Of a DNA stretch of 64,000 nucleotides, positions 1 to 64,000 are shown in pieces. The first letter of the stretch is position 1. Each line of letters opens with the position of its first letter. The notes under the pieces were generated by a model, which ran no database searches, had not been told where the DNA came from, and was given only the letters and a program-made list of their open reading frames with translations. Source of the stretch: Chiloscyllium plagiosum (Eukaryota); NCBI RefSeq assembly GCF_004010195.1, contig NC_057759.1, positions 7,241,593-7,305,592 of the forward strand. The letters run 5' to 3'. A program made the translations under genes and the position numbers.

Positions 1-930
1 AATTTTTTCTGAACCCTTTCAAGTTTCACAACATCTTTCCGATAGGAAGAAGACCAGAATTGCACACAATATTCCAACAGTGGCCTAACCAATGTCCTGT
101 CCAGCCGTAACATGACCTCCCAACTCCAGTACTCAATAATCTGACCAATAAAATAAAGCATACCAAATGCCTTCTTCACTATCCTATCTACCTGCGACTC
201 CACTTTCAAGGAGCTATGAACCTGCACTCCAAGGTATCTTTGTTCAGCAACACTCCCTAGGATCTTACCATTAAGTGTAGAAGTCCTGCTAAGATTTGCT
301 TTCCCACAATGCAGCACCTCGCATTTTTCTGAATTAAACTCTATCTGCCACTTTTCAGCCCATTGGCCCATCTCGTCAAGATCCTGTTGTAATCTGAGGT
401 AACCCTCTTCGCTGTCCACCACACTTCCAATTTTGGTGTCATGTGCAAACTTACTAACTGTACCTCTTATGCTCGCATCCAAATCATTTATTTAAATTAC
501 AAAAAGTAGAGGACCTAGCACTGATCCTTGTGGCACTCCACTGGTTACAGGCCTCCAGTCACAACCCTCCACCACCACCCTCTGTCTTCTATATTTGAGT
601 CAGTGCTGTATCCGAATGGCTAGTTCTCCCTGTATTCCATGAGATCTAACCTTGCTAATCAGTCTCCGATGAGGAACCTTGTCGAACGCCTTACTGAAGT
701 CCATATAAATCACATCTACTGCTCTGCCCTCATCAATCCTCTTTGTTACTTCTTCAAAAAACGCAATCAAGTTTGTGAGACATGATTTCCCATGCACAAA
801 GCTTTGTTTACTATCCCTAATCAGTCCTTGCTTTTCCAAATACATGTACATCCTGTCCCTCAGCATTCCTTCCAACAACTTGCCCACCACCCAGGTCAGG
901 CTCAACGGTCTATTGTTCCCTAGCTTGTCA
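1..930 (-). mobile_element. CR1/L3-type LINE fragment (RT region)
   Basis: ORF 600..905: KSCLTNLIAFFEEVT...VDVIYMDFSKAFDKVPH, typical CR1 RT; continues through QGSVLGPLLF and SKFA(H)DTK motifs. Confidence 0.92.
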
Positions 931-937
931 TTAGCAA

Positions 938-1882
938 ATTAGCAAATTTGCTGATGATACAAAGCTAGGTGGCAGGGTGAAATGTGATGAGGATGTTAGA
1001 AGATTCCAGGGTGACCTGGACAAGTTAGGTGAGTGGGCAGATGCATAGCAGATGCAGTTTAATGTGGATAAATGTATGGTTATCCACTTTGGTGGCGAGA
1101 ACAGGAAGGCAGATTACTACCTTAATGGAATCAATTTAGGTAAGGGGGCAGTACAGAGAGATCTGGGTGTTCTTGTACACCAGTCAATGAAGGCAAGCAT
1201 GCAGGTACAGCAGGTAGTGAAGAAGGCTAATAGCATGCTGGCCTTCATAACAAGACGAATTGAGTATAGAAGCAAAGAGGTGCTTCTGCAGCTGTACTGG
1301 ACCCTGATGAGACCACACCTGGAGTACTGTGTGCAGTTCTGGTCTCCAAATTTGAGGAAAGACATTCTGGCTATTGAGGGAGTGCAGCGTAGGTTCACGA
1401 GGTCAATTCCTGGAATGGTAGGATTACCTTACACTGAAAGACTGAAGCGACTGGGCTTGTATACCCTTGAGTTTAGAAGACTGAGAGGGGATCTGATTGC
1501 GATGTATAAGATTATGTAAGGATTGGGCACTCTGGCAGCAGGAAACATGTTTCCGCTGATGGGTGAGTGCCGAACCAGAGGACACAGCTTAAAAAGACGG
1601 GGTAGACCATTTAGGACAGAGATGAGGAGAAACTTCTTCACCCAGAGAGTGGTGGGTGTGTGGAATGCTCTGCCCCAGAGGGCAGTGGAGACCCAGTCTC
1701 TGGATTCATTTAAGAAAGAGTTGGATAGAGCTCTCAAGGATAGTGGAATCCAAGGGTTATGGAGATAAGGCAGGAACAGGATACTGATTAGGAATGATCA
1801 GCCATGATTATATTGAATGGCGGTGAAGGCTCGAAGGGCCGAATGGCCTACTCCTGCACCTATTGTCTATTGTCTATTGTCT
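938..1882 (+). mobile_element. CR1/L3-type LINE 3' portion with (TATTGTC)n tail
   Basis: SKFADDTK, MQFNVDKC, RPHLEYCVQFWSP, RTRGHSLK, FFTQRVV.VWNALP; tandem 3' tail 1861-1881. Confidence 0.93.
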
Positions 1883-2085
1883 TATCGCCCTTCATAATCA
1901 GTGGCACGGTAGATCGCATAAATTGCAATTTAGGTGGAGCATTATCTCATCTGACCCTTAGAATCGGCAACACCATTTAATTATATCAGGGAATGTCTTG
2001 GTGGTAACTCATTTCCACTTTCCTGTCTGCACCCTGTGAAATTTTGAAAAGGAGTAGAAAATGCTGCCAAGACAAATTAGCTTAC

Positions 2086-2132
2086 ATCTTCGGGGACAGT
2101 TCCAGTTGTTGGATCCCAGCTGATCATTGGAT
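2086..2132 (-). CDS. Candidate cytoplasmic exon, 47 nt (Y-PMISWDPTTGTVPED)
   Basis: ctcatatttttcag|ATCCAATG...GAAGAT|gtaagc; open as phase 1 to 0. Confidence 0.5.
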
Positions 2133-5100
2133 CTGAAAAATATGAGTATATATGTAAAGAAAAAGGATATAGATCAATGCACACTAAATATTATTCCTCA
2201 GCCTTATACCTCTAACGTAAGAAACAATTACAGGTGTCAGGTTTACGAGATGCACAAGTGGCAGCTTAACTGACTTATTCACCACAATTGATCTTGATTT
2301 TAGATTTGACGTAACATAAAAGTTGTATACAGCGTCGAGTAAGCCACACAGGTAGAGTATCCAGTTGGGTTCAGGGGATATTTACAAAGATATTGCCAGT
2401 GTTGGAGGATTTGAACATTAGATTAGATTACTTACAGTGTGGAAACAGGCCCTTCGGCCCAACAAGTCCACACCGACCCGCCACCCACCCATACATTTAC
2501 CCCTTTAACCTAACACTACGGGCAATTTAGCATGGCCAATTCACCTGACCCGCACATCTTTGTGACTGTGGGAGGAAACCGGAACACCCGCAGGAAACCC
2601 ACGCATACACGGGGAGAATGTGCAAACTCCACACAGTCAGTCGCCTGAGTCGGGAATTGAACCCGGGTCTCTGGCGCTGTGAGGCAGCACTGCTAACCAC
2701 TGTGCTACCATGGAGCTATAGGGAGAGGTTGAACAGGCTTGGTTTGTTTTTCCTGGAGCATCGGAGGCTGAGAGGTGATCTTAATTATGAGGGGCATGGA
2801 TAAGGTTAATAGGCAAAGTCTTTTCCCTGGGGTCGGGGAGTCCAGAACTAGAGGGCATAGACTTAGTGTGAGAGAGGAAAGATATGAAAGAGAATACGGG
2901 GCAACTTTTTCACGCAGATGGTGGTTCGTGTATGGAATGTGCTGCCGGAGGAAGTGGTGGAGGCTGGTAAAATTGCAACATTTAAGAGGCATTTGAATGG
3001 GTGTATGAATAGGAAGTGTTTGGAACGATATGGACCGGCTGCTGGCAAGTGTGACTACATTGGGTTGGGATATCTGGTCGGCATGGATGGGCTGGACCAA
3101 AGGGTGTGTTTCCAAGCTGTTCCCCTCTATGACTCTATGGCTATATTTGAGGTAGGTAATGATTGCGTTGGATGGGGTGCAGAAGAGACTTAAGAGGATG
3201 TTATCTGGAGTCAGAGAGTGTTAATTGTGAAGAGAGATTAGGTACACTGAGATAAAAACAGAAATTTCTGTAGCAACTCAACAAATCCAGTCTTGAAGAA
3301 AACAACCGGACTTGAAATGTTAAATCTTTTTCCCTATCTCCTTCTCTCCACAGATGCTGCCAGACCTGCCAAGTATCTCCAGCCTATTCGGCTTCTATTT
3401 TAGATATTCAGCATGTCTTATTTTATTCGATAGACTGGTGTTGTTTTCCTTAGAGAAGTGGAGATGTGGTGGGGGGCATGGGTGTGATTGAAAAGACAAT
3501 GAGGGCCATAGATAAGGTAGCCTGGAAGAAAATGTCTTCCCTTGATTAGGGATCAAGGACGAGAGAGCAAGGGGCAGAGATTGAAGGTAAAGCGCAGTTG
3601 GTTTGGAGGGGAGATGAGGATAAACAGTGCCAATCAGAGAGTGATGGGGTGTCTGGAACTCTGACTGTGGGAGAAGCAGAAACTAGACATGGCATTGAAG
3701 AAGGATTTAGACATGCACTTGCAATGCCAAGACGATGGGCCCAAGTGCAGGGGAATTGTGATTAGAGAATAATGAGGTGGTTGCTTTTGATGGTTGCACT
3801 CCAAAGGGGCTGAATGGTCTGTTTCTGTGCTGTAGACCTTTATTATTCAAGCCACAGTTATGAATGTAGAATTGATGTTAAATTTATATAGGACACTATT
3901 CTAGTGAAAGCCAAAGGAAGCAATCATGGAACTTATTGATTGTTTCTGGCAATTTATATGCATGCATGTACTGTTTCCACCTTATCCCCAATGGATATTA
4001 TAATCTCTAAATAGAGACATTTTACAAATGTCTCTAGAATTTAGCTTCTCCTGAATTAAAATGGCAATAACTTATGTAAGGCTTTGATTGGACAAAGAAT
4101 ATTATGAATAGAAAAGTGACTTGTGAAGAGGACGTTATGAGCTTACGAAGGGATCGAGAAAATAAGTGAGTGGGTAAACATGTGGCGAATGGAGGGCAAT
4201 GTGGGAAAGTGTAATATTTGCCATTTTGGCAGAAAGGGTAAGAACGAAGCTCATCTATATGTTGAGATGTTGCAGATATCTGAGGCACAGAAGGATTTGT
4301 GTGTCCTCCTGCATGAATCTAAGATACGTTTGCAGGCACATTAAGTAATCAGGAATACTAGTACGGTCAATTGTGAGGGCAATTGAATTCAGGAGTCCGA
4401 AGGTTATGCTTCGTTTATACAGGCGATTGGTGTTTCGACATCTGGAGTACTATACACTGCTCACTGTCCTTAAAGAAGGGTGTTACTATTTCAGAAGCAG
4501 TTCAGAGAACGTTTGCTGGACTAATCCCTGAACTGAGTGGATTGCCTCATGTGGAAGGCTAGTTAGGCTCGGCCCTGTATCCTCTGGAGTTCAGAATATT
4601 CAGGGGTGACTGAATTGAAACATAGTACCCTTTCCCGACGAATATCGAGAGGCTGTTTCCCCCAGTGGGGAAATGTAGAACTAGGAGTCACTGTTTAAAA
4701 ATAAGGAGCTGCGTATTTAAACGGAGAAGAGGAAATATTTTCTCTGTCAGAGAGTTATGAGTCTTTAGAATTCGCTTCCTCAAAAGGCATTGCATGCAGT
4801 ATTTTTTTAATACAAAGAGAGTTAGATGGTTGATTCCCAAGCGGGTTTATTATGATGGGGCAAAGCGGGTGGTTATGCATGAATGTCGATTCTGGATAAA
4901 ATCAGATCAGCAATAATCTCATTAAGTAGTGCATTAGGCTTGTAGGCCGATTATTGTCCCGTGCGCATGCACTAAACACTGAAGAATGTGTGACATTTCC
5001 TAATCTCATAAAATCACTGGATCTGTATTTGGGGGCAATTCAGGAAAGAAAATGAGGAGAACGGCGTTGTTGACTTTGTTCAGGTTTCTTATCAATTGGC

Positions 5101-8100
5101 TTATATTGATAGTAATTATTAACTGGAAACTGAAAGACATGAATATTGAAATAAAACGCCAGGAATAAATCTACAGTGCAACAGTGAGTCACACGGTAAT
5201 AATGATCAAATACTAATTCTCACTAAAATGTGACGCATTAGTTAAATGGATATTTTTACTGAGAACACCTATAGAATGAAAAATTGTCTAGATGCCGGAA
5301 TTCTGTCCAATTGAAATTCAAAAATGCAATTGGTACTCAAATAGGGGCCACTCTGCATGTTGAACTAATCAATTCTGCATAATTATTAAGGATCAGATCA
5401 TGAGCCAATTACTAAATGTTCAATATTCCCAAATCCGTTTGTCATTTCCAATGGACTGAGAGCATTAGGAGCAAGAAACTCCACATTACTGATATCACTA
5501 ATACATTTGTTGAAGTCAACATGTTTGCCCACTTGAGGACAAAGAATTTACAAGTATTACACTTGCAGGTGTATTCAGTTTTACAATTAGTTGACAGTTA
5601 GAAAGTATATAATATGGAAAAGAAATATTTAAACATAGGAACAGGGTAGATTAAAAAAAACTATTTCCACTGGTTGGGGATTCGAGAACGAGGTGAGATG
5701 ATCGATGAATTTGGTCCAGTGCATTCATGTTAGATCTCAGGAAAAAGTTAAGTTAATAACATTATCCAGCACGGTTAGACGCGCTTCAGTAAAAGAAGTT
5801 GCACCTCAGGTCGCTGTTATATCTTTCCCCTATCACTTTTATCCTATGCTCTCGAGTTTCGGAATTCCATACCTGGGAAAAGACTTTGGCTAGTCACCTT
5901 ATCTATTCCCCATATGATATGCAAATCTCTAAAAGGTCACCCCTCAACCTCAAAGTCCCCAAGTCTATAATTTAAATCCTCGAATCCCGTCTACACCCTT
6001 GAAATCTTTTTCTGCTCCATTTTCAATTTAACAACATGCTTTGATTGGAAAGTACGAGCAGAATTTCCCCACAGTATTCAAAGGTAGTTTCATCAATATC
6101 CTGTATAGCTGCACCGTGATGTCCCAGTTCTTGTGCTCAGTGCTCTGACCAATGAAGGTAAACGTGCCAAACGCCTTCTTCACCACTCTGTCCAGCTGCG
6201 ACATCATTTTCAAACAAATATGTACCTGCACCCCGAATTCTCTCTGTTTGACAACGCTCCCCAGGGTCCTACAATTAACTGTATAGATCCTGCTCTGGTT
6301 TGTCTGAGCAATATGCATCGCCTCACACTTACTTAAATTCAACTCCATCTGCCAATCCTTATCCCACTTGCCAACCTAATCAAGATCTCGTTGTACTATT
6401 AGATAACTTTCTTCTGACTTCTGCACAAAAAGTGTTGAGGAGGGTTGGAACTATCTTCCACAAACATCAGTGGATGCTGGGTCTGTTGCTGATTTTAAAT
6501 TTGGGAAATTTCGATAAGTGAAAATATTGAACGGATAGGGGCCAAAGAATGGTATATGGCATTAGGCCACAGATCAGCCATGAATGGCCGAACAGGTTAC
6601 AGATTCTAAAGTCCTACTCCTGTTTCTATGCTCTTAAGTATTATTACCAAATTGATCCTAACACTTACAGTCGAGTGTGTGCATCCTAGTATCCTGATCC
6701 AAAGTTACAGGTCCTTCCCTGAAAGCGACAATAAACAGTTTTAAATGGCATTTTATGTTTCAGTTCTTCTGATCTGACAACATTGACAGAGTTCAAGCAG
6801 TTGATCTAATTATCTAACTGTGAAAAAAGCCAAAGAATCAGGAATGTCTGGTTAACTTGGTTAGGCAATTGAAGAGGTCACAAAATTAACAGACAACAAG
6901 AGAACAATGTACTCATTTAATATTCTATTGGTACATCGCAAATCCATAAGGAACAAATTCAATTGGATACAGGGAAATGGATTGCCATGTGGAATCATTC
7001 TAAAATATTAATCCAGAGGCCCAATAATATTCTTACGGTCTGGCTTCAAATCCCACCATGAAGGAATTCTAATTCATTTTTAAAAGAAATCTGTCATCAT
7101 GTGCTTAATAATGACTGATGAAGACCAGTGCACCAAAAGTCTCCTTCACTGTCCTGTTTATCAGTGAGTTCACTTTCAGAGATCTTTGTACCTGAACTCC
7201 AAGGTCCCTCTGTTCCACTACACTCCTTAAGGCCTTAGCGAATCATATAATCATAGAATCCCTACAGTGTGGAAACAGTCCCTTCTGCCCAATAAGTCCA
7301 CACCGACCCTCTGAAGAATAACCCACCTAGACCCATTTGTCTATCCTATTACGCTGCATTTACCACGACGATCGCACCTAACCCACACATACATGAATAC
7401 TACGGACAATTCAGCATGGCCAAGTCACCAAACCTGCACATCTTTGGATTGTGGGAAGGAATGAACACTTCATGTCAATAGTTTCTAAGGTTTTAAATGT
7501 AAAGTCGACTGACACATGAGACATATGGTCCCTTGCGAATCCACTACTACGACACTTCATGAGGAGAAGGATTCTGAGAATACTGCCCTGTTTCCCTCCG
7601 AGTCTCACACCACCCTGATTCGGAGCACTAACTGGTTCTTTCACTTTTGTCGGGTGAGAATAGTGGAATCCCCTTCCATCTAATCAGTATGGATCCAGCT
7701 ACCTACAAGATGAACTGAAGGGTCCCGAAGACAGTTGAAATGATACTCCCAGAGGGCTATTAGAAATGGGCATATCCTAGCCAGCAGCACCCACATCTCG
7801 TGGATTAATGATTGCAAATAATATTGGAACAAATCTATCAGTCAACGGATCAGAATGAACTCAATTATCTGAACATCTCCTGTAGACCCCCCCCCCCCCC
7901 CCCCCAACCCCCGACCAGTGCTTTGCCATTCTTCCTGAAACGTGGAATGCTTGAAAATTAGACCATATGTTACTCGAGGAAAGCAATTTCACTGCAACAT
8001 TCGTTCAAATGTACAGTTCCAAATTGAGATATGGTGCAACCTGAGAAATGCGATCAAAGAATATATCACTCTGAATAAATAACACACTTTTGCACTGGGT

Positions 8101-11100
8101 GACATGGTCGCAGTCGGTCGTATTATTCAAATTATTCAAAAGTCAATATTAGATGCATGCATGCAAAAAAAGGACAAGAAACATGCAACTCAATGCTTGT
8201 GTTAACAAAGACAAGACACAATTTTGTATCTCACCTGTTCCTTCCTGAATGGTTTGGTTTGTATATAGGATAAAAGAAGAGATAAATATCAGATAAATAT
8301 CGAAAATCATATTTCAGACATATTTCTGCTTATTTTGATGAAGACAGACTTTAAGCAAAAAGAGGTTGGATAGGCGATGATTCAATAAGACATAGAAGCA
8401 GAAATTAGGCCATTCAGCCAATCACGTCTACTCTGTCATTCAATCATGGCTGATAAGTATCTTCTCATCTCTATTCTTCCGCTTTCTCCCCGTAACACTT
8501 CAACCCCTTGATACTGAAGACCTATCTATCTTAATCTTAAATCTACTCAATTACCTGACCTCCACAGCCATCATTACTCTCTGGCTGAAAAAGATTCTCC
8601 TTATTTCCTTGCCAACCGGTCTTCCTTTTCTTATAAAGCTCTGCCCTCATGTCTTCGTCTCTCCTCCGAATGTAAACATCTTCCCACCATCCACTCTGTT
8701 CAGGCCACTCAGTATTCTGTCTGTTTCAATTAGATCCCCCTATGTCCTTCTAAACTCCATCAACTATAAACTCAGAGTTTTTAGTCAAAGAATTACTGCA
8801 GTGCAAACAGAATCCATTCGCTCCATTCATTCTGCACCCACAGTCTCAAGACGATCTCACCCAGTCCGCCAATTCATCACAGCTAAAGCGTTGCCATACA
8901 TGTACTTATCTATTTTTTCAAATGTTGCAACTGTACTTGCATGATTAGATTAGATTACATTACAGTGTGGAAACAGGCCCTTCGGCCCAACAAGTCCACA
9001 CCGACCCGCCAAAGCGCAACCCACCCATACCCCTAACCTAACAGTACGGGCAATTTAGCATGGCCAATTCACCTGACCTGCACATCTTTGGACTGTGGGA
9101 GGAAACCGGAGCGCCCAGAGGAAACCCACGCAGACACGGGTAGAATGTTCCACACAGTCAGTCGCCTGAGGCGGGAATTGAACCCAGGTCTCAGGCGCTG
9201 TGAGGCAGTAATGCTAACCACCGTGCCACCGTGCCGCCCGTGCATCTATCACTTCCGCTGACAGCTATTTTCATAAATGCACCATCCCCGTGCGAAAACG
9301 TTGCCCCTCAGGTTCCTTTTAGATTTTTCCTCTATCACGTTTAACCGATGCCCTCTCATTTTCTATATCCTGTTGGGTCAAAAGACCTTCGCTATTCACC
9401 TTATCTTTGCACTTTATTGTTTTATAAACTTTAATAAGATCACCCTTCAACCTCTTATGCCCCAGTGAAAAGGCTCCAAGCCGATTCAGCCTATCCTTAT
9501 AACTCAAAACTTACAGCCCTGACAACATGCCTGTAAATTTATTTGCACTTCCTCCAACTTAATAGCACCCTTCCTTTAGCAGCGGGAACTAGAACTGCAC
9601 ACGATACTGCGAACTTTGCCAGCCAACGTTAAGTACAACCTCAACATATAACCCTGCATTTCCCACATCTCGCCCACCTAGCTTGCACATTCCTGGAGAC
9701 TGCAGGTCCATTTAACAAGGTCAGTACAACTAAAGTGTCCATCTTTGGATTGTGGGAGGAAACCAGAGCACCCAGTGGAAACGAATGGCGTCACAGAGAG
9801 AGTATACAAACTCCATCGTGACAGTCACCCAAATCTGTAATGAAGCCATGGCGCCTTGCACTGTAAGGCATCAACGTTAACCACTGAGTCATCGTGCCAC
9901 TCACAATTTGCACCAGGAAAGATAATGGAAAATATATACCTTTCTTTTGTTCCACAAACTAAAAGAACAGTGCTTAGATATCTTGCCTCTAACTCATGCA
10001 AGGATGGCACATCTGCAATGTCAACAACGACGAAATATTTATAATACAGGTCTAACCAAAAGTCAGAGAGACCTGTTTACTTATGCTGAACGTTGAAATC
10101 ATATTCAGAAATTTAGTAAAAGATTTCATTTTGCCAAATTGTCTGCAGCTGAACAAGCAGAACAGTTCTTGAGGTAATTTAAACAAAAGGTACAAAATTT
10201 TAGATATCACGTTACTTAGTGAGATGAATGGAAGGTAGAGTGATGACAACAGTGTGGGTCCTATTCCCACAACAACTGAGGTTACTATGCAGTACTCTCC
10301 ATCACCACCAATGCCCTTGACTGTGGTATGATGACCCACAGGCTTAACCAACACCCGTTGGTTCTCTGTAAGAGAGAGCTGCTCTGTGATTGGGTAAGAC
10401 CGTGATGACTTTACTGTAAAGCAATTCATCTGCACATTGCTTTCCAATGGAGAAAGTATCACGGGATTTGGATTCTATTTCCCTCTCCTCACAGCTGCTG
10501 CCAGGCCTACTTAGATTTTTCAGCAATTTCTGTTTTTGTGTGTTTCAGATCTCCAGCATTTCGCAGTACTTTTTAAAAATAGAATCCCTAGTGTGGAAAC
10601 AGGTCTTTTGGCCCTTCAAGTCCACATTGACCCTACGAAAGGTAACCCACCCAGAACCATTCCCTTACACTATTACTCGACAAGTACACCTGACTAATGC
10701 ACCTAACCTACGCATCCCTGAACACTACGGGCAATTTAGTATGATCAATTCACCTAAACTGCACATCTTTGGATTGTGGGAGGAAACCAGAGCACCCGGA
10801 AGAAACCAAAGCAGACACGGGGAGAATGTGCAAACTTCAAATGGGCAATCGCCAGAAGCTGGAATTGAACATGGGTCCTGTGAGACAGCAGGTCCTAACC
10901 AATGAGCCACAGTGCCACAGTTTATACAAAGAATGTGGAAATTTAATGCCATCAGTATCAATTCCAGACATTGGGGATCTTACTGTAATGTCACCATATT
11001 TCCTGAAAACAACAGTCCTGCTGTCTTTCCAGAAGTAGTTGAACGTGAGTATCACCATGCCTCAGACGAGGGGAGAGGTTAAGAAAAGCTCTTCATGGTA

Positions 11101-14100
11101 ACGTCATCTATGACGGGATTTGAACCCAAAAGCTGACATTCCTCTGCATCGCAAACCAACCATCCAAACAACTGAACTAGACGAAAGGTGAGTACTGCAC
11201 ATGCTGGAGTACAGAGTCAAGATCTGAGTGGTGCTGGATAAGCACAGCAGGACAGGATCATCAGGAAGGGCTTTTGCCTGAAACGTCGATTTTCCTGCTC
11301 CTTGGATGCTGCCTGATTTGTTGTGCTTTACCAGCAACACTCCAATCTTGAAACAACTGAATTAACCGACCCAGGTCATCCGTAAAAAGTCTTCACATGT
11401 TCTGCATCACAAACCAGGGGCCGAATGACCTTCTCCTGCAACTAGCCTTTGCATTATCTCCATTCTTATTGATGGAAGGTGGAGAATGCACTCCAAATCA
11501 GAGAAATATGAGTTGCGCACTTAGTGCTACAGACTTCAAACAGATACATGCAGTGGTACATTTGTCAAACTAATTGGACATTACAATTTTTGAGCATATT
11601 AGAGTCATCGGGTCATGCAGACCAGAAACAGTCTCTCCATCCCAGTTCATTAATCCCTAAACTGAAAGAGTCTCAATTGCCGTCATTTGGCCCACCTACC
11701 TCTACGTTTTTCCTGTTCACGTTCCTGTGCAAATGTATTTTAAATGTTGCAATCGCAACTTCCTCTGACTAATCGTTCCATATACGCACCAGTCTCTGTG
11801 TGAAAAAGTTGTCCCTCAAATCCCTTCTCAATTTTTCGCCTCTCGCCTTAAACCTCTGCCATGCAGTTATTGGACTCTCCTACCCTGGGGAAAAGAGCTT
11901 GGCTATTCACCTTATCGATGACGCTCGTGATTTAATAAAGCTTGCTGTTATTGAAAGCGCAAATACCTCCTTTAATAATTATCAATGTGCAGATCAAAAT
12001 GAAGATGAACAGAAGTAGCAGCAGGGCAGATCCCAGAATAAACAGAAGTTGCATGTTAATTCCATCTGAAACAGATTGACAAAAACAAGTCTTGTCAAAT
12101 AACATACTGTTGCAATGGTAGTTTATAAATGTATATGCTTCTCTGAGTCCTTTCAAAACAGATACCCTCAAACACATTGCATAACTCAGCAGGTTAAATT
12201 CCAAACATGAGACAGATCCGATTGCGATACACAATGACAGGGGAATGCTGTTGGAGCTGGAAAGCACTTAGGTGTGGCCACAGCTGGAGCACTGTGTGCA
12301 GTTCCAGTCTCCACATTATAGGAATGACGTGATTGCGATGGAATGGGTGCAAAGGAGATTCCCCAGGATGTTGCCTGTGATGCAGCATTTCAGTGATGAA
12401 GAGAGGCTGGATAAGCTCAGGTTGTTTCCGTGTGGGAGAGAAGGTTGTGGACCTGTTAGAGGTGTGTAAGACTTCGAGGGTAATGGATGGGGGAATAGGA
12501 AGCAGCTGTTCCCCTTGATCGAACGAACAACAACAATGGGGGAGAGCATCATTTTAAAATGAACAAAAGGATGTTTGGAGGGGGACTTGAGGGTTGTTTC
12601 ACACAGAGGGTGATGGGGGTCTGGACTGCACTGGCCAGGAGTATAGTTGAGGAAGGAAACATCACAGCATTTTAAAAATAGCCCTTGAATGAGTACTTGA
12701 AGTGCCATAGAATCACAGAGATGTATAGCACTTAACCAGACCCTTTGGTCCAACTCGCCCATGCTGACCAGATATTCGAAACTTATCTAGTCCCATTTGC
12801 CAGCACTTGGCCCATATCCGTTGAATCCGTCCTATCAATCTATCACTCCAGATGCCTTTTCAATTTGTATACTTGCACCAGCCTCCACCACCTCCTTTGG
12901 CTACTTATTCCAGACACGCACCACCCACTGGGTGAAAAGGTTGTCCTTTAGTCCCTATTTTTAATAGTTCCTCTCTCACCCCAAACCTTTGCCCTCTAGT
13001 TCTGGACTGCTCTGCCAGGAGGGTCCTTTGTCTTTTACCTAAGAGCTTGTGCTGTCTCGTGCTCTGCCCTCATCAATTCTCTTTGTAATTTTTTCAGAAA
13101 ACTCAGTCAACTTTGTGAGACACGAATGTCCACGCACAAAGCCGTGCTAACCAGCCCTAATCAGTCTTTGCCTTTCAAAATATATGTTAATCCTGTCCCT
13201 TAGGATTCCTTCCAATAACGTGCCCAACGCCAATTTCAGACTCACTTCCTCATCACTTTTCTAAAATAAAGGCACTACGTTAGCCCATAACATTCAAGGC
13301 AATGGAGTACAGTGCGGGAAAGTTGGACTAGTGCAGACTCTGTGTAGCTTCGACTGTAAGCCTCGATAGGTCGAAAAGCCTCTTCTGTACTTTATGATTT
13401 GATCCTCACCACTGCTGTTTTAATTCGCAAAATTGATGTTCTTACATTTTAAAGTTTCTGAGTTCAAGATAACGTAATATCGATCAAAAACATCAACTCC
13501 CTCTTTTGGAAAATGAAGAAAAAGGAACAACGGGGATACAGATTTAAATTTACTCGCAAACGAATTCAGGAATGAACGAAATGAGGAAAGCATTTTTCAC
13601 CCAGTGAGTAGTTGGGCTGCAGAGTGCACTGCTTACAAATATGGTAGAAACACGTTCAACTGAGGCATTCGAAAGGGGTATGGGAAAGAAATGGTGTGTG
13701 CAGGGAGATGGGGGTGGGGGTTGAGAGAAGGCAAGAAATTGGTCCTAGGCTATGGAATGAGTCCAGGTATGGTGGAACCAATGGTCGCTTCCTGCTCCAT
13801 AATAATCGCGTGGATCTGTGAACAAAAATGATGTTTTTAGTATGTGTGCTTCATCATCATTCATAACACAACAGAACTGGCGTTCTCCTGAAAACAAAAC
13901 TGATAAGGTTTCGCAAAAGAAGGGCTCATATTTATTTATTTCTTCTTTTTGCCATGTTGATTCATTTTTTTTGCACAAATCAGGAGTCGACTCACCTGTA
14001 TGGTGAAGTTTACACGTGTCTGACTCTATCCATCTCCCACCAATGTCCACTTGATAGCGACATGAATACTCAATGTTCTTGCTTCGAAATGGAGGGACCA

Positions 14101-17100
14101 GGATATCCATGGCAGCAGAACTCTGACCAGAAAGCACTTGTGTGGAATCAATGAGGGTTTGAGAAAACTCGTAGAAAATAAATCTCATAGAAGGATAGGG
14201 AATTGGCGCTGTACAATTCACAGTGACATTTTGACCCTTTGCAGTTGGATAACCATGAAACTCTAGCAGGCAAGTCGGTTTCAGTATATGGTCTAAAGCA
14301 GGAAAATAAAGTGGAAATCAACCATTAAATTCAGGCGTTAAAAATATTTTGTTGATGAAGGGGAAGGCTTAGCTATAAGCATATAATTCACATATACATA
14401 TCAGATAACTACTGGTACTGCTAGATTGGCGCCATATCCACAAACACACACTCCGTCCAACACCGACGCTCAGTAGCAGCAGTGTTTACCATGCGCAAGA
14501 TGCAATGCAGACGTTCACCAAGGATCCTCAGAACAGTACCTTCGTTATCTAGAAGATCAAGGGCAAAAGATACATGGGAACACCAGCCCGTCTGAGCCCC
14601 TCGCTATCTCGACTTGAAAACATGTCGGCCGTTCCTTCAGTATGGCTGGGTCAAATTCCTAGAATTCTCACTGTAAGAGCATTGTGGGTCAACTTACAGC
14701 ATGTGGACAGCAGCGGTTTATGAAGACGGCTCACCACCACCTTCTCAATGTAGTGCACAGAGCTTAGGGACAAGGGAGCAATAAATGCTTGGCCCAGGTA
14801 GTGACACCTACATCTTGCAGGAGAACAGAAAATCAGCGCCTATATATACATAAATGATTTGGAGGAGATATAGGTTGTCACATTACTGTGTTTGCAGATG
14901 ACACTAAGTTTCATGGAGTAGCAGATAGTGAAGGAGACTGTCAGAGAATATAGCAGAATATAGATAGATTGGAGACATTGGCAGAGAAATGGCAGCTGGA
15001 GTTCAATCCGGACAAATGTGAGTTGATGCATTTTAGAAGATCCAATTAAAGAGCGAACTATACAGTACACGAAGAAGTCCTGGGGAAAGTTAATGTACAG
15101 AGAGATCTGGGTGTTCAGCTCCATTGTTCCCTGAAGGTGGCAATGCAGATCAGTAGAATGGTCAAGAAGGCATACGGCTTACCTTCATCGGGCGGGGTAT
15201 TAAGTACAAGAGTTGGGAGGTCATGGTACAGTTGTATAAGACTTTGGTTTGGCCACATTTGGAATATTGCATACAGTTCTGATTGACACATCACTAAAAG
15301 AATGTGGATGCTTTGGAGAGGGTGCAGAGGAAGTTGAACAGGATGTTGCCTGGTATGGAGGGTGCTAGCTATAAATAGATGTTGAGTAGATTAGGATTAT
15401 TTTCTTTGGAAAGACGGAGGTTGAGAGAGTTTGATAGATATTTTAAAAATCATGATAAGTGTAGACAGGATGGAGAGCAAGAAACTTTTTTCCTGAGGAT
15501 TGAATCACTAGTGGTCACGATTTCAAAGTGAGAGGGGAAAGGTTTAGGGGAGATATGCATGTAAAGTTCTGCATACGGACGGTGGTGGGTACCTGGAATG
15601 CGTTGCCAGTGGAGGTGGTAGTATTGGGAATGGGCAAGAAACAAAGGGATGCAGATCTTATGAAAATAGTTGGCAGTTTTAGATAGATGATTGGATCGGA
15701 GCAGGCTTGCAGTGCCGAAGGACTTGTTCCTGTGCTGCGATTTTCGTTGTTCTTTGTTCAATTAACCAGTGCAGGATTGCATATGAATAAATCAATCTCA
15801 ATCGATTTTTGAATGTGAACCTGATGTGATTATGAGAAAACATGTTCAGTTAAATCAATCAAGTTCTAAATCCAGTGCAAACTTAGAGGCACCCACCTTT
15901 TATCGTCAATATCATTGGATTGCTTTGCTTCGAACTGATCAATCGTTCTTCAACGACCATGCTGTACATGCATTTGTATTGTTCGACTCCAGGATTCACT
16001 GTCTCCGTGATGTTAAATATTCCTATCTGTCTCCCCTTCGTGATTATAGGGGGCACTGCTTCCAGTGAGTTGTTATTATTGTACAAATAAAACATCTTGT
16101 CTGAATCTTGAGTTGGAGCTTTGCAAGTCAACAGTAGCAATTCCCCCTTAATGACTGTTGTAAAATTCAGGTTCAGGGAAATCTCTGGTTCTGCAGGGCG
16201 ATCTGAAAGGGGATTCAAGTTTCAATTTGTGCACTAGCTAAACTTACAGTAATCTCTATTCATGTTGTTTACAATTTGGAATGTTTTTCATTGCAGGAGT
16301 GATTGAGGCCCCTGGATCTATCTCAATGGAGTTTAGAAGGATGGAGGCAATGTGATTGACACTTACAGAATGCCGAATGGCCTGGATATAGTGAATATTT
16401 CAACTTGTACAGCATCTGAATGAATGGATGACGCTTTAGAACTGAGATGAGAAGCAATTTCTTAAGCCAGAAGCTGTTGAATCGGTGGAACTGGTCGCCG
16501 CAGAGGCTGTGGAGGCCAAGTCATTGAATGCATTTAAGACAGAGATAGATAGGTTCTTGCTTAGTAAGGGGATCAAGGGGTATTTGGACAAGGCAAAACA
16601 AAGGGGTTAAGAAACACATCAGCCACTATTGAACATTGATGAAGGCTCGATGGGCCGAAGGGCCTAATTGTGCTCTCATGTCTTATGTCTGAAGGTGGTA
16701 AACCAATTCGAAGTATTGTTAAACTCACCGAACACAGGGACGAGAACAGAGACGCTGGTCTCCGAGTCTATCAATCGCCCGGCAATTCTTGCTTGATAGG
16801 CACACCAGTACTCTCCTGGGTCATTGGCTACAATCTGGAAATTGACAGAAGTGGAGCCACTGTCTTCACTGATCTCCTCAAGAGAATGGCCATTGGTGCT
16901 TCTATACAAAAAAAACTGGCGGACTGAGTACAGAACGTCCACTTGACATGTGATGCTGAGGGGTTCACCCTTCAAAAATATCCTCACAGACGCGTTGAGT
17001 TTGATTCGAGGCCTTTTAGGTCGTTCTAGATGAACACAGGAAGTGAAAACATGGAGGAGGTTAGCATTGATTCTCCCAGGGGTGGGGGAAAAAGACGTGT

Positions 17101-20100
17101 GAAATTGAAAGAGCAAACATATGTGGTGAATTCCACTTACCGACCACGTTCAAATACAGCTTGTCACTGAGCTCTGAATATCTCCGATGCCCAGAGACAG
17201 TCATCCCACACTCGCACATATAATATTCTGGCACAGCCGCCTGAATTTCGAAAATGGTGAAACTGTGATTTTGATCAGCAAAATGGCTGTGTGTTTTCTG
17301 CTCACCAGTATACAGGTAGAAACTGTAAGAGGACGATTGGAAATCTACACTGCAAGTCATGTTAACCAATTCGCCCCTGATGAATATGTTCTCGGAATGA
17401 TTCAGCGAGAGGCTCGGTTTCTGTGGTTTGTCTGCCAGAAATTGAAGGAAAAAATCAAATTGACGGCTAAAAATGACACTCGAGAAATCCAAAGCAGCCC
17501 CCTCTGAATTGGCACCACATCCACAAACATCAACTCCCACTACCTCCATTGATGCTCAGTAGCAACAGGGTGAACCATCTACAATATGCGGATCAGAAAG
17601 TCACCAAAGTTCCTCAAGGATGACTTTCCAATCGCACAACTGCTTCCATCTAGAAGGACAAAGGCCGCTGCTTCACTCCCTTTGACCCACTCACCATCCC
17701 CATTTGGGAAATATATCGGCGTCAGTGTCGCTGGATGAAACTCCTGGAATTCCTTTCCTGAGGGCATTGTGGATCTACCAACAGCACGTGGATTGCAGTG
17801 GTTAAAGAAAGCAGCTCACCACCACCTTCTCAAAGGGGCAACTGGGAATGGAGTGGGCCCAGACAGAGACGTCCACATCGCCCAAATGAATGAAGAAATA
17901 TAAAATATATTATGATAAAATACATCTTGCATAGACTGCGCCATCTTCAGATTCAATGATTGTGAAGCAAGTGAAACATTATCCTTTTGTGCATTAAAGA
18001 GTGCTATTTCACTTCCTAAACTGTGTAGAATCACATAAAGTTGTGCTTATGTTAGAGACAGGTGATAAGCAGATCCCTTCTGAAAAAAGGCATTGTGCAT
18101 TGTCCTCTGTACTTTATTGTTTGGATGTTCATGATTCAGTGTGTATCTACTAATTCCATCATTTGCTTAGCTCACTGAGGAATTCAATCACCGATTGTAA
18201 TCTCCACGTTTCACTGCAGAAATTCACCAATAAACCTCAGACAGCATCTTCCAAACTCATCAGCCCCTTCTATGTGGACCAAGAAGAGCAGCAGATGGGA
18301 CCACCACACTCTGCATGTTTCCCCTCTGAGCCACTCAACATCCCGACTTGGAAATATTTTGGCCCTTCCCTTCAGCATTGCTGGGTTCGAAATATTAGAA
18401 TTTCCTCTCTAACGGTATAGTTGGCCTAACTACAGAACATGGGATGCATCGGTTCACCACCACCACCTTCTGAAGTGGATAGCTGCAGATGGACAATAAA
18501 TGTTGAGCCCCACATCCCATGAGAAAATACAAAGAGAGAATTAAAGCTTGCATTGTTGGAATGAATGAAAAGTGCAAAATACACAGAAAATTAACAGGGG
18601 TTAACCATGAGTACTTACCAATAACTGTTACATAGACTGAGTAACTCTGCTCTGAGCTCAACAAGCTTTGCTCCAATGTAAGTTCGCAAGAGCAGGTAAA
18701 CATTTCGCGTGCGGTTATTGGAATTTCAAAAGTTGCCATGTGGTAATTGAAGTCACTTTGAACATTCGAGTTTGTCAGCTTTTGTCCGTTTCTGTGTAAG
18801 TAGAGTGAAGAGCACGAATACTTGGAGCTGAGGTAGCACTTGATTTTTGCATGATGTCCAAAGATGAATGTGCTGAGGCCACCATCCAACTCAATGGATG
18901 GGGTCACAGGACGATCTAAGACAGACAGAGAGAGAGAGAGAGAAAAGACATGGCGAGAGTAGAAAGAAAATAGAGAAATGTCGGAACACAATTTCAAAAA
19001 CAAAATAGCAGAGAACTGTGGAGGATGCTGGAGGTCGGAAACAAAAACAGAAATTACTGCAGAAAATCAAAAAGTCTGGCACGATCTGTAGGAAAAAATC
19101 AGAGTAATGTTTCGACTCCAATGACTGTTTCTACACTGCTGACAAGGAGTTTGGGGCCAGAGCAAATATGCAATATACAAACTTGAATGAGCACAGATTT
19201 AAGATCAATGGGGAAAGTATATGCATCGATAGATTCTGATTTTATTTGAAGAATAGAGGAAGTGCTAATTGTCTTGTACTAATTGTTCGAGTTGGCGATT
19301 GAAACTAAAGTAGTCGATGATTTCAAAAGGTGGAATGATGGACACTCAATTGAAATAAAAAAATGCAGTGATGTTGAGGGAGTTGAAATGAATGAATTGA
19401 TACCTGCGTTTAGGTGGTTCCTTTACTCTAAATGTGTTTTTACCACAGCCCCTGAATGCTTTCTTCCAATAAAGAGACTGTAGCTTAACCTAGGCCCAAC
19501 CAGGTGAGGGGAGAGTTTGAAAAGGAGGATCCTTCATAATAAGCTGAGCTGATATAGGAATTGAACCCTCTTTTGAGCGTCACCCTGCATTACAAACCAA
19601 CTGTCCGGCTAATAGACACGACCCCTTGGTTGCCCACTCCGCCAAGTAATTATTTCTATGATTATGTGGTCACAGGTAAAACTTACAATTCTCAAGCATC
19701 CTCACAGAACGTGGTTAAACTTTTCAAAATCCTGAGCTGTATGGGTAGGATTGCCATGATTAGAGCGGGTTTAATAAACAAAAACGAGAGGCCCTTTATT
19801 CGTGGTGACATGTGAAAGAAGCAAGGGCGTTCAAGTAGACAGAAAAGCTTGTTTTCTTACTTAGCAACTATTTTGCGTGTGCAACGTTCTACCTGGGGAG
19901 GCAGGTTCAATTGAGGCATTGGAGAGGGTACATCAGATGGTTACTTGGATAGAAATGGAGCTTGCAGAGATATGGAGAAAAGGCAAGAGATTGACACTAG
20001 AACATGGAGACAAACGAGATAATAGAACTGGGTTGGATAATAGAGCTAGAGTAGATTATAGAGCTGGGATGGATTATAGAGTTAAGCCAGATAATAGACC

Positions 20101-23100
20101 TGTAATAAATTATAGAGATGGGCTAGATAATAGAGTTGGACGAGGTAATAGGACTTTACTGGATAATTGGACTTAACTGCACGAGATAATAGAACTGGAC
20201 TAGATTTCACAGCACGACTGGCTAATGGAGCCAGATGAAACAATGGAGCTGGGCTATATTATAAAGGTAGCATAGATAATAGAACTGGGGTAGATTATAA
20301 ATATTGCCTCGACAATAGAACTGGGCAACATTAAGGAGCTTGCCTAGATAAAAAGCTAGAGTAGACAATACAGCTGGACTAGATAATAAAACAGGGCTAG
20401 ATAATCGAGCTGGAGTAGATAATTGAGTTGTGCCAGATAATATATATTCATGTAGCACAATGGCGTGGATGGTCTCTCTCTCTCTGCATCATAACAATTC
20501 TGTCATTGTCTGCAATAACATGTGGACGCAGCTTTCAAGGTCAGCCATAACTGATGAAAGGAAATATTTTTTAAAAAACATTTAAAAATATTTGAATATC
20601 TCTTTCTTGGCATCGCCTTTGCCCTTAAGACTGTCAACATGCAACCTTGTTGGATCATTCTCAGGTCAATTAGAGCATGAAATTTTATCTGTCAGTCGAT
20701 CGATCGATCTATCTATCTATCTATCGATCTATCTATCTATCTATCTATCTATCGATCTATCTATCTATCTATTTATCTATTAAGAAATACCATGCTTTCT
20801 TAACGTTATAAATTTCTAAACAGTTAGTGAAAAGATCTCAGTTTTGTTTGAACTGCAGAATTATTTTCGATCAACTTCACGAACATTAAAATTAACACCT
20901 TGTTTAGAATTTAAAGCCGAATGCTGCATGTGAAGCACACCCTGATAATATATCATTCAGACATATTTTGAATCTGTATCACTTTTAGTTGGTGTCTCAC
21001 TGAGTTATAGAGACACGGAGTCATTCCGCATGAAAATAGATCCTTCGGCCCAAATTCCATGCTGAGCAAGTTTCCTACACTGAACTCGTACCATTTGCCC
21101 ATGGGTGACTAATACTACTCTAAACATTTCCTATCTATGTATCGGTCCAAATGTCTTTTACATATCTTCCAATATCTTTTACATACAATTTATAACTACA
21201 TCCACCTCCACCATTTTCATCAGAAGCTTATTCCATACACGCACCACATTCTTCGTCCCTTGGGTCCCTTCTAATGTTTTCCCCTCTCCTTAAAAGTATG
21301 CATTCTTGCTTTGGACTCCCCCATCCCGGGAAAATATCTTGGTGATTCACGTTATCTCTGGCCCTTATGCTTATATAAACCTGTATAAGCTCGCCCCACA
21401 GCCTCCTACACAGCGGGAGAAAAAGTACCAGCCAACCAACCGCTCCGTCTAACTCCAAATTTCCAGTCTCCGGAACATCCTTGTAAATCTTTTCTGTACA
21501 ATTTGCAGTTTGTTAACATTTCTCCTATAGCAGGGTGATCAAATGCGAACTTATCCATGTCGTGTACAACTATAACATGAAGTCCCAACTCAATGTACTC
21601 AATGTTCTGACCGATGAAGGTAAGTGTGCCAAATGGCTCCTGCACCACCCTTTCCACCCGTAATACCACTTCCAATGAACTATGTGCCTTCAGCTCTGGG
21701 TTTCTTCTTTCGACAATGCACCCCAAGACGTCATCATCAATTGTGTAAGTCTTACCCTGATTGGTCTTAACAAAATGTAACATCTCACTTTCACCTGACT
21801 TGAACTCCATCTATCATTCCCCAGTACACACTGGCCCACTTGATCAAGATCCCGTTATAATCTTCTACACTGTCGAGCATATCACCAAATGTAGTGTCAT
21901 CCGCAAGACTACTAACCATGCCTCCCACAAAAGCATTTATTCTTTTTTGAAAAAGAAATTCTACCTCATACGAATGTTCCAAACACTTACCGATCACATT
22001 AAGATGCAATGGATCACTGCGTTGCAAAACTTCCTGTTCCCCAGCTCCTCTCAGATTGTACACACACGTATACGTTTCTGTCAGATTGGGGGCAATTTGA
22101 AAGGAAGCAGAACACAGTTTGCCAGCCGTCCGCGCTCTAGAAATAGCTTTTGCTTTGCTGCTTCTCAACAGAGAAACCCGAGAGTTTTCACAGCCGCTGT
22201 GAAACGTGCAGACAATTTTAACGTTTTCACCTCGAACGACAGCTTCCAACGAAGGTTTCATGGCAATATTCGGCTTCCTTTGACCTTCACGTCAACACAC
22301 ACACACATACATACACAGAGAAAAGTTGAATATTAGGACTCAATAAATATTCAAGAAAACGGTAGAGATCCTTTTTTTTTTACACATGTTGCGCATGCCA
22401 GTGCTGAAACTTGCTTCATAGTTTGGACGAATTGATATCCACACCCCAACAAACAAGCATGTTTCTCATAACATTAACCAAACTTTGCTTCTATTTGCAA
22501 GGATTCTGTGATGCAGTCGCTCTGTCGAGGTCAGGAAAAAACCTGGCTATAGATGCTACAACTGTGGCAGAAATACATATTCTCCCTCTGTGCAGAAAGT
22601 AGATAGGCCCTATTGGTTTAGCAAGAATGACTAGAAGGGTGGAAGACGTTTTGGGGGTGGGGGAATACACATTGATATTTTCTTTGAACTTCAGTTGCTA
22701 TTTTTGGAGTGGGTCGTGTATTCTAAACTTACTCTGATCACCTGAAATAAGAGAATTCATCATCACTTGGTCCAAAACTCCCTAAGGCATATGAAAACTG
22801 CAAACTTTCCGTAGGATTGTGTGTATGATCAACTCTTTGTTTAAAAGGAAAGAATTGATTCACAGGCTGAGAACATCAATTGCCTTTCTGTAATTTCCCC
22901 ATGTAATCATAAGGCATGGGAGCATAATTAGGCCATTCGGTCCATAAATTTTCTCTACCATTTGGTCATGACTGATATGTTTCTCAAACCCATTTTCCTG
23001 CCTTCTCCTGTAACCTTTTTTTAAGACCATACAAATGGTGAACACATATCTATCTCTACCCTAAATACCGTTAATATCGTGACCTCCACTGCCCTCTGCA

Positions 23101-25456
23101 GCAATGATTTCCGCAGAATCATCACCCTCTGGCTGAAAGAATTTCTACTCATCTCAGTTCTCAAGGTCCGTCCCTTCACTGTGCCCTCTGATCCTCGTCT
23201 CTCCAGCAAGTGGTAACGTCTTCTCGACGTCTACTCTGTCATTGCCTCTCAGTGTCTGACCCAGATGGGGCAGGCAACAGTCACCACATTGACTGTCGTC
23301 AGAAGTCATGTGTAGACCCAGTCGAGGTAAAGAGGACAGATGTCCTTCCATAAATGGTCTTAGCAAAGCAGGGATCAAACGACACGTTTCATCATCACAC
23401 TCTTAATGTTACTTTTGGTTTTCCATTCAAATTTCAACATCTGTCAAGTGGGATTCAAACCCAAATCCCCAGAACATTTTATTATTGTCTATGTTCATGG
23501 CAAACACTTTTTCTTGATTTCATTTGATGATTTCTCCTTGTTTTCACCATTTATTGTTCTGTATTTCCATCTCTGCTTGGCCAGCTTCTTAGGGGTTATC
23601 CTTAGGTTGGAGGGAATGTCTTATGAGCAAAACCTAAACAGATTGGGACTCGACTCTCAGGGGTTCCTAACGAGAGATTATCTCATTGAAACGTATAGGG
23701 GCTTGACAGGATCAATGCGGAGAAGATGCTCATCCCTCTGAACGAGTGTAGGGGCAGACAGCACAGTCTCAGAATAAAGAGAGGCCAACTGAAGATTGAG
23801 ATGAGGAGCATTTTTTTTTCTCCGAGGATTGTAAGACTTATTTAAGAATTATTTGACAAGTCAGAGATATGGAGGCAGAATCTTTTTATACATTTACGTC
23901 AGAGATAGATAGATTCTTCTTCAGTCAGCGAATCAAGGGTTAAATAGAAAGTTCAAGAACGTGAATTGAGGAATGTCAGATCAGCGACGATCCTATTGTT
24001 CCATGGAGCACACATGGAGGCAGAATCACCTACTCCATGTATTTATTTCTGACGATCTTATCTGAATGCATCTATAATAGTAACTTAACTTTCTTTCCAT
24101 AATAGTGGACTTTTAACTAATTGAATTGACAAGGGAAGGTGATTTGTTGACTGAACATTTACTGATGTATCAAGACTGAAAATAAAATGTTCAAACAGAA
24201 CGTAAAATATGTTACTCAGGTCCAAATTGTTTGCATTGTCCTGTCAGGGTACCAACAAGGTGAGATAGCTGTTTCACAACAGAGCCTAAAGTGGACTATT
24301 TGAAGTGACGGTCATTTCGCTTTGCATTCAAGCAGAGCTTAAATACCAATCAAATAAAAAATATTTTTAAACTTATTGTCATTTATGCTTTTTAACACTG
24401 CCTTCAATATTGCAATCACTGCCATTAATGTTGCAGCAAGACGTGTTTACTAACCTTTAGAAACAACGAGAGAAGCCATGGTTAGTAGTGCTAATGGAAA
24501 TAGAAAGGACGACAATGTTACTATATCAATGTCAATCACACGAAGGAACAAATAGAGGTAATAAACAAGTAACAGTTATTGCAGCTGTTTCTTCTCAACG
24601 GCCGTATTTAAAAACATGTAACTCTCAGACAAGCAAATCAAGCAATGATTAAAATTAAGGCTCACATTTGTGACGTTTAGAGATAAATTATGTTTCGAAT
24701 TTGAGTGCTCGCCAGGCGAGTAGTTTAGGTTTTTAATCTCCCTTTCTCTTCAAAGGTGCTTCCAGACCTATTGAGCTTCTCCACAACTTTCTGTGCTTAT
24801 AGTCTGTCACATTAACTGCTGTTTTTTGCTGTTCCCTCTCGCCACGAATCCTATTATATTTCTCCGGCAATTTCTGTCTTTATGATCTGTCACAGTAACT
24901 CTTTTACTTTCTCTCCCTCTCTCCACATGTCATAGAGTCACAGCGTAATCGAGAAGTACAGCACAGAAACAGACCTTTCGATCCAGCTCATCCATGCCCA
25001 CCAGATATCCCAACTCAATCTAGTCCCACCTGCCAGCACCTGGCACATATCCCTCCAAACCCATCCTATTCATTTACCCATCCAGATGCATTTTAAGTGC
25101 CCTGTCAGACATGCAGAATTTCTCCAGCACTTTTTGTGTTTATAACCTGTAATGTTAACTCTAGTTTCTCTCTCCCTCTCTCCACAAATGATGCCAGATT
25201 TGCGAAATTTCTCCAGCACTTTCTATGTTTATAACCTGTAACAAAAACTATGGTTATTTTTCTGATGCTCGCACAGACGCTGTCAGACCTGCTGAGTTTC
25301 TCCACCAATTCTCTGGGTTTGTTCCAGATTTCCAGCGTCTTACAGCATCTTGCTTTTATGCAAGGCTTTCCCTCTATTGCCACTGTGGGTACTATGTTAA
25401 GAAAAGGAGATATTGCATTACTTACAGAAGAAAATAATGCATGTATTCAAACCCAT
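2086..25456 (-). CDS. Multi-exon gene for a six-Ig-domain type I transmembrane receptor, LRC-type (LILR/PIR/CHIR-like); 3' end unresolved
   Basis: Exons 25456-25426, 24490-24455, 22284-21991, 18915-18619, 17431-17141, 17025-16729, 16202-15897, 14292-13996, 12065-11967 all have AG/GT boundaries and join in phase 1 into one 1948-nt open frame (leader, 6 Ig, TM). Candidate tail exons 9958-9940, 6718-6669, 2132-2086 extend it to 688 codons without a stop. Confidence 0.85.
2417..2709 (-). mobile_element. tRNA-derived SINE (HE1-like) inserted in a CR1 fragment spanning about 2370-3140
   Basis: A/B-box head (GGTAGCACAGTGG...GGTTCAATTCC), conserved core, (TCTAA)n tail; CR1 text resumes at 2712. Confidence 0.85.
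4050..4950 (+). mobile_element. Old degenerate CR1 3' fragment
   Basis: Remnants of HLEY, QRTFAGLIP, RTRSH.LK motifs. Confidence 0.7.
5790..6410 (-). mobile_element. Degenerate CR1 fragment
   Basis: ORF 6028..6348 MELNLSKCEAMH...VVKKAFG. Confidence 0.75.
6669..6718 (-). CDS. Candidate cytoplasmic exon, 50 nt (EGPVTLDQDTRMHTLD)
   Basis: ttgtcgctttcag|GGAAGG...CTCGACT|gtaagt; strong sites in non-repetitive sequence; open as phase 2 to 1. Confidence 0.55.
8944..9239 (-). mobile_element. Full-length young tRNA-derived SINE nested in a CR1 3' fragment
   Basis: Near-identical to 2417-2709; TGCAT on both flanks is a possible target-site duplication. Confidence 0.88.
9940..9958 (-). CDS. Candidate cytoplasmic micro-exon, 19 nt (VCGTKE-R)
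   Basis: ctgttcttttag|TTTGTGGAACAAAAGAAAG|gtatat; phase 1 to 2 fits the TM exon and the 6718 exon. Confidence 0.5.
10580..10918 (-). mobile_element. Older tRNA-derived SINE
   Basis: Core gcacatctttggattgtgggaggaaaccagagcacccgga and degenerate head. Confidence 0.75.
11967..12065 (-). CDS. Transmembrane exon (DGINMQLLFILGSALLLLLFIFILICTLIIIKG), no charged residue in the helix
   Basis: 99 nt, tctgtttcag acceptor, G|gtattt donor, phase 1-1; about 25 consecutive uncharged residues. Confidence 0.85.
12270..13290. mobile_element. Nested CR1 fragments (plus 12270-12705, minus 12710-13290)
   Basis: WPQLEHCVQF...VQRRFPRMLP; 13050-13240 resembles 720-905. Confidence 0.75.
13996..14292 (-). CDS. Ig domain D6 exon (DHILKPTCLL...GQNVTVNC...YSCRY...SDTCKLHHT)
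   Basis: 297 nt, ttttcctgctttag acceptor, gtgagt donor; overlaps ORF 13745..14221. Confidence 0.9.
14840..15760 (+). mobile_element. CR1 3' fragment
   Basis: YINDLEE, FADDTK, WQLEFNPDKC, PHLEYCIQF motifs. Confidence 0.85.
15897..16202 (-). CDS. Ig domain D5 exon (DRPAEPEISL...GELLLLTC...FYLY...YKCMY...SNPMILTIK)
   Basis: 306 nt, cctttcag acceptor, gtgggt donor; inside ORF 15883..16218. Confidence 0.9.
16729..17025 (-). CDS. Ig domain D4 exon (ERPKRPRI...GEPLSITC...FFLY...DPGEYWCAY...)
   Basis: 297 nt, tag acceptor, gtgagt donor; DxGxYxC motif; inside ORF 16676..17116. Confidence 0.92.
17141..17431 (-). CDS. Ig domain D3 exon (DKPQKPSLSL...GELVNMTC...FYLY...YMCEC...SELSDKLYLNVV)
   Basis: 291 nt, cag acceptor, gtaagt donor; inside ORF 17061..17549. 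Confidence 0.9.
18619..18915 (-). CDS. Ig domain D2 exon (DRPVTPSI...KIKC...FTCSC...SYSVYVTVI)
   Basis: 297 nt, polypyrimidine+tag acceptor, gtaagt donor; inside ORF 18395..19003. Confidence 0.9.
20017..20440. repeat. Degenerate 18-bp minisatellite (consensus about GATAATAGAGCTGGGCTA) in the D1-D2 intron
   Basis: Roughly two dozen units; visible as hexapeptide periodicity DNRxGL in ORF 19877..20176. Confidence 0.85.
20697..20780. repeat. (ATCT)n microsatellite
   Basis: Direct observation. Confidence 0.95.
21010..21920 (-). mobile_element. Degenerate CR1 fragment downstream of D1; counterparts at 36950-37410 (-), 35740-36650 (+), 63050-64000 (+)
   Basis: SSLADDTT / MEFKSGESEMLHF (ORFs 21406..21810, 36932..37300, 62977..63246). 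Confidence 0.8.
21991..22284 (-). CDS. Ig domain D1 exon (GQRKPNIAMKP...VKIVC...YTCVY...SDPLHLNVI)
   Basis: 294 nt, phase 1-1, donor gtaagt; B- and F-strand Cys, C-terminal SDPLxL motif; overlaps ORF 21791..22261. Confidence 0.9.
24455..24490 (-). CDS. Leader mini-exon S2, 36 nt (SLLTMASLVVSK-G)
   Basis: cctttctatttccattag|CACTACTAACCATGGCTTCTCTCGTTGTTTCTAAAG|gttagt; completes signal peptide MGLNTCIIFFSLLTMASLVVSKG. Confidence 0.8.
25426..25456 (-). CDS. Leader exon S1 (MGLNTCIIFF), 31 coding nt
   Basis: aaagATGGGTTTGAATACATGCATTATTTTCTTCT|gtaagt; consensus donor, phase 1, hydrophobic; homologous copies recur in the paralogous cassettes. Confidence 0.8.
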
Positions 25457-26842
25457 CTTTCGCAGAATATCTCGGCTGGATTTAAGGGACAGAAGAAAAA
25501 ACATGGATTACTATTTTTAATAAGAGCAGAAACTGCAGATGAGATTGGTGCATACACACATCTATCTGAATTGACAAGGGAGGGTGATCAGTGTAGTTAT
25601 GATTTGTTAGCTCGTGATGGATGATAGGTGGCTGGAAGTGAAACATTTAAAATTAAAATAGCACGGGACAGACAAAAGCTGTGGTAAAATTTCAAATTCT
25701 TCGCTTTGCCCTGTTGGGGGTGTAGAGACAGTACCAAGGTGATATCTTGAGTTTTTACGCTCAATGAACATTTCAATGTATGTACAAATATTACTGAGGT
25801 TGGTGTGGATCTCCCAGATTAGTAAATGATCAATTGCTTGAATAGTCGAGTTACTTATTATTTGTTAATTGTAATGACAAGAAGTGATTCAAAGCAACAG
25901 ATTTTTCGTTAAACAAGGACTCAGTGATTAATAATGCATAATATGCTTCATGAACCTTATAAGATGGGAGCCGCAGAAGATTATGTACACATAGACTCTG
26001 CTCAAAACAGTTCTGGCTACTCGACTAAGACATCAATATAGGAATAGGAGAAGTCTTTCAGCCCATTTAAGCAAATTAATTGGGTTGTAGCTGATTGTCT
26101 ACTTCAAAGCAATTTCCCACAATATCTGCATGCAATTGAATATTCCTTGGAGCTGTCCATTTCTATCTTGAATAGAATAATAGAGTTTCCATAGCCCATG
26201 AGGGTAGTGATTTCGAAAGGTGACAACACAGTTTTGGGGAACAGCTTCCTCCTGATCTTAGTCCTACATGACCCACCCGTTATTCAGTGATCCAACACCA
26301 AAGGTGTTGGGACAGGATCGAGGAAGGCGTGAAAGTAGGAAGGGAAGTAAAACAAAAAGAAGCGGTGTTTGGAACATGACTGAAAAGTTCTAACAGGAGG
26401 CCAGGATTGGGAAACACAAACAGAAATGAAAGGGATGTGATAGCATTGGGAAAGGGTGCACATGAAAATTTATCAGGGTATTGCCTTTGGGGCTGGAGAG
26501 TTTCAGTTATGGAGAGAAATTGGACAGACAGTGGTTGTTTACCTCACACCAGAGGAGAATAAGTGTTTGGTGGTGTGGGGGGAGGGGGTATGACTGCGGT
26601 GCATAACATGACGAGAAAGCATGGATAAGGTAGTTATAAAGAAACTTTCCCACTATGATGGAGGGATTAATGACGGGAGGGGGTGGGGGAAGTAGAATAG
26701 ATTGAAAGTAAAGGGCAGGAGATTTCGATTGGGATGCAACAAAAACACTTTTCACTTAGAGGGTGGTTATGAATGTGCAACTCTCTGTAAGGTTGGGAAA
26801 GGCAGAAACGCTGATCATATGGAGCAAATATGGAGCAAATGT

Positions 26843-27016
26843 GGGCAGCACGGTGGCACAGTGGTTAGCACTGCTGCCTCACAGCGCCAGAGACCTGGGT
26901 TCAATTCCCGCCTCAGGCGACCGACTGCATGGAGTTTGCACATTCTCCCCGTGTCTTCGTGGGTTTCCTCCGGGTGCTCCGGTTTCCTCCCACACTCCAA
27001 AAAAAATGTGCAGGTC
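26843..27016 (+). mobile_element. 3'-truncated tRNA-derived SINE, unit A only
   Basis: GGGCAGCACGGTGGCACAGTGGTTAGC...GGTTCAATTCCC head; absent at paralogous sites ~42635 and ~54115. Confidence 0.85.
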
Positions 27017-28859
27017 AATAGATTGAAAGTAAGGGGCAGGAGATTTCGATTGGGATGCGACAAAAACACTTTTCACTTCGAGGGTGGTTATGAATGTGCA
27101 AATCTCTGTAAGGCTGGGAAAGGCAGAAACGCTGATCATATGGAGCAAATATTTATGTGTACATCTGATACAAAGGCTATCACCATGTGCTTGGAAAATC
27201 AGATTTGAGAATAATGAGGTGGTTGTTTTTTGACTGACACGCACATAATGGGCTAATGGACCTCTTTTTATTATTCTGTAGATCTCAAGAACTCGACGGT
27301 TTCTGTTTCTAGTGTCACTGTGCGATCTGATCGATAACCAACTTATTATGATTCCAGCAGAACTTTAATACTTTGACCACGATCCCTATTCATGATTCTG
27401 GGAATTAGGACTTTGTCATATGCCTTTGGATCTGTACTGAATGTGTCATAGAAGGAGGGGATTTAGTGGGATCTGATGGTGATTCAAAGAATACTAAGAC
27501 AGAGTTTGCGGAGATGTTTCCACAAATAGGAGAGACTACAACCCGAGGACAGTCCTCGGGGTGAAGTGACAACTCACTTAAACCGAGAAAAGGAGGATTT
27601 TTTTTCAAACAAAGAGTCATGATTCTGTGGAACTCATTGCCGTGGAGGACAATTCACGGAGTGTCTTTAAGACAGAGAGAGGTTAGTAAGGGAATCAAGT
27701 GTTATGGCGAAATGACACACGAATGCAGTTGAGGAACACATCAGCTATGATTAGGTTTTGCTCCTTTATCTTATGATCTTAAATAACCACTTTTACAATC
27801 CTTTGCTGCTGCCAAACAGGATACAGCCAATAAAAGCTATCACTGGTATTCTGTAGGACGTCAGTCAAAATGCACACAACAATATTCCACAAACAAATGT
27901 TATAATGATTAGTACGCATTTCTTATAACAATGATTTAGCTACAAGGATTGATTTCAGTGAGACGTTCCTGCTCTCTCTGTATTCTTTTTTAAATTAAAG
28001 TGCAATTGTATATTTATTTTGCTTCTGTGGAAAGAGTTTCCCTGTGCTACCATCAACAGATTAAAACATCAGTAAAATGTTTCTGTTGCTTTCATCGAAA
28101 GCAAAAATCGCACTTAGCTATATTTCTGTATCTAAAAACATTAAACACTACATAACCTCTTAAACGCCGGACAAACTATTATCAAGTTGGGTGGATAGCC
28201 CTCACCTCTGGATTCTTGTCCTACATCTAAAAGCTGTACAGAGTGTAAAAAGTATTTGTGACACAAACTTAGCACATACCGGCTCGAATGTCTTGTTGAA
28301 GTCTTACTCTCAGTACCGTTCTGTTCCCTGCTTATGCTGCATATCTGCTCGATAAAAAACCAACATACAGTGAGCAGGAAATAATGGTTACATTGAGCTT
28401 TCGAAAATAGTCACCTACGTGACAGGCCAAACTGTGAACTCCATCCACAATTTAAGAACTAAGCAACGATTATCAGGTAACATTCTATTTCCATTGGGTA
28501 TCAGTAATTGTAGCTGTGAATATGTGAGCGTAGATCCATGTGTCCATCAATAAAGTCTGTGAGTGCATGAGAGAGAGAATGTACATGTGTGAGTGAATGA
28601 GAGTGCAGGTGTTTGCGTGTAAGACAATATATATATATGTGCACATATATGTCTGAGAAATTGAAGTTTGTATTTTCAGACTGATAGAATGTGTGTTGAA
28701 ACTGTATGCATATATACGTGCACGTGCGAATGAGTGAGTTTGTTTTCAGGCTGACAGAATGTGTGCCTGTGAGGGAAAATGTGTGCATGTATAGGAATGT
28801 AAGAATGAATAAGTGTGTGTTTGTTACAGAGCAAGTGTGTGTGCAAGAGAGAGCTAGAC

Positions 28860-28892
<33 letters not shown>

Positions 28893-31800
28893 TACTGAGT
28901 GCATATGTGTTTGCTGATAAGAGATGTAGAGTAAACGTTACAGATTACCAACAAAGACAGTGCTGGAGTAACTCTGCAGGTCTGGCAATATCTGTGGAGC
29001 GAGCGAGAGAGAAAAAAAGAGTTAAAGTTATCGGTTACAAACACAGAAAGTGGTGAAGAAACTGAACAGGCCTGGCACCATCTATGGAGACAGAATGAAG
29101 AAGAGTTAACGCGTTATGGGAATTTTGAATTGTTGTTGGACTTTACCATAAATTCTTAATGATTGATCCATCTCAGAATTCCAGAATGTTTAAGAAAAAT
29201 TTGAAGATTAAATCTCTCTCTCTCTCTCTCCACAGATGCTGCCAGCCTGCTGAGTATCTCCAGCACTACCTGTATCTCCAGGCTTGAAGGTTAACTCTGT
29301 GTCTCCTATCAACATTCTGTCTTTCTCTTTTGCACGGATGCAATTTCTCTCCAATGCACAAAAACTCATGCATACACGCACAGATGCAGATATTCTCTCT
29401 TACACAGACAGACACACACACACAGAAACTGTCATGCTCACAACGCACACTATATTCCCTGACATATTGATTTACACACATACACTCACTCACACAGACT
29501 TTTTTTAATACACGCACATGCACATAGACAGACAGACCCCCCCACACACATACACACACATACACACAGAGACACATACACACTTGTGTGTCATTTTGAA
29601 AACGCGCATCACACTCTCTAACACATTCATTCACACACATGCACTCACTCACGCAGACTCTTTTTAATAGATACACAGACACATACACACCGCCCACATA
29701 TAAAGCCAAAATGATTGCTTCATTTGCTGATGCCTAATCCGATATGTCTGAAGACGGAATTTTGCCTGATAACCGCTGTTGCGTTCTGAAACTGTGCCTG
29801 AAGCTCTGTTTGAGATGTCACGTCGGTGACTATTTTTGATAGCTCACTGTGAACTGTTGCTTCCTGCTCACCGAGTTTTGGTTATATTTATTTTTCACTT
29901 GTGTAGAGATCCTACTAGTGTAGTGCACAGAACGTACTAAACAGAAAGATTCAAAGTACAATACATTCAAGCAAGTAAATGCTGAAATGTTGTCCAAATT
30001 CGTTTTGCAATCTGTACAGTTCTTAGTTATAGGAATCACTTTCCAGAGGTGAAGCCAGTCTAACTTGATGACATTTTATCAGTAGGATAACATTTATATT
30101 CCCATTTACTATTTTTTACACACAGAAATATAACGATGTGCAAATTTCGTTTTGGATAACTGAATCAGAAATATTGAACTGACCCATTAATCAGTTGACA
30201 GTGACACAGGGATGAAAAATAAATATCCAATGTCTCATTAAAATAAAACAGGAAGAGAGCAGGGAACATCTTTATAATATCAATAGTTGTGGCTTACTCA
30301 ATCAAAAAAAAGTTTGTTCAATCATTTATTTGTGGAATGATTTTGTGTGCATTTTGACGACTGACTTTCTTATATTTCATTAGATGTAACCTGTTTGACA
30401 GCAGCAGAATCTTGCAAAAAGGCATTTTTTAAAGACCACAAGATATAGGAGGAAAACTCAATCATCTCTGAAAAGTTTCTCAAACACATTCTCCCTTCAT
30501 TCTCACGATCACGAATAGGATATCGTTCAAACTTTTAAAAGCATCTTACGTTCAGAATAGGACGGATACTGATAAGATTCGATGGTGGCTCTAGACAGGA
30601 AAAATGGTGTCATGGAGACCTACAACACTGGAAGAAGTCCATTCAGCCCAAGAAGTACGTGCTAGTGAAAACCACCGATCTCACTATTCTGGAATCCCAT
30701 TTTCCCAGCACTTGGCCCATAGCCTTGGCATTACAAATGCATATCTAAATATTTCAGTATGATGAGGGTTTCTGCTTCTTCCAGCCTTACATGTAGAGAA
30801 TCCTAGGTTCCTCACCACTCTCTGAAGCTCCTACCACTTATGTTCAGTCTCTGTTTTCCCCAGCCCATTGTTCATCCCTCCATCAAGAGGGAAAAGTTTC
30901 TTCCTGTCTACTGCGTCTATGCTCCTCATTGTTTTATCAAACCCTTTCAATCTCCCGTGGTATAACAGAAGTGGCCCCATTCTGTCCAATCTCTCTCCTT
31001 TCCTGAATCTGACCTACGCCCAGGGTAACATCGTGGTAAATCTCCCACTGCACACTCTCCCAGTGCTATCACATCCTGCTTCTTCGACGTTTTTTTTTCT
31101 CCTCGCCCCTGCGCTCCTCTCAAAACTTCCCTGTCATGATTCAAACAATCAATCAATTCTGTTTTACTCGCGTTCCCACTTTGCCACTATCCCAACACAT
31201 TTGCTGTTGAATTTCACAAAAAGCGATAAGTCATTTAAGATTGAATGCAAGATGGCACTGTTCCCGAAGAGAATGTTGAGATATTTGGAAATTGCTATTC
31301 TTGAGGGTTATAGAAACGCAATTCTTGAGCATGATCAAGGAAGAAAGGGACAACTCAAAAGGTCATTCATAGCTATGGAGATACTATGGGAAATTGTCTT
31401 TGAGGTAGACTATGACCTATGACAATTGATTCACTTGAATGGGTCGAATAGCCGTATCATATTTTGATATTCAAATGTTCTACAAACAGCCACAAGGATA
31501 TACATCAGAGCTTATGAGTGGATTACGTTCTTTTGCTCCCAGGCCATATTCTCTGCACAGCAGATCAAGTGCCAGTAATTTCTGCCTTACAGTTTTCCCA
31601 TAGATTTTCCACTGTGAATTATTTCGTATTGATAATAACATTGAAAACAATGCTAAATAATTCATCTATTCAGTTAATTGATAATTTTCAAATCTAGAAA
31701 TTCACACTATTATCAATAATATTTGAACATACATAAAAACTTTAATCGAACGTAAAAATGAAATCAAGACAACCCCTCGACGTTTTCTCTGCCCTGTCCG

Positions 31801-32059
31801 ACCACCTCCAAAAACAAGGGATTTGAATTTTGTAACACTTTTGTCTGTCCCATGTTGTGTTAAGTTTAAACGTTACACGTTTAGTCCCCAATGATCCATC
31901 AGTATCTAATCAGTCATAAGTACACTCATCACATTCCTTTGTCGATTCAGTTTTGTGTGTACATTCATCGCCTCTGTAGATTCTACTCTTATTTTAAATA
32001 TTAATTTATTTCTCTTTTCCCGTCTATGCCCTATTTCCAGCAGTGATATTCTCTTAATG

Positions 32060-35000
32060 ATGTACTTAATTACGTACTTTATTTTATTTTGTAAGTAGTG
32101 TCATGTCTCCTTTTCATCAAAGTGCGAATTAAGTATCACAATTGTAAAGGAGGGTAAATGTTGCATAAAAACAAGACACTGTCGGACACAGGAACTTTGA
32201 AAAGAAAACACGAAGATTTGCTGAAGAAACTCAACATGTCTGGCAGCATCTGTGGAATGAGAGAGTGAAACAGAGATAACATCACAGGTATAAACCCAGA
32301 GTGCTGGAGATACTCAGCAGGTCTGGGAAAATCTGTCTGGAGAGAAAGTGAAAAAACCGAGTTAAGGTTTTCGGTTAAATACACAGATGGTGTTGGACAG
32401 TCTCAGCATGTCCGGCAATAACTATGTGAGGAGAGAGAGCAAACATTTCTTTTTATTCCACTTAATTTATTATTGCCACATGTGCTGAGATTCAGTGAAT
32501 TGAATTGTTTTGGTGATCAGACAAATCATAGCTTACATTTGTACATCAGGGTAATAGACCAGAATGCAGAACAGAGAGTTATGTCTGATATCAGTAACCT
32601 TTCTTCAGACCCATAACACCTCGTGTTATGAACAATGAAATTGATAATATAATTTATGTGAAAAATCAAAAAGGATGTGCCTTTACTTTAATTATTGCTT
32701 GTTTTGTGTTTCTGAGCATTAAAGGTTGTCAAATAACCTTTTTTTAGAAAATAAGTCAAATGCCAAGAAACAGTTGCAATGAGTGTTGCTGGAATAACGG
32801 CATTTATTTGTTCCTTGGTGTGATTGAAATGAATAAAACTGCCATTGTACATTTTTTCTATTTATTTCCACTTCACGTATAATGACTTCTCTCGCTATTT
32901 CTTCAGGCTAGTAAAGTTATTTTTATGCGAAAATCATGGCAGTAAATGGAAATTCGAAATCAGTACAACGAAGCATAAATGACAACCAGAATATGGATAA
33001 TTTCATTGGAATACAAGATCTTCTTACGTAGACACTGGGAAGAACGTCACAGCAAGACAATACAATTCAGAGTCCGTTATAAAGTAGGCAATTTGCTACA
33101 TTGCCTTGTTGGTACAGTAATGGCATAATGCAAAGACTTTGAAGCATTGGAACATCTTTTACCTGTCCACTGCTGCGATAGGTTTTAACATTATGCTTTT
33201 AGTCCTGTATGATGCACCACGACCTATTCAATCAAAGATTCATCAGGGTCAAAACAACACTCATCACCTTCCCTTGTCAATTCAAGAAGCTGCAGATCCA
33301 CCCTTACAGAGAGGAGATTAAGTGAATATTAGACAGCATTCAGACAAGATACTCAGACAAGGGGTGGCACAGTGGCTGAGTGGTTAGCACTGCTGTCTCA
33401 CAGCGCCAGGGATTTGTATTAATTCCAATCTCTGGTGACGGTTTGCTTGGGGTTTGGACATTCTCCTTGTGCCTGAGTGGGTTTCCTCCCACAATCCAAA
33501 GATGTGCAGTTTTTATGAATTATACATGCTAATTTGCCCACAGAATCCAGGGATGTGTGCTTTGGATGCATTAGTCAGGGGTAAATGTAGGGGAATGGGA
33601 CTGGATGGGTTACTCTTTGGAATGTTGGTGTAGATCATTTGGGCCAAATTGTCTGTTTCCACACTTTAGGGAATTCTATGATAATCTGAAATTGAAACAG
33701 GATTAGGCCATTTGGCTTCTCAAACCTGCTCTGCATTCCATAGAATCGCAGTAGATCCAATATTCCTCACGTGTGTTTTCTTGCTCTATTCCCCTTAACC
33801 CTTGATTCAGCTCTCTATGGCAAGTACTTCCAAAGATGCACAGTCGTCTGAGACAAAAGAATCCCACGTCAACTTAATTGTCATCCCTTCATTCTGAGTC
33901 TGAGCCTCCTGTTTCTAGACTCTCCCGTGAGGTTTAAATATCATTTCCGAATTGACCCTGTCAAAATCCTGTATGTTTCAATTGGATCACATTTGATTCT
34001 TTTAAACTGCAATGAGTAGAGTCTGAACTGTTTAACTTGTAAGACAAAAGTACAATTGGAAATATGCGATTATAAACTGGGAAAAATAGCTTAGAAATAA
34101 TAAAAATAAATCAAGAGGTCTCAATATTTATACCAACGCTATGAACCCAGAGATTCAGATAATGTTCTGATGACCTGGGTATGAATACCACCCTGGCAGA
34201 TAGTGGAATTTGAATGCAAAAAAAATGTTATCCGTTATTAAAACATTTATGACAATGGCAAACTGTATTGATTATTCACTGTAGGTACGGAAATCTGCCC
34301 TCCTTATCTAGTCTGGTCCTACAGATGTCTCCAGACTCACATTTTATCTGGCTGACTCTTCATTTCTCCTCTGGGACTGGATACTGAAAGCTCTGAATAG
34401 GGTCGCTGTAGAGCAGATGTTTCCACTAATAGGAAAGACTACAATCTGGGCACGTGGTTTCATAGTGAAGGGACAACTGAGATGAGAAGGAATTTCTTCA
34501 GCCAGGTAACGGTGAACTGGTAAAACACATTGCAGAGAGCTGTGGCAGCCATGCCACTGAGTATATTTAAGGCAGACATAGATAAAGGAATTAGGTAGAA
34601 AAGACAGATTGGCAAGTAAATCAAAGTTTACAGGGAGAAGGCAGAAAATGAGTTTGAGGAACATACCAGCCATGGTCAAATGGTAGAGCGATGTCCCAAA
34701 TGGTCGATTTCTGCTTTTATATCCTATGGTCTCATGGGAAATTAATGGTGGACAAGTGATGTTTATTAGGTAAAAACAATGACTGCAGATGCTGGAAACC
34801 AGATGCTGGATAAGTGGTGCTGGAAGAGCACAGCAGTTCAGGCAGCGACCGAGGAGCAGTAAGATCGACCTTTCGGGCAACAGTCCTTTATTACCTATGA
34901 AAGAATAATACACACAATCCAATTATAGTTTTGTGGTTCTCAAAATGTTAGAGAGCTGTGCATCAAATCCTCTGATCTCCAATATTTGTGAACGTCTTAA

Positions 35001-35706
35001 GGATGTACGACCCATCCCAAAATTAGCAAATTAAGATAAAAGAAAACATTTATATATCTCCATCCAACTCCGCCGCCACCCCCGCTCGCTAACTCTCCCC
35101 CTCCCCCCAAGGATCTAATCGTTTCTGGAACATAACACAACAGATCTAACTCCTGTTCACAGAGCTAAGACACTTTCCTGGCGATTTTGTGGGATCTGAA
35201 ACCCAGGGTTCTCCTGGCTTAGAAATGGGGACTGCATCACTGGAACCTTGAAGACTTTTGTTCTGTACCGTCTCTCCAAAAAACTTGTTGATCGCAAATA
35301 TACAACGTGCATGCGCTTGTGAGAAAGAACGCCTGTGCGTGAGAGAGAGATAGAGACACAGAGAGAGACAGGGGGAGAGAGGGTGGGAGGAGAGAGAGAT
35401 GCGTGCTAACATGAAGGTCAAAGGAAGTTGAAAATCACGCTGAGGCGGTCGTTAGAATCTGTCGTGCGAGGTGAAACTTATCATTCTCTGCACATTTCAC
35501 AGCATCTCTGAATATTTGTGGGTTTCTCTATTTCGAAGCAGCGAACTGGAGGCTATTTCTGGAGGGCAGATGAGCGGCAAATTGTGTTTCACTTCCTTTG
35601 CAGTTGCAGGCAGTGTGAGAGACATACACATTTGGATGCAATCTGAACGAAGCTGGGAAGCTGGAAGCTTTGCAACTCAGTGATCTATTGCATTTTAGCA
35701 TAATAA
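32060..35706 (+). pseudogene. Inverted 5' cassette, unit A plus strand: S1 32060-32090 (MYLITYFILF, intact donor), degenerate S2 ~32871-32906, frameshifted D1 35417-~35706
   Basis: Homologous by eye to S1/S2/D1 of the intact gene; S2 lacks acceptor AG; D1 (GQRKLKITLRRSLESVVRGE.../IILCTFHS...GKLCFTSF) is frameshifted with no donor; no D2-D6 follows. Confidence 0.8.
33361..33680 (+). mobile_element. Older SINE shared by all three units (also 47445-47760, 60806-61125)
   Basis: Same head, core and flanks in A, B and C, so it predates the triplication. Confidence 0.8.
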
Positions 35707-37477
35707 ATAGACATATGGTATATTTGTGTCAGGCAGAATATGTTAACAACGTGCTGTGAGAGAGCTATAGAGGATCCATGATTAGAAGATTTGCAAACAA
35801 CAGCAAGGTAAGTGGTATAATAAGCAGCTTAGAAGATTGTCACAGAGGTCAAAGGGAACGTAAACAACTGGTGCAGTTGGCCATGAAATAGCAGCTGTAG
35901 TTAAATTTAGATAACTGCGAGGCGTTGCACTTTGGTAAGACAATGTACGGCAAGACCTACGCAATTAAGTTTCGGGCCCTCGGGCGTGCAGTCGAACACA
36001 GACACTTCGGTTTGCTGGAACATAATTCATTGACGTGGCGTCACAGGTAGAAAGAGCGGTGACGGAAGCATTGGGCATGCTTGCCTTTTTCAGTCAGAGC
36101 ATTGAGAAATTCACTTAGGACTTCATGTCAAAGTTGAACAAGACTGCAATAGGACCACATTTGCAGGACTGCATACAATCTGGTCACCCTGTTATTGAAC
36201 TGGAAAAGATGCAAAAAGGAATTACGATGATGTTACAGAGATAGAAGTTTTTGAGTTATAAGGAAAAGCTGGATAGGTTGGGACTTTATTTCATTGGAGT
36301 GTATAAGACATTGTGTCGAACTCATAGAAGTTTATAAAATCATGAGAGGCACGCATAACGTGAATATCCAAGGTACATTTCTCTGCGAAGGGAAGCCCAA
36401 ACGTAGAAAGCACAAACACAAGTTAAGAGAGGAGAGATTTAACATGGAACGAGTTGAGAGGAAGTGGTCAACGTGGATACAATTACAACATCGCAAATAC
36501 ATTTGGACAGGAACATGGAAATGAAAGTTTTGGAAGGATTTGGGCCAAAAACAGGCAAACGCAGCTGCTTTAGTTTGGGAAACCGGGTCAACATGTAAGA
36601 GTTGGGTTGAAATTTCCTGTTTCCATGTTGTATGACTCTAAGACTCTATTGGGCAATAATGGGCAACTGTAACAACATGGAGAACCTTCCCCTAATTGTT
36701 TAGAAATGACCAAAAATCAGAAGGCATTTTAGATCTTTTATTGATAGATAGAAAGAATTGCATGTTTCAATTTACTTGAAAATAATGCAATCAAACGTAC
36801 ACGTTGACACTCTTAAGGATAGATGTGATGTTAAGCAACAGGGATTTCACAATTCCCTGACTTTTCAAGAATATAATTCCTGCCATCGATTCTGGCTGAT
36901 CTCTCTGGTGTTACTTTAGAAAATCACATAATTATTCTGGTGCAGAAAGAGGCCAGTCTCTGCAACACCCTTGTAAATCTTTTCTGCACAATTTGCAGTT
37001 TATTAACATTTCTCCTATAGCAGGGTGACCAAATTCGAACTTATCCATGCCGTGTACAGCTGTAACGTGAAGCCCCAACTCAATGTACTCAATGTTTTGA
37101 CCGATGAAGTTCAGTGTGCCAAACGGCTTCTTTACCACCCTTTCTACTTGTAATACCACTTCCAATGAACTATGCAACTTCACCTGTACGTTTCTCGTGT
37201 CGACAATACTCCCAACAACGTCATCATCAATTGCGTAAGTCTTGCCCTGGTTGGTCTTAACAAAATGCAACATCTCACTTTCACCTGACTTGAACTCCAT
37301 CTATCATTCCCCAGTCCACTGGCCCACTTGATCAAGATCCCGTTATAATCTTCTGCACTGTCGAGTATATCACCAACTGTCGTGTCATCCGCAAGGCTAC
37401 TAACCATGCCTCCTACAAAAGCATTTTTTTATTTTAAAAATGTCATTCTACCTCATACGAATGTTGCAAACACTTAC

Positions 37478-37948
37478 CGATCACGTTAAGATGCAGTGGA
37501 TCACTGTGTTGCATAACTTCCCCAGCTCCTCTCAGATTGTATACAGACGTGTACATTTCGGTTACACTGGGGCCAATTTCAAAGGGAGCAGAACACAGTT
37601 TGCCAGTCGTCCGCGCTCCAGAAATAGCCTTTGCTTTGCTGCTTCTAAACAGAGAAACCCAAGAGTTTTCACATCTGCGGTGAAATGTGCAGAGAATTTT
37701 AATATTTTCAACTCAAGTGACAGCTTCCAATGAAAGTCTCATGACAATATTCGGCTTCCTTTGACCTTCACGTCAACACACACACACACACACACAATAG
37801 CCTTTGCTTTGCTGCTTCTAAACAGAGAAACCCAAGAGTTTTCACATCTGCGGTGAAATGTGCAGAGAATTTTAATATTTTCAACTCAAGTGACAGCTTC
37901 CAATGAAAGTCTCATGACAATATTCGGCTTCCTTTGACCTTCACGTCA

Positions 37949-37979
<31 letters not shown>

Positions 37980-40900
37980 CACACACACACTAACGCACTA
38001 ACACACACACACACACACACAACAGACCCTCTCTCATACACAAACTCTCTCTCATATGGTCATTCTAAACAATGAGAGACCTAACAAGCAATCCAGGTCT
38101 TTTTCAAGATATAATTTCAATTGCATGAAACTGTAAACGTTTGTCATAAATTCTGTGCCTTACGATCTTATACTCCACAACACCTGATGAAGGAACAGTG
38201 CTCCAAAGCTAAACTTTCCAAATAAACCTTTTGAACAATAACCTGGTGTTGGTGATTTTTAACATTGTACACCCCAGTCCAACACCAGCATCTCCAAATC
38301 ATGATTCCCATAGGATTAAGCACAACAGAGGTCAAAGTCCTGCTTGTCAAAAGCTGCCAACAAAAGCTGACATAAAACGAATATCTACGGATGCAGGAAA
38401 TCTGAAACATGAACAGAAATTGCTGAAGAAACGCAGCAAGTCTGGCAGTATCTGCAGAGAGAAAGCAGAGTTAATGTTTCGAGTCTGGTGACCCTTCTCC
38501 AGAACAAAGGCTGACAGTTTCCATGTACTTCATGGCCCCATGGAAGAAATGGTGGCTGCAAGGCCTTGAAGGATAATCTAGGCACAGCTGAGTGATGGCA
38601 GGAACAGGGCTGTGGAAAAGATTGTCATAAGGCAGATGGGTTAGAACATGGATGGGGGGAGGGGTTGGGGTGGGAGAATACTCTCAGTGGTCTCTCCCCA
38701 CCTCCGTTCCAATGCTAGGTTTCTTATTAAGGCCCTTATTGCTTTTGATAGAAGGCCCCTCCAAAGAAAAAGCAGAGAAACATGCCACAATTTGTTTGTT
38801 ATGCTGCTCACATAGTGAACCCCTTTCCCACCACTTGGTTAATACGAGTGGCTGTGGGATGAGGGGCCTTAGTTAGCAGTGGAGTGGAAAGGCCACCCCC
38901 AGGCTGGTCACAGACGACATTGGATGGAGGTTGGATGGTGACAGAGTCCCATGGACCAACCACCTGCCTCTTTAAATGTGTCCCTGTCACCAAAGTGATT
39001 ACTCAAGGGGATACAAGATTCTGTACACTGTAACTAAATCTGCTTCTAATCCATTGGCACTTTAATTTTGGATTATTCGACTGTAAAAGTATGTACTCAA
39101 GAATGTAAGAAATGTGACACCTCCTTAAGGAAGTCACAAATGCCTAATAAAATGGAGAAGGGATCAAAGGCAAAGTCTGAAATTTTCAAAATAATCATAA
39201 TTGCTCTGGTGCACCACAATGGATGAGATATCTTTTTCTGCTAAATGTAATAGAGTCAATGCCAATTTGCACTCCCAATGTTGCTGCCACTTCTCTCCCA
39301 ATTACTCTCAGTCTTGTCCTTTAGCACATCTGGAATACTAGACACTCATTTCTTGCAGGATGCTATATATAGACGATGTCACCTATAATGACCCTCTGAA
39401 ATATTATACACACATTAGTCTGTAATAGTTGAAGGTCGAAACAAATTGCCTGAAAAAGAATAGCTTGTTTTTCATCTGTAGTTACTTTAGTAACTCATAT
39501 GTGCATGCATAAAATAAGAATGAAAGAAATTATAATTTAAAAGAAATATTTTATTATAGGAGCAACTGGTAAATCACGTTTACATCTTGTAGTAGTGCTC
39601 TCCCTGCCCCCTTCAACATCAGTACAGTAATGGAAGTAACTTATTCATCTGATGATTATCACTTAGTTCTGTGAAAATCATGGATACATTGTTCACATGA
39701 TTATCACCATCCAAGCTTGCTTATTTACATAGCAATTGAAGTGTTTTAAGGTGAAAATCGTTGTTTGTGAGTACGATTCAAACAGCTGAGTTCCAATTGG
39801 GCGATTTACAGTATTTATTTATGACTATCTTATCTGAATGCATCTATAATAGTAGCCTAATTTCCTTTCCATAATAGTGGGCTTTTAATTACTTGAATTG
39901 ACAAGGTAAGGTGCTGTGTGTTGTTGTGACGCTGACAATTTGTTGACTGAATATCTACTGGTGTATCAAGACTAAAAGTATAATGTTTAAACCGAACGTA
40001 AAATATGTTACTCAGGTCCAAATTGTTTGCATTGTCCTGTCAGGGCACTAACAAAGCGAGAAGCTGTTTCACAACGGAGCCTAAAATGGACTATTTGAAG
40101 TGACGTTCATTTCAGTGTGCATTCAAGCAGAGCTTAACTACCAATAAAATAAAAAAAGAATACCGTTACACTGATTGTCATTTATGCTTTTTAACACTGC
40201 CTTCAAACATTGCAATCACTGCATGAATGTTGCAGCAAGACGTGTTTACTAACCTTTAGAAACAGTGAGAGAAGCCATGATTCGAAGTGCTAAAAGAAAA
40301 AGAAAGGAAGACAATGTGAATCAAACAAAGGAACAAATAGAAGTAATAACTCCAGTCATACATTTTGCATCTGTTTCTTGACATCTGTTTCTTCTCAGAA
40401 ATGCCATTTAAAAACAGCTAACTCTCACACAAGCAAATCAATCAATGATTAAATTTAAGACTCATCTTTGTGATATTTTGAGAGCAATTATACTTTTAAT
40501 TTGACTGCTCACAAGGAGGGTTGTTCAGGTTTTGTTTTACCTCCCTTTCTCTTAAAAGGTGCTGCCAGACCTACTGAGTTTCTCCAGCACGTTCTATGCT
40601 TACAGTCTGTCACAATAACTCTGTCTTTCACCTCTTTCCCTCTCTCCACAAATTCTACTGAGTTTCTCCCGCACTTTCTGTCTTTGTGATGTGTCACAGG
40701 AACTCTTTTTCTTTCTCTCCCTCTCTCCACATGTCACAGGGTCATAGAGTCATAGAGATGCACAGCACGGAAGCAGACCTTTCGGTCCACCTCGTCCATG
40801 CCGACCAGATATCCGAACTCAATCTAGTCCCACCTGCCAATGCCTGGTCCATATTCCTCCAAACCCTTCCTATTCATTTACCCATCCAGATGCATTCTAA

Positions 40901-41249
40901 GTTCCCTGTCGGACATGCAGACTTTCTCCAACACTTTCTGTGTTTATAACCTGCAGTGTTAACTCTAGTTTCTCTCTCCCTGTCTCCATAGATGCTGCCA
41001 GACTTCCTGAATTTCTCCAGCACTTTCTGTGTATATAAGGTATGACACAAACTGGATGTCTCTTTCTGTTGCTCGCACAGACGCTGTCAGGTCTGCTGAA
41101 TTTCTCTGTGCTTGTTTCAGGTTTCCAGCGCATCACAACATCCTGCCTTTATGCAAGGCTTTCCCTCTTTTATTACCGTGAGCACTATGTTGAGAAAAGG
41201 AGATATTGCATTACTTACAGAAGAAAATAATATATGTTTTCAAACCCAT
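37478..41249 (-). pseudogene. 5' cassette, unit B minus strand: intact S1 41249-41219 (MGLKTYIIFF), intact 36-nt S2 40289-40254, D1 37765-37478 with nonsense codon
   Basis: D1 has CGA>TGA at 37715-37713 and F-strand Cys>Ser (YTSVY); splice sites retained; followed by CR1 remnant rather than D2. Confidence 0.88.
38030..38300 (+). mobile_element. Probable Penelope-like 3' remnant
   Basis: cacctgatgaaggaacagtgctccaaagct...aataaacc terminal motif; family assignment from recall only. Confidence 0.45.
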
Positions 41250-44198
41250 CCTTCGCAGAATATCTCGGCTGGAATTTAAGGGATAGAAGAGAAAAAATGG
41301 ATTCCTATTTTTAATAAGAGCAGAAACTGCATAGGAGGTTTTGCATACACACATCTATCTGAATTGGCAAGGGAGAATGATAAGTACAGTTTTGATTGGA
41401 TAGCTCGTGATTTATAGGTGGCTGGAAGTGCAAGATTAAACTTAAAACAGCACGGGACAGACAAAAGCTGTGGTAAAATTTCAAATTCTTGGCTTTGCAC
41501 TGTTGGAGGTGTTGGGGCAGGTGCAGAGACAGCGCCGAGGTGATATCTTGAATTTTTATGCTCGATGAATATGTTTATATATGTATAAATATTACTGATG
41601 TTGGTGTGGATCTCCCAGATTAGAAAATGATCAATTACTGAATAGTGGAGTTACTTATCATTTGCTAATCTTAATGGCAAGAAGTGTTCCAAAGTAACAA
41701 ATATTTCGTTAAACAAGGACTCGGTGATTAGTAATGCATAATATGCTTCATGAACCTTATAAGATGGGAGCCGCAGAAGATCATGTATACATGGACTCTG
41801 TTCAATATATTTCTGGCTGCTCAACTAGTACATGAATATAGCAATAGGAGAAGTCTTTCAGCCCATTTAAGCAAATTAATTGGATTGTAGCTGATCGTCT
41901 GCTTCAAAGCATTTTCCCACAGTATTTGCATGCAATTGAATATTCCTTGGAGCTGTCCAATTCTATCTTGAACATACTGAACAATCGAGTTTCCAGAGCC
42001 CATGAGGGTAGTGATTTCGAAAGATGACAACGCAGTTTTGAGAAATAGAATCCTCCTGATCTCAGTCCTACATGACCCACACGTTATTCAGTGATCCAAC
42101 ACCAAAGGTGTTGGGACAGGATCGCGGAAAGTGTGAAAGTGGGAAGGGAAGTAAAACAAAAAGAAGCGGAGTTTGGAACATGACTGGAAAGTTCTAACAG
42201 GAGGCCACGATTGGGAAAGACAAACAGAAATAAAAGGGATGTGATAGCATTGAGAAAGAGTGCACAAGAAAATTTATCAGTGTGTTGCCTTGGGGGTTGG
42301 AGAGTTTCAGTGATGGAGAGAAATGGGACAGACTTGGGTTGTTTACATCAGAGCAGATGAGATTTAGTATTTGGTGGGTGGGAAGACATGACTGAGATGC
42401 CTAACATGATGCGGAAGCATGGATAAGGTAGTTATAAAGAAACTTCGCCGCCCCAACCCCCGATGTAGGGACTAATGACGGAGCAGGGGTGTGGGAAGTA
42501 GAATAGATTGAAAGTAAGGGGCAGGAGATTTCAATGGGGATGTGACAAAGACACTTTTCTCTCAGAGAGTGGTTATGAATGTGCAACTCTCCGTAAGATT
42601 AGGAAAGGCAGAAACCCTGATCATATGGAGCAAATATTTCGATGTGCACTTCTGATACCAAGGCTATCAGCCAAATGCTTGGAAAACGAGAATTGAAAGT
42701 AATGAGGTCGTTGTTTTTGACTGGCACGCACGTAACGGGCTAATTGGCCATTATCAAAATCTTCTGTAGATCTCCAGAACTCGATGGTTTCTGTTTTTTA
42801 GTGTCACTTTACGATCTGATCGATAACCAACTTATTATGATTCCAGCAGAACTTTAGGACTTTGACCACGATCCCCATTTATGATTCTGGGAATGAAGTC
42901 TTTGTCATGTGAGGAAAGATGGTGGCCTTTGGATCTGTACTGAATGGGTCTTAGAAGGAGGTGGTGTATTGAGATCTGATGGTGATTCAAAAAATACTGA
43001 GAGCGTGGATGCGGAGATGTTTCCACAAGTAGGAGAGACTACGACACGAGGACACACTTCGGGGTGAAGTGACAACTCTCTAAAACAGAGACAAGGAGGA
43101 ATTTGTTCAACCAGAGAATGAAGTCTCTGTGGAACTCATTGCCCTGGAGAGCTGTGGAGGACAATTCACGGAGTGTCTTTAAGACAGAGAGAGGTTAGTA
43201 AGGGAATCAAGTGTTATGGCGAAATGACACAAGAATGCAGTTGAGGAACACATCAGCCATGATTAGGTTTTGCTCTTATATCTTATGATCTTAAATAACC
43301 ACTTTTACAATCCTTTGCTGCTGCCAAACAGGATACAGCCAATAAAAGCTGTCACTGGTATTCTGTAGGACATCAGTCAAAATGCACACAACAAGATTCC
43401 ACAAACAAATGTTATAATGATTAGTACGCATTTCTTATAACAATGATTTAGCTGCAAGGATTGATTTCAGTGAGACGTTCCTGCTCTCTCTGTATTCTTT
43501 TTAATTTAAAGTGCAATTGGATATTTATTTTGCTTCTGTGGAAAGAGTTTCCCTGTGCTGCCATGAACAGATTAAAATATCAGTAAAATGTTTCTGTTGC
43601 TTTCATCGAAAGCAAAAATTGCACTTAGCTATATTTCTGTATCTAAAAACATTAAACACTACATAACCTGTTAACCACCGGACAAACTATTAACAAGTTG
43701 GGTGGATAGCCTTCACCTCTGGATTCTTGTCCTACTTCTAAAAGCTGTACAGAGTGTAAAAAGTATTTGTGACACAAACTTAGCACATACCTGCTCGAGT
43801 GTCTTGTTGAAGTCTTGCTCTCAGTGCCGTTCTGTTCACAGCTTATGCTGCATATCTGCTCGATAAAAACCCAAAGTACATTGAGCAGGAAATAATGGTT
43901 CACATTGTGCTTTCGAAAATAGTCACCTACGTGATGGGCCAAATGAACTCCATCCGCAGTTTCAGATCTAAGTAACGATTATCAGGTAACATACTATTTC
44001 CATTGGGTATCAGTAATTGTAGCTGTGAATATGTGAGCGTAGATCCGTGTGTCCATCAAATAAAGTCCGTGAGTGCATGAGAGAGAGAATGTACATATGT
44101 GAGTGAATGAGAGTGAAGGTGTTTGCGTGTAAGAGAATATTAATCTGTGCATATATATGTCTGAGAGAAACTGAAGTTTGTATTTTCAGACTGATGGG

Positions 44199-44199
<1 letters not shown>

Positions 44200-44272
<73 letters not shown>
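44200..44272. repeat. (TG)n microsatellite, expanded in unit B only
   Basis: Paralogous sites at ~28690 and ~55683 have only 3-5 units. Confidence 0.95.
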
Positions 44273-44273
<1 letters not shown>

Positions 44274-46155
44274 GAACCTATGTGCACGTAAGAATAAGTG
44301 AGTTTGTGTTTTCAGGCTGACAGAATGTGTGCCTGTGAAGGAAAATGTGTGCATGCATAGGAATGTAAGAATGAGTAAGTGTATGTCTGTTACAGAGAAA
44401 GTGTGTGCGTAAGAGAGAGCAAGAGAATGTGTGCGTGTGTGTGAATGTGTTTCTGTGTGTGACTGAGTGCATATATGTTTGCTGATAAGAGATGTAGAGT
44501 AAACGTTACAGATTACCAGCAAAGTAGTGCTGGAGTAACTCAGCAGGTCTGGCAACATCTGTGGAGCCATCGAGAGACAAAAAGAGTTACAAACACAGAA
44601 AGTGGTGAAGAAACTGAATAGACCGGGCACCATCAATGGTGGCAGAAAGAAGAAGAGTGAATGAATTAAGAAGAAGGGCCACCGAATTGGAGAGTTTAAC
44701 TTGGCTTTGGCTCCAAAGATGCTACCAAAACGTAAATCTTAAATCACTTTCTTTTAGAATCACATGCATATATCAACAAAGTTCAAAAGAAGCCAAAACC
44801 GCCATGCAATCACCATCAAAAAGATACTTTATTGTCCACAATTTGGAGGGTGATAATCGCTCACACATCAGTGTTTTTGAATGTTAGCCCTCCAGCAGAA
44901 AAATGATGGAAGTAATGATTTTGTTAAGACTTGGAGTCTGGGTAAAGCATAATTTGCTTCCTTCAGATTTTAAGTAGATACAAGAGTGCGTTCAGCGGGG
45001 CTGGGAAAGAGGACATCTCTTTGAGGCGTTACTGACTGTCATAGTGATAAGGATTTTGAATGATTTACGGAAATATAAACAAGTTGTATAGACATTGCAG
45101 AGTCTTGCTGGTAGCTTTTGAACATTATTATTGAAGAAATGATACATTGCAAAACATTCTTTCATGACTGCAGCAACATTTGAATGAATGACGACATTCT
45201 ATTGGGATTTTTTAATTGTTGTTGGACTTTCCCACAAACTGTTAATGAATGAACCATTCAGAATTCTAGAACGTTTAAGAAAAATCATACTGATATTGAA
45301 GGTTAAATCTCTCTCTCTCTCCACAGCTGCTGCTAACCTGCTGAGTATCTCCAGTATTTCCTATATTTACAGGCTTTATGGTTAACTCTGTTCCTCCTAT
45401 CAACATGCACACATTTTCTCTTTTTCTCTTGTGCACAGATGCAATTTCTCCAATGCACAAAAACTCATTCATAAACGAACAGATGCAGATATTCTCTCTT
45501 ATAGACACACAGAGAGAAATTGTCAATCTCACAACACACACTATATTCCCTGACACATTCATTCACACACATGCACTCAGTCACACCGACTCTTTCTAAT
45601 ACACGCACAGACAAACGGACACGCATGCGTGCACACACACACACACACTCACACACCTCACACATAAAGCCAAAATGACTGCTTCATTTCTTGATGCCTA
45701 ATCGGATCTTTATGAAGTCGGAATTTTGCCCGATAACCACTGTTGCATTCTGGAACTGTGCCTGAAGCTCTGTTTGAGATGTAACATCGGTGACTATTTT
45801 TGACAGCTCACTGTGAGCTGTTGCTTCCTGCTCACCGAGTTTTGGTTTTATTTATTGTTCATTTGTGTAGAGATGCTACTAGTGTAATGCACAAAACGTG
45901 CTAACCAGCAGGATTCAAAGTACAACACATTCAAGCAAGTAAATGCTGATGCTGTGTCCAAATTCGTTTTGCAATCTGTACAGCTCTTAGATAAAAGAAT
46001 CACTTTCCAGAGGTGAAGCCAGTCTAACTTGATGATATTTTATCAGTAGGATAACATTCATATTACCATTTACTGTTTTTACACACAGAAGTACAGCGAA
46101 GAGCAAGTTTCGTTTTGGATAACTGAATCAGAATTATTGTACTGACCCATTAATC

Positions 46156-46655
46156 NNNNNNNNNNNNNNNNNNNNNNNNNNNNNNNNNNNNNNNNNNNNN
46201 NNNNNNNNNNNNNNNNNNNNNNNNNNNNNNNNNNNNNNNNNNNNNNNNNNNNNNNNNNNNNNNNNNNNNNNNNNNNNNNNNNNNNNNNNNNNNNNNNNNN
46301 NNNNNNNNNNNNNNNNNNNNNNNNNNNNNNNNNNNNNNNNNNNNNNNNNNNNNNNNNNNNNNNNNNNNNNNNNNNNNNNNNNNNNNNNNNNNNNNNNNNN
46401 NNNNNNNNNNNNNNNNNNNNNNNNNNNNNNNNNNNNNNNNNNNNNNNNNNNNNNNNNNNNNNNNNNNNNNNNNNNNNNNNNNNNNNNNNNNNNNNNNNNN
46501 NNNNNNNNNNNNNNNNNNNNNNNNNNNNNNNNNNNNNNNNNNNNNNNNNNNNNNNNNNNNNNNNNNNNNNNNNNNNNNNNNNNNNNNNNNNNNNNNNNNN
46601 NNNNNNNNNNNNNNNNNNNNNNNNNNNNNNNNNNNNNNNNNNNNNNNNNNNNNNN
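46156..46655. other. Assembly gap (500 N)
   Basis: Run of N. Confidence 1.
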
Positions 46656-46818
46656 CTTGTTTTGTGTTTCTGAGCATTAAAGGTTGTCAAATAACTTTTT
46701 ATAGAAAAGAAGTTATAACAGTTGCAATGAGAGTTGCTGGAATTATGACATTTATTTGTTCCCTAGTGTGATTGATGTGGATAAAACTACCATTGTACAT
46801 TTTTTCTATTTATTTCCA

Positions 46819-49300
46819 CATCATGTACCATGGCTTTTCTCGCTATTTCTAAAGGTTAGCAAAGTTCTTTTGCTGTGAAAGTCATGGCAGTGAATGCAAA
46901 GTCGAAATCAATATAATGAAGCGTAAATGACAACCAGAATATTAATATTAATAACTTCATTGGAATACAAACAGTCCTTACGTAGACACTGAGATGAACG
47001 TCACTGCAAGGCAATACCATTCAGAGTCCGTTATAAAGCAGGCAATTAGCCACATTGACTTGTTCCTGCAGTAATGGGATAATGCAAAGAATTTGAAGCA
47101 TTGGAACACCCTTTAACTGTCCACTGTGGCGATAGGTTATAACATTATGCTTTTAGTCTTGTGTGATGCACCAGGACATATTCAATCAAAGATTTATCAG
47201 GGTCAAAACTACACTCATCACCTTTCCTTGTCAATTCAAGAAGCTGCAGATCCACTCTTACAGACAGGAGATTAAGTGAATATTAGACAGCATTCAGACA
47301 AGATACTCAGACAAGGGGCGGCACAGTGGCTGAGTGGTTAGCACTGCTGTCTCACAGCGCCAGGGATTAGATTACTTACAGTGTGGAAACAGGCCCTTCG
47401 GCCTGTGAATATTAGACAGCATTCAGACAAGATACTCAGACAAGGGGCGGCACAGTGGCTGAGTGGTTAGCACTGCTGTCTCACAGCGCCAGGGACTTGT
47501 ATTAATTCCAACCTCTGGCGACTGTTTGCTTGGGGTTTAGACATTCTCCCTGTGCCTGAGTGGTTTCCTCCCACAATCCAAAGATGTGCAGTTTAGGTGA
47601 ATTATCCATGATAATTTGCCCACAGCATTCAGGGATGTGAGGCTTGGAAGCATTAGCCAGGGGTAAATGTAGGGGAATGGGACTGGGTCTGTTACTCTTT
47701 GGAAGGTTGGTGTAGATCTTTTGGGCCAAATTGTCTGTTTGCACACTTTAGGGAATTCTATGATAATCTGAAATTGAAACAGCATTAGGCCATTTGGCTT
47801 CTCAAACATGCCCTGCATTCCATAGAATCTCAGTAGATCAATATTCCTCATGTGTGTTTCCTTGCTCTTTTCCCCTTGACCCTTGATTCAGCTCTCTATG
47901 GCAAGTAGTTCCAAAGATGCACAGTCGTCTGAGACAAAAAAAAATCCCACGTCAACTTAATTGCCACCCCCTTCATTCTGAGACTAAGCCTCCTGTTTCT
48001 AGACTCTCCCATGAGGTTTAAATATCATTTCCGAATTGACCCTGTCAAAGTCCTGCATGTTTCCATTGGATCACATTTGATTCTTTTAAACTGCAACGAG
48101 TCTGAATTGTTTAACTTGTAAGACAAAGGTACAAATGGAAATGTGCGATTATAAACTGGGAAAAATAGCTTAGAAATAAAAAAAAACAAATCAAGAGCGC
48201 TCAATTTTTATACCAACGCTATGAACCCAGAGATTGAGATAATGTTCTGATGACTTGGGTATGAATACCACCCTGGCAGATAGTGGAATTTGAATGCAAA
48301 AAATGTTATCCGTTAGTAAAACTTTAATGACAATGGCAAACTGTATTGATTATTCACTGTAGGAAAGGAAGTCTGCTCTCCTTATCTGGGCCTATAGATG
48401 ACTCCAGACCCACTCTTAATCTGGCTGACTCTTCACTTCTCCTCTGGAACTGGATACTGAAAGCTCTGAATAGGGTCGCTGTAGAGCAGATGTTTCCACT
48501 AATAGGATAGACTACGATCTAGGCACGCGGTTTCATAGTGAAGGGATAACTGAGATGAGAAGGAATTTCTTCAGCCATGTAATGGTGAACCTGTGAACCT
48601 GTGTAGATTGGTAAGGAAATCAATGTTTACATGGAGAAGGCAGAAAATGGGTTTGATGAACATACCAGCCATGGTCAAATGGTAGGGCGATGGCCCAAAT
48701 AGTCGATTTCTGCTATTACATCTTATGATCTCATGGGAAATTAATGGTGGACAAGTGATGTCTATTATCTATGAAAGAATAATACACACAATCCAATTAT
48801 GGCTTTGTGGTTCTCAAAACACTCAGAGACCTATGCATCAAATCCTTTGATTTCCAGTCATAAGAATGAACGAAAAATAGCAAATTAAGGTAAAATAAAA
48901 CATTTATATATCTCCATCCAACTCCGCCACAACCCCCGCTCGCTAACTCTCCCCCTCCCCCCAAGCACCTAATCGTTTCTGGAATGTAACACGACAGACC
49001 TAACTCCTACTCACAGAGCTAAGACACTTTTCTGGCGATTTTCTGAGATATTAACTTCAGGGTTCTCCTGGCTTAGAAATGGGGACTGCATCACTGGAAC
49101 CTTTGAAGACTTTTGATCTGTACGGTCTCTCCAAAAACGTGTTGATCCCAAATAGACAACGTGCATGCGCTTGTGAAAAAGAGCGTCTGCGTGAGAGAGA
49201 GTGATAGAGAGACAGGGAGAGAGGGTGGAAGGAGAGAGAGAGAGAGACAATGCGTACTAACATGAAGGTCAAAGTAAGTCGAAAATCATGTTAGAATCTA
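46819..49300 (+). pseudogene. Inverted 5' cassette, unit B plus strand: degenerate S2 ~46819-46854 and first ~30 nt of D1 from 49268; S1 expected inside the N gap
   Basis: catgaag|gtcaaagtaagtcgaaaatcatg matches D1 starts at 35417 and 62725; truncated by Penelope fragment. Confidence 0.65.
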
Positions 49301-49301
49301 T

Positions 49302-49546
49302 CAGGGAAATCCTAGAGACATGGCACTCATCCACAGATTCAATCAATAAGCACATCCAATATACTGGCCACTGCAGCGGTCAGCTGGAACTGACAACCGG
49401 AAACGGCAGATACAAATCACTATAAATGTCGGAGGCAACATCACAGAAGCGCTTCACAGGAGGCTTCCAAGCACTGAGGATGACACCTAGACAGTGGACG
49501 AAACGTCTGCGACATAAACTCCCAGCTCAGTGAACAGAACCACAAC
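49302..49546 (+). mobile_element. Penelope-like element 3' fragment (GIY-YIG C-terminus plus terminal hairpin motif)
   Basis: Translates REILETWHSSTDSINKHI; ctgaggatgacacctagacagtggacgaaacg resembles the hammerhead-like CTGA.GA...GAAA core of Penelope termini. Confidence 0.7.
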
Positions 49547-52500
49547 AGAATTTTAATATTTCCAACTCAAAAGACAGCTTCCAACGAAGATCTCATGATA
49601 ATATTCGGCTTCCATTGACCTTCACGTCAACACACATACACACACAAAAGTTGAATATTAGGACTCAATAAATATTCAAGGAAACGGTAGAGATCTTTTT
49701 TTCACATGTTGTGCATGCCAGTGCTGAAATTTGCTTCATCGTTTGGACGAATTGAAATCCACACCCCAACAAACAATCGCATTTCTCAAAACATTAACCA
49801 AACTTTGCTTCTATTTGCAAGGTTTCTGTGATGCAGTCGCTATGCCGAGGCCAGGAAAAACCTGGCTATAGATGCTACAACTGTGTCACAAATGCAGATT
49901 CTCTCTCTGTGCAGAAAGTAGATAAGCTCTATTGGTTTAGCAAGAATGACTAGCATGGTGAAAGACGTTTTGGGGGTGGGGGAATACCCACTGATATTTT
50001 CTTTTAACTTAAATTGCTATTTTTGGAATGGGTCTGTTTTCTAAACTTAATCAGGTCACCTTAAACAAGAGAATTCAGCAAGACTTGGTCCAAAACTCCC
50101 TCAGGCATATGAAATCCCCAAACTTTATGTAGGATTGTGTGTATGATCAACTCTTTGTTTTTTTTAAAAAAGAATTGATTCACATTCTGTGCACATCAAT
50201 TGTTTATCCGTAATTTCCCCATAAGATCATAAGATATGGGAGCAGAACTAGGCCATTCGGTCAATCAATTTTCTCTACCATTTGTTCATGACTGATATGT
50301 TTCTCAAACTCATTCTCCTGCCTTCTCCTGTAACATTTTATGCCCTTACCAATGGTGAACATATATCTATCTCTACCCTAAATACTGTTAAAAACGTGAC
50401 CACAAATACCCTCTGCACCAATGATTTCCGCAGAATCATCACCCTCTGGCTGAAAGAATGTCTGTTTATCTCAGTTCTCAAGGTCCGTCCCTTCACTGTG
50501 CCCTCAGATCCTCGTCACTCCAGCAAGTGGTAACGCTTTCTCTACGTCTACTCTGTCCTTGCCTCACAGTGTCTGTCCCAGATGGGGCAGGCAAGAGTCA
50601 CCACATTGACTGTTTCTGAGGTCACGTGTAGATCCAGTTGAGGTAAAGAGGACAGATCTCCTTCTATAAATGGTCTTAGCAAAGCAGAGAACAAACGACA
50701 CGTTTCATCATCACACTCTTAATGTCACTTTTGGTTTTCCATTCAAATCTCATCATCTGTCAAGTGGGATTCAAACCCAAATCCCCAGAACATTATGTGA
50801 TTGTCTATGTTCTTGGCAAATGCTTTCCCTTGATTTCGTTTGATGATTTCTCCTTGTTTTCACCATTTATAGTTCTGCATTTCCATCTCTGGCCAGCTTC
50901 TTAGGGTTATTCTTAGGTGGGAGGGAATGTCTTATGAGCAAAACCTAAACAGATTGGGACTCGACTTTCAGGGGTTCCGAACGAGAGTTGATTTCATCGA
51001 AACATACAGGGGCTTGACAGGATCAATGCTGAGTGGATGTTCCTCCCTCTGAGAGAGTGTAGGGGCAGACAGCACAGTCTCAGAATAAAGAGAGGCCAAC
51101 TGAAGACTGAGATGAGGAGGATTTTTTTCTCTCCGAGGATTGTAAGACTTGAGAATTGTTTGACAAGACAGTGATATGGAGACAGAATCTTTTCGTACAT
51201 TTAAGTCTGAGATAGATAGATACTTCATCAGTCAGCGAATCAAGGGTTAAGTAGAAAGTTCAAGAACGTGGATGTGAGGAATGTCAGATCAGCGACGATC
51301 CTATTGTTCAATGGAGCACACACAAGAGGCCGCATCACCTACTCCTGTATTTATTTATGACGATCATTTCTGAATGCACCTATAATAGTAACTTAATTTC
51401 CTTTCCATAATAGCGGGCTTTTAATTACTTGAATTGACAAGGGAAGGTGATGTGTGTTGTTGTGACGCTGACAATTTGTTGACTGAATATCTACTGGTGT
51501 ATCAAGACTAAAAGTATAATGTTCAAACCGAACGTAAAATATGTTACTCAGGTCCAAATTGTTTGCATTGTCCTGTCAGGGCACCAACAAGGCGAGATAG
51601 CTGTTTCACAACAGAGCCTAAAGTGGACTAGTTGAAGTGACGTTCATTTCAGTGTGCATTCAAGCAGAGCTTAAATACCACTCAAATAAAGAAATATTAT
51701 GACAATGATTGTCATTTATGCTTTTTAACACTGCCTTCAACTTTGCAATCACTGCCATGAATCTTGCAGCAAGACGTGTTTACTAACTTTAGAAACAGCG
51801 AGAGAAGCCATGATTCGAAGTGCTGAAGGAAATAGAGAGGACGACAATGGTACTATATCAATGTGAATCACACGAAGGAACAAATAGAAGTAATAATTCC
51901 AGTAACACTTATTACAGATGTTTCTTGGCATTTATTTTTCCTCAAAGGTGCTATTTAAAAACATGTAACTCTCACACAAGCAAGTCACAAGACTCACTTT
52001 TGAGACTTCTTGAGATAAATTATGTAACTAATTCGAGTGCTCACAAGGCGAGTAATTTAGGTTTTCCATCTCCCTTTCTCTTTAAAGGTGCTGCCATTCC
52101 TACTGAGCTTCTCCAGAAATTTCTGTGCTTATAGTCTGTCACAATAACTCTGTTTTTCACTCTTTCCCTCTCGCCACAAATCCTATTGACTTTCTCACGC
52201 ACTTCCTGTCTTTACGATCTGCTGCAGTAACTCTTTTACTTTCTCTCCGTCTCTCCACATGTCATAGAGTAATAGAGTCATCGAGAAGTACAGCACGGTA
52301 AAAGATCTTTCGGTCCAACTCGTCCATGCCGACCAAATATCCCAACTCAATCTAGTCCCTTCTGCCAGCACCTGGCACATACCCCTCCAAACCCAACCTA
52401 TATATTTACCCATCCAAATGAATTTTAAGTGCCCTGTCAGGCATACAGAATTTCTGCAGCACTTTCTGTGTTTATAACCTATAACAGAAACTGTGTTTCT

Positions 52501-52698
52501 CTTTCAGTTGCTCGCACAGACGCTGTCAGACCTGCTGAGTTTCTCCAACAATTCTCTGTGTTTGTTTCAGATTTCCGGAGTCTCAAAACATCCTGCTTTT
52601 ATGCAAGGCTTTCCCTCTTTTATTACCGTGGGCACTATGTTGAGAAAAGGAGATATTGCATTACTTACAGAAGAAAATAATGTATGTATTCCAACTAT
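49547..52698 (-). pseudogene. 5' cassette, unit C minus strand: S1 without ATG (52698-52669), 35-nt frameshifted S2 (51822-51788), truncated D1 (49619-~49547)
   Basis: ATG>ATA; S2 one base short; D1 has TGA at 49569-49567 and ends at the Penelope fragment. Confidence 0.85.
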
Positions 52699-52819
52699 CC
52701 TTCGCAGAATATCTCGGCTGGATTTAAGGGATAGAAGAGAAAAAAATGAATTACAGTTTTTATTAAGAGCAGAATCTGCAGAGGAGGTTGGTGAAAAGCC
52801 AATAATTTGAAATTTTACG

Positions 52820-52978
52820 ACATCTTTTGTCTGTCCCGTGCTGTTTAAAGTTTAAATGTTGCACTTCCAGCCACCTATAATCCATCACGAGCTATTCAAT
52901 CAATAGCTCGTGATGGATTATAGGTGGCTGGAAGTGCAACATTTAAACTTTAAACCTCACGGGACAGACAAAAGATGT
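52820..52978. repeat. Near-perfect inverted repeat, 77-bp arms, 5-nt loop
   Basis: 52820-52896 is the reverse complement of 52902-52978 with 2 mismatches; loop CAATC. Confidence 0.95.
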
Positions 52979-55900
52979 GGTGGTAACATTTATTCTTGGC
53001 GTTTCACTTTTGGTGGTATTGGGGCAGGTGGAGAGACAGCGCCAAGGTGATATCTTGAGTTTTTACATTCGGTGAGTATTTTTATGTATGTACAAATATT
53101 ACTGATGTTGGTGTGGATCTCCCAGATTAGAAAATGATCAATTGATTAATTAGTGGAGTTACTTATCATTTGCTAATCTTAATGACAAGAAGTGATTCAA
53201 AGCAACAATTTTTTCGTTAAGCAACAACTCGGTGATTAGTAATGCATAATATGCTTCATGAACCTTATAAGATGGGAGCCGCAGAAATCATGTACACATA
53301 GACTCTGTTCAATATATTTCTGGCTGCTCGACTGGCACATGAATATAGGAATATGAGAAATCTTTCAGCCCATTCAAGCAAATTAATTGGATTGTAGCTG
53401 ATTTTCTACTTCAAAGCAATTGAATATTGCTTGGAGCTATTCAATTCTATCTTGAACATGCTCAACAATCGAGTTTCCATAGCCCATGAGGGTCGTGATT
53501 TCGAACGGTGACAACGCAGTTTGGGGGAACAGCATCCTCTTGATCTCAGTCCTACATGACCCACCCGTTATTCTGTGATCCAACACCAAAGGTGTTGGGA
53601 CAGGATCGAGGAAGGTGTGAAAGTGGGAAGGGAAGTAAAACAAAATAACGCAGTTTTTGGAACATTACAGGAAAGTTCTAACAGAAGGCCAGGATTGGGA
53701 AAGAAAAACAGAAACAAAAGAGATGTGATAGTACTGAGAAAGGATGCACACGAAAATTTGTGTGTTGCCTTGGGAGCTGGAGAGTTTCAGTGATGGAGGG
53801 AAATTGGACAGACTGGGGCTGCTGACATCGGAGCAGAGGAGATCAAGTGTTTGGATGGTGGGGATTCGTGCCTGCGATGCATAACATGATGAGGAAGCAT
53901 GCATAAGGTAGTTGTAAAAAAACGTCCCCCCGACACCTCTCGATGGAGGGATAGTGACGGAGCAGTGGTATGGGGAGTAGAATAGATTGAAAGTAAGAGG
54001 CAGGAGATTTCGATGGGGATGTGACAAAAACAATTTTCACTTAGAGGGTGTTTATGAATGTGCAACTCTCTGTAAGACTGGGAAAGGCAGAAACCTTGAT
54101 CATATAGAGCAAATATTTCGATGTGCACTTCTGACACCATGGCTATCAGTAAAGTGCTTGGAAAATGACATTTGAGAATAATGAGGTGGTTGTTTTTGAC
54201 TGGCACGCACGTAATGGGCTAATTGGCCCTTTTTTATTATTCTGTAGATCTACAGAACTCGACGGTTTCTTTTTCTAGTGTCACTTTACGATCTAATCGA
54301 TAACCAACTTATTATGATTCCAGCAGAACTTTAGGACTTTGACCACGATCCCCATTCATGATTCTGGGAATGAAGAATTTTTCATATGAGGAAAGATGGT
54401 GGCCTTTGGATCTGTACTGAATGGGTCATAGAAGGAGGGGTTGCCGTGGGATCTGATGGTGATTCAAAGAATATTGAGATAGTGGATGCGGAGATGTTTC
54501 CACAAATAGCAGAGACTACGACACGAGGACACACCTCGGGGTGAAGTGACAACTCTCTAAAACAGAGACAAGGAGGGGTTATTCAACCAGAGAGTGATGA
54601 CTCTGTGGAACGCATTGCCACGGAAGGCTGTGGAGGCCAAGTTACGGAGTGCCTTTATGACAGAGAGAGGTTAGTAAGGGAATCAAGTTTATGGAAAAAT
54701 GACACAAGAATGCGGTTGAGGAATACTTCAGCCATGATTAGGCTTTGCTCCATTTTATGATCTTACATAACCACGTTTACCATCCTTTGCTGTTGCCAAA
54801 CAGAATACAGCCAATAAAAGCTATCACTGGCATTCTGTAGGACGTCAGTCAAAATGCACACAAGAATATTCCACAAACAAATGTTATAATGATTAGTAAG
54901 CCTTTCTTTTATAAATGATTTAGCTGCAAATGTTGATTTCAGTGATACACTCCCTTCTCTCTCTGTTTTATTTTTAATTTAAAGTGCAATTGCATATTTA
55001 TTTTGCTACTATGGAAAGAGTTTCCCTGTGCTAGCATCAACAGATTAAATCATCAGTAAAATGTTTCTGTTTCTTTCATCGAAAGCAAAAATTGCACTTA
55101 GTTATATTTCTGTATCTTAGAACATTAAACACTACATAACTTGTTACCCACCGGAAAAAAAAACGATTACCAAGTTGTGTGGATAGCACTCACCTCTGGA
55201 TTCTTGTCCTACTTCTAACAGCTGCACAGACTTTAAAAGGATTTGCGACACAAACCTAGCACACGCCTGCTCGATTGTCTTGTAGTTGAAGTCTTGCTCT
55301 CAGTGCCGTTCTGTTCACTGCTTATGCTGCATATCTGCTGGATAAAAAACCCAAAACACAGTGAACAGCAAATAATGGTTCACATTGAGCTTTCGAAAAT
55401 AGTCACCGACATGACAGGCCAAATGAATTCCATCCATAGTTTCAGATCTAAGCAACGATTATCAGGTAACATTCTATTTCCATTCAGTATCAGTACTTGT
55501 AGCTGTGAATATGTGATCGTTGATCCGTGTGTGTATCAAATAAAGTCTGTGAGTGCCTGAGAGAGAGAATGTACATGTGTGAGTGAATGAGAGTGCTGGT
55601 ATTCGTGTGTAAGAGAATATATATCTGTGCATATATATGTCTGAGAGAAATTGAAGTTTCTATTTTTAGACTGATGGAATTTTGTGTGTGTGTTGAAACC
55701 ATGTGCATGTATACGTGCAAATAAGAATGAGTGAGTTTGCGTTTTCAGGATGACAGAGTGTGTGCCTGTGAGGAAAACTCTGTGCATGTATAGGAATGTA
55801 AGAATGGGTAAGTGTGTGTTTGTTACATAGAAAGTGTGTGAGTGTAAGATAGAGCTAGAGAAAGAGTGTGTGTGCGTCTGTGTGAATGCGTGTGTGTGTG

Positions 55901-58900
55901 ACTGAGTGCATATGTGTTTGCTGATAAAAGATGTAGAGTAAACGTTACAGATGACCAACAAAGACAGTGCTGGAATAACTCAGCAGGTCTGGCAACATCT
56001 GTGGAGCGATCGAGAGACAAAAAGAATTAAAGTTATCGGTTGCAAACACAGAAAGTGGTGAATAAACTGAATAGGCCTGGCACCATCGATGGAGACAGAA
56101 AGAAGAAGAGTGTACGAGTTATGAAGAAGGGCCACCGAATTCGAGACTTTAACTAGGCTTTAGCTCCAACGATGCTACCAAAACGTGAATCTTAAATCAC
56201 TTTCTTTTAGAATCCTATGCATATATCAGCAAAGTTCAAAAGAAGCCAAAACCACCATGCAATCACCATCAAAAAGATTCTTTTAATGGTCACACTTTGA
56301 AGGGGGGTAGTCGCTCACCTATCAGAGGTTTTGAATGTTAACCCTCCAGCACAAAAACGATGAAAGTAATGATTTTGTTAAGGCTTTGACTCTGGGTAAA
56401 TCATAAGTTGCTTCCTTCGGATTTAAAGTAGATGCAAGCGTGCATTCAGCGGGGCTGGGAAAGAGGACATCTCTATGAGGCGTTACTGACTGTCATAGTG
56501 ATAAGGATTTTTAATGATTTACGGTAGCTGGTAGCGTTTGAACATTAATCTTGAAGAAATTATACATTGCAAAACATTATTTCATGATTGCAACAACGTT
56601 AGAATGAATGACAGCGTTTTATTGGGATTTTTGAATTGTTGTTAGTCTTTCACACAAATTCTTAATGAATGATCCATCTCAGAATTCGAGAACGTTAAAG
56701 AAAAAATCATACTGAATTTGAAGATTAAATCTCTCTCTCTCACTCTACACAGATGCTGCCAGTCTGCTGCGTGTTTCCAGCACTTCCTGTATTTACTGTC
56801 TTTTAGGTGAACTTAGTTTCTCCTATCAACATGCACACATATACACACATTCTCTCTCTCTTTAGCACAGATGCAATTTCTCCAATGCACAAAAACTCAT
56901 TCATGCACGCACAGATGCATATATTCTCTCTTATACACGCACACACGCAGAAATTGTCATTCTCACAACACACACTATATTCCCTGACATATTCATTCAC
57001 GCACATATACTCACTCACAAAGACTCTTTTTAATACATGCATAGACACACCCACAAGCACACACACATAGAACCCCCCACACACATATGCGCAGAAATTG
57101 TCATTTTCAAAACACACACCACACCCTCTGACATATTCATTTCCACACATACACTCACTCACACATACTCTTTTAATTACATACACACACACACCGCCCA
57201 CATATAAAGCTAAACTTTCTGCTTCATTTGCTGATGCCTGATCCGATCTGTCTGAAGAGAGAATTTTGCCCGATAAACGCTGTTTAGTTCTGAAACTGAG
57301 CCTGGAGCTCTTTTTGAGATGTCACCTTTGACAGCTCACTGTGAACTGTTGCTACCTGCTCACCGAGTTTTGGTTATATTTATTTTTCACTTGTGTAGAG
57401 ATGCTACTATTGTCGTGCACAAAACGTGCTAAACAGCAAGATTAAATTACAATACATTCAAGCAAGTAAATGCTGAGATTGTGTCTAAATTCGTTTTGCA
57501 ATCTATACAGATCTTCGATATAGGTATCACTTTCCAGAGGTGAAGCCAGTCTAACTTGATGCTATTTTATCAGTAGGATAACATTCATTTTACCATATAC
57601 TATTTTTACACACGTGAAGTATAGCGATGTGCAAGGTTCATTTTGGATAACTGAATCAGAAATATTGTACTGACCCATTAATGCGTTGACAGTGACACAA
57701 GGACTATTCCTGGACACTTTGATGAAAAATAAATATCCAATGTCACATCAAAATAAAACAAGAAGAGAGCAGGGAGTATCTTTCTAATATCAATAGTTGT
57801 TGATTAATCAATCAAAAAAAGTTTCTTCAATCATTTTTTTGTGGAATGTTTTTGTGCGTATTTTGACTACTGACTTTGTTATACTTCATTAGATGTAACC
57901 TGTTTGACAGCAGTAGAGTCTGGCAAAAAGGCATATTTTAAAGACCATAAGATATAGGAAGAAAACTCAATCATTTCTGAAACGTATCTCAAACGCATTC
58001 TCCATTCATTCACGAGTAAGGATATTATCGAAAGTTTTAAAACCATCTTACCGTCAGTATAGGACGGATACTGCTAAGATTCGATGGTGGCTCTCGACAG
58101 GAAAAATGGTGTCATGGAGACCTACAGCACTGGAAGAAGTCCATTCAACTCATGCAGTACGTGCTCATGAAACAATCTCACTGTTCTGGAATCCCATTTT
58201 CCCAGCACTTGACCCATAGCCTTGGCATTACAAATACATTTCAAAATACTTCAATATGATGACGGTTTCTGCATCTTCCAGCCTTACAGGTAGAGAATTC
58301 TAGGGTCCTCACCACCTTCTGAAGCTCCTGCCACTTACGTTCAATCTCTGTTTTCCCCAGTCCAGTATTGATCTCTCCATTAAGGGGGAAAGGTTTCTTC
58401 CTGTCTACTGTGTCTATGCACGTCATTGTTTTATCATGTCCCAACTCTTTCAATCTCCCGTGGTATGACAGAAGGGGCCACATTTTGTCCAATCTCTCTG
58501 CATCACTGACTCTGATCAACCCCTACAGTAACATCGTGGTAAATCTCCTGCACGCTCCACCAGTGCTATCACATCTTGCTTCTTCGACTTTTTCTCTCCT
58601 CACCCCTGCGCTCCTCTCAAAACGTTCCTGTCATGACTCAAACAACCAATCAATTCTGTTTTACTTCCCTTCCCACTTTGCCACTGCCCCAACACATTTG
58701 CTGTTGAATTTCACGATACGCCATAGGTCATTTAAGATTGAATGCAAAATGGCACTGTTCCCCAAGAGAATGTTAACATATTTGGAAATCGCTATTCTTG
58801 AGGGCTATAGAAACTCAATTCTTGAACATGATCACGGAAGAAAGGGGCAACTCAAAGGGACATTCATAGCTATGGAGATACTATGGGAAATTGTCTTTGA

Positions 58901-59547
58901 GGTAGACTATGACCTATGCCAATTGATTTGCTTGAATGGACCGAATAGCCTTCTCTTATTTTGATATTCAAATGTTCTTCAAACAGCCAAAAGGGTATAC
59001 ATCAGAGCTTATGTGTAGATTACGTTCTTTTGTTCCCAGCTGATGTTCTCTACACAGCAGACCAAGTGCTAGTAATCTCTGACTACTGTTTTCCCATAGT
59101 TTTGCTACTGTGAATTACTTCATATTGATAATAACATTGAAAACAATGCGAAATAATTGCTCTAATCAGTTAATTGATCATTTTCGAATTTGGGAAATTC
59201 ACACGATTAACACTAATATTTGTACATACATAAAACTGTTCATTGAACGCAAAAAGAAAATCAAGACTAGCCCCCGGCATTGACTCTTTCCTGTCACACC
59301 GCCTCCAAAAGCAAGGAATCAAACTTTGTATCACTTTTGTCTGTCCCATGTTGTGTTAAGTTTGAAACTTGCACGTTTAGCCTCCAATGATCCATCAGTA
59401 TCTATTCAGTCATAAGTACATTCCTTTGTCAATTCAGTTTAGTGTGTACATTCATTGCCTCTGTATTTGCTCCTCTTATTTTAAATTAATAATATATTTT
59501 TCTTTTCTCGCCTATCCCCTATTTCCAGCAGTGATCTTCTCTGAATG

Positions 59548-62500
59548 ATGTACTTAAATACGTACTTTATTTTGTTCTGTAAGTAGTATCATGTCTCCTT
59601 TTGACCAAAGTGCGAATTAAGTATCACAATTGTAAAGGAGGGTAAATGTTGCATAAAAACAAGACACTGTAGGACACAGGAGCTCTGAAAAGAAAACACG
59701 AAGATTTCCTTTAAAAACTCAGCAGGTCTGGCAGCATCTGTGGAGGAAGAGAGTGAAACAGAGCTAACATCACAGATATAACACACAGTGCTGGAGATAC
59801 TCAGCAGGTCTGGGAAAATCTGTCGGGAGAGAAAGTGAAAAAACAAAGTTAAGGTTTCAGATTATACACACAGATGATGTTGGAGAGTCTCAGCATGCCA
59901 TGCAATAACTATGTGAGAAGAGAGAGCAAACATTTCTTTTGATTTCACTTAATTTATTATTGCCACATGTGCTGAGATTCAGTGAAATGAATTGTTTTGC
60001 GTACTAACCAGACAAACGTACCTTACATTTGTACATCATGTTAATAGACCAGAATGGAGAGTTATGTTTGGTATCAGTAACCCTTCTTCAGAACCTGAAC
60101 ACCTCGTTTAATGAACATTGAAATTGGTAATATAATTTATGTGAAAAATCAAAAAGGATGCGCCTTTACATTAATTATTGCTTGTTTTGTGTTTATGAGC
60201 ATTAAAGGTTGTCAAATAACATTTTTTTTAGAACAGAAGACAAATGCCAAGGAACAGTTGCAATGAGTGTTGCTGGAATTACGACATTTATTTGTTCCTT
60301 GGCGTGATTGACATGGATAAAACGACCATTGTCCATTTTTTTCTGTTTACGTCCACATCACGTATCATGGCTTCTCTTGCTATTTCTAAAGGCTAGTAAA
60401 GTTCTTTTGCTGTGTAAATCATGGCGATGAATGCAAAGTCGAAATCAGTACAATGAAGCGTAAATGACAAGCAGAGTAATAATATTGATAATTTCATTGA
60501 ATTACAAGCTCTCCTTAAGTAGACACTGAGATGAACGTCACTGCAAGGCAATACAATTCAGAGTCCGTTATGGAGCAGGCAATTAGCTACATTGCCTTGT
60601 TCGTGTAGTAATGGCATAATGCAAAGAATTTGAAGCATTATGCTTTTATTTTGTATGATGCACCAGGACATATTCAATCAAAGATTCATCAGGGTCAAAA
60701 CTACACTCATCACCTTCCCCTGTCAATTTAAGGAGCTGCAGATCCACTCTTACAGACAGGAGATTAAGTAAATATTACAGAGTATTGAGACAAGATACGC
60801 ACACAAGGGGCGACCCAGTGGCTGAGTGGTTAGCACTGCTGTCCCACAGCGCCAGGGATTTGTATTAATTCCAACCTCTGGCGACTGTTTGCTTGAGGTT
60901 TGGACATTCTCCCTGTGCCTGAGTGGGTTTCCTCCCACAATCCAAAGATGTGTAGTTTAGATGAATTATCAATGCTAATTTGCCCAAAGCATCCAGAGAT
61001 GTGTGGCTTGGATACTTTCGTCAGGGGTAAATGTAGGGGAATGGGACTGGGTGGGTTACTCTTTGGAAGGTTGGTGTGGACGTTTTGAGCCAAATGGTCT
61101 GTTTCCACACTTTAGGGAATTGTATGATAATTTGAAATTGAAACAGGATCAGGCCATTTGGCTGCTCAAACCTGCTCTGCATTCGATAGAATCGCAGGAG
61201 ATCCAACATTCATCACGTGTGTTTTCTTGTTTTTTTCTCCTAGACCCTTGATTCAGCTCTCTATGACAAGTAGTTCCAAAGATGCACAGCCGTCTGAGAC
61301 AAAAAAAATCCACTTCAACTTAATTGCCACCCCCTTCATTCTGAGTCTGAGCCTCCTGTTTCTAGACTCTCCCGTGAGATTTAAATATCATTCCCGAATT
61401 GACCCTGTCAAAATCCTGTATGTTTCAATTCGATCACATTTGATTCTTCTGAACTGCAATGAGTAGAGCCTGAACTGTTTATCTCGTAAAACAAAGGTAC
61501 AAATGGAAATGTGCGATCATAAACTGGGAAAAATAGCTTAGAAATAATAAAAATAAATCAAGAGGTCTCAATATTCATACCAACGCTATGAACCCAGAGA
61601 TTCAGATAATGTTCTGATGACCTGGGTATGCATACCACCCTGGCAGATAGTGGAATTTGAATGCTAAAAAAATGTTATCCGTTATTAAAACTTTAATGAC
61701 AATGACCAACTGCATTGATTAGTCACTGTAGGAACGGAAGTCGGCCATCCTTATCTGGTCTGGACCTACAGATGATTTCAGGCCCACATTTAATCTGGCT
61801 GACTGTTCACTTCTCTTCTGGAACTGAATACTGAAAGCTCTGAATAGCGTCGCTGTAGAGAAGACGTTTCCACTGATAGGAAAGACTATGATCTGGGCAC
61901 GTGGTTTCGTAGTGAAGGGACAACTGAGATGAGAAGGAATTTCTTGAGCCAAGTAATGATGAACCCGTGTCACACATTGCTGCAGAGAGCTGTGGCTGCC
62001 ATGACACTGAGTATATTTAAGACAGACATAGATAAAGGAATTTGGTTGATAAGATAGATTGGTAAGGAAACCAAAGTTTACAGGGAGAAGGCAGGAAATT
62101 AGTTTGACGAACATACCAGCCATGGTAAAATTGTAGGGCGATGGCCCAAATGGTCGATTTCTGCTATTATATCTTATGGGAAATTAATGGTGGATAAGTG
62201 ATGTTTATTACCTATGAAAGAATGATACACACAATCCAATTATCGTTCTGTGGTTCTCAAAACACTTCGAGAGCTATGCATCAAAACCTCCGATTCCCAG
62301 TATAGTTGAACTTCTTAAGAATGTACGACCATTCCCAAAAGTAGCAATTAGAACTAAAAGAAAACATTTATATATCTCCATCCAACTCCGCCACATCCCC
62401 CGCTCACTAACTCTCCCCTTCACCCCATGCATCTAATTGTTTGTGGAACGTAACACGACAGATCTAACTCCTGCTCACAGACCGAAGACAGTTTTCTGGC

Positions 62501-63013
62501 GGTTTTGTGGGATCTGAAACCTAGATTTCTCCTGGCTTAGAAATGTGGACTGCATCACTGGAACTTTTGAAGACTTTTGATCTGTACTGTCTCGCCAAAA
62601 ACTTGTTGATCCCAAATATACAACGTGCATGCGCTTATGAGAAAGAGCGTGTGTGTGAAAGAGAGTGATAGAGAGACAGGGAGAGAGAGGGTGGGAGGAG
62701 AGAGAGATGCGTGCTAAAATGAAGGTCAAAGTAAGTCGAAATTCATGCTGAGGCGGTCGTTGGAATCTGTCATGCGAGGTGAAACTTCAAATTCACTGAA
62801 CCTTTCACAGCGGCTCTGAATATTTATGGGTTTCTCTATTTAGAAGCAGCGAATTGAAGGCTATTTCTGGAGGGCAGATGAGTGGCAAATTGTGTTTCAC
62901 TTCCTTTGCAGTTTCAGGCAGTGTGAGAGACATACACATTTGTATACTATCTGAATGAAGCTGGAAGCTTGAATCTTTGCAACTTAGTGATTTATTGCAT
63001 TTTAGCACAATCA
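59548..63013 (+). pseudogene. Inverted 5' cassette, unit C plus strand: S1 59548-59578 (MYLNTYFILF, gtaagt donor), degenerate S2 ~60356-60391, frameshifted D1 62725-63013
   Basis: Colinear with 32060-35706; frameshift after ...RGE at the same place as in unit A; B-strand Cys codon TGC>TGA. Confidence 0.8.
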
Positions 63014-64000
63014 GTAGACATTTGGAGCATTTGTCTCAGGCAGAATATGTTAAAAACGTGCTGGGAGAGAGCTATAGAGGAACCATGATTGGAAGGTTTG
63101 CAAACAACAGCAAAGTTAGTGGTATAATGGACAGCTTAGAAGATTGTCTCAGAATACAAGGGGAACTTGAACAACTGGTGCAGTGGGTCAAGGAATGGCA
63201 GCTGGAGTTAAATTTAGATAACTGCGAGGTGTTGCACTTTGTGTAACTTTAGACAAAGTACAGCAGGACTTACACAATTAATTTTAGGGCCCTGGGGAGT
63301 GCTGTCGAACACGGACACTTATAGGTGCTGGAACATAATTAATTGACGTGGCGTCACAGGTAGCAAGAGCAGCGAAGGAAGCATTGGGCATGCTTGCCTT
63401 TTTTAGTCAAAGCATTGAGAAATTCACTTAGGACTTCATGTCAAAGTTGTACAAGACTGTAATAGGACCACATTTGTATGACTGCATACAATCTGGTCAT
63501 CCTGTTATTGAACTCGAATAAATGCAAAAATGATTTACGACGATGTTACTGAGACTGAGATTTTTGATTTATAAAGAGAAACTGGATAGTTTGGTACCTT
63601 TATTCATTGGAGTTTATAAGACCTAGGGTCGAACTCATAGAAGTTTATAAAATCACAAGAGGCACGGATAAGGTGAATGTCCAAGATCTGTTCCTCTGCG
63701 TAGGGATGTTCAAAAATAGAAGACACAGATTCAAGGTAAGAGAGGAAAGATTTAAAAGGAACCTAAGTGGCAACGTTTTCACAAAGAGAATGGAGCATAT
63801 ATAGAACGAATTGAGAGGAAGTGGTCAACGTGGATACAATTACATTTCAAAGACGTTTGGACAGAAACTTGAATAGGAATGTTTTGGAAGGATTTGGGCC
63901 AAAAACAGGCAAATGTAGCTACCTTAGATTGGGAAACCTGGTCAACATGTAAGAGTTGGGCTGAAATTTCCTGTTTCTGTGTTGTATGACTCTACGACTC

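What the first reader, a model, noticed from the sequence alone, without database searches (positions are those of the whole stretch)
2086..25456. Intact six-Ig LRC-type (LILR/PIR-like) receptor with a 36-nt leader mini-exon in a probable cartilaginous fish
Seen: 31-nt S1, 36-nt S2, six phase-1 Ig exons and an uncharged TM in one open frame. Domains lack the C-strand Trp (FxLY-like instead), start with P-x-x-P or KP, and end in S-x-x-S-D/N-x-L-like motifs. Established: LILR, KIR, FCAR and chicken CHIR split the leader with a 36-nt exon, whereas FcR/FCRL use 21 nt; mouse PIR has six such domains. Inference: this is an early-branching LRC-family immune receptor, probably non-activating because the TM has no Arg/Lys. 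The ORF track shows only fragments of it.
Basis: partly seen in the sequence, partly recalled or inferred. Interest (0 to 1): 0.75.

Follow-up and report, generated by a model that had tools for sequence, protein, structure and literature searches.

The report
Shark inhibitory LILR-like immune receptor
This is an intact, spliced bamboo-shark gene for a six-Ig-domain surface protein whose tail carries tyrosine motifs; it likely acts as an immune "brake" receptor related to mammalian LILR/KIR receptors, which would place that receptor lineage in sharks, where a published screen found none.

Summary
The 31-nt and 36-nt leader exons, six phase-1 Ig exons and uncharged TM splice without a stop. Public RNA contigs show the S1-S2, S2-D1, D1-D2, D3-D4 and D5-D6 joins. 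The gene equals RefSeq's uncharacterised Chiloscyllium plagiosum LOC122544686 (717 aa). It ends 10 kb outside the window in an ITIM-type motif shared with a Mustelus orthologue, so it is likely inhibitory. This scan noted that last exon before (e1-9377784).

Family placement is likely, not proven. A confident model of D4 matches LRC domains first (PIR-B Z 13.4, CHIR 12.9; FcgRI 10.3, FCRL5 9.6). The domains fall outside the Trp-bearing FCRL/LITR clade. Against this: whole-protein search ranks FCRL5 first, no mammalian tree was possible, and the LRC marker CNOT3 is on another chromosome. The "36 versus 21 nt" rule is not diagnostic here, because neighbouring shark FCRL-type genes appear to use 30 nt. 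Six domains do not indicate PIR orthology.

New here: LRC-type and clear FCRL-type genes are interleaved on this small chromosome, which bears on the proposed common origin of the two families.

The parts
25426..25456 (-). S1: first coding exon, 31 nt from ATG
   Evidence: joined to S2 in RNA contig X2 record 13
24455..24490 (-). S2: 36-nt leader mini-exon
   Evidence: joined to S1 and to D1 in X2 record 13 (13 letters on the D1 side)
21991..22284 (-). Ig domain D1
   Evidence: D1-D2 join in X1 and X2
18619..18915 (-). Ig domain D2
   Evidence: no Pfam hit alone; aligned with orthologues
17141..17431 (-). Ig domain D3
   Evidence: D3-D4 join in X1
16729..17025 (-). Ig domain D4 (modelled; LRC-type fold)
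15897..16202 (-). Ig domain D5
   Evidence: D5-D6 join in X1
13996..14292 (-). Ig domain D6
11967..12065 (-). Transmembrane exon, uncharged core
8235..8244 (-). 10-nt tail micro-exon used by the RefSeq model; weak acceptor, no read seen. A 19-nt candidate at 9958-9940 keeps the same frame
6669..6718 (-). 50-nt tail exon
   Evidence: RefSeq model; no read seen
2086..2132 (-). 47-nt tail exon; with the previous exon it forms LDYPMI (Tyr670). The final exon with YVYDTV and the terminal SLYATV (Tyr713) lies outside the window at G000:C50:7231238-7231140 (L007:9646-9548)
35400..63044 (.). Broken duplicates of the gene's 5' end (S1, S2, D1 copies on both strands, with stops or frameshifts; no D2 or TM copy)

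Best explanation
This is an intact, spliced gene for a type I membrane protein with six C2-type Ig domains, an uncharged TM and a tyrosine-motif tail; it likely works as an inhibitory leukocyte receptor of the LRC (LILR/KIR/CHIR/OSCAR) domain lineage. Shown: exon structure, open frame, five splice joins, orthologues in other sharks and rays, and conservation of the terminal motif in Mustelus. Predicted: the LRC-type fold of D4. Inferred from how LILRB and PIR-B work: ligand binding to the ectodomain leads a Src-family kinase to phosphorylate Tyr713 (and perhaps Tyr670/Tyr690), which recruits SHP-1/SHP-2 and damps activating signals. The ligand is not known; a self surface protein such as MHC class I is my first guess. 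It belongs to a chondrichthyan expansion and is not a one-to-one LILR or PIR orthologue.
For: Frame and joins. Orthologues at 35-63% identity in Heterodontus, Mustelus, Scyliorhinus, Stegostoma, Cetorhinus, Pristis and Mobula. Tail: Mustelus P0006 ends in the same motif with one change, and the upstream tyrosines align in P0006, P0007 and P0012. LDYPMI fits the ITIM consensus printed in PMC3601082; SLYATV fits the broader consensus (recalled). Fold: D4 model pLDDT 94. Against 48,161 representative chains the top 8 are all LRC (Z 13.4-11.8; PIR-B rmsd 1.8 over 89), versus FcgRI 10.3, CD22 10.1, FCRLA and FCRL5 9.6, FceRI 9.4. In the second look, 49 of 50 listed entries are LRC (redundant entries). 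Single-domain profile: best domains LILRA6 27.4, PIR-B 21.9, LILRB1 21.7 bits versus FCRL5 13.8. Domain tree of 631 representatives: a 217-domain clade (153 with C-strand Trp) holds 12 of 15 shark-FCRL and 77 of 81 LITR-like domains and 0 of 40 orthogroup domains. All six domains score higher on a Trp-less turtle 'IGSF1-like' profile (28-55 bits) than on a shark FCRL profile (8-30 bits). Control: one true shark FCRL domain alone finds FcgRI at E 5e-13, while D3 alone finds no single-domain match better than E 0.1.
Against: Whole-protein phmmer ranks FCRL5 (62.8 bits), FceRI and FcgRI first, with KIR3DL1 last of 13. The orthogroup profile ranks CEA 92.6, PIR-B 86.1 and FCRL5 83.4, and two-domain FceRI nearly equals four-domain LILRB1. 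With the single-domain profile FceRI (42.4 bits) equals LILRB1 D1D2 (40.9). ESM Atlas features list FCRL2 and IGSF1-like clusters at the same score. Only D4 was modelled well; the full-length single-sequence model failed. PECAM-1 scores Z 11.6, within 1-2 of the LRC rows, and the FCRL5 chain compared had only 264 residues, so membrane-proximal FCRL domain types were probably not tested. Identities to LRC domains are 15-24%. The tree has no mammalian sequences and weak deep support, and D6 sits beside three shark FCRL domains at 0.745. The turtle and teleost groups were found by similarity to the query and mostly assigned by eye. CNOT3 is on C39, with no Ig exon in the 200 kb around it. No read for the tail exons was seen in my calls, and no tissue information was available.
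Confidence: 0.65

Rival explanations
1. An inhibitory receptor of a separate, old C2-set family that branched near or before the LRC/FcR split. It works like LILRB but belongs to neither family; the LRC-like fold is the ancestral state.
For: Sequence scores are split between LRC and FcR/FCRL. A turtle relative and a white-shark relative also rank FCRL5 and PIR-B together. The gene shares a chromosome with FCRL-type genes, not with CNOT3.
Against: The fold comparison puts many different LRC members (PIR, CHIR, LILR, OSCAR, KIR, NKp46) about 2-4 Z above all FcR-type chains.
Confidence: 0.17
2. A diverged member of the FcR/FCRL/LITR lineage that lost the C-strand Trp, acting as an inhibitory FCRL-like receptor, possibly for immunoglobulin.
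For: FCRL5, FceRI and FcgRI top the whole-protein search. It lies about 146 kb from an FCRL-type gene. The Mustelus orthologue carries the automatic name 'Fc receptor-like protein 5'.
Against: True shark FCRL domains are recognised at once and look different. 0 of 40 orthogroup domains fall in the Trp-bearing FCRL/LITR clade. The fold ranks FcR-type chains lower. The total score against nine-domain FCRL5 is inflated by domain number.
Confidence: 0.14
3. A CEACAM-, CD22- or PECAM-type adhesion receptor with an ITIM.
For: CEA tops the orthogroup profile and the D3 search. Two relatives carry the automatic name 'CEACAM5-like'. PECAM-1 scores Z 11.6.
Against: There is no N-terminal V-set domain: D1 is a 97-aa two-Cys C2-type domain like the rest. 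The best single CEA domain scores only 14-16 bits. CD22 scores Z 10.1.
Confidence: 0.04

Closest known systems
RefSeq LOC122544686 (Chiloscyllium plagiosum, 'uncharacterized protein', P0001)
   Same: Identical 717-aa product from the same 13 exons.
   Different: The record carries no family or functional assignment.
Mouse PIR-B and human LILRB (LRC inhibitory receptors)
   Same: C2-type Ig ectodomain (PIR has six domains), uncharged TM and ITIM tail (PMC10679719). They give the best fold match and best single-domain profile scores.
   Different: About 15-20% identity. No A1/A2 domain pairing. One or two consensus ITIMs versus four in PIR-B. Not linked to CNOT3. Ligand unknown.
Chicken CHIR-B / turkey TILR-B; LRC group B (IGSF1, A1BG, OSCAR)
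   Same: Two-exon leader, one exon per domain, uncharged TM with ITIMs (PMC3601082). CHIR-AB1 Z 12.9 and OSCAR Z 12.5. A long ectodomain of diverged domains resembles the proposed group B ancestor (PMC6557307).
   Different: CHIR/TILR have 1-2 domains; no orthology shown.
FCRL / Xenopus XFL / teleost LITR
   Same: Multi-C2 paired receptors with a split leader and tyrosine motifs; top total score in whole-protein search; clear FCRL-type genes are neighbours.
   Different: No C-strand Trp, separate clade, lower fold scores, S2 of 36 nt versus 21 nt (mammal) or a candidate 30 nt (shark FCRL-type).

Membership tests
LRC family (LILR/KIR/CHIR/OSCAR/IGSF1) | C2-type Ig domains with LRC-type fold | tested here: met
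   D4 only: top 8 of 48,161 chains are LRC; 49 of 50 listed. D1-D3, D5 and D6 were not modelled well.
LRC family | Signal peptide split over two exons, one phase-1 exon per domain | tested here: met
   Shared with FcR-like genes (PMC2413239), so not discriminating.
LRC family | Second leader exon of 36 nt as a family marker | tested here: inconclusive
   S2 is 36 nt. The 36-nt rule is recalled and was not found. Shark FCRL-type neighbours have a candidate 30-nt S2, and some LRC-type relatives have leaders that fit 30 nt by protein length (inference).
LRC family, inhibitory form | Uncharged TM plus cytoplasmic ITIM | tested here: met
   Motifs present, terminal one conserved in Mustelus. Phosphatase recruitment was not tested.
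LRC family | Domains cluster with LRC A1/A2 or B subtypes in a phylogeny | not testable with these tools
   No mammalian LRC sequence was held as a record. Profile scores lean to LRC per domain but FceRI is close.
LRC locus | Linkage to framework genes (CNOT3, NDUFA3, PRPF31, LENG8/9, TTYH1, RPS9) | tested here: inconclusive
   CNOT3 is on C39 (not met for this marker). NDUFA3 and LENG9 families hit unplaced contigs. Tweety hits only C21 and C24; SAC3_GANP hits C31, C7 and an unplaced contig; Ribosomal_S4 hits C9; Prp31_C gives none. 0 of 7 marker families hit C50. Some accepted LRC-family genes also lie outside the locus (PMC6557307).
LILR/PIR proper | Ectodomain built from A1 plus A2 domain pairs | tested here: not met
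   D1, D2 and D3 form one clade (0.908) and D4 with D5 another (0.898); no alternating pattern.
LILR/PIR proper | MHC class I binding and leukocyte expression | not testable with these tools
   Runs are coded, with no tissue given.
FcR/FCRL/LITR | FcR D1-D5 domain subtypes recognisable by sequence | tested here: not met
   Control domain finds FcgRI at E 5e-13; D3 finds FceRI only at E 0.04; 0 of 40 orthogroup domains are in the FCRL/LITR clade.
FcR/FCRL | 21-nt second leader exon (PMC2413239) | tested here: not met
   S2 is 36 nt with RNA support; the rule is not universal in that family.
CEACAM / CD22 | N-terminal V-set domain (recalled) | tested here: not met
   D1 hits Ig_2/Ig_3, not V-set, and has the same size and Cys spacing as D2-D4.

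The most novel reading that the evidence does not exclude
Cartilaginous fish have a true LRC-lineage paired-receptor family, with ITIM forms like this one (also in a chimaera, P0083) and TM-arginine forms (Mustelus P0068, Pristis P0073). On bamboo-shark C50 these genes are interleaved with genuine FCRL-type genes, and the two types share a chromosome-size contig in Stegostoma too. The cluster would then descend from one ancestral locus that predates the separation of the LRC and Fc-receptor complexes.
Probability: 0.3. Interest if true: 0.75.

Novelty: new member of a known kind. Interest (0 to 1): 0.5.

Why it matters
When LRC-type receptors arose is an open question (PMC6557307). A 2014 screen reported neither LRC-type nor FCRL genes in sharks (PMC4016189). 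An expressed, ITIM-bearing receptor with an LRC-type fold and orthologues across sharks and rays would move the lineage back to the base of jawed vertebrates, alongside MHC and rearranging antigen receptors. It would also give a concrete candidate for 'missing-self' style inhibition in sharks. [quoted passage not shown] The gene model itself is already in RefSeq, and several shark relatives carry automatic LILR-, IGSF1- or A1BG-like names, so the novelty lies in the placement, not in the gene's existence.

Tried and rejected
Full-length single-sequence AlphaFold model: pLDDT 37, not used. Run search: no holder on record as RNA. Single-cell runs X7 and X8 gave only repeat reads or none, which is no evidence either way. 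The first read lay was swamped by repeats. CEACAM chains are absent from the 50 rows; absence from a list does not exclude them. Marker searches with no hit (Prp31_C, Pex19) show nothing about absence. The TCR-zeta family gave one hit, on C12, not identified further. Exon prediction over 1.36 Mb contiguous plus 40 sampled 10-kb pieces of C50 found no recognisable LRC or FcR framework gene; these candidates were judged by eye and not run through Pfam, so small exons could be missed. No activating (TM-arginine) paralogue was found in the fetched C50 DNA (TM exons are hard to find this way). The leader of the second LRC-type gene at 7.71 Mb could not be fixed (the script stopped before its last two steps). 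Total bit scores against multi-domain PDB chains were rejected as a family test because they scale with domain number. Nine paper searches returned no description of this shark family, and four of them returned no source for the 36-nt rule (searches are all ten; one search was aimed at the LRC paper). Subscription journals are mostly missing from the library, and no supplements were read. No complex prediction was run, since no ligand candidate was in hand.
Full report
OBSERVATION. Spliced by coordinates they give 649 residues without a stop, every junction is phase 1 with AG/GT ends, S1 is 31 nt and S2 is 36 nt. A homologue search with D4 returned the window's own product, RefSeq LOC122544686 of Chiloscyllium plagiosum, 717 aa, 'uncharacterized'. 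That model uses three more small exons in the window (8244-8235, 6718-6669, 2132-2086) and a last exon 10.4 kb beyond its left edge, at C50:7231238-7231140. The 13 exons reproduce the record exactly.

EXPRESSION. Two runs of one study (X1, X2) hold contigs that match the exons at 99-100%. They are guessed to be RNA and are labelled as a different organism from the DNA holders. X2 record 13 covers S2; its loose ends are the 3' 30 letters of S1 and the first 13 letters of D1. D1-D2 is seen in both runs, and D3-D4 and D5-D6 in X1. That is 5 of 12 junctions. The other seven were not in the rows shown, and the three most 3' lay wholly or partly outside the stretches laid. Depth is low (2-10) and the tissue is unknown.

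ANATOMY AND MECHANISM. The protein has a 22-residue leader, six two-cysteine Ig domains of 97-102 aa, an uncharged TM and a tail of about 70 aa. The tail has three tyrosine motifs: LDYPMI, YVYDTV and the terminal SLYATV. The first fits the ITIM consensus printed in PMC3601082 (passages read); the last fits the broader consensus that allows Ser at -2 (recalled). The Mustelus orthologue P0006 ends in the same motif with one conservative change, and the upstream tyrosines align in other orthologues, although their -2 residues do not fit the consensus. Several orthologue models end differently or lack the tail, which may reflect prediction errors in small exons. By analogy with LILRB signalling (PMC10679719, passages read), I infer ligand-induced tyrosine phosphorylation, SHP-1/SHP-2 recruitment and inhibition. 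None of this was tested, and the ligand is unknown.

RELATIVES. The representative search gave 643 proteins at E<=0.001 and listed 150; I looked up names for 30. Close orthologues or paralogues come from Heterodontus (three), Mustelus, Scyliorhinus, Stegostoma, Cetorhinus, Pristis and Mobula. Four full-length relatives have leaders of the same length as the query. More distant shark, ray, chimaera, amphibian and turtle proteins carry inconsistent automatic names: CEACAM5-like, FCRL5, IGSF1-like, A1BG-like, LILRA6. The wider family includes ITIM-bearing forms (for example P0013, P0083, P0111) and two with an arginine at the start of the TM, P0068 and P0073, though not in an NxxR motif. This suggests a paired-receptor family.

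WHICH FAMILY. Sequence alone is ambiguous. The whole protein ranks FCRL5, FceRI and FcgRI first. The orthogroup profile ranks CEA, PIR-B and FCRL5 about equally. These totals scale with domain number. With a single-domain profile, the best domains among the four alignments shown are LILRA6 27.4, PIR-B 21.9 and LILRB1 21.7 bits against 13.8 for FCRL5, but FceRI's two-domain total equals that of LILRB1 D1D2. Structure is clearer. D4, folded with a 40-row alignment, has pLDDT 94. In an unfiltered comparison with 48,161 chains the first eight rows are PIR-B, CHIR-AB1, LILRB4 (twice), OSCAR, KIR3DL1 and LILRB1 (twice), Z 13.4-11.8. They are followed by PECAM-1 11.6, FcaRI 11.2, ICAM-5, ICAM-2 and LAIR1 11.1, FcgRI 10.3, CD22 10.1 and FCRL5 9.6. 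Foldseek and the second look agree. Limits: one domain, a predicted model, and membrane-proximal FCRL domains probably not represented. A FastTree of 631 representative domains (from 1205; no mammalian references) keeps all 40 orthogroup domains out of the Trp-bearing clade that holds most shark FCRL and LITR-like domains; deep support is modest. D1-D3 and D4-D5 form their own clades, so the match to PIR's six domains is coincidence.

NEIGHBOURHOOD. The rest of the window holds only broken copies of the gene's 5' end, on both strands. Along 6.54-7.91 Mb of C50 there are further Trp-less, LRC-type Ig exons at 6.89-6.90, 7.47-7.53 (many broken), 7.71-7.72 and 7.85 Mb. Between them lie FCRL-type genes at 6.97-7.09 Mb, the nearest about 146 kb from this gene. 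One of their domains finds FCRL5 at E 1.6e-34 and FcgRI at 5e-13, and RefSeq names relatives FCRL or FcgRI-like. Four of 40 sampled 10-kb pieces elsewhere on C50 also contain Ig exons. Related LRC-type exons occur on C38 and C47. The FCRL-type genes have matching candidate leaders of 31 plus 30 nt, consistent with the N-termini of P0172 and P0181. The 21-nt rule (PMC2413239, passages read) therefore does not appear to hold in sharks, and the leader length is at best weak support. None of seven LRC framework families hit C50. CNOT3 is on C39 with no Ig exon in 200 kb around it, and NDUFA3 and LENG9 are on unplaced contigs. The locus test is thus negative for one marker and open for the rest.

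LITERATURE. PMC4016189 (passages) reports no FCRL and no C2-only LRC homologues in shark genomes. PMC6557307 (abstract, introduction, passages) says the time of origin of the LRC is unclear. PMC8562567 (passages) dates it to ray-finned fish through LITR. PMC13262535 (passages) lists KIR/LILR as mammal-specific. PMC8302630 (one passage) places the LRC on a proto-gnathostome microchromosome. PMC2413239 argues for a common FcR/KIR origin. My searches found no paper on this shark family, but the library lacks most subscription journals and I read no supplements.

VERDICT. This is a real, expressed gene that RefSeq already predicts but no paper I found has studied. It works like an inhibitory LILRB/CHIR-B receptor (likely) and carries LRC-type domains (about 0.65). 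It is not a LILR or PIR orthologue and is not shown to be in the LRC locus. The most interesting aspect is the mixed LRC-type and FCRL-type cluster on a small shark chromosome. Interest 0.5.

Noticed in passing
G000:C50:6969345-7001000 (+) and 7054000-7085017 (-); L064-L067, L073-L076: Two seven-domain FCRL-type genes with Trp-bearing domains, candidate 31+30-nt leaders and tyrosine-motif tails, in a group where a 2014 screen reported no FCRL.
   Followed up: partly
G000:C50:7711224-7717050 (-); L082-L083: A second multi-domain LRC-type gene, closest to white-shark P0078 ('alpha-1B-glycoprotein-like'); leader and tail exons not fixed.
   Followed up: partly
G000:C50:6889692-6897700 and 7466088-7530527; L116-L117, L038-L044: Further Trp-less Ig exons of the 'IGSF1-like' type, many with stops or frameshifts: a birth-and-death cluster.
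   Followed up: partly
window 35400-63044: Several broken copies of the S1-S2-D1 end of the gene in both orientations, within large segmental duplications; one S2 copy is 35 nt.
   Followed up: partly
window 9958-9940 (-): A 19-nt candidate micro-exon with a better acceptor than the 10-nt RefSeq one and the same phases; possible alternative tail exon.
   Followed up: partly
G000:C38:226915-250405 and C47:8884303-8935308: Two more groups of LRC-type Ig exons on other chromosomes; some hit the Pfam HIDE1 (Ig_C19orf38) family.
   Followed up: no
P0005, P0009, P0018, P0021: Large shark and ray proteins that combine this Ig type with scavenger-receptor (SRCR/DMBT1-like) domains, judged from names and N-termini.
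   Followed up: no
L100:2141-3115 and L101 (C50 about 7.89 Mb): First conserved non-Ig gene beyond the cluster; looks like HERC1 (recognised from memory, not tested). Could be a real neighbour or a scaffolding join.
   Followed up: no
L008:508-1230 (C50 about 7.212 Mb): Degenerate histone H3-like sequence (recognised from memory) downstream of the gene.
   Followed up: no
L013, L035, L106, L165: Fragments of retroelement-like pol ORFs; observed only.
   Followed up: no

Follow-up and report, generated by a model that had tools for sequence, protein, structure and literature searches.

A decayed head-to-head duplication of the 5' part of an Ig-like receptor gene in the shark Chiloscyllium plagiosum

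The 64-kb stretch of Chiloscyllium plagiosum DNA analysed here (the window) carries the 5' part of a receptor gene in mirror image beside itself, and the locus is an ordinary inverted gene duplication whose fossil remains unusually easy to read, with no new kind of element involved. In the first of three tandem units (A, B and C; Table 1), positions 20478-29014 are colinear with the reverse complement of 29213-36951, at 68% identity over 6,988 columns. When 20200-29110 was aligned globally to the reverse complement of 29111-36950, the alignment spanned 7,050 columns at 67.9% identity (score 133,455) with monotonic partner coordinates, whereas all five controls (the forward sequence, the reversed-only sequence and three unrelated flank stretches) scored 111-314 over at most 19 columns. 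The diverged palindrome described in the initial annotation is thus real, but its size, put there at about 15 kb, was underestimated: the mirror continues past a CR1-like LINE to 20478/36951 for a further 211 columns at 67.8% identity (score 7,213, against 1,694 for the best of 30 shuffles), giving a span of about 16.5 kb in unit A. The four sequence strings quoted as examples were found at 28404, 29816, 25665 and 31838, and the proposed exon pairs (S1, 25456/32060; S2, 24490/32871; D1, 22284/35417) agree with the exon edges that we located. The X-shaped patterns expected near 29.1, 44.9 and 56.4 kb all had their centres, the inner arm ends lying at 29014/29213 in A, 44577/45308 in B and 56017/56732 in C, and tail-to-tail centres were additionally present near 36.8 and 49.4 kb. 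For unit B the evidence consists of local matches, the whole-arm global alignment covering only 52 columns owing to a gap and replaced sequence.

The intact minus-strand gene at the left arm is identical to C. plagiosum LOC122544686. Its promoter, its first Ig exon and the two exons of its leader, 31 and 36 nt long, lie in this arm; the last exon, which carries the ITIM, was not found within the 64-kb window. The encoded protein has six Ig domains, a transmembrane (TM) segment without a charged residue and a terminal S-x-Y-x-x-V motif (ITIM), which is likewise present in the Mustelus relative. With an uncharged TM segment and a cytoplasmic ITIM, the product is predicted to be an inhibitory Ig-like receptor. 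Full-length receptor is today made by the leftmost copy only. Single-cell RNA (about 2% of a run) was uninformative on expression, 1,832 of the 1,851 placed reads being partial fits on repeats.

Table 1. Features of the receptor locus and its mirror copies (positions within the 64-kb window).
Feature	Position	Strand	Remarks
Tail exons	near 6720-6670 and 2157-2083	-	
Gene body beyond mirror	11967..18915	-	D2-D6 and TM exon
TM exon	12065-11967	-	
Ig exon D6	14292-13996	-	
Ig exon D5	16202-15897	-	
Ig exon D4	17025-16729	-	
Ig exon D3	17431-17141	-	
Ig exon D2	18915-18619	-	
Left arm, unit A	20478..29014	.	5' part of intact gene and ~3.6 kb upstream
LINE remnant, presumably CR1-like	21010..21950	-	intron D1-D2; mirror at ~35760-36650
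Tandem unit A	21463..36952	.	15,490 bp
Ig exon D1	21991..22284	-	intact
Leader mini-exon S2	24455..24490	-	36 nt; AG..GT
Leader exon S1	25426..25456	-	31 nt; LOC122544686
Spacer, unit A	29015..29212	.	~0.5 kb deleted relative to B and C, at ~29117
Right (mirror) arm, unit A	29213..36951	.	68% identical to left arm; ended by A/B tandem junction
Mirror S1'	32060..32090	+	31 nt; ATG and GT donor kept
Mirror S2'	32871..32906	+	36 nt; right arms of A, B and C lack the AG acceptor; A and C have a GC donor
Mirror D1' pseudo-exon	35417..35706	+	two 2-bp deletions in common with C right arm; donor lost in A
Tandem unit B	36953..49290	.	local matches
Unit B broken D1	starts 37765		carries stop codon
Unit B S2	40289-40254		intact-looking
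Unit B S1	41249-41219		intact-looking
Unit B spacer	44578-45307		
Unit B gap	46156-46655		500 N
Unit B truncated D1'	from 49268		
Tandem unit C	49549..64000	.	right arm exits window
Unit C left arm			truncated D1; S1 without ATG; S2 with 1-bp loss
Full-length ancestral spacer, unit C	56018..56731	.	~0.72 kb; 89% identical to spacer B
Unit C right arm	S1' 59548-59578; D1' from 62725		

Inverted matches that vanished on masking of transposable elements, or that were not colinear, would speak against such a palindrome; here they stay and are colinear. Masking, with a mask built from in-window repeats and TG/CA tracts and not from a RepeatMasker library, removed 36% of the left arm and 29% of the right arm and left 4,311 of the 6,988 core columns, at 67.9% identity outside the mask against 68.1% inside it. 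With hard-masked arms, blastn returned 10 inverted matches, all on one anti-diagonal, and no direct matches. Colinear reverse-complement homology in non-repeat DNA, the mark of a head-to-head segmental duplication, is therefore present. The same is seen in mirror-partner bins of low copy number (25721-26387/31057-31723 and 27722-28388/29723-30389), which still align at 65.8% and 71.8%: in the whole-genome contigs of one run their summed depth was 18-33, compared with up to 1.5 million in SINE bins, a test that works at 90% likeness and that very old repeat families escape. The LINE remnant, which we take to be CR1 and whose related flank fragments match Pfam RVT_1, is mirrored in both arms and so was present before the inversion. 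Rfam gave no matches across the 64-kb window.

A chance arrangement of inverted transposons, or an assembly artefact, is scarcely credible as the source of the mirror. Repeat-like sequence makes up about a third of each arm, and unit B contains a 500-N gap and a 173-bp perfect tandem copy; but the non-repeat DNA aligns equally well, includes exons and is colinear, and the persistence of the mirror in masked sequence led us to reject transposon coincidence. The copies differ by 11-32% and hence are not assembler duplicates, and both arms are covered by contigs in three other DNA runs, although no contig bridging the palindrome centre was found among the longest pieces listed. Contigs under a second species label also cover both arms, with a difference of about 6% (385/6,362 bases in 8 listed pieces), half of the unit-to-unit distance.

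The right arm is a pseudogene. Mirror S2' and D1' are broken in every unit where they are present, and since the frameshifts and the splice lesion are common to several units, the mirror was dead before the 15.5-kb tandem triplication. The window does not hold two intact divergent genes, and no mirror D2-D6, TM or tail exons were found within its 64 kb. D1' groups with Chiloscyllium D1 (support 98/99), away from three Heterodontus D1 exons.

The mirror reaches the tandem junction and leaves the window, with unit C still matching at its edge (21010-21323 with 64000-63701). As it is ended by the tandem junction and not by an end of its own, its original outer limit must be sought to the right of base 64000, as must the body of any second gene. 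Tentatively, then, the whole gene may have been duplicated, with two working divergent receptors for a time, possibly an inhibitory/activating pair, and a gene body to the right of 64000. In keeping with this, S1' of A and C has kept its ATG, length and donor, the D1' acceptor is unchanged in four copies, and D1' is 72.8% identical to D1 against 66% for the flanking introns. The dN/dS of D1' was 0.52 (4 of 102 non-coding windows as low) or 0.67 in a second estimate (26/102), and that between the A and C right-arm copies was 0.42 (11 of 114 windows as low). However, constraint acting on the intact copy by itself would already give values of at least 0.5, and the null from non-coding windows had a median of 0.81 with its 5% tail at 0.53; the constraint signal on D1' is weak. 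Against a second working gene, too, none of the best-scoring 25 of 167 proteins was nearer to D1' than to D1, a 46-aa fragment of D1' used as a query gave no match (a weak test), and no second C. plagiosum member was found among the relatives returned by the searches. As regards origin, the whole-gene reading is compatible with the explanation that we prefer below. Its boldest form, a fold-back about 140-170 million years old, with its junction anatomy still legible, that gave rise to a second head-to-head receptor which once worked, perhaps as the activating partner, and the body of which is to be found to the right of the window or, still intact, in other carpet sharks, is quite improbable; if true, the locus would record the birth and death of a paired FcRL/LRC-type system in sharks.

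The initial annotation read the locus as the relic of a divergent receptor pair sharing about 6.6 kb of intergenic DNA. The head-to-head 5' ends of the receptor gene are there, but the shared intergenic DNA is not: the interval between the leaders consists of two mirrored upstream regions, of about 3.6 and 2.9 kb, flanking a spacer of about 0.72 kb, and no one promoter region is shared between the arms. The spacer is of this length in B and C and shortened to 0.2 kb in A, and that of unit C is not self-complementary, its self-inverted score falling below the best shuffle. Two mirrored upstream regions about a non-palindromic spacer are the signature of inverted duplication by fold-back or template switching, and the short non-duplicated stretch that such events leave is seen here. 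A short dispersed repeat lies at both spacer edges (85% alike over 54 bp); as it matches a flank copy at 87% and is no nearer to its mirror partner, it does not prove a fold-back seed. Spacer C scored against D1 above 200/200 shuffles (z 8.1) and spacer B above 199/200, among 36 comparisons, but neither the mirror D1 copies nor a nucleotide HMM nor two protein HMMs reproduced this hint of a D1-like relic.

That the tandem amplification came after the inversion, as had been proposed, is upheld by the lesions common to the right arms and by the sequence distances: K2P between arms was 0.43 pairwise and 0.52 four-way against 0.12-0.13 between units, so that divergence between arms is 3.4-4 times that between units. 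Arm divergence was even by region (K2P 0.35-0.46), as expected from a single event. Together with the second species, this gives a relative clock in three layers, with inversion, triplication and speciation at about 7-8 : 2 : 1. The order of duplication of A, B and C had low support, the closest pair differing between segments. Left and right arms formed separate clades in all three segments examined, and in 5,351 columns the informative sites comprised 1,289 of arm pattern, 19 of unit pattern and 14 of the homoplasy control, which gives no signal of arm-to-arm gene conversion. A palindrome maintained by conversion, of the Y/X type, was rejected on these counts and on the 68% identity.

A present function of the palindrome, whether through conversion, as a cruciform or bidirectional promoter, or as a source of antisense or decoy RNA regulating the receptor, is very unlikely. 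Both arms are kept under the second species label and the S1' donor is intact, but apart from the lack of a conversion signal, the longest identical arm-to-arm run is 22 bp, the mirror upstream DNA is about as diverged (69.6% identical) as the introns (66-68%), and unit A has lost most of its spacer. Given the 68% identity and the spacer, the palindrome is also unlikely to fold or recombine today.

Taken together, the locus is probably a fossil inverted segmental duplication in which the mirror decayed and tandem triplication followed. In a carpet-shark ancestor a segment of an inhibitory FcRL/LRC-like receptor gene would have been copied in reverse beside its source; it took in no less than the upstream DNA, the two leader exons, D1 and the first 1.5 kb of the intron after it, and a spacer of about 0.72 kb was left unduplicated. 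The anatomy is observed, and a single fold-back or switch of replication template is its likeliest cause. The sequence shows that the mirror then lost its S2 acceptor and gained two frameshifts, and that the arms drifted to 68% without conversion. It also shows that the central 15.5 kb was afterwards triplicated in tandem, presumably by unequal exchange; this cut the A mirror arm and separated the left arms of B and C from the gene body, and was succeeded by local deletions and insertions. An unlikely alternative is a two-step route, in which head-to-tail tandem duplication of the gene with its upstream region was followed by local inversion of one copy near the junction. This yields an identical mirror picture, and the family duplicates readily, with three Heterodontus paralogues recorded on contigs each of 27,249,576 bp and two adjacent LOC numbers in Pristis. 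However, the inversion would have had to break no more than about 0.7 kb from the junction of the duplication, whereas one-step fold-back itself predicts that a short unique spacer is left. Any junction microhomology is illegible at the present divergence.

The host gene appears, from its predicted architecture, to be an FcRL/LRC-like inhibitory receptor: it resembles FCRL, Xenopus XFL, LRC (LILR/PIR/KIR/IGSF1/A1BG) and teleost LITR genes in its split leader, one-domain Ig exons, uncharged TM and C-terminal ITIM. Its best sequence matches were FCRL5, CEA, PIR-B, FceRIa and KIR3DL1, with FCRL5 first by phmmer (1.9e-16) and CEA, FCRL5 and PIR-B near-equal by profile, and its relatives bear the source names FcRL5, IGSF1-like and A1BG-like. 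A fold search with the AlphaFold model (pLDDT 73.5, pTM 0.40) placed PIR-B best, at TM-scores (0.12-0.36) usable as a ranking only. A second leader exon of 36 nt, as here, would fit the size usual in LRC genes. In FCRL1-6 and FcgRI that exon is 21 nt (PMC2413239), and the host's 31/36-nt leader exons differ from the 30/21-nt FCR/FCRL rule, which fits just a fraction of Xenopus XFL genes (PMC2413239). FcRL and LRC homologues were reported absent from sharks in 2014 (PMC4016189), whereas the gene described here encodes an ITIM receptor of six domains and has relatives in a range of sharks and rays; a Mustelus relative is already named Fc receptor-like 5 in the database, so this is not the first sighting of the shark family. 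For immunologists the receptor family may matter more than the palindrome.

The process behind the palindrome itself is a known one, of which the locus is a clean and very old instance. It indicates that an inverted duplicate whose spacer is shorter than 1 kb can become fixed and then decay with no conversion, and that in slow shark genomes such fossils stay readable far under the usual segmental-duplication thresholds; its layout yields a testable prediction for other carpet sharks. Human germline fold-backs, as described in PMC3907307, likewise have an inverted copy adjoining its source across a short single-copy spacer (present at 21/21 sequenced junctions, 766-70,466 bp; 0.72 kb here), and in yeast ODIRA, template switching produces adjacent inverted copies across a short non-duplicated spacer (PMC10766183). 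In those accounts the events are new, megabase-scale and mostly accompanied by terminal deletion or selected amplification, whereas the shark mirror is interstitial, fixed, ancient (68%) and re-amplified in tandem. Human Y palindromes P1-P8 and mouse SD12A1, as presented in PMC13688818, share the plan of two arms about a unique spacer. The human Y arms are kept above 99.9% by conversion and carry working gene pairs, in contrast to shark arms at 68% with one dead; mouse SD12A1 (arms ~93%) resembles the shark mirror in showing no sign of arm-to-arm conversion, and the segmental-duplication track of that study has its floor at 90%, well above the identity of the shark arms. The human LILR region, in the description of PMC8562567, is also an Ig-like inhibitory receptor locus that underwent reverse duplication and then tandem duplications. 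Its clusters of about 150-210 kb carry functional genes on either side and are separated by further genes, whereas the shark copies abut across 0.7 kb with one surviving gene in the window.

Self-comparison of the window revealed inverted, colinear matches that link 21.3-28.5 kb to 29.8-36.4 kb at 64-73% identity, together with three tandem units (A, B and C) defined by direct repeats of ~80-92%, each carrying a palindrome in which the 5' part of a receptor gene (left arm) is mirrored by a reverse-complement copy (right arm) across a spacer. When the left side was aligned globally to the reverse-complemented right side, the alignment ran to 7,050 columns at 67.9% identity, with 19 columns or fewer in five of five controls. 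After masking with repeats detected within the window itself, as distinct from a curated library, 4,311 of the 6,988 core columns were left and identity was still 67.9%; the hard-masked arms gave 10 inverted matches, all on one anti-diagonal, and no direct matches. Two pairs of mirror-partner bins were low-depth in whole-genome contigs, a test that is blind to very old repeats, and aligned at 65.8% and 71.8%. The diverged palindrome of ~15 kb described in the initial annotation was therefore confirmed and could be extended, and the strings and exon coordinates quoted there were exact in the sequence.

The inner ends of the arms differed between units (see table). Spacers B and C were 89% identical over 688 columns and had no self-complementarity, and the spacer of unit A has lost ~0.5 kb. 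Outward, the mirror extends past a CR1-like remnant through intron DNA to 20478 <-> 36951. Since it stops at 36951, where unit B starts abruptly inside the CR1 (36953 = 21463), it was the tandem duplication that truncated the right arm. Unit C still matches at the window edge, so the true outer end of the palindrome lies beyond the window. CR1, SINE and Penelope-like are labels that we assume here, the sole computed support being Pfam RVT_1 on two flank fragments. The spacers also contain a weak match to D1, the first Ig exon (56229-56472 and 44779-45018, plus strand), which starts at the splice acceptor position, was not confirmed by HMMs and is possibly a relic of an older paralogue.

Inner ends of the palindrome arms and position of the intact receptor gene
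Feature	Coordinates	Strand
Inner arm ends, unit A	29014/29213	
Inner arm ends, unit B	44577/45308	
Inner arm ends, unit C	56017/56732	
Six-Ig ITIM receptor P0001, 31/36-nt leader exons	11967-25456	-

The intact gene comprises nine exons (leader exons S1, 31 nt, and S2, 36 nt; six Ig exons; a transmembrane exon) with AG/GT edges and a stop-free join. Its D1 is 100% identical to C. plagiosum LOC122544686 (717 aa), a protein with an uncharged transmembrane segment and a terminal ITIM-type motif that is also found in a Mustelus relative. Further relatives occur in C. punctatum, Stegostoma and Heterodontus (three proteins), and a profile search returned 1,349 matches at E<=0.001. Source names were checked for 20 of the 150 matches listed; these came from sharks, rays, frogs, a turtle and teleosts and were named FcRL5, IGSF1-like, A1BG-like and DMBT1-like, among others, some being SRCR-Ig mosaics, going by source name. 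Structure-bank matches were FCRL5, CEA, PIR-B, FceRIa and KIR3DL1. Judged from sequence, the product would act like an inhibitory receptor of FcRL/LRC type, sub-family left aside. The leader exons depart from the 30/21-nt rule of FCRL genes; the second leader exon of LRC genes is 36 nt. The P0001 family has relatives across sharks and rays, despite the statement in PMC4016189 that FcRL or LRC homologues were not found in sharks. The D1-D2 intron contains a degenerate 18/36-bp minisatellite (20017-20442).

The mirror copy is dead. S1' retains both its ATG and its donor. The S2' acceptor has been lost in all three right arms, and D1' carries two 2-bp deletions common to units A and C and is truncated in unit B. 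No further Ig exon of the receptor family was found on the plus strand within the window. D1 and D1' were 72.8% identical and the flanking introns 66%; D1/D1' dN/dS came to 0.52 in unit A and 0.67 in unit C, both with broad intervals, and non-coding windows reached values as low in 4/102 and 26/102 cases, respectively. For A-right against C-right the ratio was 0.42 (null windows as low, 11/114). Because constraint on the intact copy alone would give dN/dS of at least 0.5, the D1' values are compatible with a mirror that once worked and equally with one that never did. Among the best-scoring 25 of 167 proteins, none was closer to D1' than to D1. The earlier interpretation, a relic of a divergently transcribed receptor pair, is supported in part: the inverted copy stands, and the locus does not qualify as a present-day bidirectional gene pair.

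Arm-to-arm K2P was 0.43 (pairwise) to 0.52 (four-way alignment) against 0.12-0.13 between units, and left and right arms formed separate clades in 3/3 segments, which bears out the proposal that inversion preceded tandem amplification. Site patterns in 5,351 columns (arm 1,289, unit 19, control 14) showed that arm-to-arm conversion has been absent since the triplication. Units A and B differed by a K2P of 0.063 at 28069-28485 vs 43580-43992, compared with 0.11-0.14 elsewhere, which suggests exchange between tandem units. Contigs under a second species label (run X17) aligned to the gene body and to each of the two arms; over the eight listed pieces they differed at 385 of 6,362 bases, a count that is biased low by the exclusion of pieces below 90%. 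The order that follows is inversion, mirror death, triplication and species split, with relative ages of inversion, triplication and split of ~7-8 : 2 : 1. D1' grouped with Chiloscyllium D1, apart from Heterodontus (98/99; 13 rows, none dropped). If the second-label distance represents the 20.9 Ma split of the two Chiloscyllium species (PMC7677710), the triplication would date very roughly to ~41 Ma and the inversion to ~140-170 Ma, later than the 181 Ma at which carpet sharks are placed as having diverged from the remaining sharks (PMC11406177).

The D1 copies of B-left and C-left are broken or truncated. Unit B has intact-looking S1 (41249-41219) and S2 (40289-40254) exons on the minus strand, the same strand as the functional gene and upstream of it, and these could provide an alternative promoter and a leader spliced to the intact D1. 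A 136-bp direct duplication (96%; 26696-27152), which surrounds a presumed SINE 5' fragment found in A-left only, far exceeds the usual length of a target-site duplication; a 105-bp duplication at 47276-47510 resembles it. The B/C junction holds a 258-bp insert (49291-49548), which we take to be Penelope-like, and lacks ~2.3 kb, the ends of this deletion lying near the D1 and D1' exon starts, almost symmetrically around the tail-to-tail axis. At 38022-39810, 1.8 kb of unit B stands in place of part of the S2-D1 intron, with no homology elsewhere within the window except for a common short repeat. A 173-bp tandem copy (100%) at a CA tract (37623-37969) and a 500-N gap (46156-46655) are possible assembly flaws in this unit.

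The anatomy of the palindrome and the order of events are established by these comparisons. Adjacent inverted copies around a short unique spacer are the signature of fold-back duplication (PMC3907307), and template switching at forks produces similar junctions (PMC10766183); either route may have generated the inverted duplication. Head-to-head arms might also result from tandem duplication followed by inversion, which we regard as unlikely; the complete course of events, beginning with an inverted duplication that arose in a single step, is the probable one. Upstream of the unit C leader lies a young palindrome (52791-53007; arms of ~106 bp, 94% over 97 columns, 5-nt loop) in which the inverted copy stands in place of ~55 bp of ancestral sequence; it resembles a local template switch and hints that such events may recur at the locus.

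The Chiloscyllium palindrome does not behave as a conversion-maintained one. In the titles and abstract starts of the palindrome, fold-back and shark FcRL/LRC literature, mostly outside subscription journals, the locus was undescribed, and later accounts are possible. Like mouse SD12A1 (PMC13688818) it decays freely, and like the LILR region (PMC8562567) it is an inverted duplication of Ig receptors; the palindrome is a new example of an already known process.
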